Source: Planctomycetota bacterium | GTDB taxonomy: Bacteria > Planctomycetota > MHYJ01 > WSZJ01 | Assembly: GCA_038060895.1 (NCBI GenBank) | Contig: JBBTCT010000022.1 | Coordinates: 288,001 to 352,000, forward strand | Direction: 5' to 3' | DNA length: 64,000 nt | Shown here: one piece after another, positions 1 to 64,000 of the stretch | Numbering within the stretch: the stretch's first letter is position 1 | Layout: the number at the start of each line of letters is the position of its first letter | Notes under the pieces: model-generated | The model's database searches: none | What the model was told of the DNA's origin: nothing | Seen by the model: the letters and a program-made list of their open reading frames with translations, nothing else | Made by a program: the position numbers and the translations under genes

Positions 1-599
1 TCGGGCGCCATGTACCACGGCGTCCCCAGCGTCGTCCCGCTCTGCGTCAGCGCCGTCTCGGAATCGATCTTCCGCGCAAGGCCGAAGTCCGCGACCTTCG
101 GCACGCCGGCAGGCGTCAGCAGCAGATTTCCCGGCTTCAAATCGCGGTGAATGATCCCCGTCCCGTGCGCGTAATGCACCGCCCGGCTCACCGTTTCCAG
201 GATCTCCGCCCCCTTGCGAATCTCCACGTCGTTCGCGCTCAGCGCTTCCGCCAGCGTCCTCCCGCGGATCAGCTCCATCACCAGGATCATTCGCCCTTCT
301 TCCCAGCCCACGTCGTAAATCGTCACGATGTTCGGGTGCGTCAGCTTCGCCGCCATCTCCGCTTCACGCCGGAACCGGATCCCCATCTCCGCGTCCCCGC
401 GGCTCTCCTCGCGCAGCACCTTGACCGCGACCTCGCGCTGCAGCTTCTTGTCGAACGCCGCGTAAACCACCGCCGTGCCGCCGCGCCCGAGCTCCTCGCG
501 CATCTCAAACCGCGAAGCCGCCAGCGGCGGCGCCATCTGCACCGTCGCCACTTCCTTCATGGCGCTTCGCATCGCATCGTCGAGGGATTCGGGTTTCAT
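1..599 (-). CDS. Serine/threonine protein kinase (N-terminal part; runs off window start)
   Basis: Manual minus-strand translation from ATG at 599: ELGRGGTAVVY, VAVK, IIHRDLKPGN, KVADFGLAR, GTPWYMAP motifs. Confidence 0.9.
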   Translation of the reverse strand, partial: MKPESLDDAMRSAMKEVATVQMAPPLAASRFEMREELGRGGTAVVYAAFDKKLQREVAVKVLREESRGDAEMGIRFRREAEMAAKLTHPNIVTIYDVGWEEGRMILVMELIRGRTLAEALSANDVEIRKGAEILETVSRAVHYAHGTGIIHRDLKPGNLLLTPAGVPKVADFGLARKIDSETALTQSGTTLGTPWYMAP

Positions 600-782
600 G
601 GTCGAGGTCCGGGAAGCGGCGGGCATTTTCACACAAAGAGATGCCCGGTGGCGTCCGGTTGTTTCACTTCATTCCAGGAATGACGGCATTTAAGGTTCGG
701 TGAAGGTTCGGCCGCTTCTCGAATGGGCATCTCACGCTCGTTGCTTCGCGTCCCGCGATTCCCGTAGAATCCATGGGCTCAC

Positions 783-1916
783 ATGGGGGACCTCGCGATG
801 GGCGAACACACGCGCGATCGGGCTGGCGCCGACGCGGATTCACTGCGCGCGGAGAATCTGCGCCTCGAGACCCTGGTTCGCAAGCAGGAACTGGACTTCA
901 AGACGCTCCTCGAGATGGCCAACGCGATCAACGAGCGGTCGCTGGATCCGCGCGGGATCGAGGCCTACCTCATCTACATCTGCAACGCTGTGCGCGGGCA
1001 GTTCGGGGTCACGAAGGCGCATGTGGTGCGGGAAGCGATGGACGGGGAAGCGCGGCGGTTCATCCTGATGGAGCGGGGGAAGACGGTGTTTGAGTGCGCG
1101 CGGGACGGGGAGTTCGCGAAGGCGATGGTGAAGGCGCGCGGGGCGGTGCCGCTCTCGGGGGATCCGGTGGCGAATCTGCCGGAGGCCGCGCAGCTCAAGG
1201 CGCTCGACCTCGAAACCGTGGCGCCGCTTCTGAGATTCGCCGAAGGAAAAGCCGAACTCAAGGGGGTGCTCGCGATCGGAAAGCGGCTCGTCAAGGCGCC
1301 TTTCGCGGCCGACGACCTCCAGATGTTTGGATTGCTGGGGAGCATCATCGCGATTTCGCTGCATAATGCGGAACTGCACCGGAAGGCGATCGTGGACACG
1401 CTGACGCAGGTGTACAGCCGGGGGCATTTCGACCTGGCGATGGAAGCGGAGATTTCCCGTGCGGAGCGGTACGGCGGACAGCATCATTCCGACGAGGTGC
1501 GGTTCGTGTCGCTGGTGATGATGGACATCGACCACTTCAAGAAGGTGAACGACACGCACGGCCACCTGGGCGGGGACGCGGTGTTGCGGGTGGTGGCGCG
1601 GGCGCTGAGGCAGACGGTGAGGAAATCGGACGTGGTGTCGCGGTACGGCGGCGAAGAGTTTGCGTTGATCGCGCCGGAGACGAACAAAGAGGAGGCGATC
1701 CGGATGGCGGAGCGGTTGCGGCTGAGGATCGCCGGGGAGAAGGCGGAGAGCGGCGGGAAGTCGCTGGCGGTCACCGCGAGCTTCGGGGTCGCGACGTACC
1801 CCAATGATGCGGGGGATCTGCGCGCGCTGGTGGCGGCCGCCGACAAGGCGCTGTACGCGGCCAAAGAGCGCGGGCGTAACCAGGTCGTCGCCGCTTCCGG
1901 CCGGGAGCACGCCTGA
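783..1916 (+). CDS. GAF-domain diguanylate cyclase (GGDEF)
   Basis: DIDHFKKVNDTHGHLGGD, RKSD I-site, RYGGEEF active site; N-terminal GAF-like region. Confidence 0.93.
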   Translation: MGDLAMGEHTRDRAGADADSLRAENLRLETLVRKQELDFKTLLEMANAINERSLDPRGIEAYLIYICNAVRGQFGVTKAHVVREAMDGEARRFILMERGKTVFECARDGEFAKAMVKARGAVPLSGDPVANLPEAAQLKALDLETVAPLLRFAEGKAELKGVLAIGKRLVKAPFAADDLQMFGLLGSIIAISLHNAELHRKAIVDTLTQVYSRGHFDLAMEAEISRAERYGGQHHSDEVRFVSLVMMDIDHFKKVNDTHGHLGGDAVLRVVARALRQTVRKSDVVSRYGGEEFALIAPETNKEEAIRMAERLRLRIAGEKAESGGKSLAVTASFGVATYPNDAGDLRALVAAADKALYAAKERGRNQVVAASGREHA

Positions 1917-3793
1917 TGGAACGGCCCATGGGGGGAGCGCGCCGTCCGGCGCCGGGAGGCACCAGCGCCAAGATGGGCGGGACGGGACAGCACCGTGCGG
2001 TCCGACCCGCGCCGGGGCACACCCCCGCGGGAACGCCACCGCCGTCGGACACCAGCCACCTGAGACGGACGGACGGCGGGCACAGCGCCGGCCACGGCGG
2101 GGGACACGCCGCCGGCCCCGCGCGCTCTCCGGGGACCTCCAGCGGGTCGCTCGGCGGCATGGGCCTCGGCGCCAAGTTCGCGCTCTTCATCGCCCTCACC
2201 GTCGCCATCGCCAGCTCCTTCCTCGTCGTCGGCGGGTACTACTCCGTCGCGAAGGAAATGGACCAGGAGATCGACGAAGCGGGCGTTCGGCTGACGAAGC
2301 TCGCCGCGGCGACGGCGTGGCCGATCATCAAGAAGCACATGGACGCCGGCGATGACAACCCGCGCGAGAAGCTGCTCGAGAACCTCAACAACATGGTCAA
2401 GCTGGTCGATCCCACGAACCAGCCGGCCTACAAGAAGCTCGACGACGAGAACCGCAACAAGTGGCTGAAGGCCATCCTGGAATCCAGCGACATCGACCCT
2501 TACAGCCTCCTGACCAATTCGACGATGGAGCTCGAAACCCCCGAGATCATCAACATCATCATCCTCCTGCCGAACGGGCGGGATTACATCGCCTCCATGA
2601 AGCGAGACCCGATCACCCTTGGAAATCCGACGCCTCGCGCCAAGATCGGCGGCGTGGAGATCCAGGAGGGCATCTACTCCTCCGGCAACAACGTCCGGGT
2701 GCGGCTCTTCAAGAAGCCCGTCCTCGACCAGAACGGAACCGAGCGCGGCACCGTGCAGGTCTACCTGAAGGCCGCGAAGATCGACGCGGCGAAGTCGCAC
2801 ATCCTGACGGCCATGATGATCCCGCTGCTCTTCGCGATCGTCATCGGCGCCGGCATCGGCTTCTACCTGTCCACGATCGTGACCAAGCCGCTCAAGACGC
2901 TCATCAGCGACATCCAGATCGTGTCGCAGGGTGACCTCGAGCACGAGACGAAGGCGCGGTCCACCGACGAGATCGGGTACCTCGCGCGGACGTTCAACCT
3001 CATGACGAAGAGCCTCGCGGTGGCGCACACGGCGGAGCTGCAGACCAAGGCGATGGAGCACGAGTTGAGCATCGCCGTGGACATCCAGTCGAACCTGTTG
3101 CCTAAGCGCATCCCGAAGATCCCGAAGTTCGAGATCGGCGCGTACTACCGGCCGTCAAAGGAAGTCGGCGGCGACTACTACGACTTCATCCAGATCGACC
3201 AGAACCACCTGGGCGTGATCGTGGCCGACGTGTCGGGCAAGGGCATTCCCGGGTCGATGGTGATGACGATGGCGCGGTCGCTTATCCGGATGGAAGCGGA
3301 GCGAAATCTGTCCACGGCCGACACGCTGATCAAGACGAACCGCATCCTCGCGCGCGACATCCGCCGCGGAATGTTCGTGACGTGCCTCTACGCGCTCATC
3401 GACGTGCAGAAGAACTCGATGCTCGTCTCGAGCGCCGGGCACAACCCGATGGTGGTCTACCGCAAGGCGACCAACAAGTACGAGCTGATCAACCCCAACG
3501 GCATCGCCCTCGGTTTCGACAAGGGCCCGATCTTCGAGCGCACCATCAAGGAACAGTCGATCCCGTACGGCCCGGGCGACCGCTTCGTCCTCTACACCGA
3601 CGGCGTCGTCGAGGCCATGAGCCCCCGGAACGTCGAGTTCGGGGACGAACGTTTCTACAAGATGGTCCAGACCCTCGCCGACAAGGATTCGAACGTGTTC
3701 ATCAACACCATCGTGAAGGCGCTCGACGACCACCAGGGCGACGGGGAGCAGCACGACGACATCACGCTCGTTACGGTGAGGGTGCTGGGCTAG
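1916..3793 (+). CDS. Membrane HAMP-domain PP2C/SpoIIE phosphatase (RsbU-like)
   Basis: Two TM segments, HAMP (DEIGYLARTFNLM), VGGDYYD, ADVSGKG, SAGHNP, YTDGVVEA, DDIT; TGATG overlap with upstream gene. Confidence 0.93.
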   Translation: MERPMGGARRPAPGGTSAKMGGTGQHRAVRPAPGHTPAGTPPPSDTSHLRRTDGGHSAGHGGGHAAGPARSPGTSSGSLGGMGLGAKFALFIALTVAIASSFLVVGGYYSVAKEMDQEIDEAGVRLTKLAAATAWPIIKKHMDAGDDNPREKLLENLNNMVKLVDPTNQPAYKKLDDENRNKWLKAILESSDIDPYSLLTNSTMELETPEIINIIILLPNGRDYIASMKRDPITLGNPTPRAKIGGVEIQEGIYSSGNNVRVRLFKKPVLDQNGTERGTVQVYLKAAKIDAAKSHILTAMMIPLLFAIVIGAGIGFYLSTIVTKPLKTLISDIQIVSQGDLEHETKARSTDEIGYLARTFNLMTKSLAVAHTAELQTKAMEHELSIAVDIQSNLLPKRIPKIPKFEIGAYYRPSKEVGGDYYDFIQIDQNHLGVIVADVSGKGIPGSMVMTMARSLIRMEAERNLSTADTLIKTNRILARDIRRGMFVTCLYALIDVQKNSMLVSSAGHNPMVVYRKATNKYELINPNGIALGFDKGPIFERTIKEQSIPYGPGDRFVLYTDGVVEAMSPRNVEFGDERFYKMVQTLADKDSNVFINTIVKALDDHQGDGEQHDDITLVTVRVLG

Positions 3794-3842
3794 GCGCGTC
3801 CTGAGGTTGGCGGCGTGAATTCAACACCTGGGAGAGCAGCGG

Positions 3843-4289
3843 ATGGGTGAAGTGCACGACCGGATCGTCATCACGAACGACACCAAGTTCCTCGGTTTCG
3901 TGCGCGAGTTCATGTCGCGCATGATCCGCCAGTCGTCGCTCTCCCGCGAGGACGAGAACAAGATCATCCTCGCGGTGGACGAAGCCGTCGCGAACATCAT
4001 CGAGCACGCGTACGAGAACCAGCGCGAGGGGACGATCGACGTCGAGTGCCTGGCCGACCCGGTGAAGTTCGTCGTGACGATCCGCGACTCCGGCCACCAG
4101 TTCAGCCCGGAAGCCATCGAGACGCCGAGCATCGAAGGGCACGTGAAGATGAAGAAGAAGAAGGGCCTGGGCATCTACCTGATGCGCCTCATCATGGACG
4201 AGGTGCGCTACACGTTCCGCGAGGGAATCCAGAACGAACTCGTGCTCGTCAAGTACATCGGGGGAAAGCCCAAGGCACCGCAGGCTTAG
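3843..4289 (+). CDS. Anti-sigma factor / Ser kinase (RsbW-like, HATPase_c_2)
   Basis: LAVDEAVANIIEHAY, IRDSG, GLGIYLMRLIMDEV. Confidence 0.92.
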   Translation: MGEVHDRIVITNDTKFLGFVREFMSRMIRQSSLSREDENKIILAVDEAVANIIEHAYENQREGTIDVECLADPVKFVVTIRDSGHQFSPEAIETPSIEGHVKMKKKKGLGIYLMRLIMDEVRYTFREGIQNELVLVKYIGGKPKAPQA

Positions 4290-4347
4290 TTCCGTTGAGT
4301 CAGCCGGGGAGGATCGCTAGAATCCCCGTCCAACATCGAGGAATCAG

Positions 4348-4695
4348 ATGGCCGAGTTCCACATCCAGACCAAGAAGCTGAACAACAACATCGTCTTCAT
4401 CGCGGTGCAGGGTTTTCTCGACGCCCACACCTTCGAGGAGATGGAGAAGACGATCAACGACCTCTTCGACGGCGGCACCTACCGCCTCGTGGTCGACCTC
4501 TCCAAGCTCGACTACATCTCCAGCGCCGGCGCGGGCGTCTTCATCGGCGCGATCGGCACCGCGCAGGAGAACGACGGGAACATCGTCCTCATGAAGCCGA
4601 GCCCGAACGTGAAGGAAGTCTTCGACCTGCTCGGCCTCAGCCAGATCTTTCCGTTCGCCAACGACGTCGACGGAGCTTCGAAACTGTTCGCGTAG
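4348..4695 (+). CDS. STAS anti-anti-sigma factor (RsbV/SpoIIAA-like)
   Basis: VVDLSKLDYISSAG phosphorylation motif; GAGG SD upstream. Confidence 0.93.
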   Translation: MAEFHIQTKKLNNNIVFIAVQGFLDAHTFEEMEKTINDLFDGGTYRLVVDLSKLDYISSAGAGVFIGAIGTAQENDGNIVLMKPSPNVKEVFDLLGLSQIFPFANDVDGASKLFA

Positions 4696-4771
4696 AGGGG
4701 CCGGGCCGGAATCAGAAATGAAGTCGCCCGGAGCGGAATCGCTCCGGGCGAAGTTGTTTTCGGGGACTCCG

Positions 4772-5323
4772 TCATTCGCCGCGGCGCGCCCAGTCGATGA
4801 CGCGCTTCCAGAATGGGTAGAACCACGGCTCGTCTCCGCTGCGGAACCTCCATCGCCAGGTTTCGTCGGTGGCGGAGCAGAAGACGCGGCCGCGGCCGGT
4901 TTTCCTCGTGACGAATAGCGGCATGCGCCGGTCTTCGGGGCCGCATTCCACAAGCGCCTGCGCGTCCGCCTTGCAGCGGGTCGCAAGAAGCCAATGGATT
5001 CCCGGGATGCCGTCGCTGCGGCGGTCTCTGTCCTCCCAGACTTCCGTGGAGGGCGCCGGATTGGCCGAAAACGAAGTGATCGAGCTCAGGATCCCGAAGT
5101 CGGTCAGCCTGTATGCGTAGACAGCGGGTGATTCGGGGAGCGGCGTGTCGATTTCCACCGGCAGGAGCGGCTGAAGGTCCTTCTCGTCCCAGAGACTCGG
5201 CATCGCCTGTTCGCCGGCGATCAGGATGAGGCCGCCGCCCTCTTCCGCGACCCACGTGACCAGATTCTGCCAGCACATCCAGGACGCCATGTCCGGAGTC
5301 CGCAGCGTCCAGGGATGCCGCAT
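4772..5323 (-). CDS. Class I glutamine-amidotransferase-like domain protein (possibly a fragment)
   Basis: GGGLILIAG...LLPV...GRGRVF...DETWRWR...FW pattern resembles GATase-like domains of large membrane proteins; start uncertain. Confidence 0.55.
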   Translation of the reverse strand: MRHPWTLRTPDMASWMCWQNLVTWVAEEGGGLILIAGEQAMPSLWDEKDLQPLLPVEIDTPLPESPAVYAYRLTDFGILSSITSFSANPAPSTEVWEDRDRRSDGIPGIHWLLATRCKADAQALVECGPEDRRMPLFVTRKTGRGRVFCSATDETWRWRFRSGDEPWFYPFWKRVIDWARRGE

Positions 5324-5407
5324 CGCCGACCCTCCGTAAGTTCCTCTTCCTCGACGCCGCCGGACGGGGAGCTGTTCAGCGCGATCGGGTCCCGCGGGTT
5401 CTACGAC

Positions 5408-5950
5408 CTACTCGAAGATCTCCGCGACAGGCGCCAGGACGCCTTTCATGACGACCGACGTCGCCGATTCGCCGCGCTTGAACGCACCGTGTTCGTTCCA
5501 ACCCTTCTCGCTCCACACCAGTACCCGGACAGTCTCCGCCACGGGATCCACGATCCAGTACTCCGGGATCCGGAATTCGTGATACAGCTTCTTCTTCGTC
5601 ACGAGGTCGCGCTTGCGGCCCGATTTCGACAGGATTTCGATCGCGACGTCGGGCGGGCCTTCGAGACGCGGGTCGGCACGTTTCAGGGTCTCCGGAGTCA
5701 TGAAAACTATGTCCGCCTGAACGACGGTGTGGACCGAGAGGACCGTGTCAAAGGGGGATTGGACAGCCTGACCGATTCCCAGCTTCCTGGCCTGCAATTC
5801 GAGGAGCAGGAACAGGTTTCCACAGATTCGCTGATGACGGAGGCAGGGAGACGGGCTCACCAGGAACTCTCCATTGATGAGCTCGACGCGTTCCTCGTCG
5901 TAAGCCAGGTAGTCTTCGACGGTTTTCTTGATGGGGCGGAGCATGGACAT
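5408..5950 (-). CDS. Uma2 family (DUF820) endonuclease-fold protein
   Basis: ERVELINGE, SPSPCLRHQ, PDVAIEILS, K..LY..FRIPEYWIVDP; start placed at MSMLRP after GAGG. Confidence 0.9.
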   Translation of the reverse strand: MSMLRPIKKTVEDYLAYDEERVELINGEFLVSPSPCLRHQRICGNLFLLLELQARKLGIGQAVQSPFDTVLSVHTVVQADIVFMTPETLKRADPRLEGPPDVAIEILSKSGRKRDLVTKKKLYHEFRIPEYWIVDPVAETVRVLVWSEKGWNEHGAFKRGESATSVVMKGVLAPVAEIFE

Positions 5951-6161
5951 GACCTCAGGATAAGGGACGAGCAGGGGCCGGAGAAGGCCGGCTGCGAAGT
6001 GTTGTGAGTGGTGTGTATGTTTGGGACTTGTAACATCAACTGCGATAACTGATACCACATATCTGGATCAAGTCAAGCCGCTTCATGGAAAAAATGTTCG
6101 TTTCTCCCGGGCGCCGGCCTCCCGGCCTGCCCCGGCCGCGCCGAAGTAGAATGCCCCGCCC

Positions 6162-7022
6162 ATGCTCTTCGACGACTCCTTCCTCCGCACACTCGAATCC
6201 CTCGTGCTGCTGGCGAAACGCCTCCGCACCGGCGAGCGCGCCGGCGAGCGCCCGTCGCCGCGCACCGGGGCCTCCGTCGAATTCCGCGACTATCGCTCGT
6301 ATGTCGAAGGCGACGATCTGCGCACCGTGGACTGGAACGTCTACGCGCGGCATGGGCAGCTCCACGTGAAGCAGTTCTCGGCGGAGCGCGATCTCCACGC
6401 ATGGGTGGCCGTCGACGTGTCGGAGTCGATGGGGTTTTTCGGGAAGCGCGACCAGGCGCTCGCGCTCGCGGCGGCGGTGGGGTACGTCGCGCTCGCGCGG
6501 GGGGACACGCTGTCGTGGGAAGCGTTCGGTGAGAAGAAACTGGCGGGCGGGGAAGGGCTGCGCGGTAAGGGCGCCGGGATCGGGTTCCTGCGCGCGCTCG
6601 AGGCCGCGCCGGCCGGCGGGAAGACCGACTTGCGCGCCGCCTCGCCGCCTCCCGGCGCGTCGCGCGGGCTCGCCGTCGTCGTCAGCGACTTCTGCGATAC
6701 CCGCTCGCGCGAAGCGCTGCACACGATGCGCCCGCGCGGCGGAAACGTCGTGGCGCTTCATGTGGTCGCGGACGAAGAGCTGAAGCCCGCGCTCGAGGGG
6801 CCGCTGCGGCTGGTGGACGCCGAAACGGGCCGCGAGGTGGACGTGGACGCAGACGAACGGACGCTCGCGCGCTATCGCGAAGCGCTCGTCGCGCGCTGGG
6901 ACGCGCTCGAGGCGTTCTGCGCCCGCGAAGGAATGCCGTACCGCCGCGTGCTTGCCCGGGCGCCGCTTCTGGACGCCGTCGCGGCGCTTCTCCGGCCGGG
7001 CGGCGCACTGGCACGCCGATGA
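6162..7022 (+). CDS. DUF58 domain protein (MoxR-associated)
   Basis: EFRDYRSYVEGDDLRTVDWNVYAR, DVSESM, VVSDF. Confidence 0.92.
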   Translation: MLFDDSFLRTLESLVLLAKRLRTGERAGERPSPRTGASVEFRDYRSYVEGDDLRTVDWNVYARHGQLHVKQFSAERDLHAWVAVDVSESMGFFGKRDQALALAAAVGYVALARGDTLSWEAFGEKKLAGGEGLRGKGAGIGFLRALEAAPAGGKTDLRAASPPPGASRGLAVVVSDFCDTRSREALHTMRPRGGNVVALHVVADEELKPALEGPLRLVDAETGREVDVDADERTLARYREALVARWDALEAFCAREGMPYRRVLARAPLLDAVAALLRPGGALARR

Positions 7023-8707
7023 GCTTCGACCGTCCGCTGTTTCTGTGGGCCTTCCTGGCGCTGGCGCCGGTGGTGGCGGCGTTCCTGATGAAGCGCCGCC
7101 GGATGCGGGTCGTGGTTTCCGACCTCGAGGCGTGGCTGGCGGCGGCGGAGGCGAAGCGGGCGAAGGCGGGGTGGCGGACGATCCGGGACGCGGGGTCGCT
7201 CGCGATGAATCTCGCGGCGTGCGCGGCGCTCGCGCTTGCCGCGGCGGGGCCGCGGCGCGCGGGGCCGCAGGGAACGGACTGGGCGCTGGTGTTCGACGTG
7301 TCGGCGTCGATGGGCGCCCGCGACGGCCGGTGGCGAAAGGCGATCGAGGGCGCAGACGCCTTCGCGCGCGCGCTGCCGTCCCGCGACCGCTTCCGCATCT
7401 ATCTTGCCGGAGAGTTCCCGCGCGCCGTCGGCGGCTGGCGCGGAGGCGGAGAAGCGCTTCCCGTGCTGCCGGTGCCTGAGGAACGGGCGGGGGATGTGGA
7501 CGGGGCGCTCGCGCTGGTGGCGCTGGATCCCGGGGCGAGGCCGGGGACACTTCGGACCGTCGTGTGGACCGACCGGGCCTGCGCGGCGGATTTCGCGCCG
7601 CGGTTGGGAAAAGCGGGGAACAACCTGGCCATCGAGGCGATCGAAGCCTCGCGAGAGTGGAACTCTGCGAAGGTGGAAGTCACGGCGCGAGTCGCGAACT
7701 ACGCTTCTGCCGCCGTTGGGACGATGGGCTGGGCCCGTTTCGGTTCCGGCGCGGACGACTTGATTCCCCTCGACGTGGGCGATCTCGCGACCGGAGAGTC
7801 GAAGGCGGTCTCCGCTTCAGTGCTCGCTCCCGCAGGAGGCATGCTGGAAGTCAACCTGACTCCCGGCGACGCTCTTGCGCTAGACGATTCCGGGTTCGCG
7901 GCCGTCCCCCCGCTCCGCCGCGCGCGGGTCCTCGTGGAGGCGCCGGAAGCGAAGTCGCCGTTCCTGTCGTCGGCGCTGGCGGTGCTGAGTCCGGCACTCG
8001 AGGAGGGGTCGGGGATCGTGGAGCCGGGGAAGGCGAAAGGTGCGGATGTTTTTATTTTCGACCGGTGCACGCCTTCCGCATTCCCGTGCCTTTCAATTGC
8101 TCTTCCGGAAGTTCGACCGGCCGTCGATGCCCCCGCCGTCACCTCCTGGGCCACCGACCATCCGATCCTCCGCGGCCTCGACCTCTCCCGCCTCCGGGTC
8201 GCCCGCGCCCGTCCGCTGCCGCGCGACCCTGGAGCCACCGTCCTCATCGACTCCGCCGCCGGCCCTCTGGCCGCCGCGTCCGCCGACCATGTCGTCCTCG
8301 CCTTCGCTCTCGAGGACTCCAATCTGCCGCTCCTGGCGGCCTTCCCGCTCTTTGTCCGCAATTGCGTGGAAGAGCTATCCCGCGAGAGGCCGCTTCCGCC
8401 CGCCCTGACCGGGGACTGGGTGACGCCGTTCGCGGGCTCGTACGAGGTGTGGGAGGCGGGCTCGACCTCACCTCATGCGGGAGCGTGGCGCGCCGGGAGG
8501 CCGGGCGTCGTGATCTTCAGACAGGGCGGCGTATCGCGGCCGCTGGCCGTGAACTTCTTCGACCCCGCGGAATCGGCGCTCGTCGATCCGCCGGCCGGCC
8601 GCGAACTTCCCGCGCCGGAGCGGGAGCCCTCGCCGCCGTGGGTATTCCTTGCCGCGGCCGCTGCCCTGCTGCTCGCGCTGGACTGGGCCCTGCCCGGCCG
8701 GCGCTGA
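7019..8707 (+). CDS. BatA/vWA domain membrane protein
   Basis: MSFDRPLFLW BatA-like N-terminus, ALAAAGP, FDVSASM MIDAS-like motif, C-terminal TM; ATGA overlap. Confidence 0.82.
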   Translation: MSFDRPLFLWAFLALAPVVAAFLMKRRRMRVVVSDLEAWLAAAEAKRAKAGWRTIRDAGSLAMNLAACAALALAAAGPRRAGPQGTDWALVFDVSASMGARDGRWRKAIEGADAFARALPSRDRFRIYLAGEFPRAVGGWRGGGEALPVLPVPEERAGDVDGALALVALDPGARPGTLRTVVWTDRACAADFAPRLGKAGNNLAIEAIEASREWNSAKVEVTARVANYASAAVGTMGWARFGSGADDLIPLDVGDLATGESKAVSASVLAPAGGMLEVNLTPGDALALDDSGFAAVPPLRRARVLVEAPEAKSPFLSSALAVLSPALEEGSGIVEPGKAKGADVFIFDRCTPSAFPCLSIALPEVRPAVDAPAVTSWATDHPILRGLDLSRLRVARARPLPRDPGATVLIDSAAGPLAAASADHVVLAFALEDSNLPLLAAFPLFVRNCVEELSRERPLPPALTGDWVTPFAGSYEVWEAGSTSPHAGAWRAGRPGVVIFRQGGVSRPLAVNFFDPAESALVDPPAGRELPAPEREPSPPWVFLAAAAALLLALDWALPGRR

Positions 8708-8739
8708 GCCGCCAGGTCCGGAGGTAAACGCGGATCGCG

Positions 8740-10224
<1,485 letters not shown>

Positions 10225-10291
10225 ATCCCTCCAAGACGGAATCCGGCGAAATTCTCTCAGAAAATTCCGGAATGTGATCCGGTTGAGGAGT

Positions 10292-11722
10292 TCATGCGCC
10301 GCCCCTGTGGAACGGCGAAACGCCGGCCTTTCGACACGCCTGGCGCATGATCCGCGTCACAGTCTTCAATTCCTGGACGTCGTTGATCTTCCGCAGGATG
10401 GCGGCTCCCTTGCGCCAGGTTTCGCGGGATTTCCCCGTTCTGCCCCGCGCGAGAAGGAGCAACGCGTATTCGCACAGGTGCGATCCCTCAAACTCCCGGT
10501 TCCCGACTGCGCGATGGAGCCCGAGGGCCTTCAGGTAGGTCTGCCCGGCCAGCCCCGCGCGCCCGGAGTCGCGATAGATGCCGGCCAGGTTCCCCAGCGA
10601 GATCCCCTCGCTTCGGATGTCCCCGACCTCCCGCACGGCCTCCAGCGCCTGATGGTGGAGGCGTTCGGCCTCCTCGAAGCGGCCCGTGAACTGGCGCATG
10701 GTCGCCAGGTTGACGAGAGACATCGCCTCGATGCGACGGTTGCCGACTTCGCGATGGATCGCGAGCGCCTGCTCGAGAGTCCGCCGGGCCTGCCTGGGGC
10801 GACCCGCGGCGGAATGGAGGTTGGCCAGGTTTCCGAGCAGGAAGGCCTCGCTGCTGCGGCTGCCGGCGCCGCGAACCAGGGACAGCGCCCGCTCGAACGA
10901 CCGTTCGGCCTTAGCCACCCGGTTGGTTGCCCGATAGACCGAGGCCAGGTTGCCGCGCGCAATCCCTTCGCCCAGTCGGTCGGAGACCTCGCCGTAGGCG
11001 GCGAGCGACCGCTCCAGGGTCCGCTCGGCCAGATCGAGGCGCCCCGTCATCCGGTAGATGTTCGCCAGGTCTCCCAGCACCGCGGCCTCTCCCCGGCGGT
11101 CGCAGGTGTCCCTGAGAATGACGAGCGCCTCCTTCATCATTCGCTCGGCCTCCACCAGGCGGCCGGTGTCCTGCCAGAGCTTGGCCAGGATTCCGAGCCC
11201 CCCCGCTTCCAGCCGCCTGTCTCGCGCCTCCCGCGCAAGCCGCCTCATTTCCAGGAAAAACTCTTCCGCTTCCCGCGACAGGCCTCTTGTGGAAGCGGCA
11301 ATGCCCGCGCGGTAGAGCGCCATGGCCCGGCTCGTGCCCGTGGAAATCCCGGCGAGCTGAAGCCAGAGATCCTGCGCCGCTTCGTGCCGGAATTGCCGCT
11401 GCGAGAACTCGGCCGCGCGTCTCAGGTACAGAAGAAGCGCCGCGGCGGCGCCGTTGTCCGGTGCCGGGTCGGTCGCGGACATCCGGACGTGCCAGGCCAG
11501 CTCGTGTGCAAACGGGTCGGTCGGGTGCGGCGCTGACGGAGCCGCATCCGAGACCACCAGCGGCGGGGACTCCGGCGGCCGCCCGCCCGCCAGATCCTCG
11601 ATGGCCGAGAACGCCACCGCGTGAAGCCGCGCGCGGTCGCCCGGGAGTTGCAGCTGATACGCCGCGTCCCGCAGGAGGGCGTGTCTGAAGAGGTACGCCA
11701 GTTCCCGAGAGGGGGTTGGCAT
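10292..11722 (-). CDS. Tetratricopeptide repeat protein (orphan STAND C-terminal module, paralog 1)
   Basis: Begins YLFRHALLRDAAYQLQLPG; ~40-aa TPR units (LGNLA..Y..TGR..EA...E.AL...REVG.RR.E). Confidence 0.85.
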   Translation of the reverse strand: MPTPSRELAYLFRHALLRDAAYQLQLPGDRARLHAVAFSAIEDLAGGRPPESPPLVVSDAAPSAPHPTDPFAHELAWHVRMSATDPAPDNGAAAALLLYLRRAAEFSQRQFRHEAAQDLWLQLAGISTGTSRAMALYRAGIAASTRGLSREAEEFFLEMRRLAREARDRRLEAGGLGILAKLWQDTGRLVEAERMMKEALVILRDTCDRRGEAAVLGDLANIYRMTGRLDLAERTLERSLAAYGEVSDRLGEGIARGNLASVYRATNRVAKAERSFERALSLVRGAGSRSSEAFLLGNLANLHSAAGRPRQARRTLEQALAIHREVGNRRIEAMSLVNLATMRQFTGRFEEAERLHHQALEAVREVGDIRSEGISLGNLAGIYRDSGRAGLAGQTYLKALGLHRAVGNREFEGSHLCEYALLLLARGRTGKSRETWRKGAAILRKINDVQELKTVTRIMRQACRKAGVSPFHRGGA

Positions 11723-14700
11723 CAGGTCGCCGTCCAGTCGCGCAGCATCCGGGTGAACGGCCCGCGAAGTCCGACGGACCCTTTCATCTCTATCAGGTCG
11801 CAGGCTTCCCGGGCCGCCCGCAGGCCGCCCGGAAGGTCACCCGCGGCCGCCCGGATGCGGGCTTCCTGTTCGAGGAGGAAGAGGCGGTCGCGGAACGGAA
11901 ACCGCGCGGGGTCGAGATGCGAACCCGCAACGCGGATTCCCTCCAGCGCCGTTTCGATTCTCCCGGCCTCGGCGTCGAGCCGGGCCAGGAGGGCGAGAGC
12001 CAGCGCGCGCAGCCGGGGATGCGAGAACTCGCCGGCCAGGGCGAGCGCTTCCTCGGCGACCGGCCGGGCCTCCGAAGCGCCGGTCGCCGCCGCCTGCAGG
12101 ATCAGCGCTTCCGCCACGTCTGCCCGCTGCGTGATCCTGCGTGCCAGCACAGCTGCTTCCGCAGCGCGCGCGGCCGCCGCCGCTGCGTTTCCTTCTCGGG
12201 ACTCGAGGTCGGCGAGGATGAGCAACCCCGCGAGGGAAGCCGCGGGCGCTTCGACGCCCGCCAATTCGCGGTCCAGTTCGGCCAGCGAAGCGCGCGCGGC
12301 CGCGACCTCCCCGAGGGCCAGTTGCGCCTCCGCGATCCCTGCGCGGCTGTGCGCCGCTCCGGCGCGGTCTCCATGGGATGTCGCCCGCGCCAGCCCCTCG
12401 AGGCACAGTCGAAGCGCTTCGCCGAATTCTCCCTGCCGCGAACGGTGCCGGCCGAGATTGACGAAGCTCAGGACGAGGCCGTGGCGGTCGTCAATGGCCT
12501 CCATGAGAGCCATCGCCTCGGCGTATTCGCGCGCCGCATCCTCGAAGGCGCCGAGTTCAGCGTGGATGCTCGCGATGTTGCCGAGGGTGGATGCGGCGCC
12601 GGCGCCCGTGCCGAATTTCCGGCGCAAGGCGAGGGCCTCCTGGAGCGCCTCGAGGGATTCCTCCATTTGTCCCATGCGCTCGAGCACCGCCCCGATGTTG
12701 TTCAGGCAGATGGCGGCGCCCTCGAGGTAGCCCGTTTCCTTCTGCAACTCCAGCGACTCACGGAAATTCGCTATCGCGTCCGCAAGATGCCCGCGTTCGA
12801 AGGCGATCGTGCCGATGTTGAGCAGCGCCGCCGCCATGCCTGAGCGGTTTCCCGAAGCGCGGTGGTAGGCGCAGGCCCGGCGGGCCACCACCAGCCCTTC
12901 TTCCGCCCGTCCGAGCCGCAGAAGACAATAGGAAGCGCATTCCATGGCGCTGGCCGCGCGGGAGCGCAGCCCAAGGGACTCGAAGACCTCCTCCGCCTGG
13001 CGGTAAGACTGAAGCCCGGCCTCGAACGCGCCGCCTCTTCGCCTGACCCAGCCCGAGTCCATGGCGATGTCTCCCTTGAGTCTGCGGAGGATCACAGATG
13101 AGGGATCCGGGGGGATTCTCTGAAACTCGGACTGCGCTTCCTGGAGGCAGCCCTCGGCCGTCGCGATCTCACCGAGGCGGTGCCAGTCGTCGAAAAGCTC
13201 GAGCAGGGCGGAGACGCGCCAGTGACCCGGAGGCGCCGTCGCCACCGCCTGCTGCGCCGCCGAGAGGCTGCCGCGCAGGTCGCCTCTTCTGCTGAGAATC
13301 CTGGAGCGGACGATGAAAGCCCGCGGAATCTCGTCCCCCTGCGCGTCGAACCGGTCCGCCTCGGCCAGCGCTTCGTCGGTCCGCCCGAGCCCCAGCAGGG
13401 CCTGGGCCGTCGCCGACCGCGCCGCGAACCCGCCGCCAAGGCGCGCCGCCTCGCGACACTGGGGAAGCGACTCCTCCCACGACCCGTCGCGCTGCGCCTC
13501 CGAGGCCGCTTCCATCCACAGCCGCGCCGCCGCCTTCGCGTTTCCCGCCTCGTCGTGGTGTCGTGCGGCCAGCGCCTTGACGCGTCGCCCGCCGTCGGCG
13601 ACGCGCGATTCCAGGAGTGCTGCCGTGGCGGCGTGGAGCCGGGAGCGCTCCTTCTTTGTGACGAGCGAGTAAGCGGCGTCTCGAAGCAGCGCGTGCTTGA
13701 AGACCTGCTGCCGATCACCCGGGAGGAGCGAGGAGTCCTGCGGGAAGACCATCTCGCGCCGGCGAGCCTCCGACAGCGCGTTTCGGACTTCGCGCTGCAG
13801 CAGGCTTCCGAGGAAGTCTTCCCAGAAGGTCCGTCCCACGACGCTTGCGCCCTTCAGCGCCTCCTTGTGTCCGTCGGGAAGAGCGTCGAGACGCGACACG
13901 AGAAGTCCCTGGAGTCCCTCGGGGATTCGTGAAGCGTCCTGGGCGAGCCGGAGGGGGCTTCCCTGGACGAGGTGATTTTCGAGAAGGAAGCGGGAGAGCT
14001 CTTCGACGTAGTAGGGATTCCCGCCGGTGCGCTCGACGACGGTGAGCCTCAGTTCGTCGGACATGGGCGCGCCAAGGGCGGATTCAGCGAGGGCGAGGGC
14101 TGCCGTGGCGTCGAGGTCGCCGAGCGCGACGGCTTCGAAGTTCTTCGGCAGGGCCGCGCCCGGCCGTGCGGTCGCCAGGATGGCCACGCGCGAGGACTTG
14201 AGCCGGGCGGGGAGGACTTCCAGCAACCCGAGAGTGCCGGGATCCGCCCAGTGCAAGTCCTCGACGCAGACCAGGAGGGGCCGCCGTGAGGCGCGGGCCT
14301 TCAGCCAGCGCTCCCACGCGTGATGCGTTTCCGCCTGCCGTTGCGCCGGCTCGATGCCGGTCACGCGGGCGCCGGCTACGGAATAGCCGAGCCCGGTCAC
14401 CATCAGGTGCGCCCAGTTTTCGCAGTCCGTCGGGGCGGCGCCTTCCAGGTCGGCCACGATCCGCTTCACCAGGACATCCGCGTCGCGCATGTCGAAACCC
14501 GAGACGCCGAATTCCGTCCGAAGCATTTCCCCGAAGGCGAACATCGGGAGCCGGAATCCGTCCAGCGCCCGGCCGACAAGCACCTGCCAGTCGGGGCCGG
14601 TTTTCCGAAGGGAGCGCCGCAGCTCGGCGAGGAGGCGGCTTTTTCCGACTCCGGGCGCGCCTTCGACGATGGCGAACGCGGGCGCGCGGGCGACGAGCTC

Positions 14701-15285
14701 GCGGAGGCGGGCGATCTCGGCGTCGCGGCCAACCAGCGGAGCCGACAGATCCGGGACGAGCCGGATCTCGGTCCGGCCCGGAAGCAGGTCGAGGGCCTCG
14801 AAGGCCTCGACCGGCTCCCGGCGTCCCTTGACGTGAAGGGGCTCGAGCGCCCGGAACCGGGCCGCGCGAGGGGCGAGGCGCTCGACGGTTTTCGAGACGA
14901 GTACGGCGCCGGGATCGGCGGCGGCCATGAGCCGCTGTGCCACGTTGACGGGGTCGCCCATGACGGTTGCGCGGTCGCCGCCGACGCTTCCGTAGAGAAC
15001 TTCACCGGTGTTCAGGCCGACGCGCAGCGGAGGGTCGCCGCGCGCAATTTCGAGCGCGGCACGGCACCCGCGCACCGGGTCGTCCTCGTGCGCCACCGGC
15101 GCGCCGAAGACGGCCATGACGGTATCGCCGATGAACTTGTCGATGGCGCCTCCGTGGCGCTCGATGACCGCGCGCAGCCTCGAAAATAAAACATCGGTCG
15201 CGGTGATGCGCTCCGCTTCGGGAAGCTCCCCGAGCCCCGCGGCCTGCGCGAACAGCACCGTCACGACGCGGCGTTCCTCAGTCAC
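11722..15285 (-). CDS. Class III cyclase-like + STAND AAA ATPase + TPR protein
   Basis: ERRVVTVLFA, KFIGDTVMAVFGAP, RVGLNTG, GDPVNVAQRL; Walker A GAPGVGKS; Walker B VEDLHWAD; GGNPYY; FKHALLRDAAY; TPRs. Confidence 0.92.
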   Translation of the reverse strand: MTEERRVVTVLFAQAAGLGELPEAERITATDVLFSRLRAVIERHGGAIDKFIGDTVMAVFGAPVAHEDDPVRGCRAALEIARGDPPLRVGLNTGEVLYGSVGGDRATVMGDPVNVAQRLMAAADPGAVLVSKTVERLAPRAARFRALEPLHVKGRREPVEAFEALDLLPGRTEIRLVPDLSAPLVGRDAEIARLRELVARAPAFAIVEGAPGVGKSRLLAELRRSLRKTGPDWQVLVGRALDGFRLPMFAFGEMLRTEFGVSGFDMRDADVLVKRIVADLEGAAPTDCENWAHLMVTGLGYSVAGARVTGIEPAQRQAETHHAWERWLKARASRRPLLVCVEDLHWADPGTLGLLEVLPARLKSSRVAILATARPGAALPKNFEAVALGDLDATAALALAESALGAPMSDELRLTVVERTGGNPYYVEELSRFLLENHLVQGSPLRLAQDASRIPEGLQGLLVSRLDALPDGHKEALKGASVVGRTFWEDFLGSLLQREVRNALSEARRREMVFPQDSSLLPGDRQQVFKHALLRDAAYSLVTKKERSRLHAATAALLESRVADGGRRVKALAARHHDEAGNAKAAARLWMEAASEAQRDGSWEESLPQCREAARLGGGFAARSATAQALLGLGRTDEALAEADRFDAQGDEIPRAFIVRSRILSRRGDLRGSLSAAQQAVATAPPGHWRVSALLELFDDWHRLGEIATAEGCLQEAQSEFQRIPPDPSSVILRRLKGDIAMDSGWVRRRGGAFEAGLQSYRQAEEVFESLGLRSRAASAMECASYCLLRLGRAEEGLVVARRACAYHRASGNRSGMAAALLNIGTIAFERGHLADAIANFRESLELQKETGYLEGAAICLNNIGAVLERMGQMEESLEALQEALALRRKFGTGAGAASTLGNIASIHAELGAFEDAAREYAEAMALMEAIDDRHGLVLSFVNLGRHRSRQGEFGEALRLCLEGLARATSHGDRAGAAHSRAGIAEAQLALGEVAAARASLAELDRELAGVEAPAASLAGLLILADLESREGNAAAAAARAAEAAVLARRITQRADVAEALILQAAATGASEARPVAEEALALAGEFSHPRLRALALALLARLDAEAGRIETALEGIRVAGSHLDPARFPFRDRLFLLEQEARIRAAAGDLPGGLRAAREACDLIEMKGSVGLRGPFTRMLRDWTAT

Positions 15286-15294
15286 GGCTGCAGT

Positions 15295-16332
15295 CTACTT
15301 CGACTTTTCCCACGCCTCTTTCGCCTTCGCCGCCCGCGAGCTTTCGGTCTTCACCGCTTCCTCCGCCCGGCGCAGTTCTTCACCACGCTTCGCAACCTCT
15401 TCCACGCCCCGCGCCTTTTCCGCATCAACAAGCCCGAGTCCCTGCCTTGTTTTTTCGATTTCGGCAGGATGCGACGCCAGGGCCGATTCCAACGCAACTA
15501 CCGCCTTCCTGGCTTTACCGAGGGCCGCTTCGGCTGCGGCGACCTTGCGCCTGGCGTCGCTGCTCCCGGAAGTCTTGCCGCCGCTTCCTTCACTCGCAAT
15601 CGAGGACTGCAGTTCCGTCTGGGCGGCATTGAGGTCCGTCTCGGCAGCGGCGACGACGTCCTTTGCTCCCGGCAGGGCCTCCTCGGCATCCTTGATCTCG
15701 CCCTCAAGGCGATCGATCTTTGTCAGATCCGCGCTCTTTTGTGCCTCCGTTCGGGCGACTCTTGCCTGCGCGGCCGCGAGCACGGTCTTCGCTTCGGTTC
15801 GGGCGGAAGAGAGGACTTCGACCTGCTTGAGGGACGAGCGCCAGGCATGTTCGAGGGGCTTGTACCAGCGACCGTCGAGCTTCAGGTACCCGCGCCCCGG
15901 ATAATAGGTGTCCGGGTTCTGCCAAACGCCGCTGACCAGGTGGTAATCCTGTCGTTCGAGTTCGTCCGAGGCGGCCTTGAGGGTGGGGTCGAGTTTCCAG
16001 GCTTCGAGGCAGTGCAGCACCGCCTCTCCGGCGAGGCCGCGGCTGCCGGCCCACACGCCCATTTCGGCCTGGGCGGCGGCGTTCTTCGAGTCGAGTCTGG
16101 CGAGGCGCTCCTTGTACTCTTGCGCGGGCGTGGACTTCTTCTCGATGGAGGCCACATCCTTGCGGTCGATCGTCAGGGCGCCGTTCTTCACCTTTATCTT
16201 CAGGACCTTTTCATCGTCCTGGATGATTTCCCCGTCGAGGACGCGCCCGTCCTTGAGCTTGATGACGTCAGCAAACGTCAAAGTCGGGAGCGCCAGGAGC
16301 AGGGATACCCGGCAGACGGAATTCCATGTCAT
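15295..16332 (-). CDS. Secreted coiled-coil hypothetical protein
   Basis: Signal peptide then DVIKLKDGRVLDGEI motif; long Ala/Glu/Lys-rich helical C-terminus. Confidence 0.75.
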   Translation of the reverse strand: MTWNSVCRVSLLLALPTLTFADVIKLKDGRVLDGEIIQDDEKVLKIKVKNGALTIDRKDVASIEKKSTPAQEYKERLARLDSKNAAAQAEMGVWAGSRGLAGEAVLHCLEAWKLDPTLKAASDELERQDYHLVSGVWQNPDTYYPGRGYLKLDGRWYKPLEHAWRSSLKQVEVLSSARTEAKTVLAAAQARVARTEAQKSADLTKIDRLEGEIKDAEEALPGAKDVVAAAETDLNAAQTELQSSIASEGSGGKTSGSSDARRKVAAAEAALGKARKAVVALESALASHPAEIEKTRQGLGLVDAEKARGVEEVAKRGEELRRAEEAVKTESSRAAKAKEAWEKSK

Positions 16333-16481
16333 CAGATCCTCCTGCGGATAGTCGCAAGGGAGTCGATTCTACGCTCCGAAGGACCAGGAACCACGGGCGT
16401 GAATTCGCGGGAAATCCTGAAGCAGGTCCCAAGTCTTTCCCAGCCTGTGCTTTGCAATTCACAAATTTCTCAAAGTGCCGC

Positions 16482-16510
16482 TTGCATAGTGTCGATATAC
16501 ACAGTATCAT
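16482..16510 (+). promoter_or_regulatory. sigma70-type lexA promoter with overlapping palindromic operator candidate
   Basis: TTGCAT-17bp-TATCAT; spacer contains GTGTCGATATACAC(AG). Confidence 0.6.
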
Positions 16511-16556
16511 GAAGCGCATCACGAGTGAAGTACACACCCCCATTGACGAGGATGCG

Positions 16557-17168
16557 ATGCCCGAAGGACTGACGCCCAAGCAGCAGGAGATCTTCAACTT
16601 CCTCTGCCGCCACATTCGTGAGCACGGCTTTCCTCCGTCGTACGAGGAGATCGGGGAGCAGTTCGGGTTCGCTTCGCCGAACGCCGTGACGGGGCACCTC
16701 AAGGCGCTGGAACGCAAGGGCTTCATCCGCAGGAGCGAGAAGTCTCGCGCGCTCGAAATCACGGATCCGTCGTTCCGGCAGAGCGGCATCCCCATAATCG
16801 GGACGGTCGCGGCCGGCACTCCGATCCTGGCCATCGAGAACCGCGAGGGGACTCTCGCCATAGAGGAAATGTTCGGATCCTCGGGCGACCTGTTCGCGCT
16901 CCGCGTCCGCGGCGAGAGCATGGTCGGCGCCGGCATCAACCCAGGTGATTTCGTCGTCGTCCGGCCGATGCCCGTCGTCGAGTCCGGCCAGATCGGCGTC
17001 GCGTTCATTGACGGGGAGGCGACCGTGAAACGGATCTTCAAGGAGCCGGCCGGATGGAGGCTTCAGCCGGAAAACTCCGGCATGGAGCCGATCTGGGTCA
17101 GCAAGGACGATGCAACGTTCTGGATCGGCGGCAAAGTTGTCGGCGTCGTGCGCCGGATCCAGCTGTAA
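16557..17168 (+). CDS. lexA: SOS repressor LexA
   Basis: LTPKQQEI..GFPPSYEEIG..HLKALERKGFI wHTH; VAAG cleavage site; RGESM Ser; ATVKR Lys. Confidence 0.96.
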   Translation: MPEGLTPKQQEIFNFLCRHIREHGFPPSYEEIGEQFGFASPNAVTGHLKALERKGFIRRSEKSRALEITDPSFRQSGIPIIGTVAAGTPILAIENREGTLAIEEMFGSSGDLFALRVRGESMVGAGINPGDFVVVRPMPVVESGQIGVAFIDGEATVKRIFKEPAGWRLQPENSGMEPIWVSKDDATFWIGGKVVGVVRRIQL

Positions 17169-17228
17169 GTTCATCGATTGAAAGTTCGGTGTTTGTCAGG
17201 TGGTTAAGTAAACATCTACAGGTAGGGG

Positions 17229-17843
17229 ATGACTTCCATGCTTGCTACTAGAGGTTTGGCGGCGGCCTTCGGAAATGCTGGTCGCTTTCGCCGCACCGAT
17301 CACTCCTCCGTGCCCGTCGCCGATCAGCAGCACCTCGCCGAAATCGTCGCACGCCGTGCCGACGACGTCCGCACCGCATTCAACGAAGCTCCCACGATTC
17401 TGATCGAGGAGGCTGGAACCGCCTTTCTCGTCACCCGCGCAGATCCCGACGAAGTCTCCCTTCTCCTCCACGCCCTCCCGGGCGAAATCGAGATTGGAGT
17501 CGCCGAGGAGCCCACCTATCCACTCCTCTCCTCCGTCGCGTCTCTTCGCACCTCCGGCGCCCCCCGAGCGGCCGGAATCGTCTTCGACATCGCCAGGCCA
17601 GCCAGCATCCAGCTCTTCCGCCAGATGATCTCCCAGCCCTACGTTGACCTCGTCGTCCTCGACCCGGAATCCCGCTTTCTCGCCGCCTACCGGTTCGAGC
17701 TCACCCTCTTCACCCGGGCGCGGGCCCACCGCTCCCTCGACCAGGCCCGTCGGCACCTGGACTCCCTCGCCCTCGAAAAGCGTTCCTTCAGGATCGCCAT
17801 GGACGAACTCCAGGCGTACGTGGACCGGACCCTGACCGCGTGA
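17229..17843 (+). CDS. Hypothetical protein between lexA and recA
   Basis: 204-aa ORF filling the lexA-recA gap, co-oriented, coding-like codon bias. Confidence 0.7.
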
Positions 17844-17913
17844 GCTCCCGCCCGGCCGTGTCGTTTGTGATCTTCCAACAACTCACCCAATCGTGACCCA
17901 CCCAGGAGGAATC

Positions 17914-18981
17914 GTGTCCAACAAGCCCGCCGTCAAACCCGTCAACAAGGACCTCATGAAGGAAGTCGAGCGCCAGAAGTCCCGCGCGCTCGAAGCCGTG
18001 GTCGCTGAAATCCAGAAGCGCTACGGCGCCGGCGCCGTCATGCGCCTCGGCTCCGACGACATCGTCCCGATCGAGGTGATCAACACCGGCGCCCTGTCGC
18101 TCGACCTCGCCCTCGGCATCGGCGGCGTCCCCCGCGGACGCGTCGTCGAAATCTTCGGCCCCGAGTCCGGCGGAAAAACCACCTTGTCGCTTCACATCAT
18201 CGCCAACGCCCAGGCGCACGGCGGCGTCGCCGCTTTCATCGACGCGGAACACGCCATTGACCCGGCTTACGCCGCCAAGCTCGGTGTGTGCACGGACCAG
18301 CTCCTCCTCTCCCAGCCCGACTCCGGCGAACAGGCCCTCGAAATTGCCGAAGCCCTCGTCAACTCCAACGCCGTGGACGTCGTCGTCGTTGACTCCGTTG
18401 CCGCCCTCGTCCCCCGGCAGGAACTCGAAGGCGAAATGGGCGACGCTTCCATGGGTCTCCAGGCTCGCCTCATGTCCCAGGCTCTCCGCAAACTGACCGC
18501 CTCGATCGCCCGATCCAAGACCTGCGTCATCTTCATCAACCAGATCCGCGAAAAGATCGGTGGCTACGGCAACCCCGAAACCACGACGGGTGGCCGCGCC
18601 CTCAAGTTCTACTCCTCCGTCCGCATCGAGGTCCGCCGCGTCACGTCCATCAAGAGCGGCGAGGAAACCGTGGGCAATCGCGTGAAAGCCACCGTGGTGA
18701 AAAACAAGTGCGCACCCCCCTTCCGCAAGACCGAGTTCGACATCATCTTCGGCCGCGGCATCGTCCACTCGCGCGACCTCCTCGACACCGCCGCTGAACT
18801 CAAGGTCGTCGACAAGTCCGGCACCTGGTTCACCTACGGCGACGTCCGCCTCGGCCAGGGCCGCGAAAATTCCGCAGCCTTCCTCGAAGCCAATCCCGAT
18901 GTCTTGGCGAAGCTCGAAGAAGCGACCCGGAAGATTGCCTGCCCCACCCCTGAACCTGAACCTGTCCGCGAAGCTTCCTAA
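17914..18981 (+). CDS. recA: Recombinase RecA
   Basis: [41 protein letters not shown]; GTG start after AGGAGG. Confidence 0.98.
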
Positions 18982-18994
18982 ACTGAGGAATCCC

Positions 18995-19051
18995 ATGCGC
19001 ACGCTCTGGCTCCTGATCCTCGTACCGGCCGCCCTCATCGCCGCAATCTAG
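18995..19051 (+). CDS. Putative 18-aa hydrophobic small protein (MRTLWLLILVPAALIAAI)
   Basis: GAGGA SD 4-5 nt before ATG, 13 nt after recA stop; single TM-like helix. Confidence 0.45.
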   Translation: MRTLWLLILVPAALIAAI

Positions 19052-19059
19052 CCCTCTCC

Positions 19060-19208
19060 GCCCCGCCTTCGCCCACGCCTGCGCGCCTTCGGCGCTCCGG
19101 CGGGGCTTCGGCGGGCTTTGCCCGACGGCCCTCGCTTCTTCCCCGGGAGCGAGGGCCGGACTTTGGGCCAGGCCGCTCGGCACTCGCCGCTGGCCACTGC
19201 TTTTTTTT
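19060..19208 (+). terminator. GC-rich multi-hairpin region ending in a T8 tract (recA transcript 3' end; includes REP-like CTTCG hairpins)
   Basis: ccgccttcg...cttcggcgg and ggccctcgct-N11-agcgagggcc stems, then TTTTTTTT at 19201-19208. Confidence 0.45.
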
Positions 19209-19281
19209 CGTGATTGAATGCGCCGCCCTTCCTCCAGGTGCGATGAAGGGATGGCCTTCTTTACGGGAAAGGGCGGGAACT

Positions 19282-20106
19282 TTGGGTCGTGTTGTGACTT
19301 GCGGCGGCCTCACCCTCGAGGGAACGAGCGTTTCCACGCTCGAGACCTGTATCGCGGTCCGCGAGCTCAACCTCTGTTTCGACATCGGCAAAGGCCCGCG
19401 CTACGCCGTCGGGATGGACCACGTCCTCCTCACCCACGCCCACCAGGACCACGCCGTGGGGATCGCGCTCCACATCGCCTCGCGAAAACTCCTCGATCTC
19501 CCGCCGCCACTGATTTACCTCCCTGAACAGATCGTGGAGGACATGCGGAACCTCATCTCCGCCTGGGAGCGCCTCGAGCGCAGGAAAACGAAGTACACGC
19601 TCATTGGCGTGCGCCCCGGAGTGCGCTACGACATGCGCAAAGGCCTCTTCTTCCGCACGTTCCCCACCGAGCACTCGCTTCCCAGCACCGGATTCCAGGT
19701 CTTCGAAGAGCGTCGGAAGCTGCGGCCGGAATACATCGGGCTCGACGGGCCTGCGATCGTCGAATTGAAAGAGCGCGGCGTCGAAATCACGGACCCCGTG
19801 GAAATCGCGGTCGTGACATTCATCGGTGACTCGACCATCACCCCCCTCGACCGCTTCCCCGAAATGCTCAAGAGCCAGGTCGTCATCATGGAGTGCACGT
19901 TCCTGGCGCCGGAGGACAGGCCGATGGCGAAAAAGAAGCGGCACACCCACCTCGCCGACATCATCGAGCGCGCTGACAAGTTCGCGGGGTGCGAGCACCT
20001 CGTCCTGTCGCACTTCAGCACGCGCTACACGCGCGAGGACGTGAACCGTGAGCTGGCGGCGGCACTGCCGGAGTCGCTGAAGGGAAAAACCAAGGTGCTG
20101 TACTAA
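19282..20106 (+). CDS. Metallo-beta-lactamase fold tRNase Z-like ribonuclease (TM-type)
   Basis: LEGTSVSTLETC, FDIG, THAHQDH, GDS, ECTF, HTH, SHFSTRY; start uncertain (ORF open from 19210). Confidence 0.8.
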   Translation: MGRVVTCGGLTLEGTSVSTLETCIAVRELNLCFDIGKGPRYAVGMDHVLLTHAHQDHAVGIALHIASRKLLDLPPPLIYLPEQIVEDMRNLISAWERLERRKTKYTLIGVRPGVRYDMRKGLFFRTFPTEHSLPSTGFQVFEERRKLRPEYIGLDGPAIVELKERGVEITDPVEIAVVTFIGDSTITPLDRFPEMLKSQVVIMECTFLAPEDRPMAKKKRHTHLADIIERADKFAGCEHLVLSHFSTRYTREDVNRELAAALPESLKGKTKVLY

Positions 20107-21245
20107 TACCTGAGCATCGCGCCGATCTTGCCGTGTTCCGCCAGCGCGCATCCCTCGGGCAGAATCCGGATCGCACCGCCCTGGTGAACCGTCTGGGCCA
20201 CCGCCTCGTCCACGACATCCGCCGCCTCGACAGTCGGCCCTGAGCACCGCGGGCAGGTCATCTCTTTTTCAAGCAGGATGGAGCACGCATCGCAGTGGCG
20301 GCCCGCGTGGGTAAAATCCTCGGTGACGAGAAGCGTCTGGACGCGGCGGTCGTTGAGAGCGCTGAGCGTGTTTTTGAGGCCGGTGACGGCGAGGCCACCG
20401 TTGGTGCGGGCGGCGCCGGCGAGGCGGCGCACGAGGTCGTCTCGGCGGTTCTTTTCCTCCGTCGTGACCAGCTCGACCGTCTTCGCGCGGACTTCCTCGC
20501 GCGTTGCCGCGCGGACGTCGATTCGGAAGCGACCCGCGACGCGCTCGGCGACGTAGGAGTGGAGGTGGCGTTCGAAGCCGTTGATTTCGTCGAGGTGGCC
20601 GCCGAGCACCAGGTATTCGAAAGGCGCGGACTGGAAGGCGTGAAGGAGACGGTCGGCGGCGTCCTGGTAGTGGTGATGGACCGCTTCGTCGTGGCGGTGC
20701 TCTACCCGACTGGTGTCCTTCCCCTGGAAGCCGCCCTTCTTGATGCGGCTGCCCGTGTCGTGAGTCACGTCGAAAAGATCCTGGATCTCCTCACCGTGAA
20801 CCGAGTAGGCGCGCGAGCGATGCTGATCGACGAGAATCGTAACCGCGTGCGGGGATTGGGCGAGAAGCGCCTGGAGCGGACGCAGGTAAGGTGTCGGGCC
20901 AACGAGAAGGGTGGCTTTGAAGCCGTGGGGAAGCGACCACTTCTGGAAGAAGTCCCTTCCGGCGCAGGAAAAGGCGGCGAGCCCGCGCTCGCCGGCGCGG
21001 GTGAAAGCGTGGCCTGAGAGGGAATCGTGAAGGCGCTCCAGATCGGACTCGACGGACTTGAGCTGGTCGTGGGTGAGGCCCGCGCTTTTCAGTTCGGAGA
21101 GGCGCTCACGGGTGAGGTCCTTGAGGAGCGTGAGGAGGGCTGGCTTGGAGAAGCGCTTCGGGTCCGTGTTGAGGTAAAGCGAAGAGACGAGGAGAGGCGC
21201 GGGGCTGAACCTGGAGAGGTCGGCGAGCTGGGCGGGATTCAGCAT
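20103..21245 (-). CDS. Bacterial archaeo-eukaryotic release factor-like protein (baeRF / eRF1 fold) with Zn-ribbon
   Basis: VSSLYLN, GLAAFSC, PYLRPL, KKGGFQ loop, LVLGG, LAVTGL, CDAC..CPRC, GKIGAMLRY C-terminus; start at MLNPAQ. Confidence 0.82.
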   Translation of the reverse strand: MLNPAQLADLSRFSPAPLLVSSLYLNTDPKRFSKPALLTLLKDLTRERLSELKSAGLTHDQLKSVESDLERLHDSLSGHAFTRAGERGLAAFSCAGRDFFQKWSLPHGFKATLLVGPTPYLRPLQALLAQSPHAVTILVDQHRSRAYSVHGEEIQDLFDVTHDTGSRIKKGGFQGKDTSRVEHRHDEAVHHHYQDAADRLLHAFQSAPFEYLVLGGHLDEINGFERHLHSYVAERVAGRFRIDVRAATREEVRAKTVELVTTEEKNRRDDLVRRLAGAARTNGGLAVTGLKNTLSALNDRRVQTLLVTEDFTHAGRHCDACSILLEKEMTCPRCSGPTVEAADVVDEAVAQTVHQGGAIRILPEGCALAEHGKIGAMLRY

Positions 21246-21404
21246 GAAGCGCTCCGACGAATGGGGTGGAGGGGAGCGGGCCGCGTGAGTGGGGGATTGT
21301 AGCGGGAGTGATGGGGAATTGAGTGATTTGGTTTGGTGAGGAGATTGAGTTATTTGCTTTTCGATTCGCCGGGCCCGTTCTCCATCCGCTAGAGTCACCG
21401 CGCC

Positions 21405-22040
21405 ATGGAACTGCGCGAGCGGATTGCGAAGATCGTCGGGGCGCTGAAGAAGGCGTACCCGGAGGCAAAGTGCAGCCTCGAGCACGAAGAACCGCTTCAG
21501 CTGCTCGTTGCGACGATCCTGTCGGCGCAATGCACGGATGAGCGGGTAAACAAGGTCACGCCGGCGCTGTTCCGCAAATTCCGCGACGCGCGGGCGTTCG
21601 CGGAATCGCCGCCCGGGGAGCTCGAGGGCGACATCCGGAGCACGGGGTTCTTCAACAACAAGGCGAAGTCGATTCGCGGCGCGTGCCGGCTGATCGTGGA
21701 GAAGCATGGCGGGAGGGTGCCGGAGACGATGGAAGAATTGCTGGAGTTGCCGGGGGTCGCGCGGAAGACGGCGAACGTCGTGCTGGGGAATGCATTCGGA
21801 AGGAACGAGGGTGTGGTGGTGGACACGCACGTCACGCGCTTGTCGCGACGGATGGGGCTGACGCGGCAGAAGACGCCGGAGAAGATTGAAGTGGCGCTGA
21901 TGAAGCTCGTGCCGCGCGAGGAGTGGGCGCTGTTCAGTCACCTGCTGATCCATCATGGGCGGGCGATTTGCGACGCGCGGAAACCGGAATGCGAAGAATG
22001 CGGAGTCGCAAAGTGGTGCCCGAGGGTGGGAGTGAAATGA
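21405..22040 (+). CDS. nth: Endonuclease III
   Basis: LLVATILSAQCTDERVN, LPGVARKTANVV, VVDTHV, C-x6-C-x2-C-x5-C 4Fe-4S motif. Confidence 0.96.
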   Translation: MELRERIAKIVGALKKAYPEAKCSLEHEEPLQLLVATILSAQCTDERVNKVTPALFRKFRDARAFAESPPGELEGDIRSTGFFNNKAKSIRGACRLIVEKHGGRVPETMEELLELPGVARKTANVVLGNAFGRNEGVVVDTHVTRLSRRMGLTRQKTPEKIEVALMKLVPREEWALFSHLLIHHGRAICDARKPECEECGVAKWCPRVGVK

Positions 22041-22816
22041 GGTACCTGGCAGGTATTGAGGAAGTGAAGTCGAGCGGCGTGTTGGTAATCGACGCGCGCC
22101 GCGTGCCGGCCTACGACGTAGGGCACATTCCCCGGGCGGTGAAGCTCGACATCTTCGAGCACCATTGGCCGGACACTTCGCCGCGCGGCGTGAAGGCGTT
22201 CGTGTGGCAGATGCAGGAGGTGATGCGGCGCGTGGGAGTCACGAACTCGAAGCGCGTCGTGGCGTACGACGACGAGTCGGGGATGTTCGCGGCTCGGCTT
22301 GCCTGGGTGCTGGACTGGCTGGGGCATCAGGACGTGGCGATGTTGGACGGAGGGATGACAGCGTGGGTCAGGTCGGGCGGGGAGATTTCGAAGGGTGAGG
22401 TCGTCCCGAAACGGAGCGCCTGGGTCGCGAGGCCGGACGCTTCGAAGATGATCACCGCGTCGGCGATCAGGCGCGGGCTGAAGCGACTGACGGTCGTGGA
22501 CACGAGGACGCCCGAGGAGCACTGCGGGGCGCATGTGAGGGCGGCGCGAGGCGGGACTATTCCTGGGGCGATACCGGTGCACTACGTCGACAATCTGCGC
22601 GGCGGGAAATTCAAGCCGGTGGCGGAACTGCGCGCAATGTACAAGGCGGCGGGCGTCACGCCGGATCAGGACATCGTGCCGCTGTGCAACGGCGGGTACC
22701 GGTCGGCGCACACGTATTTTGCGTTGAGGATGTGCGGGTATTCGAAGGTGCGGAACTACTACGCGGCCTGGCAGGAGTGGGGGAATCTGCCGGGGATGCC
22801 GGTGGCCAAGAAGTGA
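22037..22816 (+). CDS. Tandem-domain sulfurtransferase (rhodanese, SseA-like)
   Basis: IDAR..YDVGHIPRA, LDGG..W, GGTIPGA, active-site LCNGGYRS, NYYAAWQEW. Confidence 0.9.
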   Translation: MRYLAGIEEVKSSGVLVIDARRVPAYDVGHIPRAVKLDIFEHHWPDTSPRGVKAFVWQMQEVMRRVGVTNSKRVVAYDDESGMFAARLAWVLDWLGHQDVAMLDGGMTAWVRSGGEISKGEVVPKRSAWVARPDASKMITASAIRRGLKRLTVVDTRTPEEHCGAHVRAARGGTIPGAIPVHYVDNLRGGKFKPVAELRAMYKAAGVTPDQDIVPLCNGGYRSAHTYFALRMCGYSKVRNYYAAWQEWGNLPGMPVAKK

Positions 22817-22820
22817 GATA

Positions 22821-22859
22821 TTGACGGGCAGGGGAATGTTGACTAATATGGTCATGATT
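22821..22859 (+). promoter_or_regulatory. sigma70 promoter with overlapping Rrf2/IscR-like inverted repeat
   Basis: TTGACG-17bp-TAATAT; AATGTTGACTAATATGGTCATGATT (TGAC-N7-GTCA core) at 22835-22859. Confidence 0.55.
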
Positions 22860-22930
22860 CGAGCGGGGCTCTTCCCCCACTCAACTCGCTCGCTTAACCT
22901 GTCTTAAGACTCCTACCCGAGGACCGCTTC

Positions 22931-24160
22931 ATGCCCGCCGGCTGGAAAGATCTTGTCGACTCCGCCCGCAAAGTCGTCCCCGAAATCACGGTCGCTGACC
23001 TGGATGCGAAGCGGCGGCGCGGCGAGCACTTCGTCCTCATGGACGTGCGCGAGGACGAAGAGCGCAAAGGCGGGTATATCCCCGGCGCCATCCACGTCTC
23101 GCGCGGGATGCTGGAGTTCAAGGTGACACAGGTCGTGCCCGACCTCGCGACGCCCGTCGTCGCCTACGACGCGGGCGGAAACCGTTCGCTGCTCGCAGGA
23201 AAAGTCCTGAAAGATCTCGGATACTCCTCCGTCGCCTCGCTTCAGGGCGGCTTCGGCGCGTACAAGGCCTCCGGCGCAAAGACCGCGAAGGAGCGCACCT
23301 GGACCGCGCAGCAACTCGAGCGCTACAGCCGGCACTTCATGCTCAAGGAAGTCGGCAAGGAAGGCCAGGCGCGGCTGCTGGATGCGAAGGTGCTGTGCCT
23401 CGGCGCGGGAGGGCTGGGATCGCCGATCGCGCTTTACCTCGCGGCGGCGGGAGTCGGGACGCTGGGGGTGGTCGACAGCGACGTGGTGGACCTCTCGAAC
23501 CTCCAGCGGCAGGTGCTTCACACGACCGACCGCATCGGCGTTTCGAAAGTCGAGAGCGCGGCGAAGACGATCAACGCGCTGAATCCCGACGTGAAGGTCG
23601 TGCCGCACGCGTACCGGCTGACGCCGGACAACGTGATGCAGGTCATGAAGGACTACGACCTGGTGGTGGACGGCGCCGACAACTTCGACACGCGCTACAT
23701 GCTCAACGACGCGGCTTTCTTCCTGAAGAAGCCGATTGTCCACGGGTCGATCTTCCAGTTCGAAGGGCAGGTCACGACGATCGCCCCGCACCTGGGCGGC
23801 CCCTGCTACCGCTGCATGTATCCCGAGCGCCCGCCGGCGGAATTCGCGCCCGGCTGAAACGAAGCCGGCGTCCTGGGCGTGCTCCCGGGAATCGTGGGAC
23901 TGGTGCAGGCGACCGAGGCCGTGAAGCTGCTCCTCAATATCGGGGAGCCTCTCATCGGGCGGCTGCTCATGTACGACTCGCTCGCCATGAAGTTCCGCGA
24001 GTTCAAGAGCCCGAGGGATCCCGGCTGCGCGCTCTGCGGGGCGAAGCCGACGATCCTGGAGCTGGAAAAGGCCCACGCGGAGGGCGGCGCGTGCGCGTTG
24101 CCGGCGGCGCGCGAGTTGCCGCATGCTCCGGCGGCGGCGCCGGTCGCTCAGCGCCGCTAG
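22931..24160 (+). CDS. moeB: Rhodanese-MoeB/ThiF adenylyltransferase, probable selenoprotein (in-frame UGA 23855-23857)
   Basis: RYSRH, GAGGLG, DVVDLSNLQRQ, DGADNF, CYRC; APG*NEAGVLGVLPG matches the P-x-C-x-E-x-G-V-L-G motif; frame continues to C-terminal CALC; hairpin downstream of UGA. Confidence 0.85.
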
Positions 24161-24166
24161 ACGGCG

Positions 24167-24742
24167 CTACTTTGTCGTCCGCGAGGGCGCCGACTTCGGC
24201 GGAGCGGCGCTCCCGGCACGCACGAACTTCCCCAGCCCCGCAATCATGGCGACGACGATCGCCGCGGCGAGGATTGCGGCCACGAACAACACCCCCCGGT
24301 TCATCGGAGGCTCCGCTTCGGGTCCGGCCGCGGGTTCGGACGCGGGGCGCCGGGGCGTCGGCTTCGGCGTCGCCCCACGCATCGCCGGCGCAGCCGTTGG
24401 CCGGTCCGCCTCCGCAGGAGCCATCACGGTCCCTTCCCGGTCCGTCGGCAATCCCGGCACCGTGGTCGGGCGCTGCGCATCTCCATCCGCAAGCATGGCC
24501 AGCGAGCCGATAAAAGTCGCTGACTGACCCGCGCCTGCGGGCGTGGCCGCGGGGCGCACGATCGCCGCGGCGGCTTCGACGTGCGCCATTTCCGCGTCGT
24601 CCAGCCAACCGCGCTCGCGAATGATGTCAAGAAGCGGCTTTCCGGTCATGCGCGACGCTTCACGCGCCTGCCTCACCTGCTCGGGCGAGAGAAGATCATC
24701 GCGGCGGACGAGGGAAATGAGCTGGTCGTCGGAGAGGGGCAT
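24167..24742 (-). CDS. Hypothetical membrane protein (helical N-terminal domain, Pro/Ala linker, C-terminal TM)
   Basis: LVRRDDLLSPEQVRQA..PLLDIIRERGWL resembles GspE-N/kinase N-terminal helical module. Confidence 0.65.
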   Translation of the reverse strand: MPLSDDQLISLVRRDDLLSPEQVRQAREASRMTGKPLLDIIRERGWLDDAEMAHVEAAAAIVRPAATPAGAGQSATFIGSLAMLADGDAQRPTTVPGLPTDREGTVMAPAEADRPTAAPAMRGATPKPTPRRPASEPAAGPEAEPPMNRGVLFVAAILAAAIVVAMIAGLGKFVRAGSAAPPKSAPSRTTK

Positions 24743-24864
24743 GCGGTCACGACTCTAGCCGCGATTGGCCGCGGATTCACTATGCTGAAGAAATGCCCCG
24801 GGATTTCCCAGCGGGCGACCCTGGCTCCGCCGTGCGCGGCCGCCGCCGGACAGAAGCGGCCGGC

Positions 24865-25440
24865 TCAAGGCTTGAAGTACGCCGGCTCATTCTTCGGCTT
24901 CCACTTGATGTTGCAGCCCATGCTCGGCTTCTGCTCCTGCACCGGGCGGCCGGCGATCGCCGCTTCCAGCGCAGTGCGCAGGTCCGCGCCGGTCACGGGC
25001 TTCTCCGTCCCCGGGCGGCTGTCGTCCATCTGCCCGCGATAGACGAGCTTTTTTGCACCGTCGAACACGAAGAAGTCCGGCGTGCACGCCGCGCCGTAGG
25101 ATTTTGCCACATCCTGCGATTCGTCGAAGAGATACGGAAATACATATCCCGCATCCTGGGACTCCTCGAGCATCCGCTCCGGCGCGTCGTCCGGATGCGT
25201 GACCGTGTCGTTCGAGTTGATTCCGAAAACGGAGATGCCCTTCGCCGCGTATTCCCTCGTCAGCGCCGCGAACGGGTCGCGGATGTGCTTCACAAACGGG
25301 CAGTGATTGCAGATGAACGCCACCAGCACGGGTCCCTTCGCGTCCGCCAGCGCAAACTGCCTCCCGCGGCCGTCGGGGAGGCGGAACGGAGGTGCGGAAG
25401 CGCCGATTTCGAGCTTCATCGTGGACATCGTGCGGACCAT
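24865..25440 (-). CDS. Thioredoxin-fold AhpC/TSA family protein
   Basis: FICNHCPFVKH, INSND..HPDD, YGAACTPDFF, YRGQMDD, SMGCNIKW. Confidence 0.92.
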   Translation of the reverse strand: MVRTMSTMKLEIGASAPPFRLPDGRGRQFALADAKGPVLVAFICNHCPFVKHIRDPFAALTREYAAKGISVFGINSNDTVTHPDDAPERMLEESQDAGYVFPYLFDESQDVAKSYGAACTPDFFVFDGAKKLVYRGQMDDSRPGTEKPVTGADLRTALEAAIAGRPVQEQKPSMGCNIKWKPKNEPAYFKP

Positions 25441-25513
25441 GGACGGACTCCGTGGGCAGGAGAGGGGACCACGATAGACTGATGGGGGAAGAGCAACAAG
25501 GAAGGGGGGAAAC

Positions 25514-25963
25514 GTGTCCGACAGCTGGATCTTCCTGATCCCGGCGGATCCACAGGTTCTTCCGGAAAAGCACGCTGCCTGTCGGGCTGAGGAATTGCTT
25601 AACCAGATTGTTAAGCATCACGACGGGGTTGAGACCCGGTACTTCGCAGAAATGGAATTCTTCGATGCCGGAGCGAACTTCGAGACCGCCGCGTGCCCTC
25701 TTTGCCGCACGCCCATTGAGGACGACTGGCTCGCGGAGGCGGTTCATAAGGCCATCTGGCCCCGGTGTCAGTCACTTCAGGTCTTGCTTCCGTGCTGCGG
25801 GCAATCCGCGTCCCTGAATGATCTCGAGTACGACTTTCCGCAAGGCTTCGGCAAGTTCTCCCTTTCGGTAATGAACCCGGATTGCGAACTGTCGCGCGAT
25901 GAAATTGCATCGCTGGCCCGGGCACTGCGGGTCGCGGTTCGGATCATTCGTCGCCACCTGTGA
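25514..25963 (+). CDS. Hypothetical Zn-binding protein
   Basis: CPLC and PCC motifs; SD upstream; lower GC than neighbours. Confidence 0.7.
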   Translation: MSDSWIFLIPADPQVLPEKHAACRAEELLNQIVKHHDGVETRYFAEMEFFDAGANFETAACPLCRTPIEDDWLAEAVHKAIWPRCQSLQVLLPCCGQSASLNDLEYDFPQGFGKFSLSVMNPDCELSRDEIASLARALRVAVRIIRRHL

Positions 25964-26000
25964 GCTTGGCCCCTCCTCCTCCGCGTTCTATCCTCTTCCC

Positions 26001-27029
26001 GTGAACGCCACGGAGCTGAAGTCGGAGGCCGCGCGGCTCGGATTCGAGCGCTGCGGCATTGCGCGGGCGCAGCGGCTCGCGGACGGCGAGAACCTGCGGG
26101 CATTTCTCGGGGAAGGGCGGCAGGGGACGATGGAGTGGCTGGCCGCGGACGCGGAGAGGCGGGCGGACGTGACGGTCGGGTTTCCGTGGGCTCGAAGCGT
26201 GGTTGTGGCGGCGCTCTCGTACAAGCCTGCGACGGAGGAAGCGCAACCGGCCGGCACCGGCCGCGTCGCCCGCTACGCGCGGGGCGACGACTATCACAAG
26301 GTGCTTCGGAAAAAGCTGCGCGTGCTCAGGGACGCGCTCGTGGCCTCTTCCCCCGGCTCGCACGCAGTGGCCGTGGTCGACACGTCGGCGATCATGGAAA
26401 AGCCCTGGGCTCGCGAAGCCGGCGTCGCGTGGATCGGGAAGCACACCAACGCCCTGGATCCGGGGCTTGGTTCGTATTTTTCACTGGGTGTCGTCCTGAC
26501 GAGCCTCGAGCTCGAGCCCGACGCGCCCGCCCCGGACCATTGCGGGTCTTGTACGCGCTGTCTCGAGGCGTGCCCGACGCAGGCCCTGACCGCGCCTTAC
26601 CAGATCGATGCGACCCGGTGCATCTCGTACCTGACGATCGAGCACGCGGGGCCGGTGGATCCTGCGCTTCGCAAGGGAATAGGCGACTGGGTGTTCGGCT
26701 GCGACCTGTGCCAGGAGGCGTGTCCCTGGAACCGTGAAGCGCCGGCGACGCGCGAGCCCGGGTTTGCGGCGCGGCCCTCGCTCGCGGCGCCACTGCTGGC
26801 GGACTGGCTGCGAATGACGGAGGCCGCGTGGACGACGCTGACCCGCGGCACTGCTCTCCGGCGCTCGAAACGGTCGATGCTCCGCCGGAACGCCGCGATC
26901 GCCATCGGAAATTCCGGCGACCCCGGCGCCGCGGCTCTGCTCGAGGAGGCCGCCGCCGATGCCGATCCGGTCGTTGCCGGTGCGGCGAGGGACGCCGCGA
27001 ATTCGCTGAAGGCCAGACCCCGCCCGTGA
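26001..27029 (+). CDS. queG: Epoxyqueuosine reductase
   Basis: ARYARGDDYH, VDT..IMEK, CGSCTRCLEACPT, RCISYLTIE, FGCDLCQEACPWN, RNAAIAIGN. Confidence 0.94.
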   Translation: MNATELKSEAARLGFERCGIARAQRLADGENLRAFLGEGRQGTMEWLAADAERRADVTVGFPWARSVVVAALSYKPATEEAQPAGTGRVARYARGDDYHKVLRKKLRVLRDALVASSPGSHAVAVVDTSAIMEKPWAREAGVAWIGKHTNALDPGLGSYFSLGVVLTSLELEPDAPAPDHCGSCTRCLEACPTQALTAPYQIDATRCISYLTIEHAGPVDPALRKGIGDWVFGCDLCQEACPWNREAPATREPGFAARPSLAAPLLADWLRMTEAAWTTLTRGTALRRSKRSMLRRNAAIAIGNSGDPGAAALLEEAAADADPVVAGAARDAANSLKARPRP

Positions 27030-27057
27030 CGATTCCGTATTACCGGAGAACCTGCTC

Positions 27058-27651
27058 ATGAAACCCTGGATCCCCACCGCCGCTTCGTTCGTGCTCCTGC
27101 TGGCCGCCTGCGTCAATCCGCCCGACCCCGACGCCGGCAGGACAGACCCGGCCCTCGCCTCGCCCGGGAAACTCGCGGGCGTGTCGAACTTCGCGAAGAT
27201 CTCAGCCGGCGTCTGGCGCGGCGCGCAGCCGACGGCCGAAGGCATGATCACTCTCAAGTCCATGGGCGTGAAGACGATCGTGAATCTACGGTCGCTTCAC
27301 ACGGACCGCGACGAGCTTCGCGGCCTCGGCCTCGACTACGCGCACCTGCCGAGCACGGCGCTCGTCCCCGACGAAGAGGTCGTCGTGCAGTTCCTCAAAA
27401 TCGCGACCGACCCGGCGCGGCGCCCGGTTTTCGTGCACTGCCAGCATGGAAGCGACCGCACCGGCGTGGTGATCGCCGCGTATCGAGTGGCCGTGCAGGG
27501 CTGGAGCATGGAGAAGGCGCGGCGCGAGCTGCCGATCTTTGATTTTCACGAGGTCTTCGTGCCCCTCGAGCGCTACCTGGACTCGTTCAACGCGGACCGG
27601 GTGCTGCAGAAGATGGAAACGGCTAAGGTCGAAGTCGTCAACGTCCCCTGA
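27058..27651 (+). CDS. Cys-dependent (tyrosine/dual-specificity) phosphatase lipoprotein
   Basis: LAAC lipobox; RGAQP; VFVHCQHGSDRTG CX5R motif. Confidence 0.9.
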   Translation: MKPWIPTAASFVLLLAACVNPPDPDAGRTDPALASPGKLAGVSNFAKISAGVWRGAQPTAEGMITLKSMGVKTIVNLRSLHTDRDELRGLGLDYAHLPSTALVPDEEVVVQFLKIATDPARRPVFVHCQHGSDRTGVVIAAYRVAVQGWSMEKARRELPIFDFHEVFVPLERYLDSFNADRVLQKMETAKVEVVNVP

Positions 27652-27679
27652 GCCCTTCGACTCGCTTCGCTCGCTCAGG
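27647..27679. repeat. REP-like element (TTCGACTCGCTTCGCTCGC core), copy 1
   Basis: 19-bp core at 27656-27674 identical to the inverted copy at 62035-62053; enclosed by CCTGAGC/GCTCAGG stem. Confidence 0.6.
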
Positions 27680-27693
27680 ATGGTCGGGCAATG

Positions 27694-27725
27694 AAAAAGC
27701 CCCGGCTTTCGGCCGGGGCTTTGTT
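27694..27725. terminator. Bidirectional intrinsic terminator
   Basis: AAAAAGCCCCGGC-TTTCG-GCCGGGGCTTTGTT between convergent genes. Confidence 0.85.
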
Positions 27726-27741
27726 CACTTGCGACTCCCGC

Positions 27742-28341
27742 TTACACGCGCTTCCCGATCTCGTCCCAGTTCGCCACGCTCCACCACGCATCGACGTAGT
27801 CGGGGCGGCGGTTCTGGTACCGGAGGTAGTACGCGTGTTCCCACACGTCAACGCCGAACACCGGGTGCTTGCCGTCCATGAGCGGGTTGTCCTGGTTCGG
27901 CGTCGAAACGATTTCGTACTTCCCGTCGGCCGTCCGCGCCAGCCACGCCCAGCCGCTCCCGAACCGGCCCGTGCACGCTTCCTTGAACTTCGTCTTGAAC
28001 GTCGCGAAATCCGTCCAGCCGCTCTTGATCACGTCCGCCAGCTTGCCCTTCGGCTCGCCGCCCTTGCCCGGGCCCATCCAGGTCCAGAACATCGAGTGGT
28101 TCCAGTGCCCGCCGCCGTTGTTGCGCACCGCCCCGCGCACGCCTTCCGGCACCTTGGCGATGTTCCGGCACACGTCCTCCAGCGACCAGCCCGCCACGTC
28201 CGCCGCGCCCTCGAGGGCCTTGTTCAGGTTCGTGACGTAGGCGTTGTGGTGTTTGCCGTGGTGGATCTCCATCGTCATCTTGTCGATCGCCGCTTCCAGC
28301 GCGTCCGGCGCGTACGGCAGCTTGGGAAGTTCGTGGGCCAT
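27742..28341 (-). CDS. sodA: Superoxide dismutase (Mn-type signature)
   Basis: [45 protein letters not shown]; GGAG SD. Confidence 0.93.
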
Positions 28342-28467
28342 GGTTTCCTCCGTGAGTTCGTGATCAGGCGCCGCAGGCTGCGGCGTCGGGGCGGCGAATG
28401 TCGCGCGGGGGGGAAGAGGTGTCAAGGCATTCGCAAAGGAAGAGCTTTGCAATCCCACGGCAGCCTT

Positions 28468-29157
28468 TTACCCCTTGAGGTGCGATGGCAGGTCGGAGAT
28501 CTCGCGGACGCGGCGGCACTTTCGCTCGGAGTGGAGCCCCGCGGGGTCCATGAGCACCGCGTCCATTCCCGCTCCGCGGGCGCCGACGACGTCGATGTGG
28601 AACATGTCGCCCACGTAGAGCGAACGCTCGGCAGCAGCGCCCGATCGCTCGATTGCCATGTCGAAGATGCGGCGGTGCGGCTTTTCAACGCCGACCACGT
28701 GGGAATCGATGACGTAATCGAGATGTTTCGTCAGGCCCAGCTTCGTGAGCATGCCCTCGACGCTTCCGTCGGAGTTGGAGATCACCGCGAGGCGGTAGCC
28801 CAGGTCCTTGAGCTGAGTCAGCGTCTCGGCCACGGCGCGCCCGGGGCGGGACCAGAGCGTAAAGGTCTGGTTGACGGCGAAGAGGGCGCGGACGGCGTCC
28901 TGGACGCGGGCGCGGTCCTGCCAGCCGGCGGCAGAGAGGACGGTCCAGAAGTAGGTCAGCCAGCGCGTGCGATCTTCCGCCATGTCGAGCCTCGCCCAGT
29001 CGACGTGCAGGCGGGCGTGGGGCTCGGCTTGCTCCATGGCGCCGGGGTCGCCGTGAAAGGAGAACTCTTTCGCGAGGATGTCCGCGACGCGGTGGAAGTC
29101 GAGGTGGACGAGGGTGTTGCCGGCGTCGAGGAAGCTGTGGTTGGGGGCTGGTGGCAT
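28468..29157 (-). CDS. HAD-superfamily hydrolase (subfamily IA)
   Basis: LDAGNTL, VISN, GVEKP, YVGDMFHIDVVGA. Confidence 0.9.
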   Translation of the reverse strand: MPPAPNHSFLDAGNTLVHLDFHRVADILAKEFSFHGDPGAMEQAEPHARLHVDWARLDMAEDRTRWLTYFWTVLSAAGWQDRARVQDAVRALFAVNQTFTLWSRPGRAVAETLTQLKDLGYRLAVISNSDGSVEGMLTKLGLTKHLDYVIDSHVVGVEKPHRRIFDMAIERSGAAAERSLYVGDMFHIDVVGARGAGMDAVLMDPAGLHSERKCRRVREISDLPSHLKG

Positions 29158-29180
29158 GGGGGCGGCTTTCGTGGACGGCA

Positions 29181-29218
29181 AATCCCAACTCCAACCCCAA
29201 CTCCAATTCCCAACCACA
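29181..29218. repeat. Degenerate hexamer tandem repeat (CCAACT/CCAACC)
   Basis: aatcccaactccaaccccaactccaattcccaacc. Confidence 0.6.
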
Positions 29219-29241
29219 ATGCGGCGGGAGAGAGTCGGGGC

Positions 29242-30258
29242 CTACACTTCAAAAGGGTGGGGCGCGTTCTCCTCCGTGGTTCCGGCGGACGGCGGGGGAG
29301 AGGAAGGGCGGGCCTTGCGTCCCATCACCTTGCGCGCAGCCGCGACGATGTGCTTCCACGTCAGGCCGTACTTTTCGAGGAGCTGGTTCGGCGTGCCGCT
29401 CTCGGCGTACGTGTCGTCCACCGCGACCTGCTCGATCGGTGCCGGCGTCGTTGCGGCGAGGCACTGTGCGACCACGCTGCCCAGCCCGCCGAACTTCGAG
29501 TGCTCCTCGGCGACGACCAGCGCGCCGGTTTCCTTCGCGGCCCGCTCGATTGCTTCGCTGTCGAGCGGCTTCACGCAGTAGCTGTCGATGACCCGCGCGG
29601 TGATCCCGTCGTCCTTCAGCGCGTCGTGCGCCTTCAGCGCTTCCGCCACCATCAGGCCGTTGGCCACGATCGTCAGATCCTTGCCGTCCTCGAGCTGACT
29701 TGACTTGCCGAAAGGAAACTCGCCGCCGGTGTAGATGACGGGCACCTTCGGCCGGCCGGTGCGGATGTAGACGGGGCCCTTGTGGTCCGCCGCGCGCTTC
29801 ACAAGCTCCTTCGCCTGTACCGCATCACTCGGGACGCAGACGACGAAACCGGGAAGAGTGACCGCGAGCGCGACGTCCTCGATCGACTGCTGGCTCGGGC
29901 CGTCCTCGCCGATCGAGATGCCGCCGTGGCTGGAAACGACCTTCACGTTCTCCTGCGGATACGCCACCGCGATGCGCAGCTGGTCGTATCCCTTGTCGAT
30001 CAGGAAGCAGGCGAAGCTCGAACAGAACGGGATCTTGCCGCTGTGCGCGAGGCCGCCCGCGATGCCGACCATGTTGGCCTCGGCGATGCCGACGTTGAAG
30101 AAGCGGTCCGGGAATTCCTTCCCGAACTTCGTCGTGTACGTGCTCTTGGAGAGGTCGGCGTCGACGACGACGACGTTCGGGTTCGACTTGCCGAGCTCGA
30201 CCAGCGCCGCACCGTAGGCTTCGCGGGTGGCCGGGCCCATCGGGAGTTCGCGCACCAT
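29242..30258 (-). CDS. Transketolase, C-terminal (pyrimidine-binding) subunit
   Basis: ATREAYG, DADLSKST, VGIAEANM, GEDGPSQQ, EEHSKFGGLG. Confidence 0.93.
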   Translation of the reverse strand: MVRELPMGPATREAYGAALVELGKSNPNVVVVDADLSKSTYTTKFGKEFPDRFFNVGIAEANMVGIAGGLAHSGKIPFCSSFACFLIDKGYDQLRIAVAYPQENVKVVSSHGGISIGEDGPSQQSIEDVALAVTLPGFVVCVPSDAVQAKELVKRAADHKGPVYIRTGRPKVPVIYTGGEFPFGKSSQLEDGKDLTIVANGLMVAEALKAHDALKDDGITARVIDSYCVKPLDSEAIERAAKETGALVVAEEHSKFGGLGSVVAQCLAATTPAPIEQVAVDDTYAESGTPNQLLEKYGLTWKHIVAAARKVMGRKARPSSPPPSAGTTEENAPHPFEV

Positions 30259-30261
30259 GTT

Positions 30262-31080
30262 TTAAGCTCCAATTTCCGCAAGGGCCTTCGCGCACTCCTC
30301 TTTCGTCGGCGCCACGCCGTGCCACTTCGGGTCGTTCTCCATGAACGACACGCCCTTCCCCGTGATCGTGTGCGCCACGAGGCACGTCGGCCGGCCCTTC
30401 ACCTTCTTCGATTCCTCGAGCGACTCGACGACGAGCTGCATGTTGTGCCCGTCGATCTCCATCACGTTCCAGCCGAACGAGGAGAACTTCCCGCCAAGCG
30501 GGTCCATCGGCAGGATGTGCTTCACCATGTCGTCGAGCTGCTTCTTGTTGTAGTCCACGATCAGCGTCAGGTTGTCGAGCCCGTGCGCGCCGGCGTACAT
30601 CGCCGCTTCCCAGATCTGCCCCTCCTGGCACTCGCCGTCGCCCACCACCACCCACACGCGCGCGTCGGTCTTGTCGAGCTTGAGCGCGTGCGCGATGCCG
30701 ATGCCGATCGAGAGGCCGTTGCCGAGTGAGCCGGTGGAGGCTTCGAGGGCCGGCATGAAGCGGCGGTCGGGGTGGCCCTGGAGAGGCGAGCCGAGCTTGC
30801 GGAGCGTCGGGAGAATCGCGGCGTCGAAGTAACCGGCGTGCGCCATGCACGAATAGAGCGCGGGGCAGCCGTGGCCCTTGGAGAGGATAAAGCGGTCGCG
30901 CGCCGCCCACTGGGGATTCTTCGGGTCGTGGCGCATGACGCGGAACCACAGCGCCACCAGCAGGTCCGTTTCCGAGAGCGACCCGCCCGGGTGGCCCGAA
31001 CCGGCGGCGGTGATCATCTCGATGGAATCGCGGCGGACCTGCACCGCTTTCACCTTCAGTTCGTCGACTGTTAGGGGCAT
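30262..31080 (-). CDS. Transketolase, N-terminal (ThDP-binding) subunit
   Basis: SGHPGGSLS, DRFILSKGH, STGSLG, GDGECQEG. Confidence 0.94.
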   Translation of the reverse strand: MPLTVDELKVKAVQVRRDSIEMITAAGSGHPGGSLSETDLLVALWFRVMRHDPKNPQWAARDRFILSKGHGCPALYSCMAHAGYFDAAILPTLRKLGSPLQGHPDRRFMPALEASTGSLGNGLSIGIGIAHALKLDKTDARVWVVVGDGECQEGQIWEAAMYAGAHGLDNLTLIVDYNKKQLDDMVKHILPMDPLGGKFSSFGWNVMEIDGHNMQLVVESLEESKKVKGRPTCLVAHTITGKGVSFMENDPKWHGVAPTKEECAKALAEIGA

Positions 31081-31238
31081 GTCAGGCCTCTGGAAGGGTG
31101 TTTTTGGTGGGCCGGGAAGCGGCGCATTGTAGCGGCGGGAGAAACGCGGGCAAGCGAAAGCGGGTCTCCGGGGCGATATGATTGAACTTCCGGGGTTCGG
31201 GTACGTCCAAACCGTCGCCTCCAGCTGAGAGAAAAACG

Positions 31239-32075
31239 ATGAAAGTGCTCGCGCCGGCGCTGCTGCTCCTGATCTCGATCGCTTCCCGTCCGTGTGCCGA
31301 AGAGCCGACGCTGGAGCAGCTGAAGGAAAAGCTGCAGAAGAGCTGGGAGCCCTGGAAAGGGTGCGAGCCGGGATCCTGGGTCCAGATGAAAACGTCGTCG
31401 ATCAACGCCACGAACCGCACGGAGACGGAGTACCGGCAAACGCTGGTGTCCCGCGACGAAACGGGAACCACGACGGAGATGCGGACCGTGAAGAGGTCGA
31501 AGGATTCCGAAGGCCGCGACGTCGTGGAGCTTGGCGAGCCCCAGACTTCCAGGATGCCCGTCGCAGCACAGGCCGGCGGCTATGAGGAGTTCAAGGATCT
31601 GCGGCATGAGGAGATCGTGGTCCTCGGTCGCAAGCTGGACTGCCGCGTCGTCGAGGCGACCTACGTGTACAAGTATCCGCAGCCCGTGAACGGGCAGACT
31701 GAGATCCGCACGAAGGTCACGATGTGGATCTCGCCAGAAATCCAGGAGATGGGCGGCATCGTGAAGACCGAGGCCGACACCGACAACAAGGTCGCGGGCA
31801 TGGGAATGGGAAGCTCGGACATGACGCTTCTCGAGACAGGGAAAGAAGTGAAGGTCGGCGACCGGACGGTGAAATGTTCCGTCTACCGCTACGGCAATTC
31901 CACGGGCAAGGAGGAAATGACAAGCAGCGGCGAGCTCTTCATGAGCTCCGAGATCCCGATGGGCTACGCGAAAATGAGGACTGTCATGAACTACAAGGCG
32001 GGCAACGCGATGGTGCGCTCGGAATATGAGGTGGAAGTCACGGGCATGGAGATCGTGGAGCCGAAGACAGAGTAA
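31239..32075 (+). CDS. Secreted beta-rich hypothetical protein (two similar domains)
   Basis: Signal peptide MKVLAPALLL; repeated E.I.V.GR.L.C...W.S.EI..G..K pattern. Confidence 0.75.
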   Translation: MKVLAPALLLLISIASRPCAEEPTLEQLKEKLQKSWEPWKGCEPGSWVQMKTSSINATNRTETEYRQTLVSRDETGTTTEMRTVKRSKDSEGRDVVELGEPQTSRMPVAAQAGGYEEFKDLRHEEIVVLGRKLDCRVVEATYVYKYPQPVNGQTEIRTKVTMWISPEIQEMGGIVKTEADTDNKVAGMGMGSSDMTLLETGKEVKVGDRTVKCSVYRYGNSTGKEEMTSSGELFMSSEIPMGYAKMRTVMNYKAGNAMVRSEYEVEVTGMEIVEPKTE

Positions 32076-32086
32076 CGCGGCCGGCG

Positions 32087-34030
<1,944 letters not shown>

Positions 34031-34094
34031 GGAGGGCTCCTGGGGATTGGGAGTGCGTTGGCGCATTCGGAAGGCGGACGGTCTTCGTCAAAGG

Positions 34095-34219
34095 ACAACT
34101 TCAAGACCGCGAACTTTCAAGCAATCGACAACTCCAAATGGCAATCACCGGCCTCTTCCCCGGATGGCGTTGCCCTTTGAAGTTGGCGTTTGCTTGAAAG
34201 TTCGCGGTCTTGAAGTTGT
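34095..34219. repeat. 125-bp long palindrome (30-bp perfect outer arms)
   Basis: ACAACTTCAAGACCGCGAACTTTCAAGCAA (34095-34124) is the exact reverse complement of 34190-34219; inner 16-bp arms have 2 mismatches. Confidence 0.9.
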
Positions 34220-34254
34220 TGTTCCCGGCGCGACAGCGCCGGCATCATGCCCGC

Positions 34255-35118
34255 ATGAAACCGTCACCGCCCAACATCGGCGCTCACATGTCCATCGCGG
34301 GCGGCCTGCATCTGGCGCTCGATCGCGGCGCGGAAGTCGGCTGCCGCTCCATCGCGATGTTCTGCAAGTCGTCGAACCAGTGGCGCGCGGCTGCGCTTCC
34401 CGATGACGAGATCGAGCTGTTCCGCAGAAAGCGCCGCGAGATGAAAGTGCCGCACGTCGTTGCGCACGCCTCCTACCTGGTAAACCTGGCTTCGCCGGTG
34501 CCCGCACTTCTTGAAAAATCGCGCGCCGCGTTCCGCGTCGAGATGGAGCGGTGCGAAGCGGTCGGCGCGGACTACCTTGTCTTTCATCCCGGCGCGCACA
34601 TGGGGGCGGGCGAGGAAGCGGGACTCGCGACGCTCGCCGCTTCCCTCGACCGGATGCACCAGGAGTGCGCCGGCTTCAGGCTCAAGGTTCTTCCCGAGAT
34701 CACCGCCGGCGCCGGGACGCTTCTCGGGTCCCGCTTCGAGCACCTCGCCGGCATTCTCACGCGGGTCCGCGAGCCGGAACGCCTCGGATTCTGCCTCGAC
34801 ACGTGCCATCTCTTCGCCGCGGGATACGACATCCGCACGCCCGCCGGCTGGCGTGCCGTGACGGACGAGCTGGAGGGGACGGTTGGCACGAAGCGCGTGC
34901 TGGCGTGGCACGTCAACGACTCGAAGGGTGATCTTGGGTCGAAGAAGGACAGGCACGAGAATCTCGGCCGCGGGAAGATCGGAAAGGAAGCCTTCCGGTG
35001 CCTGATGAACGACAAGCGGTTTGCGGCTGCGCCGAAGTTGCTCGAGACGCCGAAAGAGGACGGGATGGACGCAAAGAATCTCGCGCTGCTTCGACGGCTG
35101 GCGAAACCGGCTCGCTAG
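34255..35118 (+). CDS. nfo: Endonuclease IV
   Basis: IGAHMSIAGG, HASYLVNLAS, FHPG, CLDTCH, HVNDSK, DRHE, LETP. Confidence 0.95.
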   Translation: MKPSPPNIGAHMSIAGGLHLALDRGAEVGCRSIAMFCKSSNQWRAAALPDDEIELFRRKRREMKVPHVVAHASYLVNLASPVPALLEKSRAAFRVEMERCEAVGADYLVFHPGAHMGAGEEAGLATLAASLDRMHQECAGFRLKVLPEITAGAGTLLGSRFEHLAGILTRVREPERLGFCLDTCHLFAAGYDIRTPAGWRAVTDELEGTVGTKRVLAWHVNDSKGDLGSKKDRHENLGRGKIGKEAFRCLMNDKRFAAAPKLLETPKEDGMDAKNLALLRRLAKPAR

Positions 35119-36074
35119 ACACCCTTTCCCAGGATGTCCCTGACCCGGTTCCAGTCGCGCGTCAGCCACGGGTTCGGGGTCATGACCATGCTCACGCGGT
35201 CCAGCAGTTCAAAGGTCTCCGCGTCCACCTTGACCCAGTTTCCGTCCCCGCCCGCGTTCAGCGTCGGAACGCCCGCATGGCACACCCGGCTGGTTTCCAG
35301 GAATTTGCCCTTTGTCTTCGCGCGCATCAGACCCAGCGGCTCTTCGATGGCGCTCCGCGGAAGCAGTTTGCCGCGCCGGTGAGCCCAGACCGCGAGGAAG
35401 TAGAGGCCGCGCAGCAGGTCGTACCAGTAGAACCGCGGAAATCCGAGTTCGAGCCAGTCCTCGTTGATCACGCCGCCGGTGTCGATCGCCCGGTACAGGC
35501 GGTGGTCCAGCAAGTAGCGGGCGCCGTTGTCGAGGAAGCGCTCTTCTTCGGGTGTCCAGGGGCGCTTCGTGCAGAAGAGCACCGCTTCCAGCGGCGGCAG
35601 CGTGGAGACGACGGAGCTTTTCGGGGTCTCCCTGGTGTACACGCGCTCATCGCAATTGAGGCCGCCGTCGGGGAGCTGGTACTTGAGGAACCACGGGCGG
35701 ATCCACGGCAGGGCGGCATCGACCTCGACGTTGCAGGCGTGGAGAAGCTGGTAGAGGCATCCGAGCGCGCAGTGGCACGGGATGTGGCGCATCGGGTCCG
35801 CGCCCTTGGGGACTTCTGATTCGCGAATCGGGAAAATCTGCACAAAGTGGCGGGAAACCACTTCGGCAAGCTTGTCCACGGCGACGCGCGGGATGCGCTC
35901 TGCGAGCCCCATCTCGAAAAGAAGGAGCATGCGCCACCAGGGCGTGTCCCACTTCGGCCAGTACGGGTCCCGCTCGAGGCTCGCCATGGCTTCGGGGGAC
36001 GCGAGGTACTCCACCGTCGATTGGACGGCTGACTCCAGGCTGGGGTCGAGCGGCTGCAACAGGACTCCCGTCAA
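35115..36074 (-). CDS. Prenyltransferase/squalene-cyclase-like alpha/alpha barrel protein
   Basis: YWPKWD, QLPDGGLNC (QW-repeat-like), YLLDHRLY, FPRFYWYDLLRGL. Confidence 0.7.
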   Translation of the reverse strand: MTGVLLQPLDPSLESAVQSTVEYLASPEAMASLERDPYWPKWDTPWWRMLLLFEMGLAERIPRVAVDKLAEVVSRHFVQIFPIRESEVPKGADPMRHIPCHCALGCLYQLLHACNVEVDAALPWIRPWFLKYQLPDGGLNCDERVYTRETPKSSVVSTLPPLEAVLFCTKRPWTPEEERFLDNGARYLLDHRLYRAIDTGGVINEDWLELGFPRFYWYDLLRGLYFLAVWAHRRGKLLPRSAIEEPLGLMRAKTKGKFLETSRVCHAGVPTLNAGGDGNWVKVDAETFELLDRVSMVMTPNPWLTRDWNRVRDILGKGV

Positions 36075-36135
36075 AGGGAAGGGCGAAAGGAACTCGTGGA
36101 CAGTTTTACCAGATTCGAGGCGCGGCAGGCCCGCA

Positions 36136-36831
36136 CTAGAACTTCGGGGCGCCCACGTGGAAGGTGAAGTCCCTCCCCATCCACGAGATCACATCGCCTT
36201 CCTTGAGCACGTGGTCCGTGAAGGGCTGCCTGTTGACCTTCGCCGGTTTCCATTTCCCCAGGTTGTAGATGATGAACGACGTCGTGTCGCGCAGGAGGAG
36301 AACGTGGCGGGGAAGGACCCCGAATCCTGCGCCACGGAAGTCGCAGGTCTTTTCGGTCCCCATCCAGGTCGCGGTCTTCATGACCGTCATCGTCTCGATC
36401 TTGCCGTCGGGGCGCGGAAACGTGATGTACCCGGCCAGCGCGCTCGACCGTTCCTTGGCGATCTTCTCCATCGCCCGCTGGTCGACGAGGATCGTGCCCT
36501 CGATGTTGTTGTGATCCGTCGCCTTCGCCGGCCGGACGCCTTCCGACTGCTGCGGTTCGCGGAAGAGGCACGAGAACTTGCCCATCCAGAACTCGTCGCC
36601 GTCGTTCAGGTTGTACTGCGCGATGCGGGCGCCCCGCACGTACGTCCCGTTTTCGCTGAGGTCGATGAGAATCCAGACGCCGCCCGAGCGGAAGAGCTGG
36701 GTGTGCTTGCGGGAAATGCCGACGTTTTCGATGACGACGTCGCAGGCCTTGTCCCGGCCGATGACGACCTCTTCCTTGTCGAACTTGTAGTGCTTCAGCA
36801 CCTTGCGGTCGATCATGAGCGTCAGTTCCAC
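36136..36831 (-). CDS. Tandem FHA domain protein
   Basis: VIGRDKACDVVI..ISRKH..SENGTYV first FHA; second degenerate FHA; GTG start after GGAGG. Confidence 0.85.
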   Translation of the reverse strand: MELTLMIDRKVLKHYKFDKEEVVIGRDKACDVVIENVGISRKHTQLFRSGGVWILIDLSENGTYVRGARIAQYNLNDGDEFWMGKFSCLFREPQQSEGVRPAKATDHNNIEGTILVDQRAMEKIAKERSSALAGYITFPRPDGKIETMTVMKTATWMGTEKTCDFRGAGFGVLPRHVLLLRDTTSFIIYNLGKWKPAKVNRQPFTDHVLKEGDVISWMGRDFTFHVGAPKF

Positions 36832-36832
36832 T

Positions 36833-37666
36833 TCAGGCCTCCCTTCCGTCGGGCTCGACGAATCGGATGTCAGGGGGCGACGAAAGCACACCGGCACGGG
36901 CGCCGTCGGCCAGCAGCCGGCGAATGGCTTCCCTTCCGACAGGGCCGAAATCGACGGTCCATCGGTTGACGTACATGGAGACGAAGCGGTCGGCCTTATC
37001 GCGGGCGAGGCCCCGGGCGTAGGTGAGCGCGTGGTCGAGGGCGGCTCCGCGGTGCGCAAGGCCGTGCTCGATGGACGCGCGAAGATCCTTCGCAATTCTT
37101 GCGAGTGTCGCCGGGCCCAGCGACCTGCGGACGGCATTCCCCCCGAGCGGAAGCGGCAGCCCGGTCTTCTCCATCCACCAGGCGCCGAGATCGACGACAA
37201 GCTCGAGCCCCTTCTCCGAATAGGTCAGCTGTCCTTCATGAATGACAAGCGCCGCGTCGGCCGCGCCTTCCATCACGCGGTCCACGACCTGGTCGAAGGG
37301 CGTCACGACCGCCTCGAACTCCGGCAGCCAGAGGCGCGCCGCGAGATACGCGGTGGTGCGCAGACCGGGGACGGCGATTCGCTTACCGCGCAGGTCGCCC
37401 TTTTTCTTCGCGACGACCGTGGGGCCGTAGCCGTCGCCGAAAGAGGCTCCGGTTGTGAGGAGCGCGTACTTGCCCGCGATGGACGCGTACCCGTGAAACG
37501 AGACCGCGGTCACGTCGTACGTCTCCTTCTCCGCTTCCCGGTTCAGGGTCTCGATGTCCGACAGCACATGCCGGTAGGCGAGGGCGCCTGGGACGGCGCC
37601 GGTCGCGAGCGCGTGGAACATGAACGCGTCGTCGGAGTCGGGGGAGTGGGCAAGCGTGAGGGTCAT
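36833..37666 (-). CDS. mqnD: 1,4-dihydroxy-6-naphthoate synthase (futalosine pathway)
   Basis: AHSPDSDDAFMF, DIETLN, SFGDGYGP, IHEGQLTY, LPLPLGG, MYVN. Confidence 0.9.
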   Translation of the reverse strand: MTLTLAHSPDSDDAFMFHALATGAVPGALAYRHVLSDIETLNREAEKETYDVTAVSFHGYASIAGKYALLTTGASFGDGYGPTVVAKKKGDLRGKRIAVPGLRTTAYLAARLWLPEFEAVVTPFDQVVDRVMEGAADAALVIHEGQLTYSEKGLELVVDLGAWWMEKTGLPLPLGGNAVRRSLGPATLARIAKDLRASIEHGLAHRGAALDHALTYARGLARDKADRFVSMYVNRWTVDFGPVGREAIRRLLADGARAGVLSSPPDIRFVEPDGREA

Positions 37667-37725
37667 CGGAGCGGAATCATAGGGAGGGAGGGAGGGCGGG
37701 TCAACCGGGGGAGTGCCGGCCTTCG

Positions 37726-39264
37726 CTATTTCGCCTGGAGCAGCTCGCAACGGCCCTGCTGGGGTTTCCCGAGGGCCCAGGTGAGCGTTCCCTGCCCGGA
37801 AGCGAGGTCCAGGTCGAGCACCGCGTCGGGATTCTGCAGCTCGACGTGAATTCGAGTCGGCTGGCCGCCCTTGAGGTCGATCCGGTTCACGGAGACGCGC
37901 GGCAGCGGAAAGGTGTTGATTCCGTCGAACACGAGAACCGTGCCGACGGCCTCGCCGGCGACGAATTCATGCACCGTGTCCTGCCAGGTGTTCTCACAGC
38001 TGCGGGTCGCGCGTGACTCCAGCTTCACGGAGCGGACCTCCAAACCCGAGATATCTCCCGGGGAAGACAAGGAAATCGCGACGATGTCCTCGAGCAGGCG
38101 AGCGGGAGCAGGAGGCGCCGCTTCGTCCCTCGCGAAATTCCCCACGACGCAGGGGCGCTGCACTTCCAGCCGAGGCCGCGCGGCGCTCGAGCGGACACGC
38201 GCGGGCCGAGAAGGCGCGACCGCGGAGGATTTTGAGAACGGTCCCAGTCCGAGAACCTTGGCTGCGATGAGGCCGACTGCTGCCACTGCCGCGACGAGAA
38301 ACAGCCAGGGGAGGATCGCAGAGCGGGGCTTCGCTTCCTGGAGCATCCGCTGGGTCCCCGGAGTTGCATCGAGCATCTGCCCTGGCGCCGGCGACCGGGG
38401 TACCGCCTTCATAGGCTGGTGCGGAGTCTCCAGGTCAAGACGAGGCGCCGGCGTCGAGTCCGGCGCGAAGACCTTGAGCGTCGCTTCCAGCGCCGTGACG
38501 AAGGCGCTGGCGGTGGGGAAGCGCTCCTCCGGGTTTTCATGAAAGGCGCGTTCGAGGACGGCGTCGGCTGCGCGAGGGACGCGGTGGGAAATGGTGCTTG
38601 CCGGCTTGTAGCCGGTGAAGGGAGTGCGGTTCGTGAATATCTCGTAGGCGACGATGCCGAGGGAGTACACGTCCGAGCGGCGGTCGATCACCCCGCCTTC
38701 CGTGAATTGTTCCGGCGCCGAGTAGATGACGGTGCCACCGAGCGCGGAGCTGTCTTTCGAGACGGGGTCCTTGCGTCCGATCTGCGCGATGCCGAAGTCG
38801 CCCAGGCGGACGATCGACTTGTCGAGGATGAAGTTGTCCGGCTTGATGTCGCGGTGAACGACGCCGCGGTCGTGCGCGTGGTCCAGGCCCGCCGCGGCCT
38901 GCCTCAGAATTGAGAGCGCCTCGTCGCGCTCCGGCTGGCCCCATTTGAGCCGTTCCCGCAGCGTCGGCCCCGAAACGAATTCCATCACGATGTAGTGCGA
39001 GGATCCGTGGACGCCCGAAGCCAGCCCCCGGATGAGATTCGGGTGGTCGAGCTTCGTCACGATCGCCGCTTCCGCCCGGAACATGTTCACCATGTCCGGG
39101 TTTTTCGCCAGGTCGCTGCGAAGGAACTTGATGGCGACGTGGCGGTCCGTCGGGATCTCGGTCCCCTCGTAGATCGTGGCCATGCCGCCGCGGGCGCGCA
39201 TCGCACCGAGGCGGAAGCGCTCGTGGATCAGGATGCCACGGGGGAGAGTTTCAGATTCCCTCAC
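37726..39264 (-). CDS. Membrane Ser/Thr protein kinase
   Basis: RGGMATIY, VAIK, HRDIKPDN, DFG, YSAPE, one TM, extracytoplasmic domain. Confidence 0.92.
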   Translation of the reverse strand: MRESETLPRGILIHERFRLGAMRARGGMATIYEGTEIPTDRHVAIKFLRSDLAKNPDMVNMFRAEAAIVTKLDHPNLIRGLASGVHGSSHYIVMEFVSGPTLRERLKWGQPERDEALSILRQAAAGLDHAHDRGVVHRDIKPDNFILDKSIVRLGDFGIAQIGRKDPVSKDSSALGGTVIYSAPEQFTEGGVIDRRSDVYSLGIVAYEIFTNRTPFTGYKPASTISHRVPRAADAVLERAFHENPEERFPTASAFVTALEATLKVFAPDSTPAPRLDLETPHQPMKAVPRSPAPGQMLDATPGTQRMLQEAKPRSAILPWLFLVAAVAAVGLIAAKVLGLGPFSKSSAVAPSRPARVRSSAARPRLEVQRPCVVGNFARDEAAPPAPARLLEDIVAISLSSPGDISGLEVRSVKLESRATRSCENTWQDTVHEFVAGEAVGTVLVFDGINTFPLPRVSVNRIDLKGGQPTRIHVELQNPDAVLDLDLASGQGTLTWALGKPQQGRCELLQAK

Positions 39265-39468
39265 GGCAGGAAGGATAGCACCGTGGGGCCAGCGAAGCGA
39301 AGCGGAGGGAGGCAGGCGGGGGGGCCTGGAAATGCAAAATCAAAGAATCCGCTTTGCACCCCTGCGGCGTAGGTTAACGTGGCGCCCTGCGAAGAGCCCG
39401 TTGGGGGGGTGGAGCGGTTCCACCGCCGCGCACGGCTCAGGGGAAACGAACTGGCGGAGGTGAACGCG

Positions 39469-39834
39469 ATGGACATGAATCGGCGGGACTTCAGCAAGAT
39501 GGTGATCGCGGCAGTCGGCGGAATCGTTGCGGGCGGCGGTATGCTCGGCTGCAGCGGCGACGGCGAGAAGGACGGCGGGAAGAAAGACCACATGTGCGCC
39601 GGAAAGAACGAGTGCAAGGGCCAGGGCGGCTGCAAGGTGAACAATGCGAATTGCGCCGGCAAGAACGAGTGCAAGGGCAAGGGCGGTTGCGCTTCGGCCG
39701 CGATGAAGCACGACTGCAAGGGCAAGAACGCGTGCAAGGGCCAGGGCGGCTGCAAGGTTGAGGGCGCGAACAAGTGCTCCGGCATGAACGAGTGCAAGGG
39801 CAAGGGCGGCTGCAAGGTTCCGGGCAAGCACTAA
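39469..39834 (+). CDS. Cys-rich RiPP precursor (bufferin BufA2-like), Tat lipoprotein
   Basis: NRRDFSK Tat motif, MLGC lipobox, four C-x-G-x-N-x-C-K-G-x-G-G-C repeats; directly upstream of DUF692. Confidence 0.85.
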   Translation: MDMNRRDFSKMVIAAVGGIVAGGGMLGCSGDGEKDGGKKDHMCAGKNECKGQGGCKVNNANCAGKNECKGKGGCASAAMKHDCKGKNACKGQGGCKVEGANKCSGMNECKGKGGCKVPGKH

Positions 39835-39840
39835 GCATTC

Positions 39841-39880
39841 GGGGCCCGGCGGGCAGCAAACCCGCCGGGCCCTTTTTATT
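39841..39880 (+). terminator. Intrinsic terminator/stabilising hairpin after precursor gene
   Basis: GGGCCCGGCGGG-CAGCAAA-CCCGCCGGGCCC-TTTTTATT. Confidence 0.85.
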
Positions 39881-39899
39881 CGGCCCGACGCTGGGAGGT

Positions 39900-40763
39900 A
39901 TGCGTGTGATCGTCCCGAACAAGTGGGGATTCCCGGATCTCGGCCTGGGCGTCGGGCTGAGGACGGTGCATTACGACCACATTCTCAAGAAACGGCCGCG
40001 GGTTGACTGGTTCGAGGTCCTGTCCGAGAACTACATGGACACGGACGGGCGGCCGATGCGGATCCTGGAGCAGGTCGCCGCGAGATACCCGGTGGCGCTC
40101 CACGGCGTTTCGCTATCGATCGGCAGCACGGATCCGCTGGACTTCGAGTACCTGAAGAAGCTGAAGCGCCTCGCGGAGAAAGTACAGGCGCAGTGGCTGG
40201 GCGACCACGTCTGCTGGACCGGCGTGGCGGGGCGCAACGGGCACGATCTCCTGCCGGTTCCGCTGAACGAGGAGACGCTGAAGCACATCGTGAAGCGGAT
40301 TCGCACGGTGCAGGACTTCCTCGAACGGCCGCTCATCCTCGAAAACGCTTCGACGTACGTGACTTTCGCCAACAGCACCATGCCGGAGCAGGAGTTCATA
40401 GCCCGGATGTCGGAGGATGCGGACTGCGGGCTGCTCCTGGACGTGAACAACGTGTACGTGAGCTGCCGCAACCACGACTGGGACCCGTGGGCGTACCTCG
40501 AAGGGATTCCCTACCACCGCGTGACGCAGATTCACCTCGCGGGGCACACCGACAACGGGACTCACTGCATCGACACGCACAATGCGCGCGTCGTCGACGA
40601 GGTGTGGAAGTACTACGCCGAGGTTCACAGGCGCACCGGAGGACGGGCGACGCTTCTGGAATGGGACGCGGACATCCCGTCGTTCCCCGAAGTGCACGCC
40701 GAGGTTCTGAAAGCGAAGAAGTTCCGTCGCGAGGCGATGAAGCGTGAGCGCGCGGCGCGGTAG
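39900..40763 (+). CDS. DUF692 multinuclear non-heme iron oxidase (MNIO; BufB/HvfB-like)
   Basis: GVGLR, WFEVLSENY, HGVSLSIG, DH, DLLP, LEN, LLDVNNVYV, QIHLAGH, IDTH, LLEWD. Confidence 0.95.
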   Translation: MRVIVPNKWGFPDLGLGVGLRTVHYDHILKKRPRVDWFEVLSENYMDTDGRPMRILEQVAARYPVALHGVSLSIGSTDPLDFEYLKKLKRLAEKVQAQWLGDHVCWTGVAGRNGHDLLPVPLNEETLKHIVKRIRTVQDFLERPLILENASTYVTFANSTMPEQEFIARMSEDADCGLLLDVNNVYVSCRNHDWDPWAYLEGIPYHRVTQIHLAGHTDNGTHCIDTHNARVVDEVWKYYAEVHRRTGGRATLLEWDADIPSFPEVHAEVLKAKKFRREAMKRERAAR

Positions 40764-41748
40764 CGGCGACGAAGGCCGGAAAGTCCGGGGTTCAGCGCCG
40801 CGGCGCGGCCGCGGATCGGAGGCTGCGCCGGGGCGCATCGAAGGACTGGTCTTCGCCGGCCATCCCGGGGGGCTTCCGAGGGTCCAGGCGAGCCGGCCGC
40901 GCGCCCCGCTGCGCGCCGGCCTGGACGCCGTCGAGAACTGGATGCAGGCCGTGATCACGGACCCGGGCGGCGTCGCCGCAGGAGAGCGTTCGACGGAAGC
41001 ACGGCGGCACATTGACCGCGGCGCCGGGACCATCGAGCAGGTCATCCTCCCATCGCGTCAGCAGTCCTCGCGAGAGCGTCTCCAGGTTTATGCGAACGCC
41101 TACTACTGGCGCCTCATCGATATCCTCGCCGAGGAGTACCCGGTCGTCCGACACGCGACTGGGCCACGTCGGTTCTCGCGCCTCGCCGTCGAATACCTGC
41201 AGACGCATCCTTCGCGCAGCTACTCCCTCAACTTCCTCAGCATTGCGTTCCCGGCGTTCCTTCGAAGCGGGGCGAAGCAACTTCCGCGGCGTGACTTTCT
41301 CGCGGACGTCGCAACGGTTGAGCGGACCATGGAAGACGTCTTTGACGCGCCGGACGTCAAACCGATCACGCCAAAGGCGTGGAGGAAAATCCCGATGTCG
41401 GCCTGGATGTCGAAGAGGCTGAAGATGACGCCGGCGATGCGGCTGCTCGAGCTCGGATACCCGGTGAACGGGTACCTCTCCGACGTGAGAGAAGGAAAGA
41501 ACGTGAAGCCGCCGCCGAAGGAGAAGCAGCGGATTATCATTTTCCGCCGGAACTACTCGGTGTGGCGAGCGCCGCTCACGCCGATCCGCTTCAAGCTCCT
41601 CTCCCTGCTCCAGTCCGGATCAACGTTGCCTGAGGCCTTCGGCGCGTGCGCCGCGCTGAAGGGCTTCGACGCGGAGAAGTTCACAGGAGCTCTGAAAGGG
41701 TGGTTTCGAGGATGGGCATCCGACGGACTTTTTTGCGGAGTGGATTGA
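40744..41748 (+). CDS. DUF2063 MNIO partner protein (BufC/HvfC-like)
   Basis: RLQVYANAYYWRL..L.EEYP, F..L...YL..HPS.S..L, LADVA.VE; follows DUF692. Confidence 0.88.
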   Translation: MSARRGSGDEGRKVRGSAPRRGRGSEAAPGRIEGLVFAGHPGGLPRVQASRPRAPLRAGLDAVENWMQAVITDPGGVAAGERSTEARRHIDRGAGTIEQVILPSRQQSSRERLQVYANAYYWRLIDILAEEYPVVRHATGPRRFSRLAVEYLQTHPSRSYSLNFLSIAFPAFLRSGAKQLPRRDFLADVATVERTMEDVFDAPDVKPITPKAWRKIPMSAWMSKRLKMTPAMRLLELGYPVNGYLSDVREGKNVKPPPKEKQRIIIFRRNYSVWRAPLTPIRFKLLSLLQSGSTLPEAFGACAALKGFDAEKFTGALKGWFRGWASDGLFCGVD

Positions 41749-41779
41749 TCCAGGGGCTTCGACGAAGCGTATCTATCTC

Positions 41780-43534
41780 ATGAAGACACTCCTCCTCGCG
41801 CTGACTCTCCTGACGCTCGCTGGCTGCGCTTCGAGCGAAAAACCGTCTCCCGCTCCAACCGAGGTCGCGTGGCAACCGTGGTCGGACGCCGCGTTCGAGC
41901 GAGCGAAGCGAGAAGGCAAACTCGTGCTCCTCGATCTGGGCGCTGTCTGGTGCCACTGGTGTCACGTGATGGATCGCGAGACGTACGGCGACCCCGGGGT
42001 TGCGAACTACATGGGCGAGCACTTCGTCGCGATTCACGTAAACCAGGACGAGCGCCCGGACCTCGCGAACCGCTACGAATACTATGGATGGCCTGCCACG
42101 ATCCTTTTCGCTGCGGACGGCACGGAGCTTGGAAAGTTCCGGGGTTTCATGCCGCCGAAGCGGCTGCTCGCTGTGTTGCAGGCGTTCGTGGCGGACCCGA
42201 CGCCTGGGCCGTCGGCGCTGGAACGCGAGCCGGACGTTGCCGCGGCGCCCGCGACGTTCGCGAAGGAACTCGACGACGCGCTTCATGATAAATGGGCGGC
42301 CGCCTACGACCACAAAGCGCAGGGCTGGGGCACGGTCCACAAGTACCTCGACCCCGACTGCGTCGAACTTGCGATTGCCGAGGGGCGTGACGACATGGCG
42401 CGCGGGACGCTGGATGCCATGCTCCAGCTGATCGACCCGGTCTGGGGCGGCGTCTACCAGTACTCTGACGGCGGCGTCTGGACCAACCCGCACTTCGAGA
42501 AAATCATGTCGTTCCAGGCGGAGGACATGCGGATTTTCGCGCTGGCGTACCGGGTCTATGGCGAAGAGAAGTACCTGGTGGCTGCACGAGACATCGAGCG
42601 ATACCTGCTCACGTTCCTGAAGTCGCCGGAGGGCGCGTTTTACGCGAGCCAGGACGCCGACCTGGTGCAGGGCGAACACGGTGGCGACTACTTTTCGCTC
42701 GGCGATTCGCAGCGGCGGGCGAAGGGAGTGCCCCGAGTTGACACGCGCGTCTACGCCCGGGAAAACGGATGGGCGGTCGTTGGGCTGGCGAGCCTTTACC
42801 GGGTCACGGGTGACCTCTCGACCCTGGAAGCGGCGATTCGAGCCGCGGAATGGACGCTGGCCCACCGCGGCACGGCAGAAGGCGGTTTCCGCCACGGCGA
42901 GTTCGATTCCGGCGGACCGTTTCTCGCCGACACCCTCGCCATGGGGCGCGCCTTTTTCGAACTGGGCCAGGTGACCCAGGACGCAAAGTGGCTCGAACGA
43001 AGCGAGGCGGCCGTGCGCTTCATGGAGCAAAACTTCGGGAGCCGTTCCGGCGAACGCGCCGGCTATGCGACTGCCGTTGCCGCACGTTCCAGCGGAAAGC
43101 CGTGGGAGCCCACGCCCCAGGTTGACGAGAACATCGCCTTCGCGAGGCTGTCCCTCCGGTTGTGGGGGACCGGCCGCCTGGACTTGCGAGACTCCGCGGA
43201 CCACGCCCTGAAGTACCTGGCCGGGGTTGCCGGTGACGCGAGCGGAGTCCGGGCCGCGGGGATTCTCCTGGCCTCGCGAGAACGGGCAGGGGAGGCCCAG
43301 TCCATCGAGGTCGTGGGCGAACTCGCCGACGAGCGAACGACCGCCTTGTTGCGCGCGGCGCTCTCGGCGCCCGTCGGGTACTCCCTGGTCCGCCTGCTCG
43401 GTCGCGCCAATACCGAATACCCCATGGACAACGGAACCCCCACCGCCTACGTGTGTACCGTTTCGGCCTGCAAGGGTCCCTTCCACGACCCCGTCGCCCT
43501 CCGAAAGGCCGCCGCCACCCCTCGCCGGCGCTGA
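41780..43534 (+). CDS. DUF255 thioredoxin-domain lipoprotein (YyaL/SPATA20-like)
   Basis: LAGC lipobox, WQPWSDAAFERAK, WCHWCHVM, ERPD, GWP, PHFEK, FYASQDAD, AYVC..C. Confidence 0.9.
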   Translation: MKTLLLALTLLTLAGCASSEKPSPAPTEVAWQPWSDAAFERAKREGKLVLLDLGAVWCHWCHVMDRETYGDPGVANYMGEHFVAIHVNQDERPDLANRYEYYGWPATILFAADGTELGKFRGFMPPKRLLAVLQAFVADPTPGPSALEREPDVAAAPATFAKELDDALHDKWAAAYDHKAQGWGTVHKYLDPDCVELAIAEGRDDMARGTLDAMLQLIDPVWGGVYQYSDGGVWTNPHFEKIMSFQAEDMRIFALAYRVYGEEKYLVAARDIERYLLTFLKSPEGAFYASQDADLVQGEHGGDYFSLGDSQRRAKGVPRVDTRVYARENGWAVVGLASLYRVTGDLSTLEAAIRAAEWTLAHRGTAEGGFRHGEFDSGGPFLADTLAMGRAFFELGQVTQDAKWLERSEAAVRFMEQNFGSRSGERAGYATAVAARSSGKPWEPTPQVDENIAFARLSLRLWGTGRLDLRDSADHALKYLAGVAGDASGVRAAGILLASRERAGEAQSIEVVGELADERTTALLRAALSAPVGYSLVRLLGRANTEYPMDNGTPTAYVCTVSACKGPFHDPVALRKAAATPRRR

Positions 43535-43709
43535 CTTCAGCCGCAGGCCGATCCGATCCGATATAGTGGGCTCACGCGCCGGGAATTTTGGGCCCCCACG
43601 GTCCGTTCGGGTTCCCGTCGCACCTCTCCCGGTTCCGGACTCGCGGTCCTCACGGCCGCCGGATCGGCCCCCCGTTGCGGGCCAAGGTATCTCTAGGGGA
43701 CGTCAAAAC

Positions 43710-44153
43710 ATGTTGAGAGCCCTCGTTGTCTGTTGCGCCGTAGTGTTCGGAGGCGCAATCCTCGCTGGTTGTTCGAGCGAGGAAAAGCAGGAGCAGAAGG
43801 CGTGCGCCGACTGCGAAAAGGCCGGCGCCGGCAAGATGTGCGACGCGTGCCAGAAGTCTCACGCGGCGGAGTGCGCGAAGGCGTGCGCGAAGTGCAAGGC
43901 AGCGGGCGAAGGCAAGATGTGCGCCGACTGCCAGAAGTACATGCGCGACTGCGCGACGTCGAAGGCGTGCGAGATGTGCAAGAAGGAAGGTCCGGGGCAG
44001 GTTTGCGCCACGTGCCAGAAGGGAATGCACGCGGACTGCGCGGCGAAGTGCGAGAAGTGCAAGGCCGCCGGCGAGGGCAAGATGTGCGCAGATTGCGAGA
44101 AGGTGTGCCGCGCAAAGATGGACAAGGAAGGTTGCGGCGACTGCTGCAAGTAG
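43710..44153 (+). CDS. Cys-rich metallothionein-like lipoprotein (four CxxC-x8-CxxC units)
   Basis: LAGC lipobox; 24 Cys in the mature part; repeat CxxC(K/E)xxGxG(K/Q)(M/V)CxxC(Q/E)K. Confidence 0.8.
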   Translation: MLRALVVCCAVVFGGAILAGCSSEEKQEQKACADCEKAGAGKMCDACQKSHAAECAKACAKCKAAGEGKMCADCQKYMRDCATSKACEMCKKEGPGQVCATCQKGMHADCAAKCEKCKAAGEGKMCADCEKVCRAKMDKEGCGDCCK

Positions 44154-44170
44154 TTCCCGGGGAAACGAAG

Positions 44171-44204
44171 CGGCCGGCGGAACCATCCGCCGGCCGTTTT
44201 TTTT
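44171..44204 (+). terminator. Intrinsic terminator
   Basis: CGGCCGGCGGA-ACCA-TCCGCCGGCCG-TTTTTTTT. Confidence 0.9.
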
Positions 44205-44266
44205 CGTACGCGGGCGAAGCTCGCGATTAGACTTCGCGCGTCTCAGGGGGAGACAAGGAGTCCGTC

Positions 44267-44518
44267 ATGTTGAAGAGTGCGTCGAAAGCCGTTGCCATCC
44301 TGGCGCTGGCGCTGTCCCTTCCCGGCTGCATCTCGCTGGCGATCGGCGACAACTCGAGCAAGAGGGCCCGCGCCGAGTGCACGAGCTGTGGGAAGGATCT
44401 GCACGACCAGTTGTGCGAAGGCTGCCAGAAAGAGAAGTGGGACGCCGCGTGTGGCGAGTGCGCGAAGCTCGGATCCGGGAAAATGTGCCCGGCGTGCCAG
44501 GAAAAGGCGGGGAAGTAG
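44267..44518 (+). CDS. Small Cys-rich lipoprotein (two CxxC-x8-CxxC units)
   Basis: AAGGAG SD; LPGC lipobox; CTSC-x8-CEGC and CGEC-AKLGSGKM-CPAC. Confidence 0.82.
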   Translation: MLKSASKAVAILALALSLPGCISLAIGDNSSKRARAECTSCGKDLHDQLCEGCQKEKWDAACGECAKLGSGKMCPACQEKAGK

Positions 44519-44577
44519 GGAGTGGGTAGGGGGTAGTAGTTAGGAAGGGCCAGAAACCAAACGCCGCCCGAAACAGA

Positions 44578-44606
44578 AACGGCCTCCGGAGTTCCCGGAG
44601 GCCGTT
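44578..44606 (-). terminator. Terminator hairpin between convergent genes
   Basis: AACGGCCTCCGG-AGTTC-CCGGAGGCCGTT with T-rich tail on minus strand. Confidence 0.7.
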
Positions 44607-44644
44607 GTTATTGCCGTTCCTACCAACTACCAACTACAGACTAC

Positions 44645-45214
44645 CTACTCCTTCACGCGCTCCATGTACTCGCCGGTGCGCGTATCGACCTTGATCATCT
44701 CCCCGGGGTTCACGAACGGCGGCACCCGGATCACCATCCCCGTCTCCAGCGTCGCCGACTTCGACTGGTTCGTGACCGTCGCACCCTTCAGCGCCGGTTC
44801 CGTCTCCGTGACACGCAGATTCACGTTCGTCGGCAGGTCGACCCCCACCATCTCGCCGTCGATGTACTGCATCTGGCACATCGTGTTCGGCAGCAGGAAC
44901 CCCTTCGTGTCCTCCATCATCTCCGCCGACACGCTGTGCTCCTCGAACGTGTTCTGGTCCATGAACACGAAGTTGCCGCCGCTCGAATAGAGGTACTCCA
45001 TCTCGCGGGCCTCGCTCCCGACCGTTTCCACTTTTTCGCCGGTCCCGAAGCGCTGCTGCTTCGTCGACCCCGTCTTCACGCTGCGCATCTTGCACTGCAC
45101 CATCCCGCGCCAGTTCCCGGGGGTAACGTGCGTCGTGTCCATCACCCGGTAGAGGTCGCCTTCCCACCGGAAGATCATCCCCTTGCGCAGCTCCGTCACG
45201 TTGATCATGCCCAT
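44645..45214 (-). CDS. efp: Elongation factor P (PGN loop variant)
   Basis: ELRKGM, HVTPGNWRG, MEYLY, FMDQNTFE, KGATVT..KSATLETG..VPPFV, VDTRTGEY. Confidence 0.95.
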   Translation of the reverse strand: MGMINVTELRKGMIFRWEGDLYRVMDTTHVTPGNWRGMVQCKMRSVKTGSTKQQRFGTGEKVETVGSEAREMEYLYSSGGNFVFMDQNTFEEHSVSAEMMEDTKGFLLPNTMCQMQYIDGEMVGVDLPTNVNLRVTETEPALKGATVTNQSKSATLETGMVIRVPPFVNPGEMIKVDTRTGEYMERVKE

Positions 45215-45215
45215 G

Positions 45216-45512
45216 TCACTTCACCTCCGCCTTCGCGTACTTTTCCAGGATCGCCGGCACGTCGGCCGGCGTCACGCCCGACAGGAGCGTGCCTTCAGGA
45301 TACACCACCACGTTGGGCCCCAGCTGGCACAGCCCGAGGCAATGTGTCTTTGTCACCCTCACCTGGCCCTTCAGCCCCACGTCGTTCACCCCCTGCTTGA
45401 TCGCGTCCGCCACCGCCTTCGACCCGCGCTCGCCGCATGACGCTTCTCCCTCGGGCCTCTCGTTGAGGCAGATGAGGAACATGCGCCGGAACGGAACCGG
45501 GGACGTGTTCAT
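45216..45512 (-). CDS. Thioredoxin-like [2Fe-2S] ferredoxin
   Basis: ICLNER..SCGERGS, CLGLC, GPNVVVYPEG; start at MNTSP. Confidence 0.9.
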   Translation of the reverse strand: MNTSPVPFRRMFLICLNERPEGEASCGERGSKAVADAIKQGVNDVGLKGQVRVTKTHCLGLCQLGPNVVVYPEGTLLSGVTPADVPAILEKYAKAEVK

Positions 45513-45596
45513 GGGGGGCGGGGAGTATACGCGGAGAAGCGGCGTGGGCAAGGGGCGACTGGCAGAAGCCTGGGCCGAGCCGGTATTCTCGGGTTC

Positions 45597-46394
45597 ATGA
45601 AAGCCGCTGCCATGGGACTGGTCTTCTTCAGCACGAGCCTGCAGGTCGCAGCCCAGGAAAAGGCCGAGCTGAAGTGGACGCTCGTGACGGGGGACCGGTA
45701 CTCCTACGAGGTCTCCAACGAAATCACGGAGACCGACGCCCCGGGAAAGCCGAAGAAGCGCGTGACGAAGCGCTCGTACAAGCTCTCGGCCATTCTCGAG
45801 GTCGTTGACGCGAAGGCCTATCCCGTGCAAGTTGAGCTCCTGGTCGTGAAGACGTCGCAGCGGACGGAGGTGAATCAAAAGGAGGTCGCGGCCGAGACCC
45901 GCAGCACGGCAGGTGGGGACTGGGACAGGCCCGTTTCCGGCACGTACATGAAAAACGGGGAACTGAAGCTGAATGCCGGCGATTTCAAGCAGGCCGCCGA
46001 GGGCGTGGACCTCGCCAACTACGTGTTCATGAATTTCCCGCTGCTGCCCGAGAAGGTGGTCCGCGTGGACGAGCAGTGGCCAGGGAACAGGACGGAAGCG
46101 AAAGAGACGCTTCGGCTCGCTTCGCTGGCCGAGAAAGAGAAATACTTCGAAGCGACCGTCGATGGAACATCGAAGAACCAGAGCGACATCATGACCGAGG
46201 GCGGAATCCGGCTGGGGAGCAGGACGACGACCGTCAAGACGCACGCGGTGCTGGACGTGACGAACGGATGGTTCAAGAGCGTCGAATTGACGGCCAATGG
46301 CGAGCAGTTCGACGCGGGAGTGCCGAAGGCGGTGAAGACCAGCTCATCGCGCATGGCGATCACGCTCGGGCGTCTGGAAGCGCGGAAGAAATAG
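45597..46394 (+). CDS. Secreted hypothetical protein
   Basis: Signal peptide; LKW...GD.Y.Y and PLLPEK.V..W patterns. Confidence 0.75.
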   Translation: MKAAAMGLVFFSTSLQVAAQEKAELKWTLVTGDRYSYEVSNEITETDAPGKPKKRVTKRSYKLSAILEVVDAKAYPVQVELLVVKTSQRTEVNQKEVAAETRSTAGGDWDRPVSGTYMKNGELKLNAGDFKQAAEGVDLANYVFMNFPLLPEKVVRVDEQWPGNRTEAKETLRLASLAEKEKYFEATVDGTSKNQSDIMTEGGIRLGSRTTTVKTHAVLDVTNGWFKSVELTANGEQFDAGVPKAVKTSSSRMAITLGRLEARKK

Positions 46395-46462
46395 TCGCAC
46401 GCCGGCGCCGGAGAAGAAGTAGCGCGGCGCTTCATCCTGATTCCCCCGGTCAGGATTGACTA

Positions 46463-48136
46463 TTGGTGGAACGCACGCGGCGCACCGTCGACACTGGGCC
46501 CGTGCGCTACGGCTTCGTTCTCGACCAGGACAAATGCATCGGCTGCCACGCGTGCACGGTCGCGTGCAAGGAAGAGCACAACGTTCCGCTGGGGGTGTTC
46601 CGGACGTACGTGAAGTACGTGGAGAAGGGGAAGTTCCCGGACACGGAGCGGAAGTTCGCGGTCATCCGCTGTAACCAGTGCGACGACGCGCCTTGCATGA
46701 CGATCTGCCCGACCGCCGCGCTTTTCCGCCGCGACAACGGCATCGTCGACTTCGACAAGGACGCGTGCATCGGCTGCAAGGCGTGCATGCAGGCCTGCCC
46801 GTACGACGCGCTCTACATCGACCCGGCGACGCAGACGGCGGCAAAGTGCAACTACTGCGCGCACCGGGTGGAGAAAGGGATGGAGCCCGCGTGCGTGATC
46901 GTGTGTCCCGAGCAGGCGATCATCACGGGGGACCTCGACAATCCTGCGAGCCGCATCTCGACGTACGTTGCGAGCGGGAAGACGACGGTGCGCAAGCCGG
47001 AGAAGGGGACGCGGCCGAAGGTTCACTACAAGGGCGCCGACCCGGCGACGCTGAACCCTTCGCTCACGCACGTCCTCGGCGGCCAGATGTGGGCGGCCGC
47101 GACGGAGAAAGAGGCGACCTTCGCGGCGATGCAGGTGATGGGCCGCGGGCCGGGAAGCGGCGTGCCGCCCCCGATGGACATGGCGCGAACGGTGATGGAC
47201 ACGGCGAAAGAGCGCGCGCCTTGGGGGTGGAAGGTTTGGGCCTACCTGTGGACCAAGTCGATCGCCGCGGGCGCGATGGGCATCGCGGGGGTCGCCGTCG
47301 GCTGCAGTGTGCCGGGAACGGACCGGCTGATGGGCCCAATCGCTTCCGGCATCGCGCTTGTGTTCACGGCACTCACGTGCCTTCTGCTCGTCCTCGACCT
47401 CAAGCGTCCGGAGCGCTTCTACCTCATCCTCACCCGCCCCAACTGGAGTTCCTGGCTCGTCTGGGGGACGCTCGCGCTCATGGCGTTCTCGGGCGTCTGC
47501 GCGTTGTGGTTCGTGGCGTCGCTCGCGGGCTGGACCGGGCTGATGAAGGCTCTCGCGTGGCCCGCTGTCCTGTTCTCGGCCGGGGCGGCGGGATACTCGG
47601 CCTTCCTGTTCAGGCAAGCGAGGGGTCGCGACTTCTGGCTGAGCCCGTTACTGCTCGTGCAGCTTCTCATCGCCGCTGCGCTCGCCGGGGCGGCGACACT
47701 GCTCATCACGCAGCAATTCTTGAATCTCTTCGAACGCGGGTACGTCCCCGAAGTCACCCTTGGAACCCGGTATGCATTCGACTCGCACCGCACATACTCC
47801 AAAGGGGCGCTTGAGAGGGTGCTCCGCACCGGTTGGCTGGAGACCTGCCTCCTGGGATCCCTGCTGGCCCAACTGGTCATTCTCATTGCGGAAGTGGTGG
47901 TGCCCCACGGCAGCGCCGATTCTCGACGCGCCGTCCGTTTGCTGACCCATGGGGCCTGCGCCGCCCCGTTCTGGGGCGCGGCCGTTCTCGGGGGCATTGC
48001 CCTTCCGCTCGCGTTGGTGGCGACTTTCAGGCACGTCGTCGCCGCGGATCTCTTCGCCGCAGCGCTCGCGCTTGCTGGCCTGCTGATCTACGAGCATCTC
48101 TGGATCAAAGTCGGCCAGTCAGTGCCGCTGAGCTAG
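46463..48136 (+). CDS. Fused 4Fe-4S dicluster (PsrB/NrfC) + NrfD/PsrC membrane subunit
   Basis: CIGCHAC, CNQC..C..CP, CIGCKAC..CP, KCNYC..C..CP; WGWKVWAYLW, DLKRPERF, SSWL, multiple TMs. Confidence 0.92.
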   Translation: MVERTRRTVDTGPVRYGFVLDQDKCIGCHACTVACKEEHNVPLGVFRTYVKYVEKGKFPDTERKFAVIRCNQCDDAPCMTICPTAALFRRDNGIVDFDKDACIGCKACMQACPYDALYIDPATQTAAKCNYCAHRVEKGMEPACVIVCPEQAIITGDLDNPASRISTYVASGKTTVRKPEKGTRPKVHYKGADPATLNPSLTHVLGGQMWAAATEKEATFAAMQVMGRGPGSGVPPPMDMARTVMDTAKERAPWGWKVWAYLWTKSIAAGAMGIAGVAVGCSVPGTDRLMGPIASGIALVFTALTCLLLVLDLKRPERFYLILTRPNWSSWLVWGTLALMAFSGVCALWFVASLAGWTGLMKALAWPAVLFSAGAAGYSAFLFRQARGRDFWLSPLLLVQLLIAAALAGAATLLITQQFLNLFERGYVPEVTLGTRYAFDSHRTYSKGALERVLRTGWLETCLLGSLLAQLVILIAEVVVPHGSADSRRAVRLLTHGACAAPFWGAAVLGGIALPLALVATFRHVVAADLFAAALALAGLLIYEHLWIKVGQSVPLS

Positions 48137-48157
48137 GCGGCTGCGAAGAAGACGAAC

Positions 48158-48256
48158 TTGAGGTTGCAGATTGCAACCTCAAAGCCAGCGTGCCTTTGAA
48201 GTCGCAATTTGCGATTTCAAGTTGGATGGATTTGATATTCCAAATTGGAATATCAA
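48158..48256 (+). repeat. Array of three different 25-bp palindromes (ORF6N variable-segment copies)
   Basis: 48158 TTGAGGTTGCA-GAT-TGCAACCTCAA; 48196 TTGAAGTCGCA-ATT-TGCGATTTCAA; 48232 TTGATATTCCA-AAT-TGGAATATCAA. Confidence 0.9.
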
Positions 48257-48263
48257 GGCGCAA

Positions 48264-48794
48264 CTACCGCGTCCCATGGAACCCGATCCGCTTCGGCCCG
48301 CGTCCGCGCGGCGGGTTCACGAGCTGGCGGATTGCGGCAAAAATGCCCTGTATCGCCTCGTCGTGGGTGCCGACGCGTCGCTCCAGCTCCGAGAGTTTTC
48401 GCGAGATCTCCTGCTGCGTCGCCACGATCTCGCGCGTACGAATGAAGGCGCGCATGATCGCGATGTTGACGAGGGTGGCGCGATCGCTGCGCAGGACGCT
48501 GGAGAGCATGGCCACCCCGTGCTCGGTGAAGGCGAAAGGGAGGGTTCGGCGTCCACCTCTTCCGTTTGAGGTGCCAATCTGGCACATCAAACCCGAGGCT
48601 TCTTCGTCCGTGAGCCGGAACATGAAATCCGGCGGGAAGCGACCGGCGTTCCGCTTTACCGCCCGGTTGAGGCCGGAAGTCCGGACGCCGTACATCCGGG
48701 CAAGGTCGTTGTCCAGCAGCACCCTCTGTCCGCGAACACGAACGATGAGATGCTCGACACTTTCGACTGGGATCATGACTTTCAGCCCGCTCAT
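48264..48794 (-). CDS. ORF6N domain DNA-binding protein
   Basis: IVRVRGQRVLLDNDLARMYGV, LNRAVKRN..RFPPDFMFRLT, PFAFTEHGVAMLSSVLRS, VNIAIMRAF, coiled coil, KRIGF end; GGAG SD. Confidence 0.93.
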   Translation of the reverse strand: MSGLKVMIPVESVEHLIVRVRGQRVLLDNDLARMYGVRTSGLNRAVKRNAGRFPPDFMFRLTDEEASGLMCQIGTSNGRGGRRTLPFAFTEHGVAMLSSVLRSDRATLVNIAIMRAFIRTREIVATQQEISRKLSELERRVGTHDEAIQGIFAAIRQLVNPPRGRGPKRIGFHGTR

Positions 48795-48923
48795 GCGCTC
48801 CTCCAGGAACTGGAATGGGGAAGTCTCTTCAGCACGAACGGGGCATCGTAGGCACGGAGAGAATTGGAATGCAATCCGTCGCCGGCAGATTTCCTGCGAT
48901 TCGAGCTTGAACGCGCTCCCAAC

Positions 48924-48986
48924 TTGAGATCACAGATTGTGATGTCAAGTCAGGGCGGGACGGGTGGTCGCAGATTGCGACCGCCT
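48924..48986 (+). repeat. Two further 25-bp ORF6N-type palindromes
   Basis: 48924 TTGAGATCACA-GAT-TGTGATGTCAA; 48962 GGGTGGTCGCA-GAT-TGCGACCGCCT. Confidence 0.82.
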
Positions 48987-49051
48987 GCCGCCCGTATCAA
49001 GTCGTCAGAACCGTGATCGCCCCCCGCGCGCCGCATATGATCCGCCTCTCC

Positions 49052-51865
49052 ATGACGCCCCCGAACCCCCAGCCTCTTCACCCCGCCGCGCGCGAACTCG
49101 ACCCGCCGGTCGGAGGGCTCGCGGCGTATCCGCCGGTTGAAAAGTGGGACAACTGGACGGAGTACGACGCGCAGGCGTGGCCGAAGAAGGTGGAGCACAC
49201 GTACTCGCTGGTGCCGACGATCTGCTTCAACTGCGAAGCGGCGTGCGGGTTGCTGGCGTACGTGGACAAGAAGGACGGGAAGATCCAGCGGTTTGAGGGA
49301 AACCCGGAGCATCCGGGGAGTCGCGGGCGGAATTGTGCGAAGGGGCCGGCGACGCTGAACCAGGTGTACGATCCTGAGCGGATTCTTTATCCGCTCAAGC
49401 GGAACGGGAAGCGTGGCGAAGGGAAGTGGAAACGGGTGACGTGGGACGAGGTACTGACGGACATCGGCGGGCGGATCCGGAAGGCGCTGATGGAGAACCG
49501 GCAGCGCGAGATCATGTACCACGTGGGGCGGCCGGGGCACGAGCTGATTTACAACCAGCGGGTGCTGCATGCGTGGGGGATCGACGGGCACAACTCGCAC
49601 ACGAACGTTTGCTCAGCGGGGGCGCGGGCGGGGTACGCGTTCTGGATGGGGATCGACCGGCCTTCGCCGGATCATGCGAACTCGAAGTTCATGCTGCTCC
49701 TGAGCGCGCATCTCGAGACGGGGCATTACTTCAACCCGCACGCGCAGCGGATCATGGAGGCGAAGGAACGCGGCGTGAAGATGGCCGTGATCGACACGCG
49801 TCTCTCGAACACCGCTTCGATGGCCGACTGGTGGCTGCCGACCTGGCCGGGGACGGAAGCGGCGCTGTTGCTGGCGCTCGCGAACGTGATGATCCGCGAC
49901 AAGACGTACGACCGGGAGTTCGTGCGGCGGTGGGTGAACTGGGAAGAGTTCCTGCGCGAGGAGCGGCCGGGCGTTGCCTCGACGTTTGAGGCGTTCGAAG
50001 CGGAGCTGGCGAAGTTGTACGCGGAGTTCACCCCGGAGTACGCCGAGAAGGAATGCGGCGTGCCGGCGAAGACGATCCTCGAGGTCGCGGCCGAGATCGC
50101 GAAGGCGGGGTCGGCGTTCGCGACGCACGTGTGGCGCAACGCGGCGGCGGGAAACCTCGGCGGTTGGCAGGTGTCGCGCGCGCTGGAACTGCTCGTTGTC
50201 CTCGCGGGCGCCGTCGGCACGAACGGCGGCACCGTCCCGAACCAGTGGAACAAGTTCACGCCGAAGCCGCCGCTGATGCCGCCGCCGTCGAAGGTGTGGA
50301 GCGAGCTGCTCTACCCGAAGGAGTACCCTCTCGCGTTTTTCGAGATGTCGTTCCTGCTGCCGCATTTCCTGAAAGAAGGTCGCGGCAAGCTCGATACGTA
50401 TTTCACGCGCGTCTACAACCCCGTGTGGACTAACCCCGACGGCATGACGTGGCTCGAGGTCCTCACCGACGAGTCGAAAGTCGGATGCCACGTGTGCCTC
50501 TCGCCGACGTGGAGCGAGACCGCGTGGTACGCGGACTACGTGCTCCCGATGGGCCACGGCTCCGAGCGCCACGACCTCATGAGCCAGGAGACGCACGCGG
50601 CCAAGTGGATCGGCTTCCGCCAGCCGGTGCAGCGCGTGTGGCTCGAAAAACAGGGGAAAAAATTCAACTCGACCTGGGAAGCGCACGAAGCGTCCGGCCT
50701 CGGCCAGGTCTGGGAAGAAGAAGAGTTCTGGATCGAGCTGTCGTGGAAGATCGATCCCGACGGCGCGCTCGGCATCCGCAAGTACTTCGAGTCGCCCTTC
50801 GAGCCTGGCAAGAAGATGGAAATCTCCGAGTTCTACCGGTGGATCTTCGAGAACAGCGTGCCGGGGCTGCCGGAGAAGGCGAAGAAGGAGGGACTGACGC
50901 CGCTGGAGTTCATGCGCAAGTACGGCGCGTTCCTGGTCTCGGAGGGGACGGTGCTGGGGCACGAGCAGGCCGTGCCGAGCGAGGGCGCGACGACGGACCC
51001 CGTGACGAAAGTCGTCTCGAAATCCGGTGCGCCCGTCGGCGTCGAAATCGACGGGAAGCCGCTCGCCGGATTCCCGACGCCGTCGCGCAAGCTCGAGTTC
51101 TACTCGAAGACGCTCAAGGACTGGAAATGGCCGGAGCACGCGCTCCCCGGCTACATCAGGAGCCACGTCCACCCTTCGAATTTCGACATCGCGAAGGGCG
51201 AGATGCTCCTCCTGCCGACCTTCCGCCTCCCGACGCTCATCCACACGCGTACCGGCAACGCGAAATGGCTCATCGAGCTCTCGCACTCCAACCCGCTCTG
51301 GCTCAACACCGGCGACGCGGCGCGCTTCAAGGTGGGCATGGGACACCTCCTCAAGGTCCACACGGAGATCGGGTGGTTCATCGACAAGGTCTGGGTGACC
51401 GAAGCGATCCGCCCGGGCGTCGTCGCGTGCTCGCACCACATCGGGCGGTGGCGCGTGATTGAGGAGCAGGCCGGGAAATGGTGCACCGCGCTCGTTGACC
51501 TGAAGGAGCAGTCGGCGGGGAAGTGGAAGATGCGCCACATCCACGGCGTGCAGCCCTTCAAGAGCAGTGACCCCGACTCCGAGCGCATCTCGTGGACGGA
51601 TGCGGGTGTGCACCAGAACCTGACGTTCCCCGTCCAGCCCGACCCGATTAGCGGGCAGCACTGCTGGCACCAGAAGGTGCGCGTCGAGAAGCCCGCGGCC
51701 GGCGACAAGTACGGGGATATCTTCGTCGATACGGCGAAGTCGATGGAGGTGTACCGTCGGTGGCTCCAACTCGCGCGGCCGGCTCCGGGGCCGGGAGGAC
51801 TTCGGCGGCCACGGTGGCTGCCGCGGGCGTACATGCCGGCGAAGGAGACGTACGAAATCCGGTGA
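49052..51865 (+). CDS. Molybdopterin oxidoreductase catalytic subunit (PsrA/PhsA-like, no Tat signal)
   Basis: CFNCEAAC...CAKG 4Fe-4S motif, ERILYPLKR, WDE, HTNVCS, SETAWYADYVLP, C-terminal binding domain; start uncertain (49013-49052). Confidence 0.92.
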   Translation: MTPPNPQPLHPAARELDPPVGGLAAYPPVEKWDNWTEYDAQAWPKKVEHTYSLVPTICFNCEAACGLLAYVDKKDGKIQRFEGNPEHPGSRGRNCAKGPATLNQVYDPERILYPLKRNGKRGEGKWKRVTWDEVLTDIGGRIRKALMENRQREIMYHVGRPGHELIYNQRVLHAWGIDGHNSHTNVCSAGARAGYAFWMGIDRPSPDHANSKFMLLLSAHLETGHYFNPHAQRIMEAKERGVKMAVIDTRLSNTASMADWWLPTWPGTEAALLLALANVMIRDKTYDREFVRRWVNWEEFLREERPGVASTFEAFEAELAKLYAEFTPEYAEKECGVPAKTILEVAAEIAKAGSAFATHVWRNAAAGNLGGWQVSRALELLVVLAGAVGTNGGTVPNQWNKFTPKPPLMPPPSKVWSELLYPKEYPLAFFEMSFLLPHFLKEGRGKLDTYFTRVYNPVWTNPDGMTWLEVLTDESKVGCHVCLSPTWSETAWYADYVLPMGHGSERHDLMSQETHAAKWIGFRQPVQRVWLEKQGKKFNSTWEAHEASGLGQVWEEEEFWIELSWKIDPDGALGIRKYFESPFEPGKKMEISEFYRWIFENSVPGLPEKAKKEGLTPLEFMRKYGAFLVSEGTVLGHEQAVPSEGATTDPVTKVVSKSGAPVGVEIDGKPLAGFPTPSRKLEFYSKTLKDWKWPEHALPGYIRSHVHPSNFDIAKGEMLLLPTFRLPTLIHTRTGNAKWLIELSHSNPLWLNTGDAARFKVGMGHLLKVHTEIGWFIDKVWVTEAIRPGVVACSHHIGRWRVIEEQAGKWCTALVDLKEQSAGKWKMRHIHGVQPFKSSDPDSERISWTDAGVHQNLTFPVQPDPISGQHCWHQKVRVEKPAAGDKYGDIFVDTAKSMEVYRRWLQLARPAPGPGGLRRPRWLPRAYMPAKETYEIR

Positions 51866-54042
51866 AGCTGATCCGCGCCATGGCCGTCCTCGCGCTGGTT
51901 TCCTCCTTTGCTGCCGGGCAGGAAGCGCCCGCCGTTGACGTCACGCGGCTCCTCCGCGAGCTCAACGACGACGATGTCGAGAAGCGCGATGAGGCGACGC
52001 TGCGGCTCCTCGAACTCGGCGGCGCCGCAGAAGCGGCGTTGAGGGCGGCGGAGGCGGAAGCGCCTGCCGAAGCCAGGGTCCGGATCAGAGTTGTGCTCCT
52101 GGCGCTCGAATGGGAGCTCCCGTCCCCGATCCGCAGAGCGGCGGGGCGCAAGCTGGCGGAGTACCTGCAATTCAAGATCGAAGACCGGATTGCGCTCCTG
52201 AACGATCTGAAGAAGGATCTCGAAAAGTTCCCCCTGTGTTACGCCCACGTCATGGCCGTCGCATGGGAGCGCGAAGCGGACGACCCGAATTCCCGCAAGG
52301 CCATCGCAGAGCTCTTTCGCGACGTCCCGGGATCCGTCCACATCGTGGCCCGCCGTATCCTTGCGCGCTCCCCCGGCGCGGCCGGCCTCGCTGCGCTGCG
52401 AGACGCGATCAAGACATTTGACGACGGCGGCCAGGGCAACCTGGAGGCCCCGCTGGCCGTCTGCGCAGCGATGCGCGACGCGGGGCTCGGCGACCTCGCG
52501 ACGCCCGGTTTCGGCGCGCTTCTGCTCAAGCCCGGCGATGCGGCCCAAGGATTGTGCGACGGTGCGGCGGCGCTCGAGAAGTCGGGTCATTCGAAGGAAG
52601 CGATCCTGATGTACCGGCGCGGCGTGGCACTTGACACGTCGCGGGAGGAGGAGCTGAAGCGCCTGGACGCGCTGTGCGCCAGGGAGAACTGGGGCTCGGC
52701 GCATCTCGCGCTTCTGAAATGGCTTCCCGCGGGAACCGAAACGGGAATCCAGCGGGCACGGCTCGAGAAGGCCGGGGCGCTTCCGCCGATGGACCTCTCG
52801 GATTCGCTGAGGCTTCGCAACTGGACGGCGGTGCCGGATGAGGAGTACCGCCTGCTTGGGGACGGAGTGCTCTACCTGGCGGGCGGGTATCGAGGCCAGA
52901 ACGATGTCCCGAACGTGTGCGCGTACGACCTGAAATCCGGATCGCTGCTCTGGGTGTACGCATCGCCGAGCGAGCCGGCGTCGAATGTCGCGATGTACCG
53001 CGGGCGCGGAAGCTGTCTGTTCGCGATGAAGGACGGGCTGCTCGCCCTCATGTCGGTTCAATCGAACCTGGGCTCCGGCGGGCGCCTCGGCCGGTCGGCG
53101 CTTCACACCCGCGTCGTCTGCCTTGCGGCTGAGGGAAGCGCGCGCTGGAGTCGCGAGTATGACCCGAACCCCGGCATGCGCTTCGAACTCCTCGGCGACG
53201 ATGTCGGATGGTTCACCCCGGGGGGAAACCAGTCGCGCGGCCGCGCGTGGCTCACGCGCCTGGGAGACGGACAGGTCGTCCAATCGATCCCCCTGCACGA
53301 CGACGTGGTTCTCGCCGGGCCGGGACGCCTGATGTTCAAGAAGTCGTGGTCGACCCAGCTTTGCAAAGTCGGCGCGGAAGGGATCGAGAAGATCTGGGAC
53401 AGGAAATTCCTGCCTGAAATCACGACCACGGCCGGGTTGCCGGTCTACTCGCTTGACGGCGACACTCTCTTCGCGACGACCGGATGTCATGCAGCGCGGG
53501 TCGACATGAAGTCCGCGGCCACCGAGTGGACGCACGAGTTCGACGCCGATGAGAGGACGGTCGGTGCCGCCGTGCGGGGGGAAGACGTCTTCGTCGTCCT
53601 CGAGGCAGGCGGCGGCACGTGGAAGGTCGTGACGCTCGACGCGGCCAAGGGCGAGCCGAAGGCAGACTTTGAAGGGCCGGCCGGGCCGTCGCCGCGGCGT
53701 GAGTACGGATTCGCGGAGCAGGTCGTCTGGGTGTCGAAGGACGCGTTCGCGCTCGCCGGCCGCATCGTCGACACCGCGGCCCGGCGTGTTTTCAGCGCGG
53801 ACCTCGAGCCTGACGCAGGGCTTCCGTCGCCGAAGGGCGAGCAGGGAATCTCCTGCTCGTCCGGAGCGGCGCCCGTCCCCTACTTCGACTTCGGCGGCGT
53901 TTTCGCGACGCTCCAGACCGGCGTCGCTCCGGTTTCGACAGCCACCCTCCGCGAGCAGGCCGACGTCTGCGAAAAAGCAGGTAGCACATCCGCGGCCGAA
54001 GCTCTTCGCCGCACCGCCTTCGACCTGGACCCGCTTCGATGA
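51862..54042 (+). CDS. Secreted helical + PQQ-like beta-propeller protein
   Basis: Signal peptide, LNDDDVEKRDEATLRL HEAT-like N-terminus, AYDLKSGSLLW propeller blades; GTGA overlap. Confidence 0.72.
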   Translation: MKLIRAMAVLALVSSFAAGQEAPAVDVTRLLRELNDDDVEKRDEATLRLLELGGAAEAALRAAEAEAPAEARVRIRVVLLALEWELPSPIRRAAGRKLAEYLQFKIEDRIALLNDLKKDLEKFPLCYAHVMAVAWEREADDPNSRKAIAELFRDVPGSVHIVARRILARSPGAAGLAALRDAIKTFDDGGQGNLEAPLAVCAAMRDAGLGDLATPGFGALLLKPGDAAQGLCDGAAALEKSGHSKEAILMYRRGVALDTSREEELKRLDALCARENWGSAHLALLKWLPAGTETGIQRARLEKAGALPPMDLSDSLRLRNWTAVPDEEYRLLGDGVLYLAGGYRGQNDVPNVCAYDLKSGSLLWVYASPSEPASNVAMYRGRGSCLFAMKDGLLALMSVQSNLGSGGRLGRSALHTRVVCLAAEGSARWSREYDPNPGMRFELLGDDVGWFTPGGNQSRGRAWLTRLGDGQVVQSIPLHDDVVLAGPGRLMFKKSWSTQLCKVGAEGIEKIWDRKFLPEITTTAGLPVYSLDGDTLFATTGCHAARVDMKSAATEWTHEFDADERTVGAAVRGEDVFVVLEAGGGTWKVVTLDAAKGEPKADFEGPAGPSPRREYGFAEQVVWVSKDAFALAGRIVDTAARRVFSADLEPDAGLPSPKGEQGISCSSGAAPVPYFDFGGVFATLQTGVAPVSTATLREQADVCEKAGSTSAAEALRRTAFDLDPLR

Positions 54043-55136
54043 GAAAACTCACACAAGCCGCGATCCTCTTCGCCCTCGCCGGGATCGCGCTGGGAGAAGG
54101 GAAGGGCTGGCCGCTTTTCCAGGGCGACGCCCGCCGCACGGGCCTGACGACGGGCGAAGGACCGGACAAGTGGAAGAAGCGCTGGGTCGTGGAAGGCAAC
54201 TTTGGCAATTACGACGCTCCCGGATTCGTGGTCGGGACCGACGGCAGCGTCTGCACGGTCGTCGAGACGAATTTCAGCGACGGCTTCGCGCTCTTCTCCT
54301 GGGACGCCGCCGGCAAGGCGCGATGGAGCTGCAAGCTCCCCGACGATTCGCTCGCCGTCCCTGCCTTTGCGCCCGACGGCGGCGTTGTGGTCGGCCTGCT
54401 CGACGGCACGGTGATCAAGGTCAAGGCGGACGGGACGCTGGCGTGGGCGACGGCGACGAAGGGCCCCGTCTCGAGCTCGGCCGCGTTCGCGGCGGACGGC
54501 ACCGTCTACATCGGCAGCCGCGACAATTCCCTCTACGCACTCGACCCGATGGGCGGTCGCCGCTGGAACTTCGCCACGAACGGTTGGGTCACCGCGGCCC
54601 CCGCCCTTGCCCCCGACGGGACCATTTACGTCGCCTCATGGGATGGCCGCCTGTACGCCCTCACCCCCGAAGGAAAGGAAACATGGCGCGCCCAGACCCC
54701 GCGCCCCATCACCGCCTGCCCCGTCGTCGCTTCCGACGGCACGATCTACCTCGCCGGCCAGGACGGCGCCCTCCGCGCCTTCACTCCTGCCGGCGCCGAA
54801 ATCTGGAAAGTCCAGACCGACGGCTGGCTTCCGTTTCCCCCGTGCCTCGATCCCTCCGGGAACATCCTCTTCAGTTCAAACGACAGCTTCCTCCGCTCCC
54901 TTTCGCCCAAGGGGGAAGAGCTGTGGCGCCTGCAGGTCGATCAGCCCAACGCCGCTCCTGTCTGCGACGCCAAGGGCCGGACCTACCTCCTCGCCAACGA
55001 CGAACTCCTCGTCGTGAAGCCGGATGGCAAAGTCCTGTGGAAGCGCCCCGGTGCCCAGTCCGAGGCGATCGCGCTCGGCGCGGACGGGACGTTGTACCTG
55101 CAGGGGACGCGGTTCCTGTACGCGGTTCACGAGTAG
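54039..55136 (+). CDS. PQQ-binding-like beta-propeller protein (BamB-like repeats)
   Basis: WPLFQGDARRTG; repeated SSPA..DGTVYIGS.D..LYAL..G..W. Confidence 0.9.
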   Translation: MRKLTQAAILFALAGIALGEGKGWPLFQGDARRTGLTTGEGPDKWKKRWVVEGNFGNYDAPGFVVGTDGSVCTVVETNFSDGFALFSWDAAGKARWSCKLPDDSLAVPAFAPDGGVVVGLLDGTVIKVKADGTLAWATATKGPVSSSAAFAADGTVYIGSRDNSLYALDPMGGRRWNFATNGWVTAAPALAPDGTIYVASWDGRLYALTPEGKETWRAQTPRPITACPVVASDGTIYLAGQDGALRAFTPAGAEIWKVQTDGWLPFPPCLDPSGNILFSSNDSFLRSLSPKGEELWRLQVDQPNAAPVCDAKGRTYLLANDELLVVKPDGKVLWKRPGAQSEAIALGADGTLYLQGTRFLYAVHE

Positions 55137-55164
55137 CGGACCCGGACTGCCTGCCGGGTGACCG

Positions 55165-56589
55165 CTACCTCAGCCACCCCTTGATCGCAAACACGTACAT
55201 CGCCACCGCCGCCACCATGCCCACGCCGAAGGCGACCTGGCCGAGCGTCATGGGCCAGGGGTTCCCGACCACGTTCATGCCGAGCATGCCGCCGACGACC
55301 GTCGGAATGAGCCCGAGGAAACTCACGATCGCGAGCAGCTTGAGGAAGTTGTTCATCTCAAAGCCCTTCACGTTGATGTGAAGCTCGATGAGCGACTTGA
55401 TGTCCTCTTTCAGCGTGGTGACGCGGTCGAAGAGCTGCCCAGTTTCCGCGGTGAGGTCGTCGAGGAATTTGTCCTCGTGCAGGTTGCTGCCGCGCAGCTT
55501 GATCCGGCCGTCGGCAAGCGCGCGGAGGATCGAGGAAAGATGCCCCAGGTCCAGCGCGGCGGCTGAAATCTCGCGGCGCAGGAGGAACGTCTCTTCGAGA
55601 AATTCACGGCCGCCCTCGGAAATAGGAATGGACTCGAAGCGCCGGAGCTCTTCGTCGAACCGCTGAGCCGTAAACTGGAACCGCTCGCGTGCGAGGGCGA
55701 GCAGGAGCAGCGTGATGCGGATCGGGAACGGCCGTGCGGGAAGAGGCGAGCGCGCCGCGAGGCGGGAGATGCTCCCCGGCAGATCGAACGACTCCGGGGT
55801 GGCCGTCATGATCCCTTTCTCCGGGATGATGGCGGTGATACGCACGCGGGTGACGGCCGGAAAGCCGGTCTCGGCGACGGTCGGGATCCACAGAAAGAGA
55901 AGCGACGAGCGCGCGTCGGAGCGCAGGCGCGCGGGGGCGTCGGGGGCGAAGGCCTCGTCGAGGCTGGCCGGTTCGAGGCCCGCCGACCGTGCGGCGACTC
56001 GGATGTGCGCGAGGGACACCGCCGAAGCGTGGAACCAGTGCGACGTGGGGTCGCGAGTCCACTCCAGGCAGGTCCCCCAGTCTGAATCGTCTATCTGGAA
56101 CGAAGTGCCGTCGGGCACCCGCGAGACCTGCGGCATCGTGTTGACCGCGGTTTGACCGAGTCCCCGCCGCAGGCCCGCGGCTGCTCTTCCCGCCCTCGTC
56201 GCAAGCGCCACCGATCGCCCGACGCGGAGGAGTCGAAGCGCGAGCGAGCTTCCGGCGGCGCTGGAGATGCCCGGCGCGAGCGCCGCAATCGGGCCGCCGA
56301 TCGCGACGATGTCGATGATGCGCCACGGGCTCGTGAGCCATGCGGCCGAGTTCTCCGCTGCGCAGAGCTCCAGGACGAAGTTGAGTGCGAACACGCCGAC
56401 CAGAATCCATTCAAGTCTCTGAAGCAGGAGGTTGACGGCGGGACTGATGTCGAAGACGAGAGGCCCGAGGGCGACGGCGAGCGCGATGAGCGCGAGGAAG
56501 CCCATGACGGGCTCGTTCAGCATGCCGGCGAGGCGCGAAGCCAGCGATCGCCGGGCCTCAGCCTGCGGGTCGATTCGTTTGGTGGGCAA
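55165..56589 (-). CDS. Voltage-sensor-like (Ion_trans S1-S4) domain fused to CorA-family Mg2+ transporter
   Basis: N-terminal LEWILVGVFALNFVL..PWRIIDIVAI..LRLLRVGR; C-terminal MNNFLKLL..IPTVVGGMLGMNV..PW..KGWL. Confidence 0.85.
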   Translation of the reverse strand: MPTKRIDPQAEARRSLASRLAGMLNEPVMGFLALIALAVALGPLVFDISPAVNLLLQRLEWILVGVFALNFVLELCAAENSAAWLTSPWRIIDIVAIGGPIAALAPGISSAAGSSLALRLLRVGRSVALATRAGRAAAGLRRGLGQTAVNTMPQVSRVPDGTSFQIDDSDWGTCLEWTRDPTSHWFHASAVSLAHIRVAARSAGLEPASLDEAFAPDAPARLRSDARSSLLFLWIPTVAETGFPAVTRVRITAIIPEKGIMTATPESFDLPGSISRLAARSPLPARPFPIRITLLLLALARERFQFTAQRFDEELRRFESIPISEGGREFLEETFLLRREISAAALDLGHLSSILRALADGRIKLRGSNLHEDKFLDDLTAETGQLFDRVTTLKEDIKSLIELHINVKGFEMNNFLKLLAIVSFLGLIPTVVGGMLGMNVVGNPWPMTLGQVAFGVGMVAAVAMYVFAIKGWLR

Positions 56590-56954
56590 TCCGGGGGACC
56601 TCCGGGGGGAGCGGGGAGTCTAACGGATCGAGTGCATCCGCCCGCGACAGGTCCTGAACTCGGGCAACTCAGGCGATTGCCCGCCGAAGCTTTCTGCGAT
56701 TTCAGCGGGTGCCCGGCGATCCGCCCCTTGCTCTGGCAACGATCCGCGTCGAGCTTGTCACTCACGCGGTAGAACTGTTTTTATACGGACAGATGCAACT
56801 AAGTCGGACGCCTTGCGGTTTCCATCTCTCCCTGAAGCGAGGTTTAAGTATCCATAACTATCTATGCAATAATCATTTACGATAATTCATCCGGTGGTCA
56901 TGCATGTGGTCCGATCCTTGCGGTATATGAATTTAATTCCCACAGGAGAAACCC

Positions 56955-57926
56955 ATGAATATCTCAAAGATCGTGACCACCGCTACACTCGCCCTCTGCT
57001 TCTCCCTCGGCATCGCCGATTCTCTCTTCACGACGCGAGCCCTCTTCGCCGATGCCCAGTCCGATTTGAGCAGCGCGCGCAGCCTCGTCGAAGAGACCCA
57101 GGACGCCATCGCACGCGTCGAGAACCTCTCCACGAAGGAGCTCGAAGCCAACCCGGAGCTTCTCCGCGAGGCCCATCGCCTGGCTGAGGACGCGCGGACC
57201 GCGCTGACACGGGCCCGCACTTCTCTGGCCAACCAGCTCGGCAAGTCGATCGGCAGGGAAGAAGCCATCCAGATCAACCTGGCGATCGCGAGCAGCGAAG
57301 CGAAACTGCGCAACGCGTCGAGGAATCTTCCGCCGCTGCCGACGCCCGAGCCGAAGGAAGGCAAGATGTCTCCCGAGCGCGCCGTCAAAGTCCTGAACCG
57401 CGACGTCCAGATACTGACCACGCTTCTCGAACGCTCGAACGCCCTCTATGACGACGACCACGCCCGCGCGACGGTGCAGGCCGCCTTCGACAGGATCGGC
57501 ACCCGGTTCCCGAACGCCAACGAGTGGGGCGACAGTCTCTGGCTCAGGACCCACGACCCGCTCGGTCGCCTGTCGAAGTCGATCGACATCCTCCGCCGGT
57601 ACGCGAAGTCGATCGCTCGCAACGGCAGTAGCATGAATGCCGACTACGTCGTCCACCTCCACGACGCCGCCCTCCGGATCGGCCGCGAACACAAGAGTTT
57701 CATGGAGACCGCCGCCGGCATCGTCGACAACCTGGCCCGCCAGGCCAAGTCGATGCAGGACGACCACGACGATGGCGAGGTCGGCAACCCCAACCCCGGA
57801 CTCGACCGGATCAAGCGCGAAATGAAGCCGCTCTACGAGGCGATCAATGACCGGAACCTCATGAAGCGCCCGAGAGAGGCCGACGAGTGGGTGAAGCTTG
57901 AAGCCGGGAAGAACAAGCAGAAGTAG
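56955..57926 (+). CDS. Secreted alpha-helical hypothetical protein
   Basis: AGGAG SD; signal peptide; AT-rich upstream promoter region; hairpin at 57943-57974. Confidence 0.78.
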   Translation: MNISKIVTTATLALCFSLGIADSLFTTRALFADAQSDLSSARSLVEETQDAIARVENLSTKELEANPELLREAHRLAEDARTALTRARTSLANQLGKSIGREEAIQINLAIASSEAKLRNASRNLPPLPTPEPKEGKMSPERAVKVLNRDVQILTTLLERSNALYDDDHARATVQAAFDRIGTRFPNANEWGDSLWLRTHDPLGRLSKSIDILRRYAKSIARNGSSMNADYVVHLHDAALRIGREHKSFMETAAGIVDNLARQAKSMQDDHDDGEVGNPNPGLDRIKREMKPLYEAINDRNLMKRPREADEWVKLEAGKNKQK

Positions 57927-58006
57927 GAAGACGCGAGTTTTCCGGGACCGGGCCTCGAAAGGGGCCCGGTCCCGCTCTCGATTTCCGGGGCCCGCTTCCG
58001 GCCGAC

Positions 58007-59311
58007 TCAATGACGAGCCGTGCCACCTGACTCGAGCGGCGGAACCCCGAGCCGCCCGCATTCGCTGAGCATCCGGTCGTGCTGCGCGCCGCGCTGGGAG
58101 GTGTCGCCCACCTCGTCAAGGAGTCCCGCGCCTTCTCTCCAGGCGGCCTCCGCTTCCGCACGGCGGCCCTGCGGCAGAAGGAAAAGGGCGTACCCGCACA
58201 AGAACCCGCCTCGGGACCGCACGTCCCGGGCCTCGGCGAGAATCGCGAAAGCGTTCGAGAAGGCCGCTTCCGCCTCTTGCGGCCGCCCGGTTTCCGCGAA
58301 CATCCGCGCACGGTTGCCCCATGCGACGCCCTCGGAACGGCGAATTCCGACCTCGCGATGGATCGCCATCGCTTCCTCGTCCAGCGGTTCCGCCTCGGCA
58401 TGCCGACCGAGGGACATGAGAAGCACCGACAAGTTGCCGAGGACGATTCCTTCCGACCGCCGGTTGCCGACCTCCCTGTGAACGACGAGCGCGTCGCGGT
58501 AGAAGCGCTCCGCTTCTGCGGTGCGGCCCGTCTCGTGGCAGAGACCGCCGAGATTGCCGAGCGTCACGCCTTCGCCGCGCCGCTCGCCGAGCTTGCGCTG
58601 CAGGGACTGCGCTTCCTCGTACGTCCGCTCGGCCTGCTCAAGCCGCCCGGTTTCCTTGTAGTGGAGCCCGAGGTTGCCCAGCAGCAGGCTGACGCCCCTT
58701 GGATCGCCCAGCTCGCGGTGGATTTCGAGCGAGCGTACGTACTCCGTTTCCGCCTGCGCTCCCCGCCCCGTCTCGAGGTACAGATTTCCCAGGTTCATCC
58801 GCACCGCACCCTCGTGCCGCAGGCTCCCCACCTTGAGGTCCTCCGCCAGCGCCTGCGTCAGCGCCTCCTCGGCCCGGGCCGAACGCCCGGTTGCCAGCAG
58901 CACCAGCCCTGCGCGCCGAAGCGATTCCGCCCGCTCGACGCCGGTCGCTGTTTCGGCGTGGGCCAGCCAGAGCCGGGCGGCGGCCTCGGTCTGGAAGCGG
59001 CGGTCCGCGAATTCCGCCGCGCGACCGAGGTAGAACCGCGCGGCCTCTGCGCCCGGCGCGCCGGACGCTCCCTCCGCCCGCCGCGCGTGCTCCGCAAGCT
59101 CTTCGGCCCACGTGTCCGCCAGTCGCGCCGGCAAGTGAAACGCTTCTTCAAGCTCCCGCAGCGTAGCCCCCGGCGGCCTTCCGCCTCCGCGATCCTCGAT
59201 CACGGAAAACGCAATCGCGTGCAGCCGCGCCCGGTCGCCGGGGAGCTGGAGCTGATACGCCGCTTCCCTGAGAAGGGCATGCCGAAACACATAAGCGATC
59301 TCTGCGTTCAC
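58007..59311 (-). CDS. Tetratricopeptide repeat protein (orphan STAND C-terminal module, paralog 2)
   Basis: GTG start VNAEIAYVFRHALLREAAYQLQLPGDRARLH; TATGAT 6 nt upstream; TPR repeats. Confidence 0.85.
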   Translation of the reverse strand: MNAEIAYVFRHALLREAAYQLQLPGDRARLHAIAFSVIEDRGGGRPPGATLRELEEAFHLPARLADTWAEELAEHARRAEGASGAPGAEAARFYLGRAAEFADRRFQTEAAARLWLAHAETATGVERAESLRRAGLVLLATGRSARAEEALTQALAEDLKVGSLRHEGAVRMNLGNLYLETGRGAQAETEYVRSLEIHRELGDPRGVSLLLGNLGLHYKETGRLEQAERTYEEAQSLQRKLGERRGEGVTLGNLGGLCHETGRTAEAERFYRDALVVHREVGNRRSEGIVLGNLSVLLMSLGRHAEAEPLDEEAMAIHREVGIRRSEGVAWGNRARMFAETGRPQEAEAAFSNAFAILAEARDVRSRGGFLCGYALFLLPQGRRAEAEAAWREGAGLLDEVGDTSQRGAQHDRMLSECGRLGVPPLESGGTARH

Positions 59312-59359
59312 GCGGCGATCATACGAATCCCGGCGGCCGTTTCCGGTGTATGTCATTCC

Positions 59360-60412
59360 ATGAAAACCCTCGCGACCGTCGCTTCGCTGGCCCTCGTCAT
59401 TTCCGCTGCCGCCGAGCCTCCTGCCGTCGCCCCGAAGCCAAAAGGGGACCGGGCCCTCGCGCTCAGCGTGACCATGCCCAGGGAAGGGGACTACGCGAAG
59501 GAGTTTGAGGAAGCGCAGAAGGCGGGGCTGCGGCACAACGTGCTGTCGTTCGACTGGGCGGACCTGGAGACGGCGGAGGGGGAGTACAAGCCGGCGACGA
59601 ATTTCCTCGTGATTGCCAACGCGTGGTATCCGCCGCGCAAGGTCCCGGTGCACTTGATGGTGCGGCCGATTCACACGAACCAGGACGCGCGGCCGGCGTT
59701 CCGGAAGGGGAAGGCGTTCGACGACCCGGAAGTGATCGCCGCTTTCAAGCGGCTGCTCGACTGGGTTTTCGCGCAGGTCCCCGACCTCGAGGTCCCCAGC
59801 TTTTCGATCGGATCCGAGAGCGACCTCTGGCTCGAGCAGGACGACGCGCGCTGGAAGGCCTTCGGGACGTTCCTCAAGGAGGCCGCCGCGCACGCCCGCA
59901 AGCTTCGCCCCGGCCTGAAGGTCGCGAGCGAATTTCGCCTCGCGGGCATCCGCGGCAGTCACTCCGCGCGCCTGAAGGGACTGCTTTCGAGCTGCGACGT
60001 CGCGGGCGTCTCCGACTACCCGATCGACGACCAGACGATCGCCCTCGACCCCGCCGCAGTCCGGGCGACGTTCAAGGACGCGGTCGCGTTCGCGGGGAAA
60101 AAGCCGGTGTACTTCTACCAGCTCGGTTACCCCTCCGGCGCCGGCTGCAAGAGCTCCGAGGAAAAACAGGCGACCTTCATCCGCGAAGTTTTCGCCGCGT
60201 GGGACCAGCACGAGAAGGCCGTCGCGTTCGTGAACACCACCTGGACCACCGACATCCCCGCCGCCGCCGTCGAGGGCTACACGAAGTACTACCAGTTCGA
60301 CACGCCCGCCTTCCGCGATTTCCTGGGCTCGCTCGGGCTGCGCCACGAGGACGGGAAGCCGAAGCCCGCGTGGGAAGCGCTGCGGGACGAGACGAAAAAG
60401 CGGGGCTGGTAG
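59360..60412 (+). CDS. Secreted glycoside hydrolase-like TIM-barrel protein (clan GH-A-like, atypical)
   Basis: Signal peptide; FDWADLE..GEY, SIGSE, GVSDYP, KPVYFYQLGYPS, SEEKQA.F, GL..DGKPKPAW. Confidence 0.7.
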   Translation: MKTLATVASLALVISAAAEPPAVAPKPKGDRALALSVTMPREGDYAKEFEEAQKAGLRHNVLSFDWADLETAEGEYKPATNFLVIANAWYPPRKVPVHLMVRPIHTNQDARPAFRKGKAFDDPEVIAAFKRLLDWVFAQVPDLEVPSFSIGSESDLWLEQDDARWKAFGTFLKEAAAHARKLRPGLKVASEFRLAGIRGSHSARLKGLLSSCDVAGVSDYPIDDQTIALDPAAVRATFKDAVAFAGKKPVYFYQLGYPSGAGCKSSEEKQATFIREVFAAWDQHEKAVAFVNTTWTTDIPAAAVEGYTKYYQFDTPAFRDFLGSLGLRHEDGKPKPAWEALRDETKKRGW

Positions 60413-60469
60413 CGGGTGCCGCCCGCTCCCAGGAACGCCACGCCTTCTTCAGCGCCGCGATATCGAGCT

Positions 60470-62017
60470 TCACCATTCCCGCGGGTGAGGCTCCTCCGCC
60501 TCGAACGCCTCCACCCCGGCGTTCGCGCAGGCTTTTCGCATGTGGGTCATGGCTTCCTGGAGTTCCAGCGTTTCGTTGACCTCCCTCAGCAGCGCCACGC
60601 TGGAGCGCCAGAAGGCCCTCGACTCGGCGGCCTTTCCCTGGCTGAGGAGCAGGAGGGCGAAGCGCCAGCCGGTGGCTCCCTCGAGCCTGCGGTTCTGGAT
60701 CGCGCGGTGATCGTCGAGCGCCCGCGCGTACATCGACGCGGCCTCCCCGCTCCTGCCGGCTCCCGCGTAGATGCCGGCGAGTTTCGCCTGCATGAGGCCG
60801 ACGCTGCGCCGGTTCCCGACCTCCAGGTTCACGGCGAGGGCCTGTTCGATCAGGGATTCCGCCTCGAGCGTCCGTCCCTGCCGCAGGAGAATCTCGCCCA
60901 GGTTGCCGAGCGCGATGCCTTCGGACCGGCGATTGCCCGTCTCCCGGCTCAGCGCCATTGACTGCTCGTACAGGTCTCGCGCCTTGTCGAGCGCGCCGAG
61001 CTGCATGGCCGCGCCCCCCAGGTTGCCCAGCGCGTTGCCCTCGAACCGACGGTCCCCGACCTCGCGCTGGATCGCCAGCGCCTGCAGCAGGAATTTCTCG
61101 GCCAGCTCCGCGCGCCCCGTCACGAGGTAGACGAGCCCGAGCTTCTCCAGGGCGACGCCCTCACCCCGGCGGTTGCCGACTTCGCGCAGGACCGCCAGCG
61201 AATCCTCGTGCATGCGTTCCGCGAGCTCCATCCGGCCGGTCTCGAGGTAGATCCGGGCCGCGAGGTTGCCCAGCACGATGCCCTCGTTCCAGCGATTCCC
61301 CGACTTCCTGCAGATTCCCAGCGCCCGCTCGTAGGCCCGCTCCGCTTCTTCCATCCGCCCGCCCAGGGACAGGACGCCGGCCAGGTTACCCAGGGCCGCG
61401 CCCTCCCACGAAAGGTCGCTCGTGGGATCGAACGCCTCAAGCGCCCTCCGAAGAGTCGCTTCCGCATCCTCGAGCCGTCCCGTGTCCTGGTACGCAAGCC
61501 CCAGCGCCACGAACGCGATCGCTTCCAGCCGCGCCATTCCCATCTCCCGGAACGCAGCCGCTGCTTCCTCGAGGAGCCGCACCGCCTCGGCGACCCGCCC
61601 CCGGGTCCACGCCGTCCACCCCGCCCGCCGCGTCGCTTCGGCCCGCTCGACGCCCCCCCGCACCCCGGCGAATTCCAGCCAGCTCTCCTGCGCGGCCTCG
61701 TACCGGAAGCGCTGCTCCGCCACCTCCGCAGCCTGGCGCAAGTACAGCGCGCGCGCCTCCCGCATCCCGGCCGCATCGCCCGCCCCCCGCGCATGGTCGG
61801 CCAGCTCCCGCGCGAACGCGTCCGAGGCATGCGGCCGCCTGCCCTTCACGTCCGCCTCCAGCGGCCCGGGGTCCGGCCGCCTCCCGCCCGCCAACGCTTC
61901 GATCGCATCGAATGCGGCCGCGTGCAGGCGCGCCCGCTCGCCGGGAAGCTGGAGCTGGTACGCGGCGTCGCGGAGCAGGGCGTGACGAAACAGGTAGACC
62001 GTTTCAGCGGAGCTCAT
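60470..62017 (-). CDS. Tetratricopeptide repeat protein (orphan STAND C-terminal module, paralog 3)
   Basis: MSSAETVYLFRHALLRDAAYQLQLPGERARLH; TPR repeats. Confidence 0.85.
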   Translation of the reverse strand: MSSAETVYLFRHALLRDAAYQLQLPGERARLHAAAFDAIEALAGGRRPDPGPLEADVKGRRPHASDAFARELADHARGAGDAAGMREARALYLRQAAEVAEQRFRYEAAQESWLEFAGVRGGVERAEATRRAGWTAWTRGRVAEAVRLLEEAAAAFREMGMARLEAIAFVALGLAYQDTGRLEDAEATLRRALEAFDPTSDLSWEGAALGNLAGVLSLGGRMEEAERAYERALGICRKSGNRWNEGIVLGNLAARIYLETGRMELAERMHEDSLAVLREVGNRRGEGVALEKLGLVYLVTGRAELAEKFLLQALAIQREVGDRRFEGNALGNLGGAAMQLGALDKARDLYEQSMALSRETGNRRSEGIALGNLGEILLRQGRTLEAESLIEQALAVNLEVGNRRSVGLMQAKLAGIYAGAGRSGEAASMYARALDDHRAIQNRRLEGATGWRFALLLLSQGKAAESRAFWRSSVALLREVNETLELQEAMTHMRKACANAGVEAFEAEEPHPREW

Positions 62018-62034
62018 GCCCGGCGCTGCCACGG

Positions 62035-62053
62035 GCGAGCGAAGCGAGTCGAA
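62035..62053. repeat. REP-like element copy 2 (inverted)
   Basis: GCGAGCGAAGCGAGTCGAA is the reverse complement of 27656-27674. Confidence 0.55.
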
Positions 62054-62285
62054 CGGCGGAAAGAACATGTAATCTCAGCGGTCACGCCGCCCACTCTACT
62101 CGTCGGGGACCGTCCGCGATTCCCCCTCAGAGTCCCAGCGCGAAGGCGATCGCGAAGTCCACCCGGACGTCAGGTGGAAAGGGAAGCCCATCGGAGAGCG
62201 GGAAGCGGAGCCTGAAACTACAGCCAGAGACGGTTCGAATTGACGGTAACCGGAAATCTGAAGATTGGTCTGGTTCCTGGCTCTT

Positions 62286-63821
62286 CTATTCTCTCACCCA
62301 GCACACCCCCCAAACTTCCTCATCGACCACGAGCTCGACATTGCCGGTTTCGAGAGAGAGCACGCAGAGTCGTGCCATGCTGTTCTTGCCGTCGCGGCAG
62401 AAGAAGGCCAGAAAACGGCCATCCGGGGAGAGGGCCAGTTCGTCGAAGCGCCAGTTGTGATCGAGAAGCGTCCGGAAGCCTGTTCCATCCGAGGCGACCG
62501 AATCGACCCGCTGATGCTCTCCATCGACCCAGGTGGAGAGAAGCACGCGGTCTTCAAATTGCGACCACGCAAGTGGCCTCGTGGACCTGACGTCCTCCAG
62601 CGTCAATGCAGTCTTGACGTCCGTTCCGTCCAGGCTGGCCACGTCGAGCGACCCGGACTCTCCGCCGGCCGGTGAGAAAGCAATCCGCTTGGAGTCAGGT
62701 GAGAGCACGGGCTGCGCTGTCGTGTCCAGCGAAGCAATCCGTCTCGGGTTCTTTCCTTCGGGATCGACCCGAATTACTTCATAGACGAGTTCGTTCGAGG
62801 CGGAGGAGAGCCGGGTGACGAAGATCCCGGAACTGTCTGGAATCCAGATTCCGGCGCTGTCATGGACATCGTCGTCCGCCAGCGGCGTACGCGCGCGCGG
62901 ATTCGATCCGTCGGAGTTCATCAACCAGACCCGCCGCGAGACCTGCCCGGTACTGACGAAGAACAGGATCATCTGGCCATCCGGCGAGTACACCGGCGTG
63001 CTCGCGGGCCGAATTTCCGGCACGAAGGGAAGGACTTCGCCCTTGGCGACGTCCAGCCGCAGCAGGGTCCAATTGTCGAGATCAGGGGAGAAGGAGTGAC
63101 CGACTGCAAAGAGACCGTTCGGCGAGAGGTTCAGGTCGGCAAGTTGCGGTCTCGAGTGTTCCACTGTCTTCCGAGCGGCAATGCGCTTGCGATCCGTGCC
63201 GTCGGGCCGGCAGGTCCAGAATTCCTCCGCTGAGTACTCCTCGCCGTCGCGACAGATGTGCCGGTAGAGGAGTCTCTCTTTCGCCACGGGACGATCGAGA
63301 AGAAGATGATCCGCCCGCTTTCCATCGAGGACGAACGAGTCGACCAGCGTCTCGATCGCCGGGCGGCTGGCGTCCCAATCGCTGTGCTTGAGAAGAAACG
63401 CCATGTCAAACGCAGCAGAATCCCCCTTGGAGAAATGCCTCACCTCGACGAGCGACTCTTCGTCCTGCTTATAAGCGACTGCAAGAAACCTCCGTCCGCC
63501 GGCGGAACCCCCCATGTGCGCGTCTCGAAGCCTTCGAGCGAATTGGCGTTTCTTGCTGGCCGCCAGGCTTTCGAACCACGCTTCCGCCCGGTCGTCCGCG
63601 CCTTCGCCGAACGGTGCCTGGAGAAGCGCACCTCTGACCTTCCGATCCTTCGAATCGAACTCGATGATCGGCTGCCTGAACTCGGTGAACTGGAAGTCCT
63701 CCGTTCTGACGTCCCAGACTTCCGGAGCCGCTTTGAACGACAGTTTCTTGAGCTTCTCTTCGTCGCCAATAGCGGCGGAGGCGAGGCCTAGAATTCCGGC
63801 GAGGATTAGGAGCCGCTTCAT
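62286..63821 (-). CDS. Secreted TolB-like (PD40) beta-propeller protein
   Basis: Signal peptide; PVYSPDGQMILF, WLMNSDGSNPR, LSPDSKRIAF, LSPDGRFLAF repeats. Confidence 0.85.
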   Translation of the reverse strand: MKRLLILAGILGLASAAIGDEEKLKKLSFKAAPEVWDVRTEDFQFTEFRQPIIEFDSKDRKVRGALLQAPFGEGADDRAEAWFESLAASKKRQFARRLRDAHMGGSAGGRRFLAVAYKQDEESLVEVRHFSKGDSAAFDMAFLLKHSDWDASRPAIETLVDSFVLDGKRADHLLLDRPVAKERLLYRHICRDGEEYSAEEFWTCRPDGTDRKRIAARKTVEHSRPQLADLNLSPNGLFAVGHSFSPDLDNWTLLRLDVAKGEVLPFVPEIRPASTPVYSPDGQMILFFVSTGQVSRRVWLMNSDGSNPRARTPLADDDVHDSAGIWIPDSSGIFVTRLSSASNELVYEVIRVDPEGKNPRRIASLDTTAQPVLSPDSKRIAFSPAGGESGSLDVASLDGTDVKTALTLEDVRSTRPLAWSQFEDRVLLSTWVDGEHQRVDSVASDGTGFRTLLDHNWRFDELALSPDGRFLAFFCRDGKNSMARLCVLSLETGNVELVVDEEVWGVCWVRE

Positions 63822-64000
63822 GGAAGCAGCCTACCAAGAGCGGCGTTCGCTGACAGCCGACGACCTTGCCTCCTGGTTCTCCGACCGTACTTCTGTCGAC
63901 GGATTTGCACTCATCCGACGGGGCATACTCGCTGACACAAGTCGATCCCAACGACGGATTACTTCAACACCAACCCCTTAATGTTGTAGTACTTCGCCTC

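Follow-up and report, generated by a model that had tools for sequence, protein, structure and literature searches.

In plants, animals and fungi and in many bacteria, STAND/NLR proteins act as the central intracellular receptors, and to our knowledge the sensor is in every case covalently tied to its own NTPase. The planctomycetal DNA analysed here (64,000 nucleotides, hereafter the window) encodes three TPR proteins, all on the minus strand and at the coordinates given in the initial annotation, that open with a STAND-derived segment and have no NTPase. What are these orphan sensors, and with which partner might they act?

Orphan TPR genes start inside a winged-helix domain

Orphans 1 (P0001, 476 aa; positions 10292..11722) and 3 (P0003, 515 aa; 60470..62017) start with ATG and orphan 2 (P0002, 434 aa; 58007..59311) with GTG; P0003 could alternatively start at an in-frame ATG at 62068, which would extend it by 'MFFPPFDSLRSPVAAPG'. 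Pairwise identity among the three is 43–47%, and residues ~7–33 are near-invariant (Y-x-F-R-H-A-L-L-R-x-A-A-Y-Q-L-Q-L-P-G-x-R-A-R-L-H). Residues 1–130 matched no Pfam family, and no AAA_16 or other NTPase match was obtained with Pfam in any of them. The remainder of each chain beyond the N-terminus is covered by TPR_12 and other TPR Pfam families, the TPR_12 scores (120.9 bits for P0001, 109.1 for P0002 and 203 for P0003; cut-off 30.1) identifying genuine TPR repeats. P0001 is made of wing strand 2, the His helix, the arm, a 40-residue TPR array and a conserved C-terminal tail.

The AF2 monomer of P0003 is an all-alpha solenoid of ~11 hairpins with a pLDDT of 92.8 overall and of ~57 for residues 1–20, so that the best-conserved segment is the least confident part of the lone-chain model. 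Its best structural matches were 40-residue TPR superhelices of the LGN/Pins type (5a7d, 3sf4, 6hc2 and 4wnd; E ~1e-11, 20–24% identity), solved, by their entry titles, in complex with partner proteins; LGN and Pins are eukaryotic polarity proteins without a STAND-derived N-terminus, and the likeness is one of fold only. We counted 289 TPR units of 40-residue period in 49 orphan proteins of this genome, which vary in repeat number and combine a conserved TPR scaffold with hypervariability at specific positions.

The neighbouring gene (11722..15285, minus strand) encodes a full-length single-cyclase STAND (P0004, 1187 aa) with Guanylate_cyc, AAA_16 (70.5 bits, cut-off 32.6), winged helix, arm and TPR, and provides a structural ruler. 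As noticed in the initial annotation, it contains the motif internally (FKHALLRDAAY at about residue 532), and orphan 1 is translationally coupled to it by a TGATG overlap, in which the A of the P0001 ATG is the last base of the upstream TGA stop. In the AF2 model of P0004 residues 164–758 (pLDDT 89.5), the wing hairpin is E350–352/E363–366 and His368 opens helix 369–377. The top Foldseek matches of this NOD and arm model were STAND proteins: 6mfv (first, E 1.8e-12), Apaf-1, Avs3 and MalT (1z6t, 8dgc, 8bob).

On this ruler the orphans begin at the second of the two beta-strands that form the wing of the winged helix. They had been thought to start at the helix that ends the STAND core; the shared breakpoint holds, and the start itself is wing strand 2, so that part of the NOD itself is present in the orphans. 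This part would by homology include the ADP-contacting His: according to the available part of the PH0952 report (PMC6468293), a WHD His (H382) that closely follows the wing hairpin makes hydrogen bonds to the phosphates of ADP. The orphans themselves are not STAND NTPases: of the WHD they retain the final strand and helix alone, joined to the arm and the sensor.

Comparison of P0003 with P0004 by BLASTP aligned the TPR region alone (29%, E 8e-15) and missed the short N-terminal motif. In the quick tree of the arm region described below, P0004 belongs to a separate single-cyclase lineage, and the orphans have closer relatives than this protein. An intact STAND followed by an orphan was also found in two other species (G002 and G001); the best matches of the G001 orphan among the 49 of this genome are 40–45% identical, P0001 lying outside the top six. 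This genome encodes 12 intact single-cyclase STANDs with F-x-H-A-L-L-R-D-A-A-Y, nearly the motif of the orphans, and there may be cross-talk between the two groups.

A large family with a fixed start and a constrained N-terminus

The initial annotation described a family of three genes; the shared motif and breakpoint stood, and the size did not. A whole-genome motif scan gave 66 matches, 9 within long Walker-A ORFs and 57 of the N-terminal type, comprising 49 intact copies and 8 fragments. The start codon lies 8 codons before the motif F in 34 copies, 9 before it in 14 and elsewhere in 7, with none in 2; the start is therefore conserved, 8–9 codons ahead of FRHALLRDAAY, in 48/57. The shared N-terminus is far beyond chance, and the common breakpoint probably reflects a single ancestral fission followed by amplification. 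The family takes up ~1.5% of the 5.4-Mb genome (57 genes of ~1.5 kb). Public data hold at least 197 orphan-family clusters at 50% identity (E ≤ 1e-30), and the annotation names of orphans and of the core described below are only 'tetratricopeptide repeat protein', 'AAA family ATPase' and 'class 3 adenylate cyclase'.

Selection was analysed over the 1176 pairs among 49 genes. dN/dS was ~0.10 for residues 6–33 versus 0.40–0.56 elsewhere, rough values with synonymous sites near saturation (pS 0.56–0.62 in every segment). Gene conversion was considered as the source of the N-terminal identity and rejected: pS in the block was 0.55–0.56 and no pair fell below 0.1, hence conservation acts on the protein. 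The earlier argument that intact frames speak against random decay is borne out by the 49 intact copies and by the dN/dS of ~0.10 in the N-terminal block, against ~0.5 elsewhere. Nor did we see the frameshifted STAND remnants that would have contradicted it: orphan 2 is preceded by a divergent plus-strand ORF, and orphan 3 by an unrelated gene at a distance of 220 bp. Across the family of 57, the frame stays open ahead of the motif for mostly 9–100 codons, without a Walker A.

An own -10 box had also been suggested. A -10-like hexamer, TATGAT (59318..59323, minus strand), lies six bases upstream of the orphan 2 GTG in a leaderless-type arrangement, and 21/48 family members have such a box, at -12 in 17, -13 in three and -14 in one. 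All 48 × 195 upstream positions hold 30 such hexamers, and their genome frequency is 0.0005 per position. A full sigma-70 promoter and terminator scan of 57800–62400 returned 0 promoter-like and 0 terminator-like sites, leaving the -10-like box only. Two RNA libraries from a single aquifer sample yielded four short contigs (depth 2–3), weak evidence of expression as the libraries may contain DNA: three (X10) fall inside orphan 2 (58901–59122, 100% identity) and orphan 3 (60843–61013 and 61200–61327), and one (X13) between these genes; the uncovered parts carry no information.

A sensor-less core ends where the orphans begin

P0005, on contig C15, has two class III cyclase domains, a P-loop NBD (AAA_16 43.7 bits, cut-off 32.6), the HD and the greater part of the WHD, as far as wing strand 1, and is single-copy in this genome. 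Motifs can be read from its sequence in both cyclase domains ('FVDISGFT' and 'FAGDAF' Asp motifs in domain 1, 'GDAVNTSARL' in domain 2). The protein ends '...REGVLIPADGPQTAAAKS*', and the orphans open 'M-N-A-E-x-AYLFRH...'. Aligned to the 12 full-length paralogues, the stop of P0005 lies in the loop that connects wing strands 1 and 2. Independently, the curated profile TIGR03903 places P0005 at positions 382–814 and the orphans from 828. The breakpoints of core and orphans are complementary on the intact fold. P0005 and P0004 are both STAND NTPases, the match to the NOD fold coming from the P0004 model alone.

TIGR03903 ('TOMM system kinase/cyclase fusion protein') describes a full-length kinase-cyclase-STAND-TPR protein, of which core and orphans occupy adjacent, non-overlapping parts; the scores (193 bits for P0004, 67 for P0005, 27 and 22 for orphans) lie below its cut-off of 705.75 bits, those of core and orphans far below, and neither a kinase domain nor a TOMM setting was seen for our proteins.

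Orthologues of P0005 in 6/7 other genomes of the genus are single-copy, 72–86% identical and have the same end. No TPR remnant was found in the 1.5 kb downstream of the core in 6 loci, and all 42/42 database clusters at ≥52% identity to it measure 773–808 aa without TPR Pfam domains. The truncated core is thus a conserved gene and not an accident. Further sensor-less cores were sought among the top 33 of 71 AAA_16 matches of this genome, and the C15 protein alone ended at the breakpoint. Two other candidates were discarded: the one on C45 is truncated by the end of its contig, and C22:125369 encodes a STAND-GAF-HTH protein of another kind.

A Ser/Thr kinase with a cNMP_binding domain is encoded divergently beside the core and is adjacent to it in 4/7 species of the genus. 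The gene after the core is an unrelated ECF-sigma gene, and no unsplit expression locus was found. Most orphans lie in tandem arrays away from the core, head-to-tail with NTGA overlaps; one orphan was present within 6 kb of it in each of only 2/5 loci. PADLOC models gave no match to Avs or another defence STAND, only to the generic 'TPR' (PDLC01169) and PycC cyclase-domain models; the match of the P0005 cyclase domains to PycC (best E 2.5e-17) is generic class III cyclase similarity. For a Pycsar-like arrangement, which pairs a cCMP- or cUMP-forming cyclase with a cNMP-activated effector next to it, the observations are this generic similarity and the kinase beside the core.

Orphans and core co-occur and are joined in unsplit homologues

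We then sampled 301 Planctomycetota genomes. Multi-copy orphans occurred in 15, with the truncated core in 14/15 of these and in 0/286 others; G006 (85% complete) has orphans, and the truncated core was not found in it. A second, distant family (f66) accounts for 11 of the 14 genomes, in 4 genera, with 20–45 orphans per near-complete genome. Repertoires comprise 20–57 genes per genome and about fifty in groundwater Planctomycetota. Three near-complete f66 genomes have both orphans and truncated core, and all their 93 matches to the N-terminal profile lie in frames of ≤811 aa, with no long STAND bearing the motif. One core for 20–57 sensors is an unusual stoichiometry, which, like the distance of most orphans from the core and the case of G006, sits uneasily with a split protein.

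The two parts are found in one chain elsewhere. In G049 the fused ORF P0200 (1103 aa) joins a core homologue (38–41% identical) to '...VILPEAMRGAAGAEAAYLFRHALMRDAAYHLHLP...' and TPRs, and P0003 residues 2–383 are collinear with P0200 residues 770–1101. The orphan N-terminal profile gave a single match in G049, where the fused ORF carries the motif. P0200 and P0201 (Planctomycetota) and their relatives in Chloroflexota, Bacteroidota and WOR-3 are unsplit proteins with two cyclase domains, AAA_16 and TPR, each a single ORF of 1040–1434 aa, homologous to the core over 93–97% of its length (27–38% identity), and no orphan repertoire was seen alongside them. Their junction and arm region is orphan-like (AEAAYLFRHALMRDAAYHLHLP in P0200). 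Similarly, in a quick, poorly resolved tree of the arm region (52/81 forks open), orphans (48 f1, 18 f66) group with 6 fused double-cyclase proteins, and the 12 single-cyclase STANDs of this genome are split off by a branch with SH-aLRT 100.

The orphan N-terminus is predicted to complete the core

The complex predicted for the core NOD with P0003 residues 1–200 scored an ipSAE of 0.64 (runs 0.64, 0.62 and 0.65), against 0.37 for the best of 3 controls; in the benchmark, the ipSAE mark was reached by 116/157 solved complexes and 2/215 mismatched pairs. Runs agreed in at least 84% of contacts, with a partner pLDDT of 84. The predicted interface involves core residues 351–366 and 391–397 (GVLIPAD) and orphan residues 4–23 and 28–42; core L393/I394 and orphan Y8/F10 form the closest predicted pairs, the two wing strands pairing in trans. 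A pass of this kind is to be expected for the halves of a split gene, since the model may simply rebuild the intact STAND fold known to it, and it indicates likeness and not binding.

The initial annotation had proposed that orphans plug in trans into a STAND core. This gains in silico support of four independent kinds, namely a complementary sensor-less core, its co-occurrence with the orphans, a homologue in which both halves are fused, and a complex prediction that scored above its controls. The likely partner has changed: it would be the double-cyclase core on another contig and not the gene at 11722–15285.

Discussion

Taken together, these computational data make it probable that the orphans are sensor halves of a naturally split, NLR-like STAND signalling ATPase, in which one conserved core is served by diversifying trans sensors. 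An ancestral double-cyclase-NOD-arm-TPR gene would have been split at the loop that joins the two strands of the winged-helix wing. Its N-terminal half would have stayed single-copy and conserved as P0005, and its C-terminal half would have been amplified into 20–57 independently expressed, fast-diverging genes per genome. In the predicted assembly, the orphan strand AYLF pairs with the last strand of the core, GVLIPA, and the His helix packs on the core WHD helices, which would rebuild a complete NOD-arm-sensor protomer. By the PH0952/MalT/Apaf-1 paradigm, the His and arm supplied in trans would clamp ADP and hold the core closed; a ligand in the variable TPR groove would free the arm, allowing ADP/ATP exchange, oligomerisation and cyclase output, and the cNMP signal would perhaps be read by the cNMP-binding kinase beside the core. 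The biological role might lie in defence or in the sensing of the environment.

The orphans could instead be free-standing TPR adaptors or modulators (decoys, dominant-negative inhibitors, scaffolds) of intact single-cyclase STANDs or of other proteins, the N-terminus mimicking or competing with the partner's own wing strand and His helix. The coupling of orphan 1 to P0004, the repeated order of intact STAND and orphan in G002 and G001 and the 12 intact STANDs with the motif speak for such modulators, and the accessible part of a study in plants (10.1101/2021.01.27.428547) describes truncated NLRs that antagonise full-length relatives. We nevertheless hold this to be unlikely: the orphans group in the quick arm tree with the double-cyclase lineage and not with the single-cyclase STANDs, the three near-complete f66 genomes combine orphans and core without a long STAND bearing the motif, and a conserved core, cut at the complementary residue and co-occurring with the orphans, would be left unexplained.

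Less probable still is that the orphans bind the truncated core solely as inhibitors or buffers of a constitutive cyclase-ATPase, titratable brakes lifted by proteolysis or a ligand. The structural evidence would be the same as for a split STAND; arm and TPR sensor are autoinhibitory in PH0952/MalT, as far as the available text of PMC6468293 goes, and with two complementary cyclase domains in one chain the core might act without oligomerisation. However, a pure brake needs no 20–57 fast-diverging copies with variable repeats and hypervariable positions, nor would it explain why the orphan in a syntenic slot is 48% identical between two species when its flanking genes are 84–86% identical. We regard it as very improbable that these genes are relics in decay, or cassettes kept silent for recombination into an expression locus, and do not encode functional proteins themselves. 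The 8/57 copies that are fragments or lack a start codon, the head-to-tail arrays and the conserved 5' and 3' ends are compatible with this; against it stand the 49 intact copies, the start conserved in 48/57, the N-terminal dN/dS of ~0.10 at a pS of 0.56, the -10-like box placed for leaderless transcription in 21/48 and the ECF-sigma gene where an unsplit expression locus might follow the core. Moreover, with no pair below a pS of 0.1 the copies share no long stretches of identical DNA that could drive an exchange of cassettes.

A split STAND with trans sensors, the reading that we prefer, can be carried further, tentatively, to an innate receptor of 'one chassis, many sensors'. Here the core, its WHD left incomplete, would turn into a functional, ADP-clamped and ligand-gated protomer solely through one of 20–57 TPR subunits, each bringing wing strand, His and arm; mixed oligomers would integrate many ligands into one cNMP signal, read by the neighbouring cNMP-gated Ser/Thr kinase, and the repertoire would have arisen by gene fission and birth-and-death evolution. 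Plant NLR networks of sensors and helpers (e.g. NRC) connect a large, diversified set of sensors to a small number of conserved signalling partners. The many-to-few logic proposed here is the same; in plants, however, every sensor and every helper is a full NLR that has an NB-ARC of its own, whereas the orphans have no NTPase and do not form a pair of the plant type, and the proposed orphan sensor would complete its partner's own winged-helix domain. PH0952 (PDB 6MFV) and MalT (PDB 8BOB) have the same order, NBD-HD-WHD-arm-TPR, in one polypeptide, and the arm of PH0952 is a key autoinhibitory element (PMC6468293, in its available part); in the planctomycetal case, by contrast, the break lies within the WHD wing, a whole multigene family encodes the sensor half, and a double cyclase serves as effector. 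We found no account of such a split STAND in full-text literature searches of main texts or in passages of PMC7159879 and PMC13581612.

If true, a natural split would provide a system to test how sensor and arm control NOD closure, since a separate protein carrying the His and arm could be added or left out, and a modular scaffold for engineered sensors with a cNMP read-out. It would also represent a new evolutionary route to receptor diversity, in which the sensor alone is amplified and the engine is shared, and one engine may serve many interchangeable sensors.

An amplified family of orphan TPR genes

The three orphan TPR genes lie on the minus strand at 10292-11722 (P0001, 476 aa), 58007-59311 (P0002, 434 aa, GTG start) and 60470-62017 (P0003, 515 aa, with an alternative ATG at 62068), as described in the initial annotation. 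Pairwise, they are 43-47% identical overall and have, as also described, a near-invariant N-terminal block, with invariant columns densest at residues ~7-33 (Y.FRHALLR.AAYQLQLPG.RARLH). Pfam detected TPR families only, beginning at about residue 130, and matched no family in residues 1-130. The motif recurs internally (FKHALLRDAAY, at about residue 532) in P0004, a full-length STAND protein of 1187 aa carrying Guanylate_cyc, AAA_16 and TPR Pfam domains (11722-15285, minus strand). Its TGA and the ATG of P0001 have a common A (TGATG), so that orphan 1 does overlap the upstream STAND gene.

We then searched the whole source assembly (5.42 Mb, 47 contigs, 66% G+C, 86.5% complete) with a regular expression on its six-frame translation. 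Of 66 motif matches, 57 were located at an ORF N-terminus and nine lay within long ORFs, over 500 codons in; a Walker A precedes the motif in eight of these nine, and the remaining one (C1_171714) was assigned by hand. The orphan genes thus form a family, as first noticed, but one of 57 copies rather than three, about twenty times more. The nearest start codon precedes the F of the motif by 8 codons in 34 copies and by 9 in 14 (48/57 together), by 11-51 codons in seven, and is absent in two. The copies share a consensus start of M-N/H/T-(S)-A-E-x-A-Y-L-F-R-H, and all carry a conserved C-terminal tail (W..G..iL.e.gD......MR.aCa.AGV.pf). Many copies stand in head-to-tail arrays (contigs C1, C5, C6, C15 and C35), and by sequence at least five have NTGA overlaps of stop and start. 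Forty-nine copies are at least 400 aa long and eight are fragments, which suggests birth-and-death turnover of the family. Short (31-170 aa) or startless copies were observed at C2:15344, C2:15437, C2:191135, C2:194676, C5:111506, C9:57876, C15:153087 and C15:174919.

Several features of the surroundings were observed in addition. Immediately 3′ of orphan 1 and in the same orientation lies a Ser/Thr protein kinase-like ORF of 494 aa (8740-10224, minus), with a Cys-rich stretch at its N-terminal side and a hydrophobic region at its C-terminal side. A P0004-like full-length STAND gene directly followed by an orphan also occurs in G002 (locus L083, contig C204), where the last part of the STAND gene and the orphan start (MPPRADGSS...TYLFRH) overlap, and in G001 (L088, C36), where the orphan ATG lies 5 nt past the STAND stop; the latter orphan has no specific similarity to P0001. 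Residues 10-19 of P0004 (window 15229-15258, minus) read VLFAQAAGLG, and several of the paralogues listed have VLFSDLSGFT there. With both the first metal-binding Asp and GFT of this motif absent, the single cyclase domain of P0004 may be inactive.

A sensor-less STAND core ends where the orphans begin

Among the best 33 AAA_16 matches in the source genome, a single ORF stops exactly at the orphan beginning. This core, P0005 (contig C15, 117791-120265), comprises two class III cyclase domains and AAA_16, and its C-terminus is ...ESQREGVLIPADGPQTAAAKS*. In an alignment of 12 full-length paralogues and six orphans, its last conserved residues form strand 1 of the wing, the beta-hairpin of the winged-helix domain (WHD); the stop lies within the wing loop, with the orphan starts on the opposite side of this loop. 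The curated full-length profile TIGR03903, independent of the paralogue alignment, similarly places the two on adjacent parts (P0005 on positions 382-814, orphans from 828), although all scores are under the cut-off and no membership is claimed.

We located the breakpoint on an AF2 model of P0004 residues 164-758 (alignment of 11 paralogues; pLDDT 89.5, pTM 0.87). The model is a canonical NOD (NBD, HD and WHD) with PH0952 (6mfv, a STAND-TPR protein), Apaf-1, Avs3, CED-4 and MalT as best PDB matches. In construct numbering, the wing strands are E350-352 and E363-366, separated by a loop, and His368 opens helix 369-377; hence orphan starts precede wing strand 2 by a few residues. The breakpoint is indeed common to the copies, but it is not exactly at the helix, as first thought: the cut is inside the wing, leaving the orphans with the second wing strand together with His helix, arm and TPR sensor. 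The PH0952 study reports that H382, just past the wing, forms hydrogen bonds with the ADP phosphates, and that autoinhibition depends mainly on the arm (PMC6468293). The His of the orphan FRH is the equivalent of H382.

An in-frame N-terminal extension with PFDSLR(A/S)E was observed at window 62018-62068 (minus), which orphan 3 would gain if started at ATG 62068, and at C16:88303, C15:154462, C34:38084 and C6:41105; C16_88303p holds the motif three times over. It resembles the wing-loop sequence D-S-S-L-L-P-G-D of intact STANDs.

Six of the seven other species of the genus have a single copy of the core, 72-86% identical; in the seventh, G006 (85% complete), no core was detected. All seven core sequences end at the same point, followed by a short variable tail, and no TPR-like sequence was detected within 1.5 kb downstream of the core at six loci. 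In the source genome the downstream gene encodes an ECF-sigma/PDZ protein. The core neighbourhood (L031, contig C15 112000-126000; features at 3703-5721 minus, 8365-9747 plus and 9760-11190 minus) holds a divergent Ser/Thr kinase with C-terminal cNMP_binding, a downstream ECF sigma with a long PDZ-matching region, and one orphan, in the same order as in G002 (L050). The kinase gene lies next to the core in divergent orientation in four of seven genus species (75-84% identity) and is a plausible reader of the core's signal. Read from the sequence, core cyclase domain 1 has F-x-D-I-S-G-F-T and G-D Asp motifs, and domain 2, without F-x-D-I-S-G-F-T, has G-D-A-V-N-x-x-A-R-L; given the catalytic roles that we take these motifs to have in class III cyclases, the two domains look complementary.

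Core and orphans co-occur and probably derive from one lineage

We examined 301 Planctomycetota genomes with the orphan N-terminal profile A3 (E ≤ 1e-10) and the core (E ≤ 1e-40), each matching 16. A truncated core (at least 60% identity, frames of 791-919 aa, cut by contig ends in G080) was present in 14, all 14 with multi-copy orphans. G006 was the only one of 15 orphan-rich genomes without a detected core, and a truncated core was found in none of the 286 others; the core match of G162 is a 1497-aa protein, 29% identical. The 14 genomes belong to two distant families, f1 (the source genus) and f66 (11 genomes, four genera). The f66 core is ~60% identical and 791-821 aa long, and three near-complete f66 genomes gave 28, 20 and 45 N-terminal matches, every frame being at most 811 aa.

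A fused form was found in family f43 (G049), where a single 1103-aa ORF, P0200, consists of a core homologue, ...RERVILPEAMRGAAGAEAAYLFRHALMRDAAYHLHLPSARACLH... and TPRs; P0003 residues 2-383 are collinear with its residues 770-1101. Among the best 120 core relatives, 42 clusters reach 52% identity or more; they measure 773-808 aa, have cyclase and AAA_16 Pfam domains only and, where named, come from Planctomycetota. Those of at most 38% identity, from Planctomycetota, Chloroflexota, Bacteroidota and WOR-3, are 1040-1434 aa long with TPR domains, except for a few shorter entries (528-588 aa, two labelled 'partial').

In an arm-region tree (84 rows, quick IQ-TREE), orphans of both families group with six fused proteins having two cyclase domains, while 12 single-cyclase STANDs of the source genome, P0004 included, are set apart by a branch with SH-aLRT 100. 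This indicates that the orphans come from the core's lineage, not from P0004. Against 1.84 billion representatives, the N-terminal profile gave 1205 protein matches at E ≤ 1e-3, falling to 552 at ≤ 1e-10 and to 197 at ≤ 1e-30; the best 150 matches begin at residue 1-75 of proteins of 105-798 aa, none internal to a long STAND. The source organism is of an uncultured Planctomycetota lineage, and groundwater and aquifer metagenomes contain near-identical DNA.

The complex suggested for the orphan N-helix and a STAND core was predicted with ESMFold2 and our own alignments (core NOD, 406 aa, 17 rows; P0003 residues 1-200, 32 rows). It reached ipSAE 0.64 (runs 0.64, 0.62 and 0.65) against 0.37 for the best control; the ipSAE mark is reached in 116/157 solved complexes and 2/215 mismatched pairs. 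Runs concur in at least 84% of contacts, with partner pLDDT 84. The predicted interface is what a trans-completed WHD would be expected to show: it joins core 391-397 (GVLIPAD) and 351-366 to orphan 4-23 and 28-42, and core L393/I394 with orphan Y8/F10 are among the tightest pairs. The prediction supports complementarity, not binding, because split-gene halves tend to pass through likeness to intact folds. When the orphan is modelled alone, confidence is lowest for its invariant residues 1-20 (pLDDT ~57), which fits a segment needing a partner.

Constraint on the N-terminal block and diversity of the sensors

Nei-Gojobori estimates for 49 orphan genes (1176 pairs) gave pN 0.09 and dN/dS ~0.10 for residues 6-33, pN 0.35 and 0.40 for the next helix and linker, and pN 0.43-0.45 with dN/dS 0.50 for the arm, 0.53 for the TPR array and 0.56 for the C-terminal tail, pS being near saturation (0.56-0.62) in all segments. 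Recent gene conversion, which might also produce N-terminal identity, is ruled out, as pS of the block is below 0.1 in no pair; identity is thus kept on the protein.

Across the sister species, matches of P0003 reach at most 48-49% identity, which does not exceed the value for its best paralogue. The orphan in the conserved slot beside the core is 48% identical between the source genome and G002, versus 84% for the flanking kinase, 86% for the core and 65% for the ECF sigma. The 289 TPR units (40-residue period; 4-9 per protein in 47/49) have a strongly conserved scaffold and high entropy at a handful of positions, in an approximate register. The orphan model is a continuous superhelix (pLDDT 92.8), with closest structural likeness to the TPR domains of LGN/Pins, which were solved in complex with partner proteins.

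Starts and transcription

A TAnn(A/C)T hexamer was observed in 21 of 48 upstream regions, at -12 (17), -13 (3) or -14 (1), against a total of 30 in all 48 x 195 upstream positions and a genome-wide frequency of 0.0005 per position. Orphan 2 has TATGAT at 59323-59318 (minus), in agreement with the -10 box first ascribed to the orphans. In leaderless mRNAs the -10 box lies 6 or 7 bases ahead of the start codon, and this placement supports the annotated starts. A simple sigma-70 scan found no full promoter. Start codons of the 21 copies are GTG (17), ATG (3) and TTG (1), a GTG share unusually high for presumptive leaderless starts. Within the upstream 60 nt, four copies (C5:111865, C5:117393, C24:139948 and C35:63210) have, in place of the -10 box, a common C/T-rich leader (...ctactcaaccctcaa.actc...cttccgATGAA), which may be a common promoter, leader or small repeat. 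Two RNA libraries from a single aquifer sample yielded four short contigs 100% identical to the window, three of them inside orphans 2 and 3; at a depth of only 2-3, they give a weak hint of transcription.

A candidate split STAND system

PADLOC models gave generic TPR and PycC-type cyclase matches only and no Avs model, so that a defence role is possible but not indicated. No description of such a split system was found in searches of the openly available full-text literature, including broad STAND surveys (PMC7159879, PMC13581612). The initial proposal that the orphans act in trans stands as the best-supported explanation, but the partner would be the conserved core P0005 on another contig, not P0004. 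The orphans are thus best explained as candidate trans sensors for this STAND core, their common breakpoint reflecting one fission followed by amplification.

Follow-up and report, generated by a model that had tools for sequence, protein, structure and literature searches.

A palindrome within ORF6N genes covaries with the predicted recognition helix of the encoded protein and may serve as its operator

An ORF6N gene inserted in a molybdoenzyme operon

The DNA analyzed here, a stretch of 64,000 nucleotides referred to as the window, carries on its minus strand (48264-48794) a gene for a protein of 176 amino acids, whose N-terminal domain is winged-helix-like and whose C-terminal part consists of a long helix and a conserved RIGF tail. 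A Pfam profile search assigned the protein to the ORF6N family (PF10543; E value, 1.2e-31), well above the gathering threshold (109.2 bits versus a cutoff of 27.8), with residues 17 to 100 aligned to positions 3 to 86 of the 86-position profile. The same protein matched no family in an NCBIfam search, and a sequence search of the PDB returned coiled-coil noise only.

The gene belongs to a unit of about 0.9 kb (48137-49054, with an uncertain right end at about 49036-49054) that lies antisense between the genes for a Fer4/NrfD fusion protein (46463-48136) and a molybdopterin oxidoreductase, reaching from the stop codon of the former to the start of the latter. Comparison with relatives identifies the unit as an insertion in the molybdoenzyme operon. 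In a genome of the same genus (G006), the Fer4/NrfD stop codon is followed by 2 bases and then by the ATG of the next gene; the junction is occupied only in the genome of the window (G000) and in one other (G002), and it is empty in all eight of the other relatives examined. An earlier note, made from the letters of the window, had proposed a search for such an empty site in orthologous operons; it had placed the end of the unit at 49012, a position that the empty-site comparison moves to the right. Its observation that the unit lacks a transposase or recombinase was borne out by Pfam scans of five neighboring ORFs, which detected neither, and these scanned neighbors also included no defense genes and no sign of a prophage. 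That the array might be an assembly artifact, an objection raised in the same note, can be set aside, since contigs from two other studies give every palindrome with 0 differences; in all, Logan contigs confirm the sequence of the locus in three studies.

Upstream of the gene, a 16-nt motif (CTACGATGCCCCGTTC on the gene strand; 48837-48852, minus strand) is conserved in the window, in the G002 locus (L003), and in a paralogue on contig C24, and is possibly a promoter or a 5' leader. A sigma-70 consensus scan of the locus revealed no promoter. No upstream motif was conserved across all ORF6N loci, this one being common only to the close relatives and the paralogue, and no neighboring genes were conserved across these loci, the top clusters being the gene's own antisense frames. 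Most copies of ORF6N stand alone on chromosomes, in contexts that are unrelated to one another. Joints between palindromes appeared several times at low depth in the Logan contigs (e.g., 48220 to 48564); the pieces are 85 to 90% alike and have short sides, and we treated the joints as ORF6N genes of other organisms or as assembly-graph effects.

Six palindromes at the locus

Six palindromes are present between 48158 and 48985, one inside the ORF6N gene and five flanking it. The pattern TTGA-N5-CA-N3-TG-N5-TCAA, suggested earlier as a search string, matches at 48158, 48196, 48232, 48566, and 48924; it appeared in 0 of 100 dinucleotide shuffles, and a genome-wide pattern search found no palindromes of this kind elsewhere in the 5.4-Mb assembly.

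The internal palindrome (48566-48590, minus strand) consists of two 11-nt arms separated by 3 nt (11-3-11) with one mismatch, and a repeat finder extends it to 48564-48592 (13-3-13, 92% complementary). It codes for residues L69 to S76 (LMCQIGTS) and, as had been pointed out, reads LRCQSGTS when flipped. Its arm bases at positions 8 and 9 are GC, and its core, GTGCCA-N3-TGGCAC, occurs nowhere else in the assembly.

Three of the flanking palindromes lie downstream of the gene. The first (48158-48182; 11-3-11, 100% complementary) has arms GGTTG, of class TG; its orthologue in G002 reads GGTCG, a change that is compensated in both arms. The second (48196-48220; 12-1-12, 92%) has arms AGTCG/AATCG, of class CG, and the third (48232-48256; 12-1-12, 100%), which lies 8 bp past the stop codon, has arms TATTC, of class TC, the same arms as in the palindrome inside the G002 orthologue. 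On the upstream side, the fourth flanking palindrome (fifth in window order; 48924-48948, or 48922-48950, 13-3-13, and 92% complementary by the repeat finder) has arms GATCA/CATCA, of class CA. The fifth (sixth in window order; 48963-48985), GGTGGTCGCA-GAT-TGCGACCGCC, combines GG with class CG and is weaker (10-3-10, 90%), without the TTGA/TCAA ends. All five had been noticed before, the last with a start 1 nt to the left, at 48962; the period of 36 to 38 bp that had been given holds for two spacings (38 and 36 bp), and the third is 39 bp.

The sequence around the flanking palindromes had also been described as gene-like. This holds to the extent that the context of 48924, read on the plus strand, resembles ORF6N residues 54 to 88, at a score of only 8.7 bits against positions 54 to 88 of a subfamily profile built for this analysis; it outscored 20 of 20 flank shuffles, in a comparison that the adjacent palindrome inflates. 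The flank peptides gave no match in Pfam because they are too short. The hairpin at 48157-48183, together with the T-rich sequence that follows it, scored as terminator-like on the minus strand.

Conservation of the internal palindrome across the family

Of 95 homologous genes, drawn from many phyla, 93 have a palindrome at the same gene position. Among the aligned ORF6N ORFs, 77 of 95 have no more than 2 mismatches in the 11-3-11 frame; 16 of the remaining 18 contain the palindrome in a shifted register, and 11 of these read the same core in another reading frame. One gene lacks an internal site and is immediately preceded by two cognate palindromes. Codon choice at the ends of the palindrome is skewed: TTG, which accounts for 20% of Leu codons family-wide, is used at position 1 in 64 of the 77 genes, and TCA, 22% of Ser codons, at position 8 in 62.

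The earlier note had described this segment as highly variable among homologues, which is correct according to the alignment consensus, and had proposed that covariation of the arms and enrichment near ORF6N genes be examined. Both were found. The mean mismatch between the N5 portions of the arms is 0.42 in genes and 0.75 outside genes, compared with 2.3 and 2.4, respectively, when arm pairing is shuffled. Noncoding copies are enriched about 60-fold near ORF6N genes (0.36 versus 0.006 per kb).

The family has spread widely by horizontal transfer, leaving tandem genes and fragments. In a Fusobacterium phage, the gene for a protein that combines ORF6N with KilAC has a perfect 10-1-10 palindrome at the corresponding position. 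Two plasmids of Segatella copri (2.9 and 4.1 kb) each have an ORF6N gene that contains an internal palindrome; a replication protein is the only other product annotated on either plasmid. A tblastn search with the window protein matched only 4 of 50,697 phage records.

The predicted recognition helix and the helix-site code

The AlphaFold2 (AF2) model of the window protein (pLDDT, 79.8) has helices at residues 28 to 35, 39 to 48, and 63 to 73 and a long helix at 104 to 141, with strands at 58 to 60 and 87 to 89. Residues 39 to 49 (TSGLNRAVKRN; 48648-48680, minus strand) form the predicted recognition helix, as judged from AF2 helix 39-48 and mutual information, with S40, G41, R44, A45, and R48 at the specificity positions. 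LMCQIGTS falls at the end of helix 63-73 and in a low-confidence loop at the wing position of the winged-helix model. One of three ideas in the earlier note was that the palindrome is both operator and code for the recognition helix. This came closest to our reading in that the candidate operator lies in the gene of the protein that would read it, but the model places LMCQIGTS outside the recognition helix, which is encoded approximately 60 to 90 nt upstream of the palindrome. Structural matches were weak. Foldseek aligned the model to winged-helix proteins with E values of 0.13 to 0.9, and structure comparison gave Z scores of 4 to 6.5, including Dachshund (6.0), a Ski-like protein (5.0), the DNA-binding domain of pSK1 Par on centromere DNA (4.9), Mbp1 (4.5), and RacA (4.1), all within the range reached by common arrangements. 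The homodimer prediction (score, 0.02) weighs neither way on dimerization.

The residues at positions 40, 41, 44, and 48 of the predicted recognition helix almost fix the variable arm bases, in a nearly deterministic relation. Mutual information between helix residues and arm bases was highest for residue 44 (z score of 26), followed by residues 41 (17.5), 40 (15.3), and 45 (7.3), with all others at or below 5.1. In the 68 training genes from which the code was derived, Q44 occurred with CA in 29 of 29 cases, E44 with CG in 12 of 13, K44 with TC in 10 of 11, R44 with GC in 10 of 10, and L44 with TG or TT in 5 of 5; K40 occurred with GG in 36 of 36. These pairings agree with textbook amino acid-base preferences.

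An independent set of 80 metagenome and 80 viral loci yielded 95 testable helix-site combinations. Both arms were predicted correctly in 85 of these, one arm in 5, and neither in 5, of which two are probably miscalled palindromes. Counted singly, 175 of 190 arms obeyed the rule, whereas shuffles averaged 62.5 and never exceeded 92. The code is also valid in frame-1 genes, where the encoded peptide differs, in distant plasmid genes, and in phage genes down to 28% identity; the Fusobacterium phage gene, for example, fits the Q44-CA rule. Shared ancestry was addressed with a tree of 173 proteins built without the helix and site columns, on which the site class switches 62 times. Independent pairs changed in the same rather than the opposite direction by 9:0 for CA/Q, 5:0 for CG/E, about 6:0 for TC/K, and about 6:0 for GC/R.

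Helix and site recombine together, as one module. The genes at loci L180 and L236 share 80 to 96% identity except in the middle, where it drops to 50 to 75% over a tract of about 250 nt; this tract contains both the helix and the site. As the rule extends to frame-shifted and distant members, each protein most likely binds a cognate operator in its own gene. For the window protein, the predicted cognate operator is most likely the internal palindrome, and by the same code all five flanking palindromes are non-cognate.

Palindromes flanking ORF6N genes

A single site with no flanking palindrome is found at 65 of 82 loci. Where flanking sites exist, they shared the class of the resident gene in 10 of 27 cases in a first set (7.6 expected) and in 12 of 21 cases in a second set (a raw count with no shuffle baseline), and flanking copies are therefore not simply extra operators. 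All flanking arms belong to classes found in genes, and about half of the flanking copies sit within longer relic gene fragments. Many of these palindromes are non-cognate yet have symmetric arms, and the first flanking palindrome of the window differs from its G002 orthologue by a change made good on both arms. Plain fossils would not be expected to behave in this way; the symmetry calls for a mutation process that symmetrizes the arms, for binding by other proteins, or for a role as hairpins. A degenerate internal site was seen together with a good flanking site in 2 of 6 loci judged by eye, too few cases to weigh.

The fifth flanking palindrome of the window fits the specificity predicted for the other ORF6N protein of this genome, which has K40, R41, and E44 and is encoded by the paralogue on contig C24. 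The core GGTCGCA-N3-TGCGACC has two occurrences in the assembly, in this palindrome and inside the paralogue, with 0.07 expected by chance. No such match between a flanking site and a same-genome paralogue was detected in the genomes of loci L014 and L042. Taken by their sequences, the flanking palindromes of the window look like fossil or foreign operators, some of them within relic gene fragments.

A candidate operator within the coding sequence

We think it probable, from the covariation of helix and arms, that the ORF6N protein binds the palindrome in its own coding sequence and that the two form a linked reader-site module that serves autoregulation. The winged-helix protein would bind as a dimer to the duplex form of the 25-bp palindrome, with one face of the recognition helix reading the arms: residue 40 would contact positions 5 and 6; residues 41, 44, and 45, positions 8 and 9; and residue 48, positions 10 and 11. 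Because the helix residues differ among members and the arms match them, each gene would have a private cognate operator. Reader and site, some 60 to 90 nt apart, would recombine as one specificity module. Autoregulation is the simplest reading of this arrangement: its likeliest use would be self-contained control, in which binding inside the transcribed region, sometimes aided by cognate copies near the promoter, would move with the gene to any landing place. The window copy itself is a solitary, horizontally acquired unit, and its non-cognate flanking palindromes would be operators fossilized when specificity was swapped in the past, pieces of relic genes, or sites that other ORF6N proteins bind.

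A more elaborate version, to which we give a small chance, is that ORF6N genes form specificity classes resembling immunity groups and that mixed-class arrays are kept on purpose, as landing or soaking sites or as a store of operator variants that would permit rapid changes of class in a contest of defense and counterdefense. The array of the window reads TG, CG, TC, CA, and CG beside the internal GC, so all five main classes occur in one locus; the class diversity of arrays was not significantly above chance by a hand estimate. With specificity classes, the array would let phage, plasmid, or paralogue ORF6N proteins control the locus or be soaked up by it.

A purpose other than regulation, single-protein partition, appears unlikely. 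The protein would pair or anchor replicon copies through its coiled coil, and the chromosomal copies would be remnants of mobile elements; the binding step is the same as in autoregulation, and only the purpose differs. The two small S. copri plasmids argue for partition, as do the modeled order of a winged-helix-like N-terminal domain and a long helix (104 to 141), the weak structural matches to pSK1 Par and RacA, and the recurrence of site arrays adjoining the gene. However, most copies are solitary and chromosomal with no conserved neighbor, the majority of loci have a single site, the flanking sites of the window are non-cognate, and the fold scores are of a size that common arrangements reach.

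The flanking palindromes might instead be a store of cassettes, copied into or exchanged with the internal site by short-patch conversion or template switching, which would re-match the operator or vary the wing; we consider this quite improbable. In its favor, G000 has GC at the internal site and a TC copy (TATTC) by the stop codon, and G002 has TATTC at the internal site and a flanking copy like the internal arms of G000, a reciprocal pattern with a probability by chance of about 5% in a rough hand estimate from arm frequencies; the arrays of the two genomes also differ by one unit of 36 to 38 bp. At L014, the flanking copy that follows the stop codon reproduces the internal site exactly in reverse complement, and the corresponding copy at L035 does so with one change. 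That flanking arms all fall within gene-borne classes would also be expected of a store. On the other hand, contigs of four runs from three studies contained no swapped or variant alleles (contigs drop rare variants), conversion of the site alone would break its match to the helix, in the documented L180/L236 switch a tract of about 250 nt took the helix along with the site, and the location of about half of the flanking copies in relic fragments fits decay better than a kept library. The cassette library proposed in the earlier note thus finds no support in the contigs, and the reciprocal pattern keeps a refined form of it alive at low odds.

We consider it very improbable that the palindromes act as single-stranded DNA or RNA hairpins, whether as ends of a mobile unit, recombination sites, or mRNA structures, rather than as duplex operators. 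Noncoding copies show arm covariation too, palindromes lie close to both ends of the insert, transfer is wide and leaves tandem genes and fragments, and the hairpin at 48157-48183 with its T-rich stretch resembles a terminator. Against this, the helix-arm code would be difficult to account for unless the base pairs are read directly, although a monomer may bind a hairpin, whose stem is duplex as well. G·T is not favored among the arm mismatches, accounting for only 5 of 44 on the sense strand, and 15 of 44 cluster mid-stem, at arm position 5. Loop AAT occurs as often as ATT (21 each), with no strand preference in their orientation. Hairpin ends of a nonautonomous mobile unit, the last of the three earlier ideas, also sit poorly with the 65 loci that have no flanking copy, with the lack of dispersed copies in the genome, and with the lack of an HUH or other transposase nearby.

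Finally, it is scarcely credible that the palindromes are a by-product of coding constraint or of chance with no nucleic acid function: a perfect palindrome can encode the consensus peptide LRSQIVTS, but the pattern was absent from all shuffles, rare codons occupy both ends, the palindrome persists even where another reading frame gives it a different peptide, and noncoding copies are enriched near the genes.

If the proposed binding is correct, ORF6N would be a family-wide regulator with its operator in its own reading frame, across phyla, plasmids, and phages. Its specificity would be readable from sequence, with Q, E, K, R, or L at residue 44 specifying CA, CG, TC, GC, or TG/TT, respectively, and K40 specifying GG. 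Residue-to-base rules of this sort are rare for helix-turn-helix proteins, and this one would permit target prediction and the design of orthogonal repressor-operator pairs. The family also illustrates how reader and site can remain in step through rampant horizontal transfer and recombination, by lying within about 100 nt and moving as a module.

Comparison with known systems

No description of the arrangement was found in the literature on ORF6N, KilA-N palindromic binding sites, operators within their own coding sequences, and PDC-S05 (subscription journals aside). Several resemblances were considered informally and dropped, namely, type III toxin-antitoxin repeats (36-nt period), CRISPR, integron attC, dif/Xer, and invertase sites, because the units are nonidentical, a partner gene is lacking, and the geometry (a palindrome of odd length, 25 bp) or the consensus does not fit.

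The locus resembles REP/RAYT and the hairpin ends of IS200/IS605 in that short palindromes whose arms covary lie on either side of a gene. It differs from both in having no HUH tyrosine transposase and no dispersed genome copies and in that its arms track helix residues. We rejected a REP/RAYT (REPtron) identity, as the gene is ORF6N only and the palindromes occur nowhere else in 5.4 Mb, and also an IS200/IS605-type or MITE-like unit, given the many loci without flanks, the absence of a transposase among the scanned neighbors, and the single locus in the genome. In the pilE/pilS system, silent cassettes donate sequence by gene conversion, and there, as here, short nonexpressed copies of one variable segment adjoin the expressed gene; unlike in that system, no exchange was seen in the contigs, the copies are only about 36 bp, and many loci have none.

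The window protein belongs to the same domain family as phage antirepressors with ORF6N and KilA-N/Bro-N type N-terminal domains, and the PHROG 4792 antirepressor profile matches it (E value, 4e-26), but in place of KilAC its tail is a coiled coil. It also matches the PADLOC profiles for the defense candidate PDC-S05 (E values of 9.1e-51, 2.5e-48, and 3.4e-35), a 177-position profile aligning at positions 5 to 165. One representative of PDC-S05 protected Escherichia coli B, lowering the plating of T7 and T5 about 1,000-fold and that of T4 about 10-fold; it was described with a Virulence_RhuM domain and may not resemble the 176-amino-acid form, and the accessible part of that preprint names neither a mechanism nor an intragenic site (bioRxiv 10.1101/2024.09.26.614923). 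Like PDC-S05, ORF6N is a solitary, horizontally spread, and fast-diversifying single gene, although the window copy is not set among defense genes. A specific operator would be the first mechanistic lead on this candidate.

The resemblance to pSK1 Par and RacA lies in a winged-helix domain joined to a coiled coil, which for the window protein comes from the model and weak structural matches. As with pSK1 Par, sites adjoin the gene itself, and relatives reside on tiny plasmids; in contrast to both proteins, to which no sequence relationship was found, ORF6N has a site inside the gene and is mostly chromosomal.

Sites within the gene of the protein that binds them are known from phage lambda, where the iterons of ori lie inside gene O, and from Bacillus subtilis, where a parS site lies inside spo0J. 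In lambdoid phages, the iterons covary with the N-terminal domain of O, and the sites encode a tolerant linker. ORF6N would resemble both systems in pairing a sequence-specific DNA-binding protein, here a predicted one, with a symmetric site in its own coding sequence, and it resembles lambda O further in that the site encodes a low-confidence wing loop, comparable to the linker. It is unlike them in having one palindrome of 23 to 25 bp per gene rather than an origin or a centromere with partner proteins, and no replication or partition partner gene lies near it. It also differs in the reach of the arrangement, since the ORF6N site has been retained throughout an entire Pfam family, in many phyla and in two reading frames, and follows a simple residue-base code.

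Insertion of the ORF6N unit in the molybdoenzyme operon

The ORF6N gene (48264-48794, minus strand; 176 aa; PF10543 ORF6N, E = 1.2e-31) carries an internal palindrome at 48566-48590 that encodes residues L69-S76, and the description of 48137-49012 in the earlier note, a gene flanked by palindromes of the same geometry, was borne out on re-inspection. The pattern TTGA-N5-CA-N3-TG-N5-TCAA matched five sites in the window (48158, 48196, 48232, 48566 and 48924) and was found in 0 of 100 shuffles of the window. A repeat finder assigned the palindromes arms of 11 to 13 nt with 92 to 100% complementarity and placed a weaker sixth palindrome, devoid of the TTGA/TCAA ends, at 48963-48985. No palindromes of this kind were detected elsewhere in the 5.4-Mb assembly (47 contigs, 66% G+C, 86.5% complete); since they are confined to one locus, a dispersed repeat family was rejected. 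Every palindrome of the locus was reproduced with 0 differences in contigs from two further studies (variant detection rested on contigs, not reads), so the array is not an assembly artefact, a possibility that the earlier note had raised against itself.

The ~0.9-kb unit is an insertion between genes for an Fer4/NrfD fusion and a molybdopterin oxidoreductase. In a genome of the same genus (G006), only 2 bases separate the end of the NrfD-like gene from the start of the oxidoreductase gene. An empty site, as envisaged earlier for orthologous operons, was seen at eight of nine related loci with this junction, where the two genes are adjacent or, in one case, ~124 bp apart; only that of the related genome G002 is filled, with an 875-bp gap that holds an ORF6N gene. 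The G002 locus and the homologous locus L003 are identical over the compared stretch and were counted as one observation. The insertion changed the oxidoreductase start region (49013-49054): empty-site relatives begin MNEPLHPAAR, the oxidoreductase of the window begins M(IRLSM)TPPNPQPLHPAAR, and its gene is no longer translationally coupled to the one upstream. A Pfam scan of five further neighboring ORFs matched EF-P, a thioredoxin-like ferredoxin and a PQQ_2-like protein, left two ORFs without a match and found no recombinase, in keeping with the earlier remark that the unit has no transposase or recombinase. Elsewhere in the window, two plus-strand ORFs (43227-44153 and 44267-44518) encode cysteine-rich proteins with the repeated motif C..C.K.G.GKMC..CQK and lipoprotein-like N termini; the 83-aa one of the two had no Pfam match.

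Flank palindrome 1 (48157-48183, minus strand) is followed by T-rich sequence and scored as intrinsic-terminator-like for the ORF6N transcript; three terminator-like sites were found in the region, versus 1.1 expected. A 16-nt motif, CTACGATGCCCCGTTC, located upstream of the start codon (48837-48852, minus strand), is kept in the window gene, its orthologue in L003 and a 52%-identical paralogue (L002, about 1400-1416). No common upstream motif was found among the other 79 loci, and a sigma-70 scan found no promoter.

The internal palindrome across the family

One genome per species was scanned, which gave at least 600 candidate stretches; at least 545 of them encode a relative. The best 80 of these are 46 to 68% identical to the window protein, and their records come from Planctomycetota, Verrucomicrobiota, Acidobacteriota, Bacteroidota, Omnitrophota, Elusimicrobiota, Pseudomonadota, Nitrospirota, candidate phyla and others. 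Eighty-two loci, 12 of them with tandem genes and N-terminal fragments, yielded 95 ORF6N ORFs covering the palindrome region. An 11-3-11 palindrome with at most 2 mismatches lies exactly at the aligned position in 77 of the 95 and is perfect in 42 of these. In 16 of the other 18, the palindrome is in a shifted register; 11 of the 16 read the same core (e.g., GGTCGCA-AAT-TGCGACC) one base out of frame, giving the peptide VVANCDHL or LVTNCHRF in place of LRSQIATS. TTG opens the palindrome in 64 of 77 genes, and TCA stands as its eighth codon in 62 of 77; family-wide, TTG accounts for 20% of all Leu codons and TCA for 22% of those for Ser. When only the fixed pattern letters were required and the five free bases per arm were compared, the mean mismatch was 0.42 in genes and 0.75 outside genes, versus 2.3 and 2.4 for randomly re-paired arms (minima over 2000 shuffles, 1.83 and 1.71). 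Both the enrichment near ORF6N genes of other genomes and the arm covariation anticipated in the earlier note were seen in these 82 loci. Together, out-of-frame conservation, codon choice and arm pairing indicate that it is the nucleic acid, rather than the encoded peptide, that is under selection.

Were the palindrome an mRNA hairpin, G·U pairs and one loop orientation should be favored. Only 5 of the 44 arm mismatches in internal palindromes are G·T on the sense strand (17 are A·C and 22 other; arm position 5 holds 15 of the 44), and AAT and ATT occur equally often as loop triplets (21 each, with ATC at 12 and GAT at 6). The hairpin fits these data less well; a symmetric duplex site with an A/T-rich center fits better.

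A helix-site code

The AlphaFold model of the window protein (mean pLDDT, 79.8), whose fold matches to known structures are weak, contains a helix-turn-helix (H28-35, H39-48) and then strands 58-60 and 87-89, with helix 63-73 and a loop at 73-80 (pLDDT <50) between the strands and a long helix, 104-141, after them. The palindrome would thus encode part of a "wing" insert; the model places the segment, as had been hoped, but not in the recognition helix that the earlier note proposed. We computed mutual information between arm bases and every protein column for 68 genes with at most 1 mismatch, taken from the 95 ORFs. Besides the palindrome-encoded residues, the top columns were 44 (z = 26), 41 (17.5), 40 (15.3) and 45 (7.3), with every other column at or below 5.1. 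At arm positions 8-9, CA goes with Q44 (29/29), CG with E44 and R41 (12/13), TC with K44 and N41 (10/11), GC with R44 (10/10) and TG or TT with L44 (5/5); GG at positions 5-6 goes with K40 (36/36). These pairings form a nearly deterministic code and agree with the textbook amino acid-base preferences of Gln for Ade, Arg and Lys for Gua, Glu for Cyt and Leu for the Thy methyl. Helical periodicity would put residues 40, 41, 44, 45 and 48 on one face of the alpha helix, in an order that follows the bases from outer to inner arm; distant members suggest that R48 pairs with C10-A11.

Frame-1 genes, in which the palindrome encodes another peptide, obey the same rule: GGTGGTCGCA occurs with K40 R41 E44 (2 genes), GGTCACA with Q44 (1 gene) and GGTGCCA with R44 (1 gene). 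The covariation is therefore with DNA, not with wing residues. A further frame-1 class, GGTGACA with R44, Y/H41 and Q45, comprises 7 genes having a called palindrome. In an independent set of 80 metagenome and 80 viral loci, 156 ORFs reduced to 132 unique genes and 104 unique helix-site combinations; 95 combinations were testable, the other 9 having a short palindrome or none. The training rule held for both arms of 85 combinations, for a single arm of 5 and for no arm of 5. Overall, it fit 175 of 190 arms, whereas 5000 shuffles averaged 62.5 and reached at most 92; GG accompanied K40 in 92 of 104 arms. We also inferred a FastTree phylogeny for the 173 non-identical proteins, out of 251 aligned rows, whose site class is defined, leaving out identical rows, rows without a clear class and the alignment columns of residues 36-50 and 64-86. 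Site class changed 62 times and residue 44 changed 60 times on this tree, versus 79 to 86 for shuffled labels, and independent pairs on supported branches changed in the same rather than the opposite way in ratios of 9:0 for CA/Q (p = 0.004), 5:0 for CG/E and ~6:0 each for TC/K and GC/R. The rule is also followed by two Segatella copri plasmids (GGTCG-AA with R40 R41 E44 N48; TATCA-AA with Q44 N48), a Legionella plasmid (TATCG with R41 E44), a Bacteroides plasmid (GGTGC-AA with K40 R44 S48), a fecal phage contig and the ORF6N+KilAC antirepressor of a Fusobacterium phage (AATCA with Q44), which is 28% identical to the plasmid protein. We propose that the window protein would bind, as a dimer on duplex DNA, the palindrome in its own gene.

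Flank palindromes and changes of specificity

The internal arms of the window gene, TGTGC and GGTGC, are cognate by the code to its helix (S40 G41 R44), and the assembly contains a single copy of the core GTGCCA-N3-TGGCAC, inside this gene. None of the five flank palindromes is of this class (they are TG, CG, TC, CA and GG-CG). The site at 48963 fits the specificity predicted for the genome's second ORF6N protein, a paralogue on contig C24 with K40 R41 E44 and its own perfect 12-3-12 palindrome. The core GGTCGCA-N3-TGCGACC is present exactly twice in the assembly, in the paralogue gene and at 48963 (0.07 expected by chance), and cross-control between the two genes is possible.

Across the first 82 loci, 85 palindromes fall inside ORF6N genes and 31 within 500 bp outside genes, a density of 0.36 per kb, compared with 2 (0.006 per kb) over the other 336 kb; 17 loci have one or more flank copies. 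These copies are heterogeneous: 10 of 27 are of the resident class, versus 7.6 expected by chance, and of 21 copies in the second set (at 18 of 150 loci), 12 are cognate by raw count. Several cognate copies 40 to 60 bp upstream of the start codon look like real operators, and a G002 gene on contig C171 has two cognate palindromes just upstream and no internal site. ORF6N-like coding context past the palindrome beat all 20 flank shuffles in 14 of 30 copies, although some scores are inflated by a neighboring palindrome; clear relic fragments occur at L067, L054, L026, L040 and L043. Mixed-class arrays recur: L264 (G042:C32, 1342-1716) has five palindromes in a row, GC, CG and CA upstream of the gene, an internal CA and a further CG, and its truncated gene encodes a helix (E44) mismatched to the internal site. 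On a Legionella oakridgensis plasmid (L095, 2504-3430), a gene for a 298-aa ORF6N protein with a different C-terminal half adjoins a site-specific integrase and a YfjI-family gene and has an internal palindrome and a second, other-class palindrome 6 bp past its stop codon.

Non-coding copies stay symmetric. Flank site 1 reads GGTTG/CAACC in the window genome (G000) and GGTCG/CGACC in G002, compensated on both arms; the flank site at 48924 (number 5 of six) is symmetric in G000 and a two-class hybrid in G002 and L003. This symmetry could be maintained through binding by other ORF6N proteins or, without selection, through template switching at quasi-palindromes.

Two viral contigs, L180 and L236, point to how specificity changes. 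They are 80 to 93% identical upstream and over the N-terminal coding part, with an identical upstream palindrome, and 90 to 96% identical in the C-terminal half, versus only 50 to 75% over a central stretch of ~250 nt that contains both the helix (F40 N41 K44 versus R40 S41 Q44) and the internal site (TC versus CA class). This pattern indicates that the DNA-reading helix and its site were exchanged as a pair by recombination; the upstream site did not move with them, and in L180 it is now non-cognate. The orthologues of G000 and G002 (S40 G41 R44 with GC versus S40 N41 K44 with TATTC), least alike in their N-terminal and central part, show a coordinated switch of the same kind. Such swaps would explain most non-cognate flank copies as fossil operators and give a reason for the odd location of the site, which, inside the gene and near the helix codons, is not easily split from its reader. 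The earlier proposal of a cassette library, in which flank and internal palindromes are exchanged, retains a low probability through a reciprocal pattern: the class beside the G000 stop codon is internal in G002, and a G002 flank copy resembles the G000 internal arms. The chance of this pattern is ~5% by a hand estimate.

Possible functions

The best reading of the unit is a DNA-binding gene that is self-contained and regulates itself, and that may serve in defense. We found no conserved neighbor gene across the 82 loci. Relatives are present in 25 plasmid records and in 190 of 273 candidate stretches from viral contigs; a tblastn search with this protein as query hit only 4 of 50,697 phage records. 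The main alternative is that binding serves maintenance or a centromere-like role, and it draws support from two small Segatella copri plasmids (L093 and L094; 2955 and 4140 bp) annotated only with a replication initiator and an ORF6N gene, each with an internal palindrome. Among known systems, the window protein matches a PHROG anti-repressor family and the PADLOC defense candidate PDC-S05 (E = 9e-51). One PDC-S05 representative, described as having a Virulence_RhuM domain, is reported to have reduced, in E. coli B, plating of T7 and T5 by ~1000-fold and of T4 by ~10-fold (bioRxiv 10.1101/2024.09.26.614923).

Follow-up and report, generated by a model that had tools for sequence, protein, structure and literature searches.

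A voltage-sensor-like domain fused to a CorA-type channel in one conserved protein family

Known effectors of voltage sensors are the tetrameric P-loop pores, the phosphatase of VSP, the sensor's own proton path in Hv1 and the eukaryotic transporter SLC9C1. SLC9C1 is the sperm Na+/H+ exchanger; it is a eukaryotic dimeric secondary transporter, which carries its sensor C-terminal to the transporter and also possesses a cyclic-nucleotide domain (PMC13095418). In CorA of T. maritima (TmCorA), the residues D89 and D253 form an inter-subunit acidic pair that senses Mg2+. In canonical CorA, the GMN signature is followed by the MPEL motif, and the corresponding signature of ZntB is GVN or GIN. VSP is eukaryotic, and we know of no member of the CmaX or ZntB branches that carries a voltage sensor. 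From the sequence alone, an earlier note on this DNA proposed that a voltage sensor and a CorA channel are joined in one protein, an architecture that its author had not seen characterized. Our literature search agrees with that remark: no description of a sensor-CorA fusion was found in the openly readable full-text literature, and passages of PMC13095418 and PMC1635747 contain nothing on such a fusion.

The fusion gene is located at 55165..56589 on the minus strand of the window, the whole stretch of 64,000 nucleotides that was analysed; all features below are on the same strand. According to the ORF list and the translation of the window, it is one ORF of 474 amino acids, starting with a TTG codon and ending with the stop codon at 55165-55167. 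The closest homologue (P0002) is 90% identical and has Met at the position of this TTG. As the earlier note had suggested, the protein was scanned for the two Pfam domains, and both scored above the curated cut-offs. Ion_trans (PF00520) reached 29.8 bits (E 4.3e-7; cut-off 25) over residues 52-154, which cover positions 30-128 of the 241 in the profile and thus its S2-S4 part, and CorA (PF01544) reached 81.4 bits (E 9.2e-23; cut-off 27) over residues 184-466, covering positions 5-290 of 292; the match to both domains is beyond chance. The sensor and CorA modules share one reading frame and their topology is compatible: the segments before S1 and after S4 are both rich in Arg and Lys in the sequence, which puts the end of S4 in the cytoplasm, on the side expected for the soluble domain of CorA. 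The gene is monocistronic. Two RNA-library contigs (229 and 152 nt, from one sample) lie inside it with no mismatches, the library being one that may contain DNA; the rest of the gene has no RNA cover in that sample. No tRNA was found in the 64-kb window.

The N-terminal region contains one cytoplasmic helix (residues 8-23, 56521..56568) followed by four transmembrane helices. The cytoplasmic helix, assigned from the N-terminal AF2 model, is basic and poorly conserved (0.288). S1 (residues 26-45, 56455..56514) was placed by the AF2 models and by column counts; S2 (residues 50-77, 56359..56442) and S3 (residues 88-104, 56278..56328) were placed by the N-terminal model and column counts. S4 (residues 115-139, 56173..56247) is part of a model helix covering residues 115-143, which runs on into the cytoplasm, and its position is also based on column counts. 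Because Foldseek with the full-length model gave only CorA rows among the matches listed, the sensor was modelled separately; the N-terminal model alone has a pLDDT of 83.2. With this model, the best Foldseek E was 0.021 and no match was found at E <= 1e-3, so the sensor assignment rests on VIA-align and on sequence profiles. In an unbiased search of 48,161 PDB chains, which was independent of Foldseek, ranks 1-43 were all voltage-sensor proteins. The model forms a four-helix antiparallel bundle that superposes on solved sensors, at Foldseek E >= 0.021 and Z < 13: a second look with VIA-align gave Z 12.5 to Nav1.5 VSD-III (rmsd 2.7 Å over 124 residues), and other matches are NavCt (Z 11.5, rmsd 2.4 Å), Ci-VSP (Z 10.7, rmsd 3.2 Å over 128/136 residues), SLC9C1 (Z 10.6, rmsd 2.6 Å over 109 residues) and KvAP (Z 9.3), all within the range (below ~13) where Z can reflect an arrangement common to helical bundles.

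Sequence profiles led to the same assignment. Searched against the PDB, the family profile matched Cav2.1 (E 3.8e-15), Cav2.2 (3.5e-13), NavPaS (9.7e-12), Kv4.2 (4.3e-9), NavRh (4dxw, 7.6e-8) and a NaChBac chimera (6.8e-6); the matches to Cav, Nav and Kv sensor domains all span profile positions ~20-119. Taken together, the N-terminus models as a voltage-sensor domain, as had been read from its sequence. The S5-P-S6 pore module is not present after S4: the match to Ion_trans goes no further than position 128 of the 241 in the profile, in agreement with the earlier reading that a K/Na pore is lacking, and in the 71 matching relatives it ends at or before profile position 115. In the AF2 model, the β-strands of the CorA cytoplasmic domain begin at residue 154. 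A full voltage-gated P-loop channel (the whole of PF00520) was rejected, with S5-P-S6 absent and the protein being CorA from residue 154 onward. The window's genome also encodes a separate, full-length Ion_trans channel.

The S2, S3 and S4 motifs that had been noticed are all present in the window protein; they are E60-WILVGV-F67-ALN-F71 (S2), W89-RII-D93 (S3) and L-R119-LL-R122-VG-R125-SVALAT-R132-AG-R135 (S4). We counted their columns in 87 family sequences, which are 17-85% identical. F67, the candidate charge-transfer Phe of S2, is invariant (87/87); in S3, D93 is found in 86 and W89 in 79 of the 87 sequences. R119, R122 and R125 of S4 are conserved in 86, 85 and 79 sequences, respectively. 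The claim of an Arg at every third residue is valid for these three residues, and it fails for the other two: R132 is well conserved (79 R and 6 K) and located seven residues past R125, out of the triplet register, and R135 is not conserved (R in 8/87). S2 has two acidic sites. The outer one, E60, is acidic or polar (E45/D18/N14/Q5), and the inner one, position 70, is E in 78 and D in 7 sequences (E/D in 85/87). The window protein has N70 and thus lacks the inner S2 acid, a difference that might change or reduce its ability to sense. For the family as a whole, the layout of a charge-transfer centre is present (S2 Phe, an acid three residues on, S3 Asp), which we take to correspond to F290/E293/D316 of Shaker.

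In S1, the acidic residue at the cytoplasmic start, E26, is E or D in 83/87 sequences and P43 is conserved in 80/87; the D47 column is acidic in 40/87. In the S1 core (28-46), no column has more than two acidic residues, apart from position 44, which has 11. The F67-to-D93 spacing is 26 residues in 84/85 sequences. Two relatives, L023 and L024, keep the sensor domain without R119, R125, R132 and D93, and the domain can therefore persist without its charges. By region, conservation is 0.647 for S4, 0.617 for S3, 0.572 for S1 and 0.425 for the S3-S4 loop; for the CorA module it is 0.718 for TM1 (the highest in the family), 0.652 for the GMN loop and 0.346 for the cytoplasmic α/β domain. The conservation of the sensor thus equals that of the GMN pore and exceeds that of the cytoplasmic CorA domain. 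The column counts point to strong selection on the residues that make a voltage sensor functional, namely the arginines of S4, the Phe of S2 and the acids of S2 and S3. Since these charge-transfer residues are near-invariant, voltage modulation is the best functional reading of the protein, and to this extent the function proposed in the earlier note gains support. Its other suggestion, proton modulation, receives no specific support; the S1 core has no conserved acidic residue.

The sensor is connected to CorA through a short linker (residues 140-153, 56131..56172), assigned from low pLDDT, conservation and net charge. The linker is the least conserved region (0.234) and variable in sequence, and its net charge is positive in 60/87 sequences; the R132-to-W185 spacing is 50-56 residues in 73/80. 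Residues 131-150 have pLDDT < 50 in the full-length model, of which the pTM is only 0.56. The CorA cytoplasmic domain (residues 154-414, 55348..56130) consists of an α/β domain, long helices and a stalk helix, as assigned by Pfam, Foldseek and the family profile. It is followed by TM1, the pore helix (model helix of residues 415-435, 55285..55347), by the GMN signature at the outer end of TM1 (G437-M438-N439, 55273..55281) and by TM2 (model helix of residues 449-470, 55180..55245); after TM2 the column counts show a conserved C-terminal K-G-W-L-R, and the C-terminus is basic and aromatic. Pfam, the model and Foldseek all agree with the predicted order of a CorA soluble domain and then two TM helices with GMN. 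For residues 154-474, Foldseek gave 8tmb_B (E 7.7e-13, TMt 0.64) and 4ev6_E (E 6.5e-10), with TMt of 0.61-0.69 to TmCorA and MjCorA, and the family profile matched CorA of the PDB with E 2.1e-22. In alignment A1 (n=35), the GMN columns are G in 35/35, M in 34/35 and N in 35/35, and L427, I428 and P429 are invariant; GMN is also present in 42/43 genome-derived rows.

Counterparts of the Mg2+-sensing residues of CorA can be placed tentatively. In a HMMER alignment of ~15% identity, which makes both placements uncertain, position 212 is aligned to TmCorA D89 and is acidic in 4/35 sequences and R or H in 18/35, while position 378 is aligned to D253 and is D in 15, E in 5 and N in 6 of the 35. Complex prediction with four hairpins (385-474) and the sensor (14-150) gave ipSAE of 0.01 and 0.00, in runs without controls; these values establish no sensor-pore contact and speak neither for nor against one. 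A housekeeping CorA orthologue was also considered and rejected: against the corA equivalog TIGR00383 the fusion protein scores 40.5 bits, far under the cut-off of 200.75 and over residues 307-473 only, and the genome has a separate canonical CorA. The latter scores 224 bits to PF01544 and is accompanied by three MgtE-domain genes. In each of five further carriers, a canonical CorA scores above 200 bits, so that coexistence was seen in 6/6 genomes checked.

The fusion is a conserved family in many phyla. Relatives at E <= 1e-3 form 477 clusters at 50% identity, and 45/61 word-search matches carry both precomputed domains. Among the matches listed, all 75 full-length representatives (>=400 aa, 50%-identity clusters) contain CorA, and 71 of them contain Ion_trans at E <= 0.01, 61 with >=25 bits; both modules are spanned at 40/42 genome loci. 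This census, which the earlier note had called for, excludes a one-off chimera. Many short relatives begin inside S4 or at contig ends. The carriers are spread over several bacterial phyla, with one archaeon in addition; among those in culture are Colwellia, Paraglaciecola, Aliiglaciecola and Pseudomaricurvus. Clustering of ORFs over 43 loci, in two passes, revealed no conserved neighbour common to >4 loci; the larger ORF clusters in this survey are alternative-frame ORFs within the fusion gene itself. At 1e-5, BLASTP gave no match between the fusion protein and the canonical CorA of its own genome; the family tree was therefore rooted on the archaeal row, which is long-branched and makes statements on root and origin unsafe.

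Based on these observations, we consider that the fusion protein is probably an accessory channel for divalent cations, with membrane voltage modulating its opening. With its GMN pore, the substrate is most likely Mg2+, Co2+ or Ni2+; the accessory role is supported by the canonical CorA that stands alongside the fusion in every genome checked. Each CorA-type subunit would bear its own N-terminal S1-S4 domain, and the subunits would assemble, as in CorA, into a pentamer that has the five sensors around its outside. S4 would move with the membrane potential and transmit this movement to the cytoplasmic domain of CorA, the TM ring or both, by way of its own cytoplasmic extension and a linker whose length is fairly constant. 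The open-closed equilibrium of the pore would thereby be shifted, with opening either on depolarization or on hyperpolarization, and cation flux would respond to voltage as a regulatory signal, beyond the driving force alone. The voltage sensor may in part stand in for the cytosolic Mg2+ sensor that canonical CorA has; the D89-aligned position is rarely acidic, in what is a weak alignment. A stronger version of this proposal is possible, and we put it forward tentatively: the protein could represent a new structural class, that of a genuinely voltage-gated Mg2+ channel in which five sensors surround a five-fold CorA pore, S4 reaches the gate through the cytoplasmic funnel and not through an S4-S5 linker, and voltage sensing partly takes over the role of the cytosolic Mg2+ sensor.

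Other explanations share the same domain layout. The four N-terminal helices might be a voltage-insensitive structural module, serving anchoring, assembly, localization or lipid contact, in a channel that is gated by cytosolic cations like an ordinary CorA. L023 and L024, which keep the domain without most gating charges or D93, fit this explanation, and so does the variable and poorly modelled linker. However, a purely structural bundle is not expected to retain F67, D93, R119 and R122 in 87, 86, 86 and 85 of the 87 sequences, nor an S4 with a conservation equal to that of the pore; the rarity of an acid at the D89 equivalent, weakly aligned as it is, also differs from what unchanged Mg2+ sensing would predict. 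We therefore regard a structural role as unlikely. Alternatively, the domain might be a sensor that answers to a stimulus other than voltage, a scaffold of the sensor type on which a metal ion, a lipid or the pH outside acts; the effects of Zn2+ and pH on Hv1 and TMEM266 are precedents. The outer acidic or polar sites, E60 and D47, are conserved and variable in kind; moreover, record titles and run labels place the carriers in groundwater, soil and cold marine settings, in which changing ion and pH conditions are quite plausible. This explanation is quite unlikely, since the best-conserved residues are the buried charge-transfer set and not loop residues, the S3-S4 loop is of low conservation, and no known ligand site was identified.

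Proton conduction by the sensor itself, in the manner of Hv1 or of an omega pore, was also weighed; the protein would then contain two pathways, with H+ flux coupled to metal flux. The co-transport of Zn2+ and H+ by ZntB is a functional parallel. Hv1 has three S4 arginines, the number found in register here, and proton modulation had been raised from the sequence before. Against it, no conserved residue of the S1 core corresponds to the selectivity Asp of Hv1, which is presumably the acidic S1-core residue D112 of human Hv1; the hydrophobic plug F67 is invariant, and the R119/R122/R125 series has no gap. A proton path is thus very improbable, and a divalent-cation channel modulated by voltage remains our preferred explanation.

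If the stronger version, with a true voltage-gated Mg2+ channel, holds, this would be the first known case of a voltage sensor coupled to a channel without a P-loop and, among prokaryotes, the first in which the effector is not a pore domain. A sensor hard-wired to CorA would extend the range of effectors by one class and bring in a new, five-fold symmetry; it would show that prokaryotes too reuse the sensor module outside P-loop channels. Microbes may control magnesium entry by membrane voltage through the fusion, which would directly link bacterial membrane potential to Mg2+ homeostasis and thereby matter for ribosome and energy physiology. The design, in which a sensor like those of nerve-type ion channels is joined to CorA, is conserved and apparently unstudied. 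The family is small, rich in soluble domain and present in cultured marine bacteria that are not pathogens, which would open its electromechanical coupling to genetics, flux assays and cryo-EM; the charge-less L023 and L024 and the window's N70 are ready-made natural variants for comparison.

Like CorA of T. maritima and M. jannaschii, the fusion protein has the CorA fold, two C-terminal TM helices and GMN at the end of TM1. Different from these proteins, it has a sensor of four helices ahead of the soluble domain, and the loop after GMN reads V-x-G-N-P-W, not the canonical MPEL. Within the wider superfamily, CmaX (7nh9) was matched by the family profile with E 3.1e-6. ZntB is not among the best 60 profile matches listed; the outer-loop pattern G-x-N-x-x-G-x-P of the fusion resembles that of ZntB, whereas the signature is GMN (M in 34/35) and not GVN or GIN.

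On the sensor side, the S1-S4 domain is homologous to that of the prokaryotic voltage-gated channels NavAb, NavMs, NaChBac, NavRh and KvAP, and the fusion family has the same acid-Phe-acid in S2, Asp in S3 and triplet arginines in S4; however, it has neither the S4-S5 linker nor S5-P-S6 and the tetrameric P-loop. Like Hv1, the sensor would work without a separate P-loop pore; it differs in the S1 core, which has no conserved acidic residue, and in the attached CorA channel. Hv1 is not among the matches listed in the sensor-model structure searches and the family-profile search, with similarity still possible. Ci-VSP shares the pore-less sensor, the short linker after S4 and the cytoplasmic effector. 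Its effector is an enzyme, whereas that of the fusion is a prokaryotic, presumably pentameric ion channel with its own TM helices. In SLC9C1, the sensor likewise regulates a non-P-loop transport protein and a long S4 reaches cytoplasmic helices (PMC13095418); in the fusion protein, by contrast, the sensor is placed N-terminal to a channel.

The fusion gene (55165..56589, minus strand) appears in the ORF list with a TTG start and encodes a protein of 474 aa. Every motif quoted in the earlier note was found in its translation: the S2 motif is E60...F67...F71, the S3 motif is W89-R-I-I-D93, the S4 basic residues are R119, R122 and R125, then R132 and R135, and G437-M438-N439 sits between two hydrophobic C-terminal helices. 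The description of S4 as having Arg at every third residue holds for R119, R122 and R125, but not for R132, which is located 7 residues past R125, nor for R135, which is poorly kept (R in 8 of 87 sequences). In the Pfam scan proposed earlier, both domains scored above the curated cut-offs, PF00520 (Ion_trans) at residues 52–154 (29.8 vs 25 bits) and PF01544 (CorA) at residues 184–466 (81.4 vs 27 bits). The Ion_trans match covers profile positions 30–128 of 241 and is therefore restricted to the S2–S4 half of the profile; there is no S5-P-S6 pore, in line with the claim that a K/Na pore is absent. The NCBIfam CorA equivalog TIGR00383 stayed far below its cut-off (40.5 vs 200.75 bits). The fusion of a voltage sensor to CorA is confirmed.

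We searched all PDB sequences with a family profile of 35 members, which matched 112 distinct sequences at E ≤ 0.01. Profile positions 141–461 matched CorA structures (E about 2e-22), and positions about 20–119 matched the sensor domains of Cav2.1 (3.8e-15), Cav2.2 (3.5e-13), NavPaS (9.7e-12), Kv4.2 (4.3e-9), NavRh (7.6e-8) and others. The full-length AF2 model (pLDDT 76, pTM 0.56) contains N-terminal helices at residues 26–45, 50–77, 88–102 and 116–139, followed by the CorA α/β domain, long helices and two TM helices. Because Foldseek returned only CorA rows with this model, residues 1–165 were modelled separately from the 87-sequence alignment (pLDDT 83.2, pTM 0.67). Foldseek gave no match to the shorter model at E ≤ 1e-3, the best being Kv2.1 (E 0.021); all rows among the matches listed were sensor-bearing proteins. 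When the Foldseek candidates were superimposed with VIA-align, Nav1.5 VSD-III gave Z 12.5 (rmsd 2.7 Å, 124 residues) and NavCt gave Z 11.5 (rmsd 2.4 Å, 107 residues).

As found by a Foldseek-independent search of 48,161 representative chains, ranks 1–43 are all occupied by sensor or sensor-like domains, including Ci-VSP (Z 10.7, rmsd 3.2 Å, 128 aligned) and SLC9C1 (Z 10.6, rmsd 2.6 Å, 109 aligned); the first unrelated fold is ClyA, at rank 44 with Z 8.8. By this ranking the N-terminus does fold as a voltage-sensor domain in the model, as had been supposed. The tool cautions that for helical bundles a Z under about 13 can reflect a common arrangement, so the fold evidence alone is moderate. Taken together with the sequence profiles, it argues strongly for a voltage-sensor domain at the N-terminus.

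The sensor residues were analyzed in an alignment of 87 sequences, 17–85% identical to the N-terminus of the window protein. F67 is present in all 87, D93 in 86, R122 in 85 and R125 in 79; position 119 is R in 86 and K in one, and position 132 is R in 79 and K in six. E26 is E in 52 and D in 31, E60 is E in 45, D in 18, N in 14 and Q in 5, and position 70 is E in 78, D in 7 and N in 2. In Shaker, the corresponding layout is E283, F290, E293 and D316; the E60-x6-F67-x2-[E/D]70 spacing and the S3 Asp of the family agree with it. Only two of the 87, the window protein and the relative 90% identical to it, have N at position 70 (codon 56380–56382), which may leave this lineage with a shifted or weaker voltage dependence. 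F67 and D93 are 26 residues apart in 84 of 85 sequences, and R132 lies 50–56 residues from the conserved W185 in 73 of 80.

On a scale where 1 is invariant, conservation is 0.718 for TM1, 0.652 for the GMN loop, 0.647 for S4, 0.617 for S3, 0.572 for S1, 0.521 for both TM2 and the stalk, 0.458 for S2, 0.378 for the cytoplasmic helices, 0.346 for the α/β domain and 0.234 for the linker. The sensor is thus constrained like the pore, and more than the CorA soluble domain; judged from these alignments, it is under selection as a sensor. Among 43 genome-derived rows, GMN is found in 42 (the exception, L021, is misaligned or frameshifted there), and 34 of the 40 aligned at all four positions carry R or K at 119, 122, 125 and 132. 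Two of the S4 exceptions are L008, with L122, and L046, with V125. The Verrucomicrobiota MAG loci L023 and L024 (both 4001–5326) have N119/R122/L125/Q132 and V at 93 and retain both the sensor-CorA architecture and GMN, indicating that the sensor domain can persist without its charges. These natural charge-neutralised variants are useful for comparison.

In the C-terminal half, the CorA soluble domain and two GMN-bearing TMs proposed earlier were recovered: Foldseek with the full-length model identified the CorA fold, with TM helices at 415–435 and 449–470. Within the family alignment of 35, G, M and N of the motif are kept in 35, 34 and 35 sequences, respectively; the pore helix is kept, and L427-I428-P429 is invariant. 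For an outer helix, TM2 shows high conservation (T448 in 33, Q451 in 34, F454 in 33 and Y465 in 33 of 35), which would fit a role as packing partner. In a HMMER alignment of about 15% identity, the Mg2+-sensing residue D89 of TmCorA aligns to position 212, where 4 of 35 sequences have an acid and 18 have R or H, and D253 aligns to position 378 (D in 15, E in 5, N in 6). With identity this low, the result is no more than a hint that the family does not keep the canonical cytosolic Mg2+ sensor intact.

A word-indexed search retrieved 61 relatives, 45 of which carry both precomputed Pfam domains; the closest, 90% identical, is named as a Planctomycetota MAG CorA-family protein. HMMER, run exhaustively against 1.84 billion cluster representatives, found 477 clusters at E ≤ 1e-3, of which 213 reached ≤ 1e-10 and 97 reached ≤ 1e-30. 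From the best 150 of the 477, the 75 representatives of at least 400 aa were Pfam-scanned; many of the 75 shorter rows, which were left out, begin within S4 or appear cut at contig ends. CorA was found in 75 of 75 representatives and Ion_trans in 71 at E ≤ 0.01 (61 at ≥ 25 bits), all Ion_trans matches stopping by profile position 115. A scan of species genomes gave 42 loci, 40 of them with a tblastn match running from query residue ≤ 47 through 473–474. These counts rule out a one-off chimera. One further HMMER match, P0102 (649 aa), may be either a form that lacks the cytoplasmic domain of CorA or a chimeric gene prediction.

By record title, the bacterial carriers belong to Planctomycetota, Acidobacteriota (Vicinamibacteria), Verrucomicrobiota and Gamma-, Beta-, Alpha- and 'Delta'-proteobacteria, and one archaeal carrier is Methanomassiliicoccus. 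Four are cultured strains: Colwellia hornerae ACAM 607, Pseudomaricurvus alcaniphilus MEBiC06469, Aliiglaciecola litoralis JCM 15896 and Paraglaciecola arctica BSs20135. Both domains occur in four ESM Atlas clusters of at least 50 members; of the three displayed (89, 222 and 51 members), two are mostly archaeal. An even sample of the window's phylum gave 8 carriers in 401 genomes, the window's own counted, with all 8 matches full length, and one of three other genomes of the same genus has the fusion. The gene is thus rare and patchy within the phylum, yet the family spans several phyla. In a quick maximum-likelihood tree of 38 rows (fragmentary L018, L021, L042, L044 and L045 dropped), rooted unsafely on a long archaeal branch, the grouping follows phylum only partly (6 changes over 7 Planctomycetota rows, 4 over 16 Pseudomonadota rows), consistent with an old family in which the gene has at times moved laterally.

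The fusion gene is flanked by a convergent PQQ-type β-propeller gene (54039–55136, plus strand) and a divergent unannotated gene (56955–57926, plus strand) with a TPR protein beyond; it is therefore monocistronic. No neighbour is common to more than 4 of the 43 fusion loci. The gene at 51760–54042 (plus strand) and that at 54039–55136 are consecutive with a 4-nt overlap, and have PQQ_2/BamB-like matches of 27.8 (weak) and 86.3 bits, respectively; they converge on the fusion gene, with no link seen in other loci. The C-terminal part of ORF 58007–60346 (minus strand) consists of TPR repeats (TPR_12, 103.9 bits), and its opposite strand holds a 777-aa ORF with no Pfam match, so that either frame may be the coding one. 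GC content is 0.61–0.71 across 2-kb windows, and ARAGORN detected neither a tRNA nor a tmRNA gene anywhere in the 64 kb.

Besides the fusion, the genome of the window (G000; 5.4 Mb, 86.5% complete) has genes for a canonical CorA (L001, C16:99596-100486, minus strand, 224 bits), a separate full-length Ion_trans channel (L003, C1:21466-22050, minus strand, profile 2–228, 55.8 bits) and three MgtE-domain proteins; the two modules of the fusion may stem from genes like L001 or L003. In each of 5 other carriers, one or more canonical CorA proteins score above 200 bits, against 86–110 bits for the fusion. All six genomes checked thus encode a canonical CorA as well, and in them the fusion is an additional paralogue rather than the housekeeping Mg2+ importer. 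The gene is present in DNA runs from groundwater metagenomes. Two short metatranscriptome contigs from one aquifer sample match it without mismatch at 55709–55860 and 55991–56219; as DNA carry-over is possible in RNA libraries, this is a weak hint of transcription at most.

S1–S4, linker and CorA follow each other in a single polypeptide. Basic segments precede S1 and follow S4, which places the end of S4 in the cytoplasm, on the same side as the soluble domain of CorA. The protein would form a CorA-like pentamer with five sensors at the periphery, in which membrane potential would displace S4. The movement could reach the gate along the part of S4 that extends into the cytoplasm (helical up to residue 143) and then via the linker and the N-terminal α/β domain, or else by a contact between the sensor and TM2. 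Rearrangement of the α/β domain governs the opening of CorA. Given this, and the TmCorA states named in PDB entry titles (closed, symmetric and Mg2+-bound; asymmetric, Mg2+-free and open), the α/β domain would be a plausible receiver. We consider it somewhat probable that voltage-driven S4 movement acts on the CorA gate; polarity, and ion selectivity beyond GMN, are not readable from sequence.

The four helices might instead form a voltage-insensitive, structural module, which is unlikely, as their buried charges are invariant. It is slightly less likely again that the sensor scaffold answers to pH, a metal or a lipid. An Hv1-like proton path through the sensor is very improbable, since the S1 core has no conserved acid and the F67 plug is invariant.

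As for the earlier remark that this architecture is uncharacterised, no description of a sensor-CorA fusion was found in the openly available full texts searched. Both domains are already labelled by database pipelines (precomputed Pfam annotation and one automatic ESM Atlas cluster name); as far as can be told, the architecture is visible in databases yet uncharacterised. The fusion belongs to the CorA superfamily, outside the CorA equivalog, and its N-terminal module is a genuine member of the voltage-sensor fold. It does not count as a voltage-gated P-loop channel, since the pore module is missing, and it does not have the Hv1 hallmark. The abstract of PMC10620092 states that, among known transporters, SLC9C1 alone is regulated by voltage-sensing domains. 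The fusion would work most like VSP and SLC9C1, in which sensors are coupled to non-pore effectors, and it would extend the modularity of voltage sensors to a new effector and a new symmetry.
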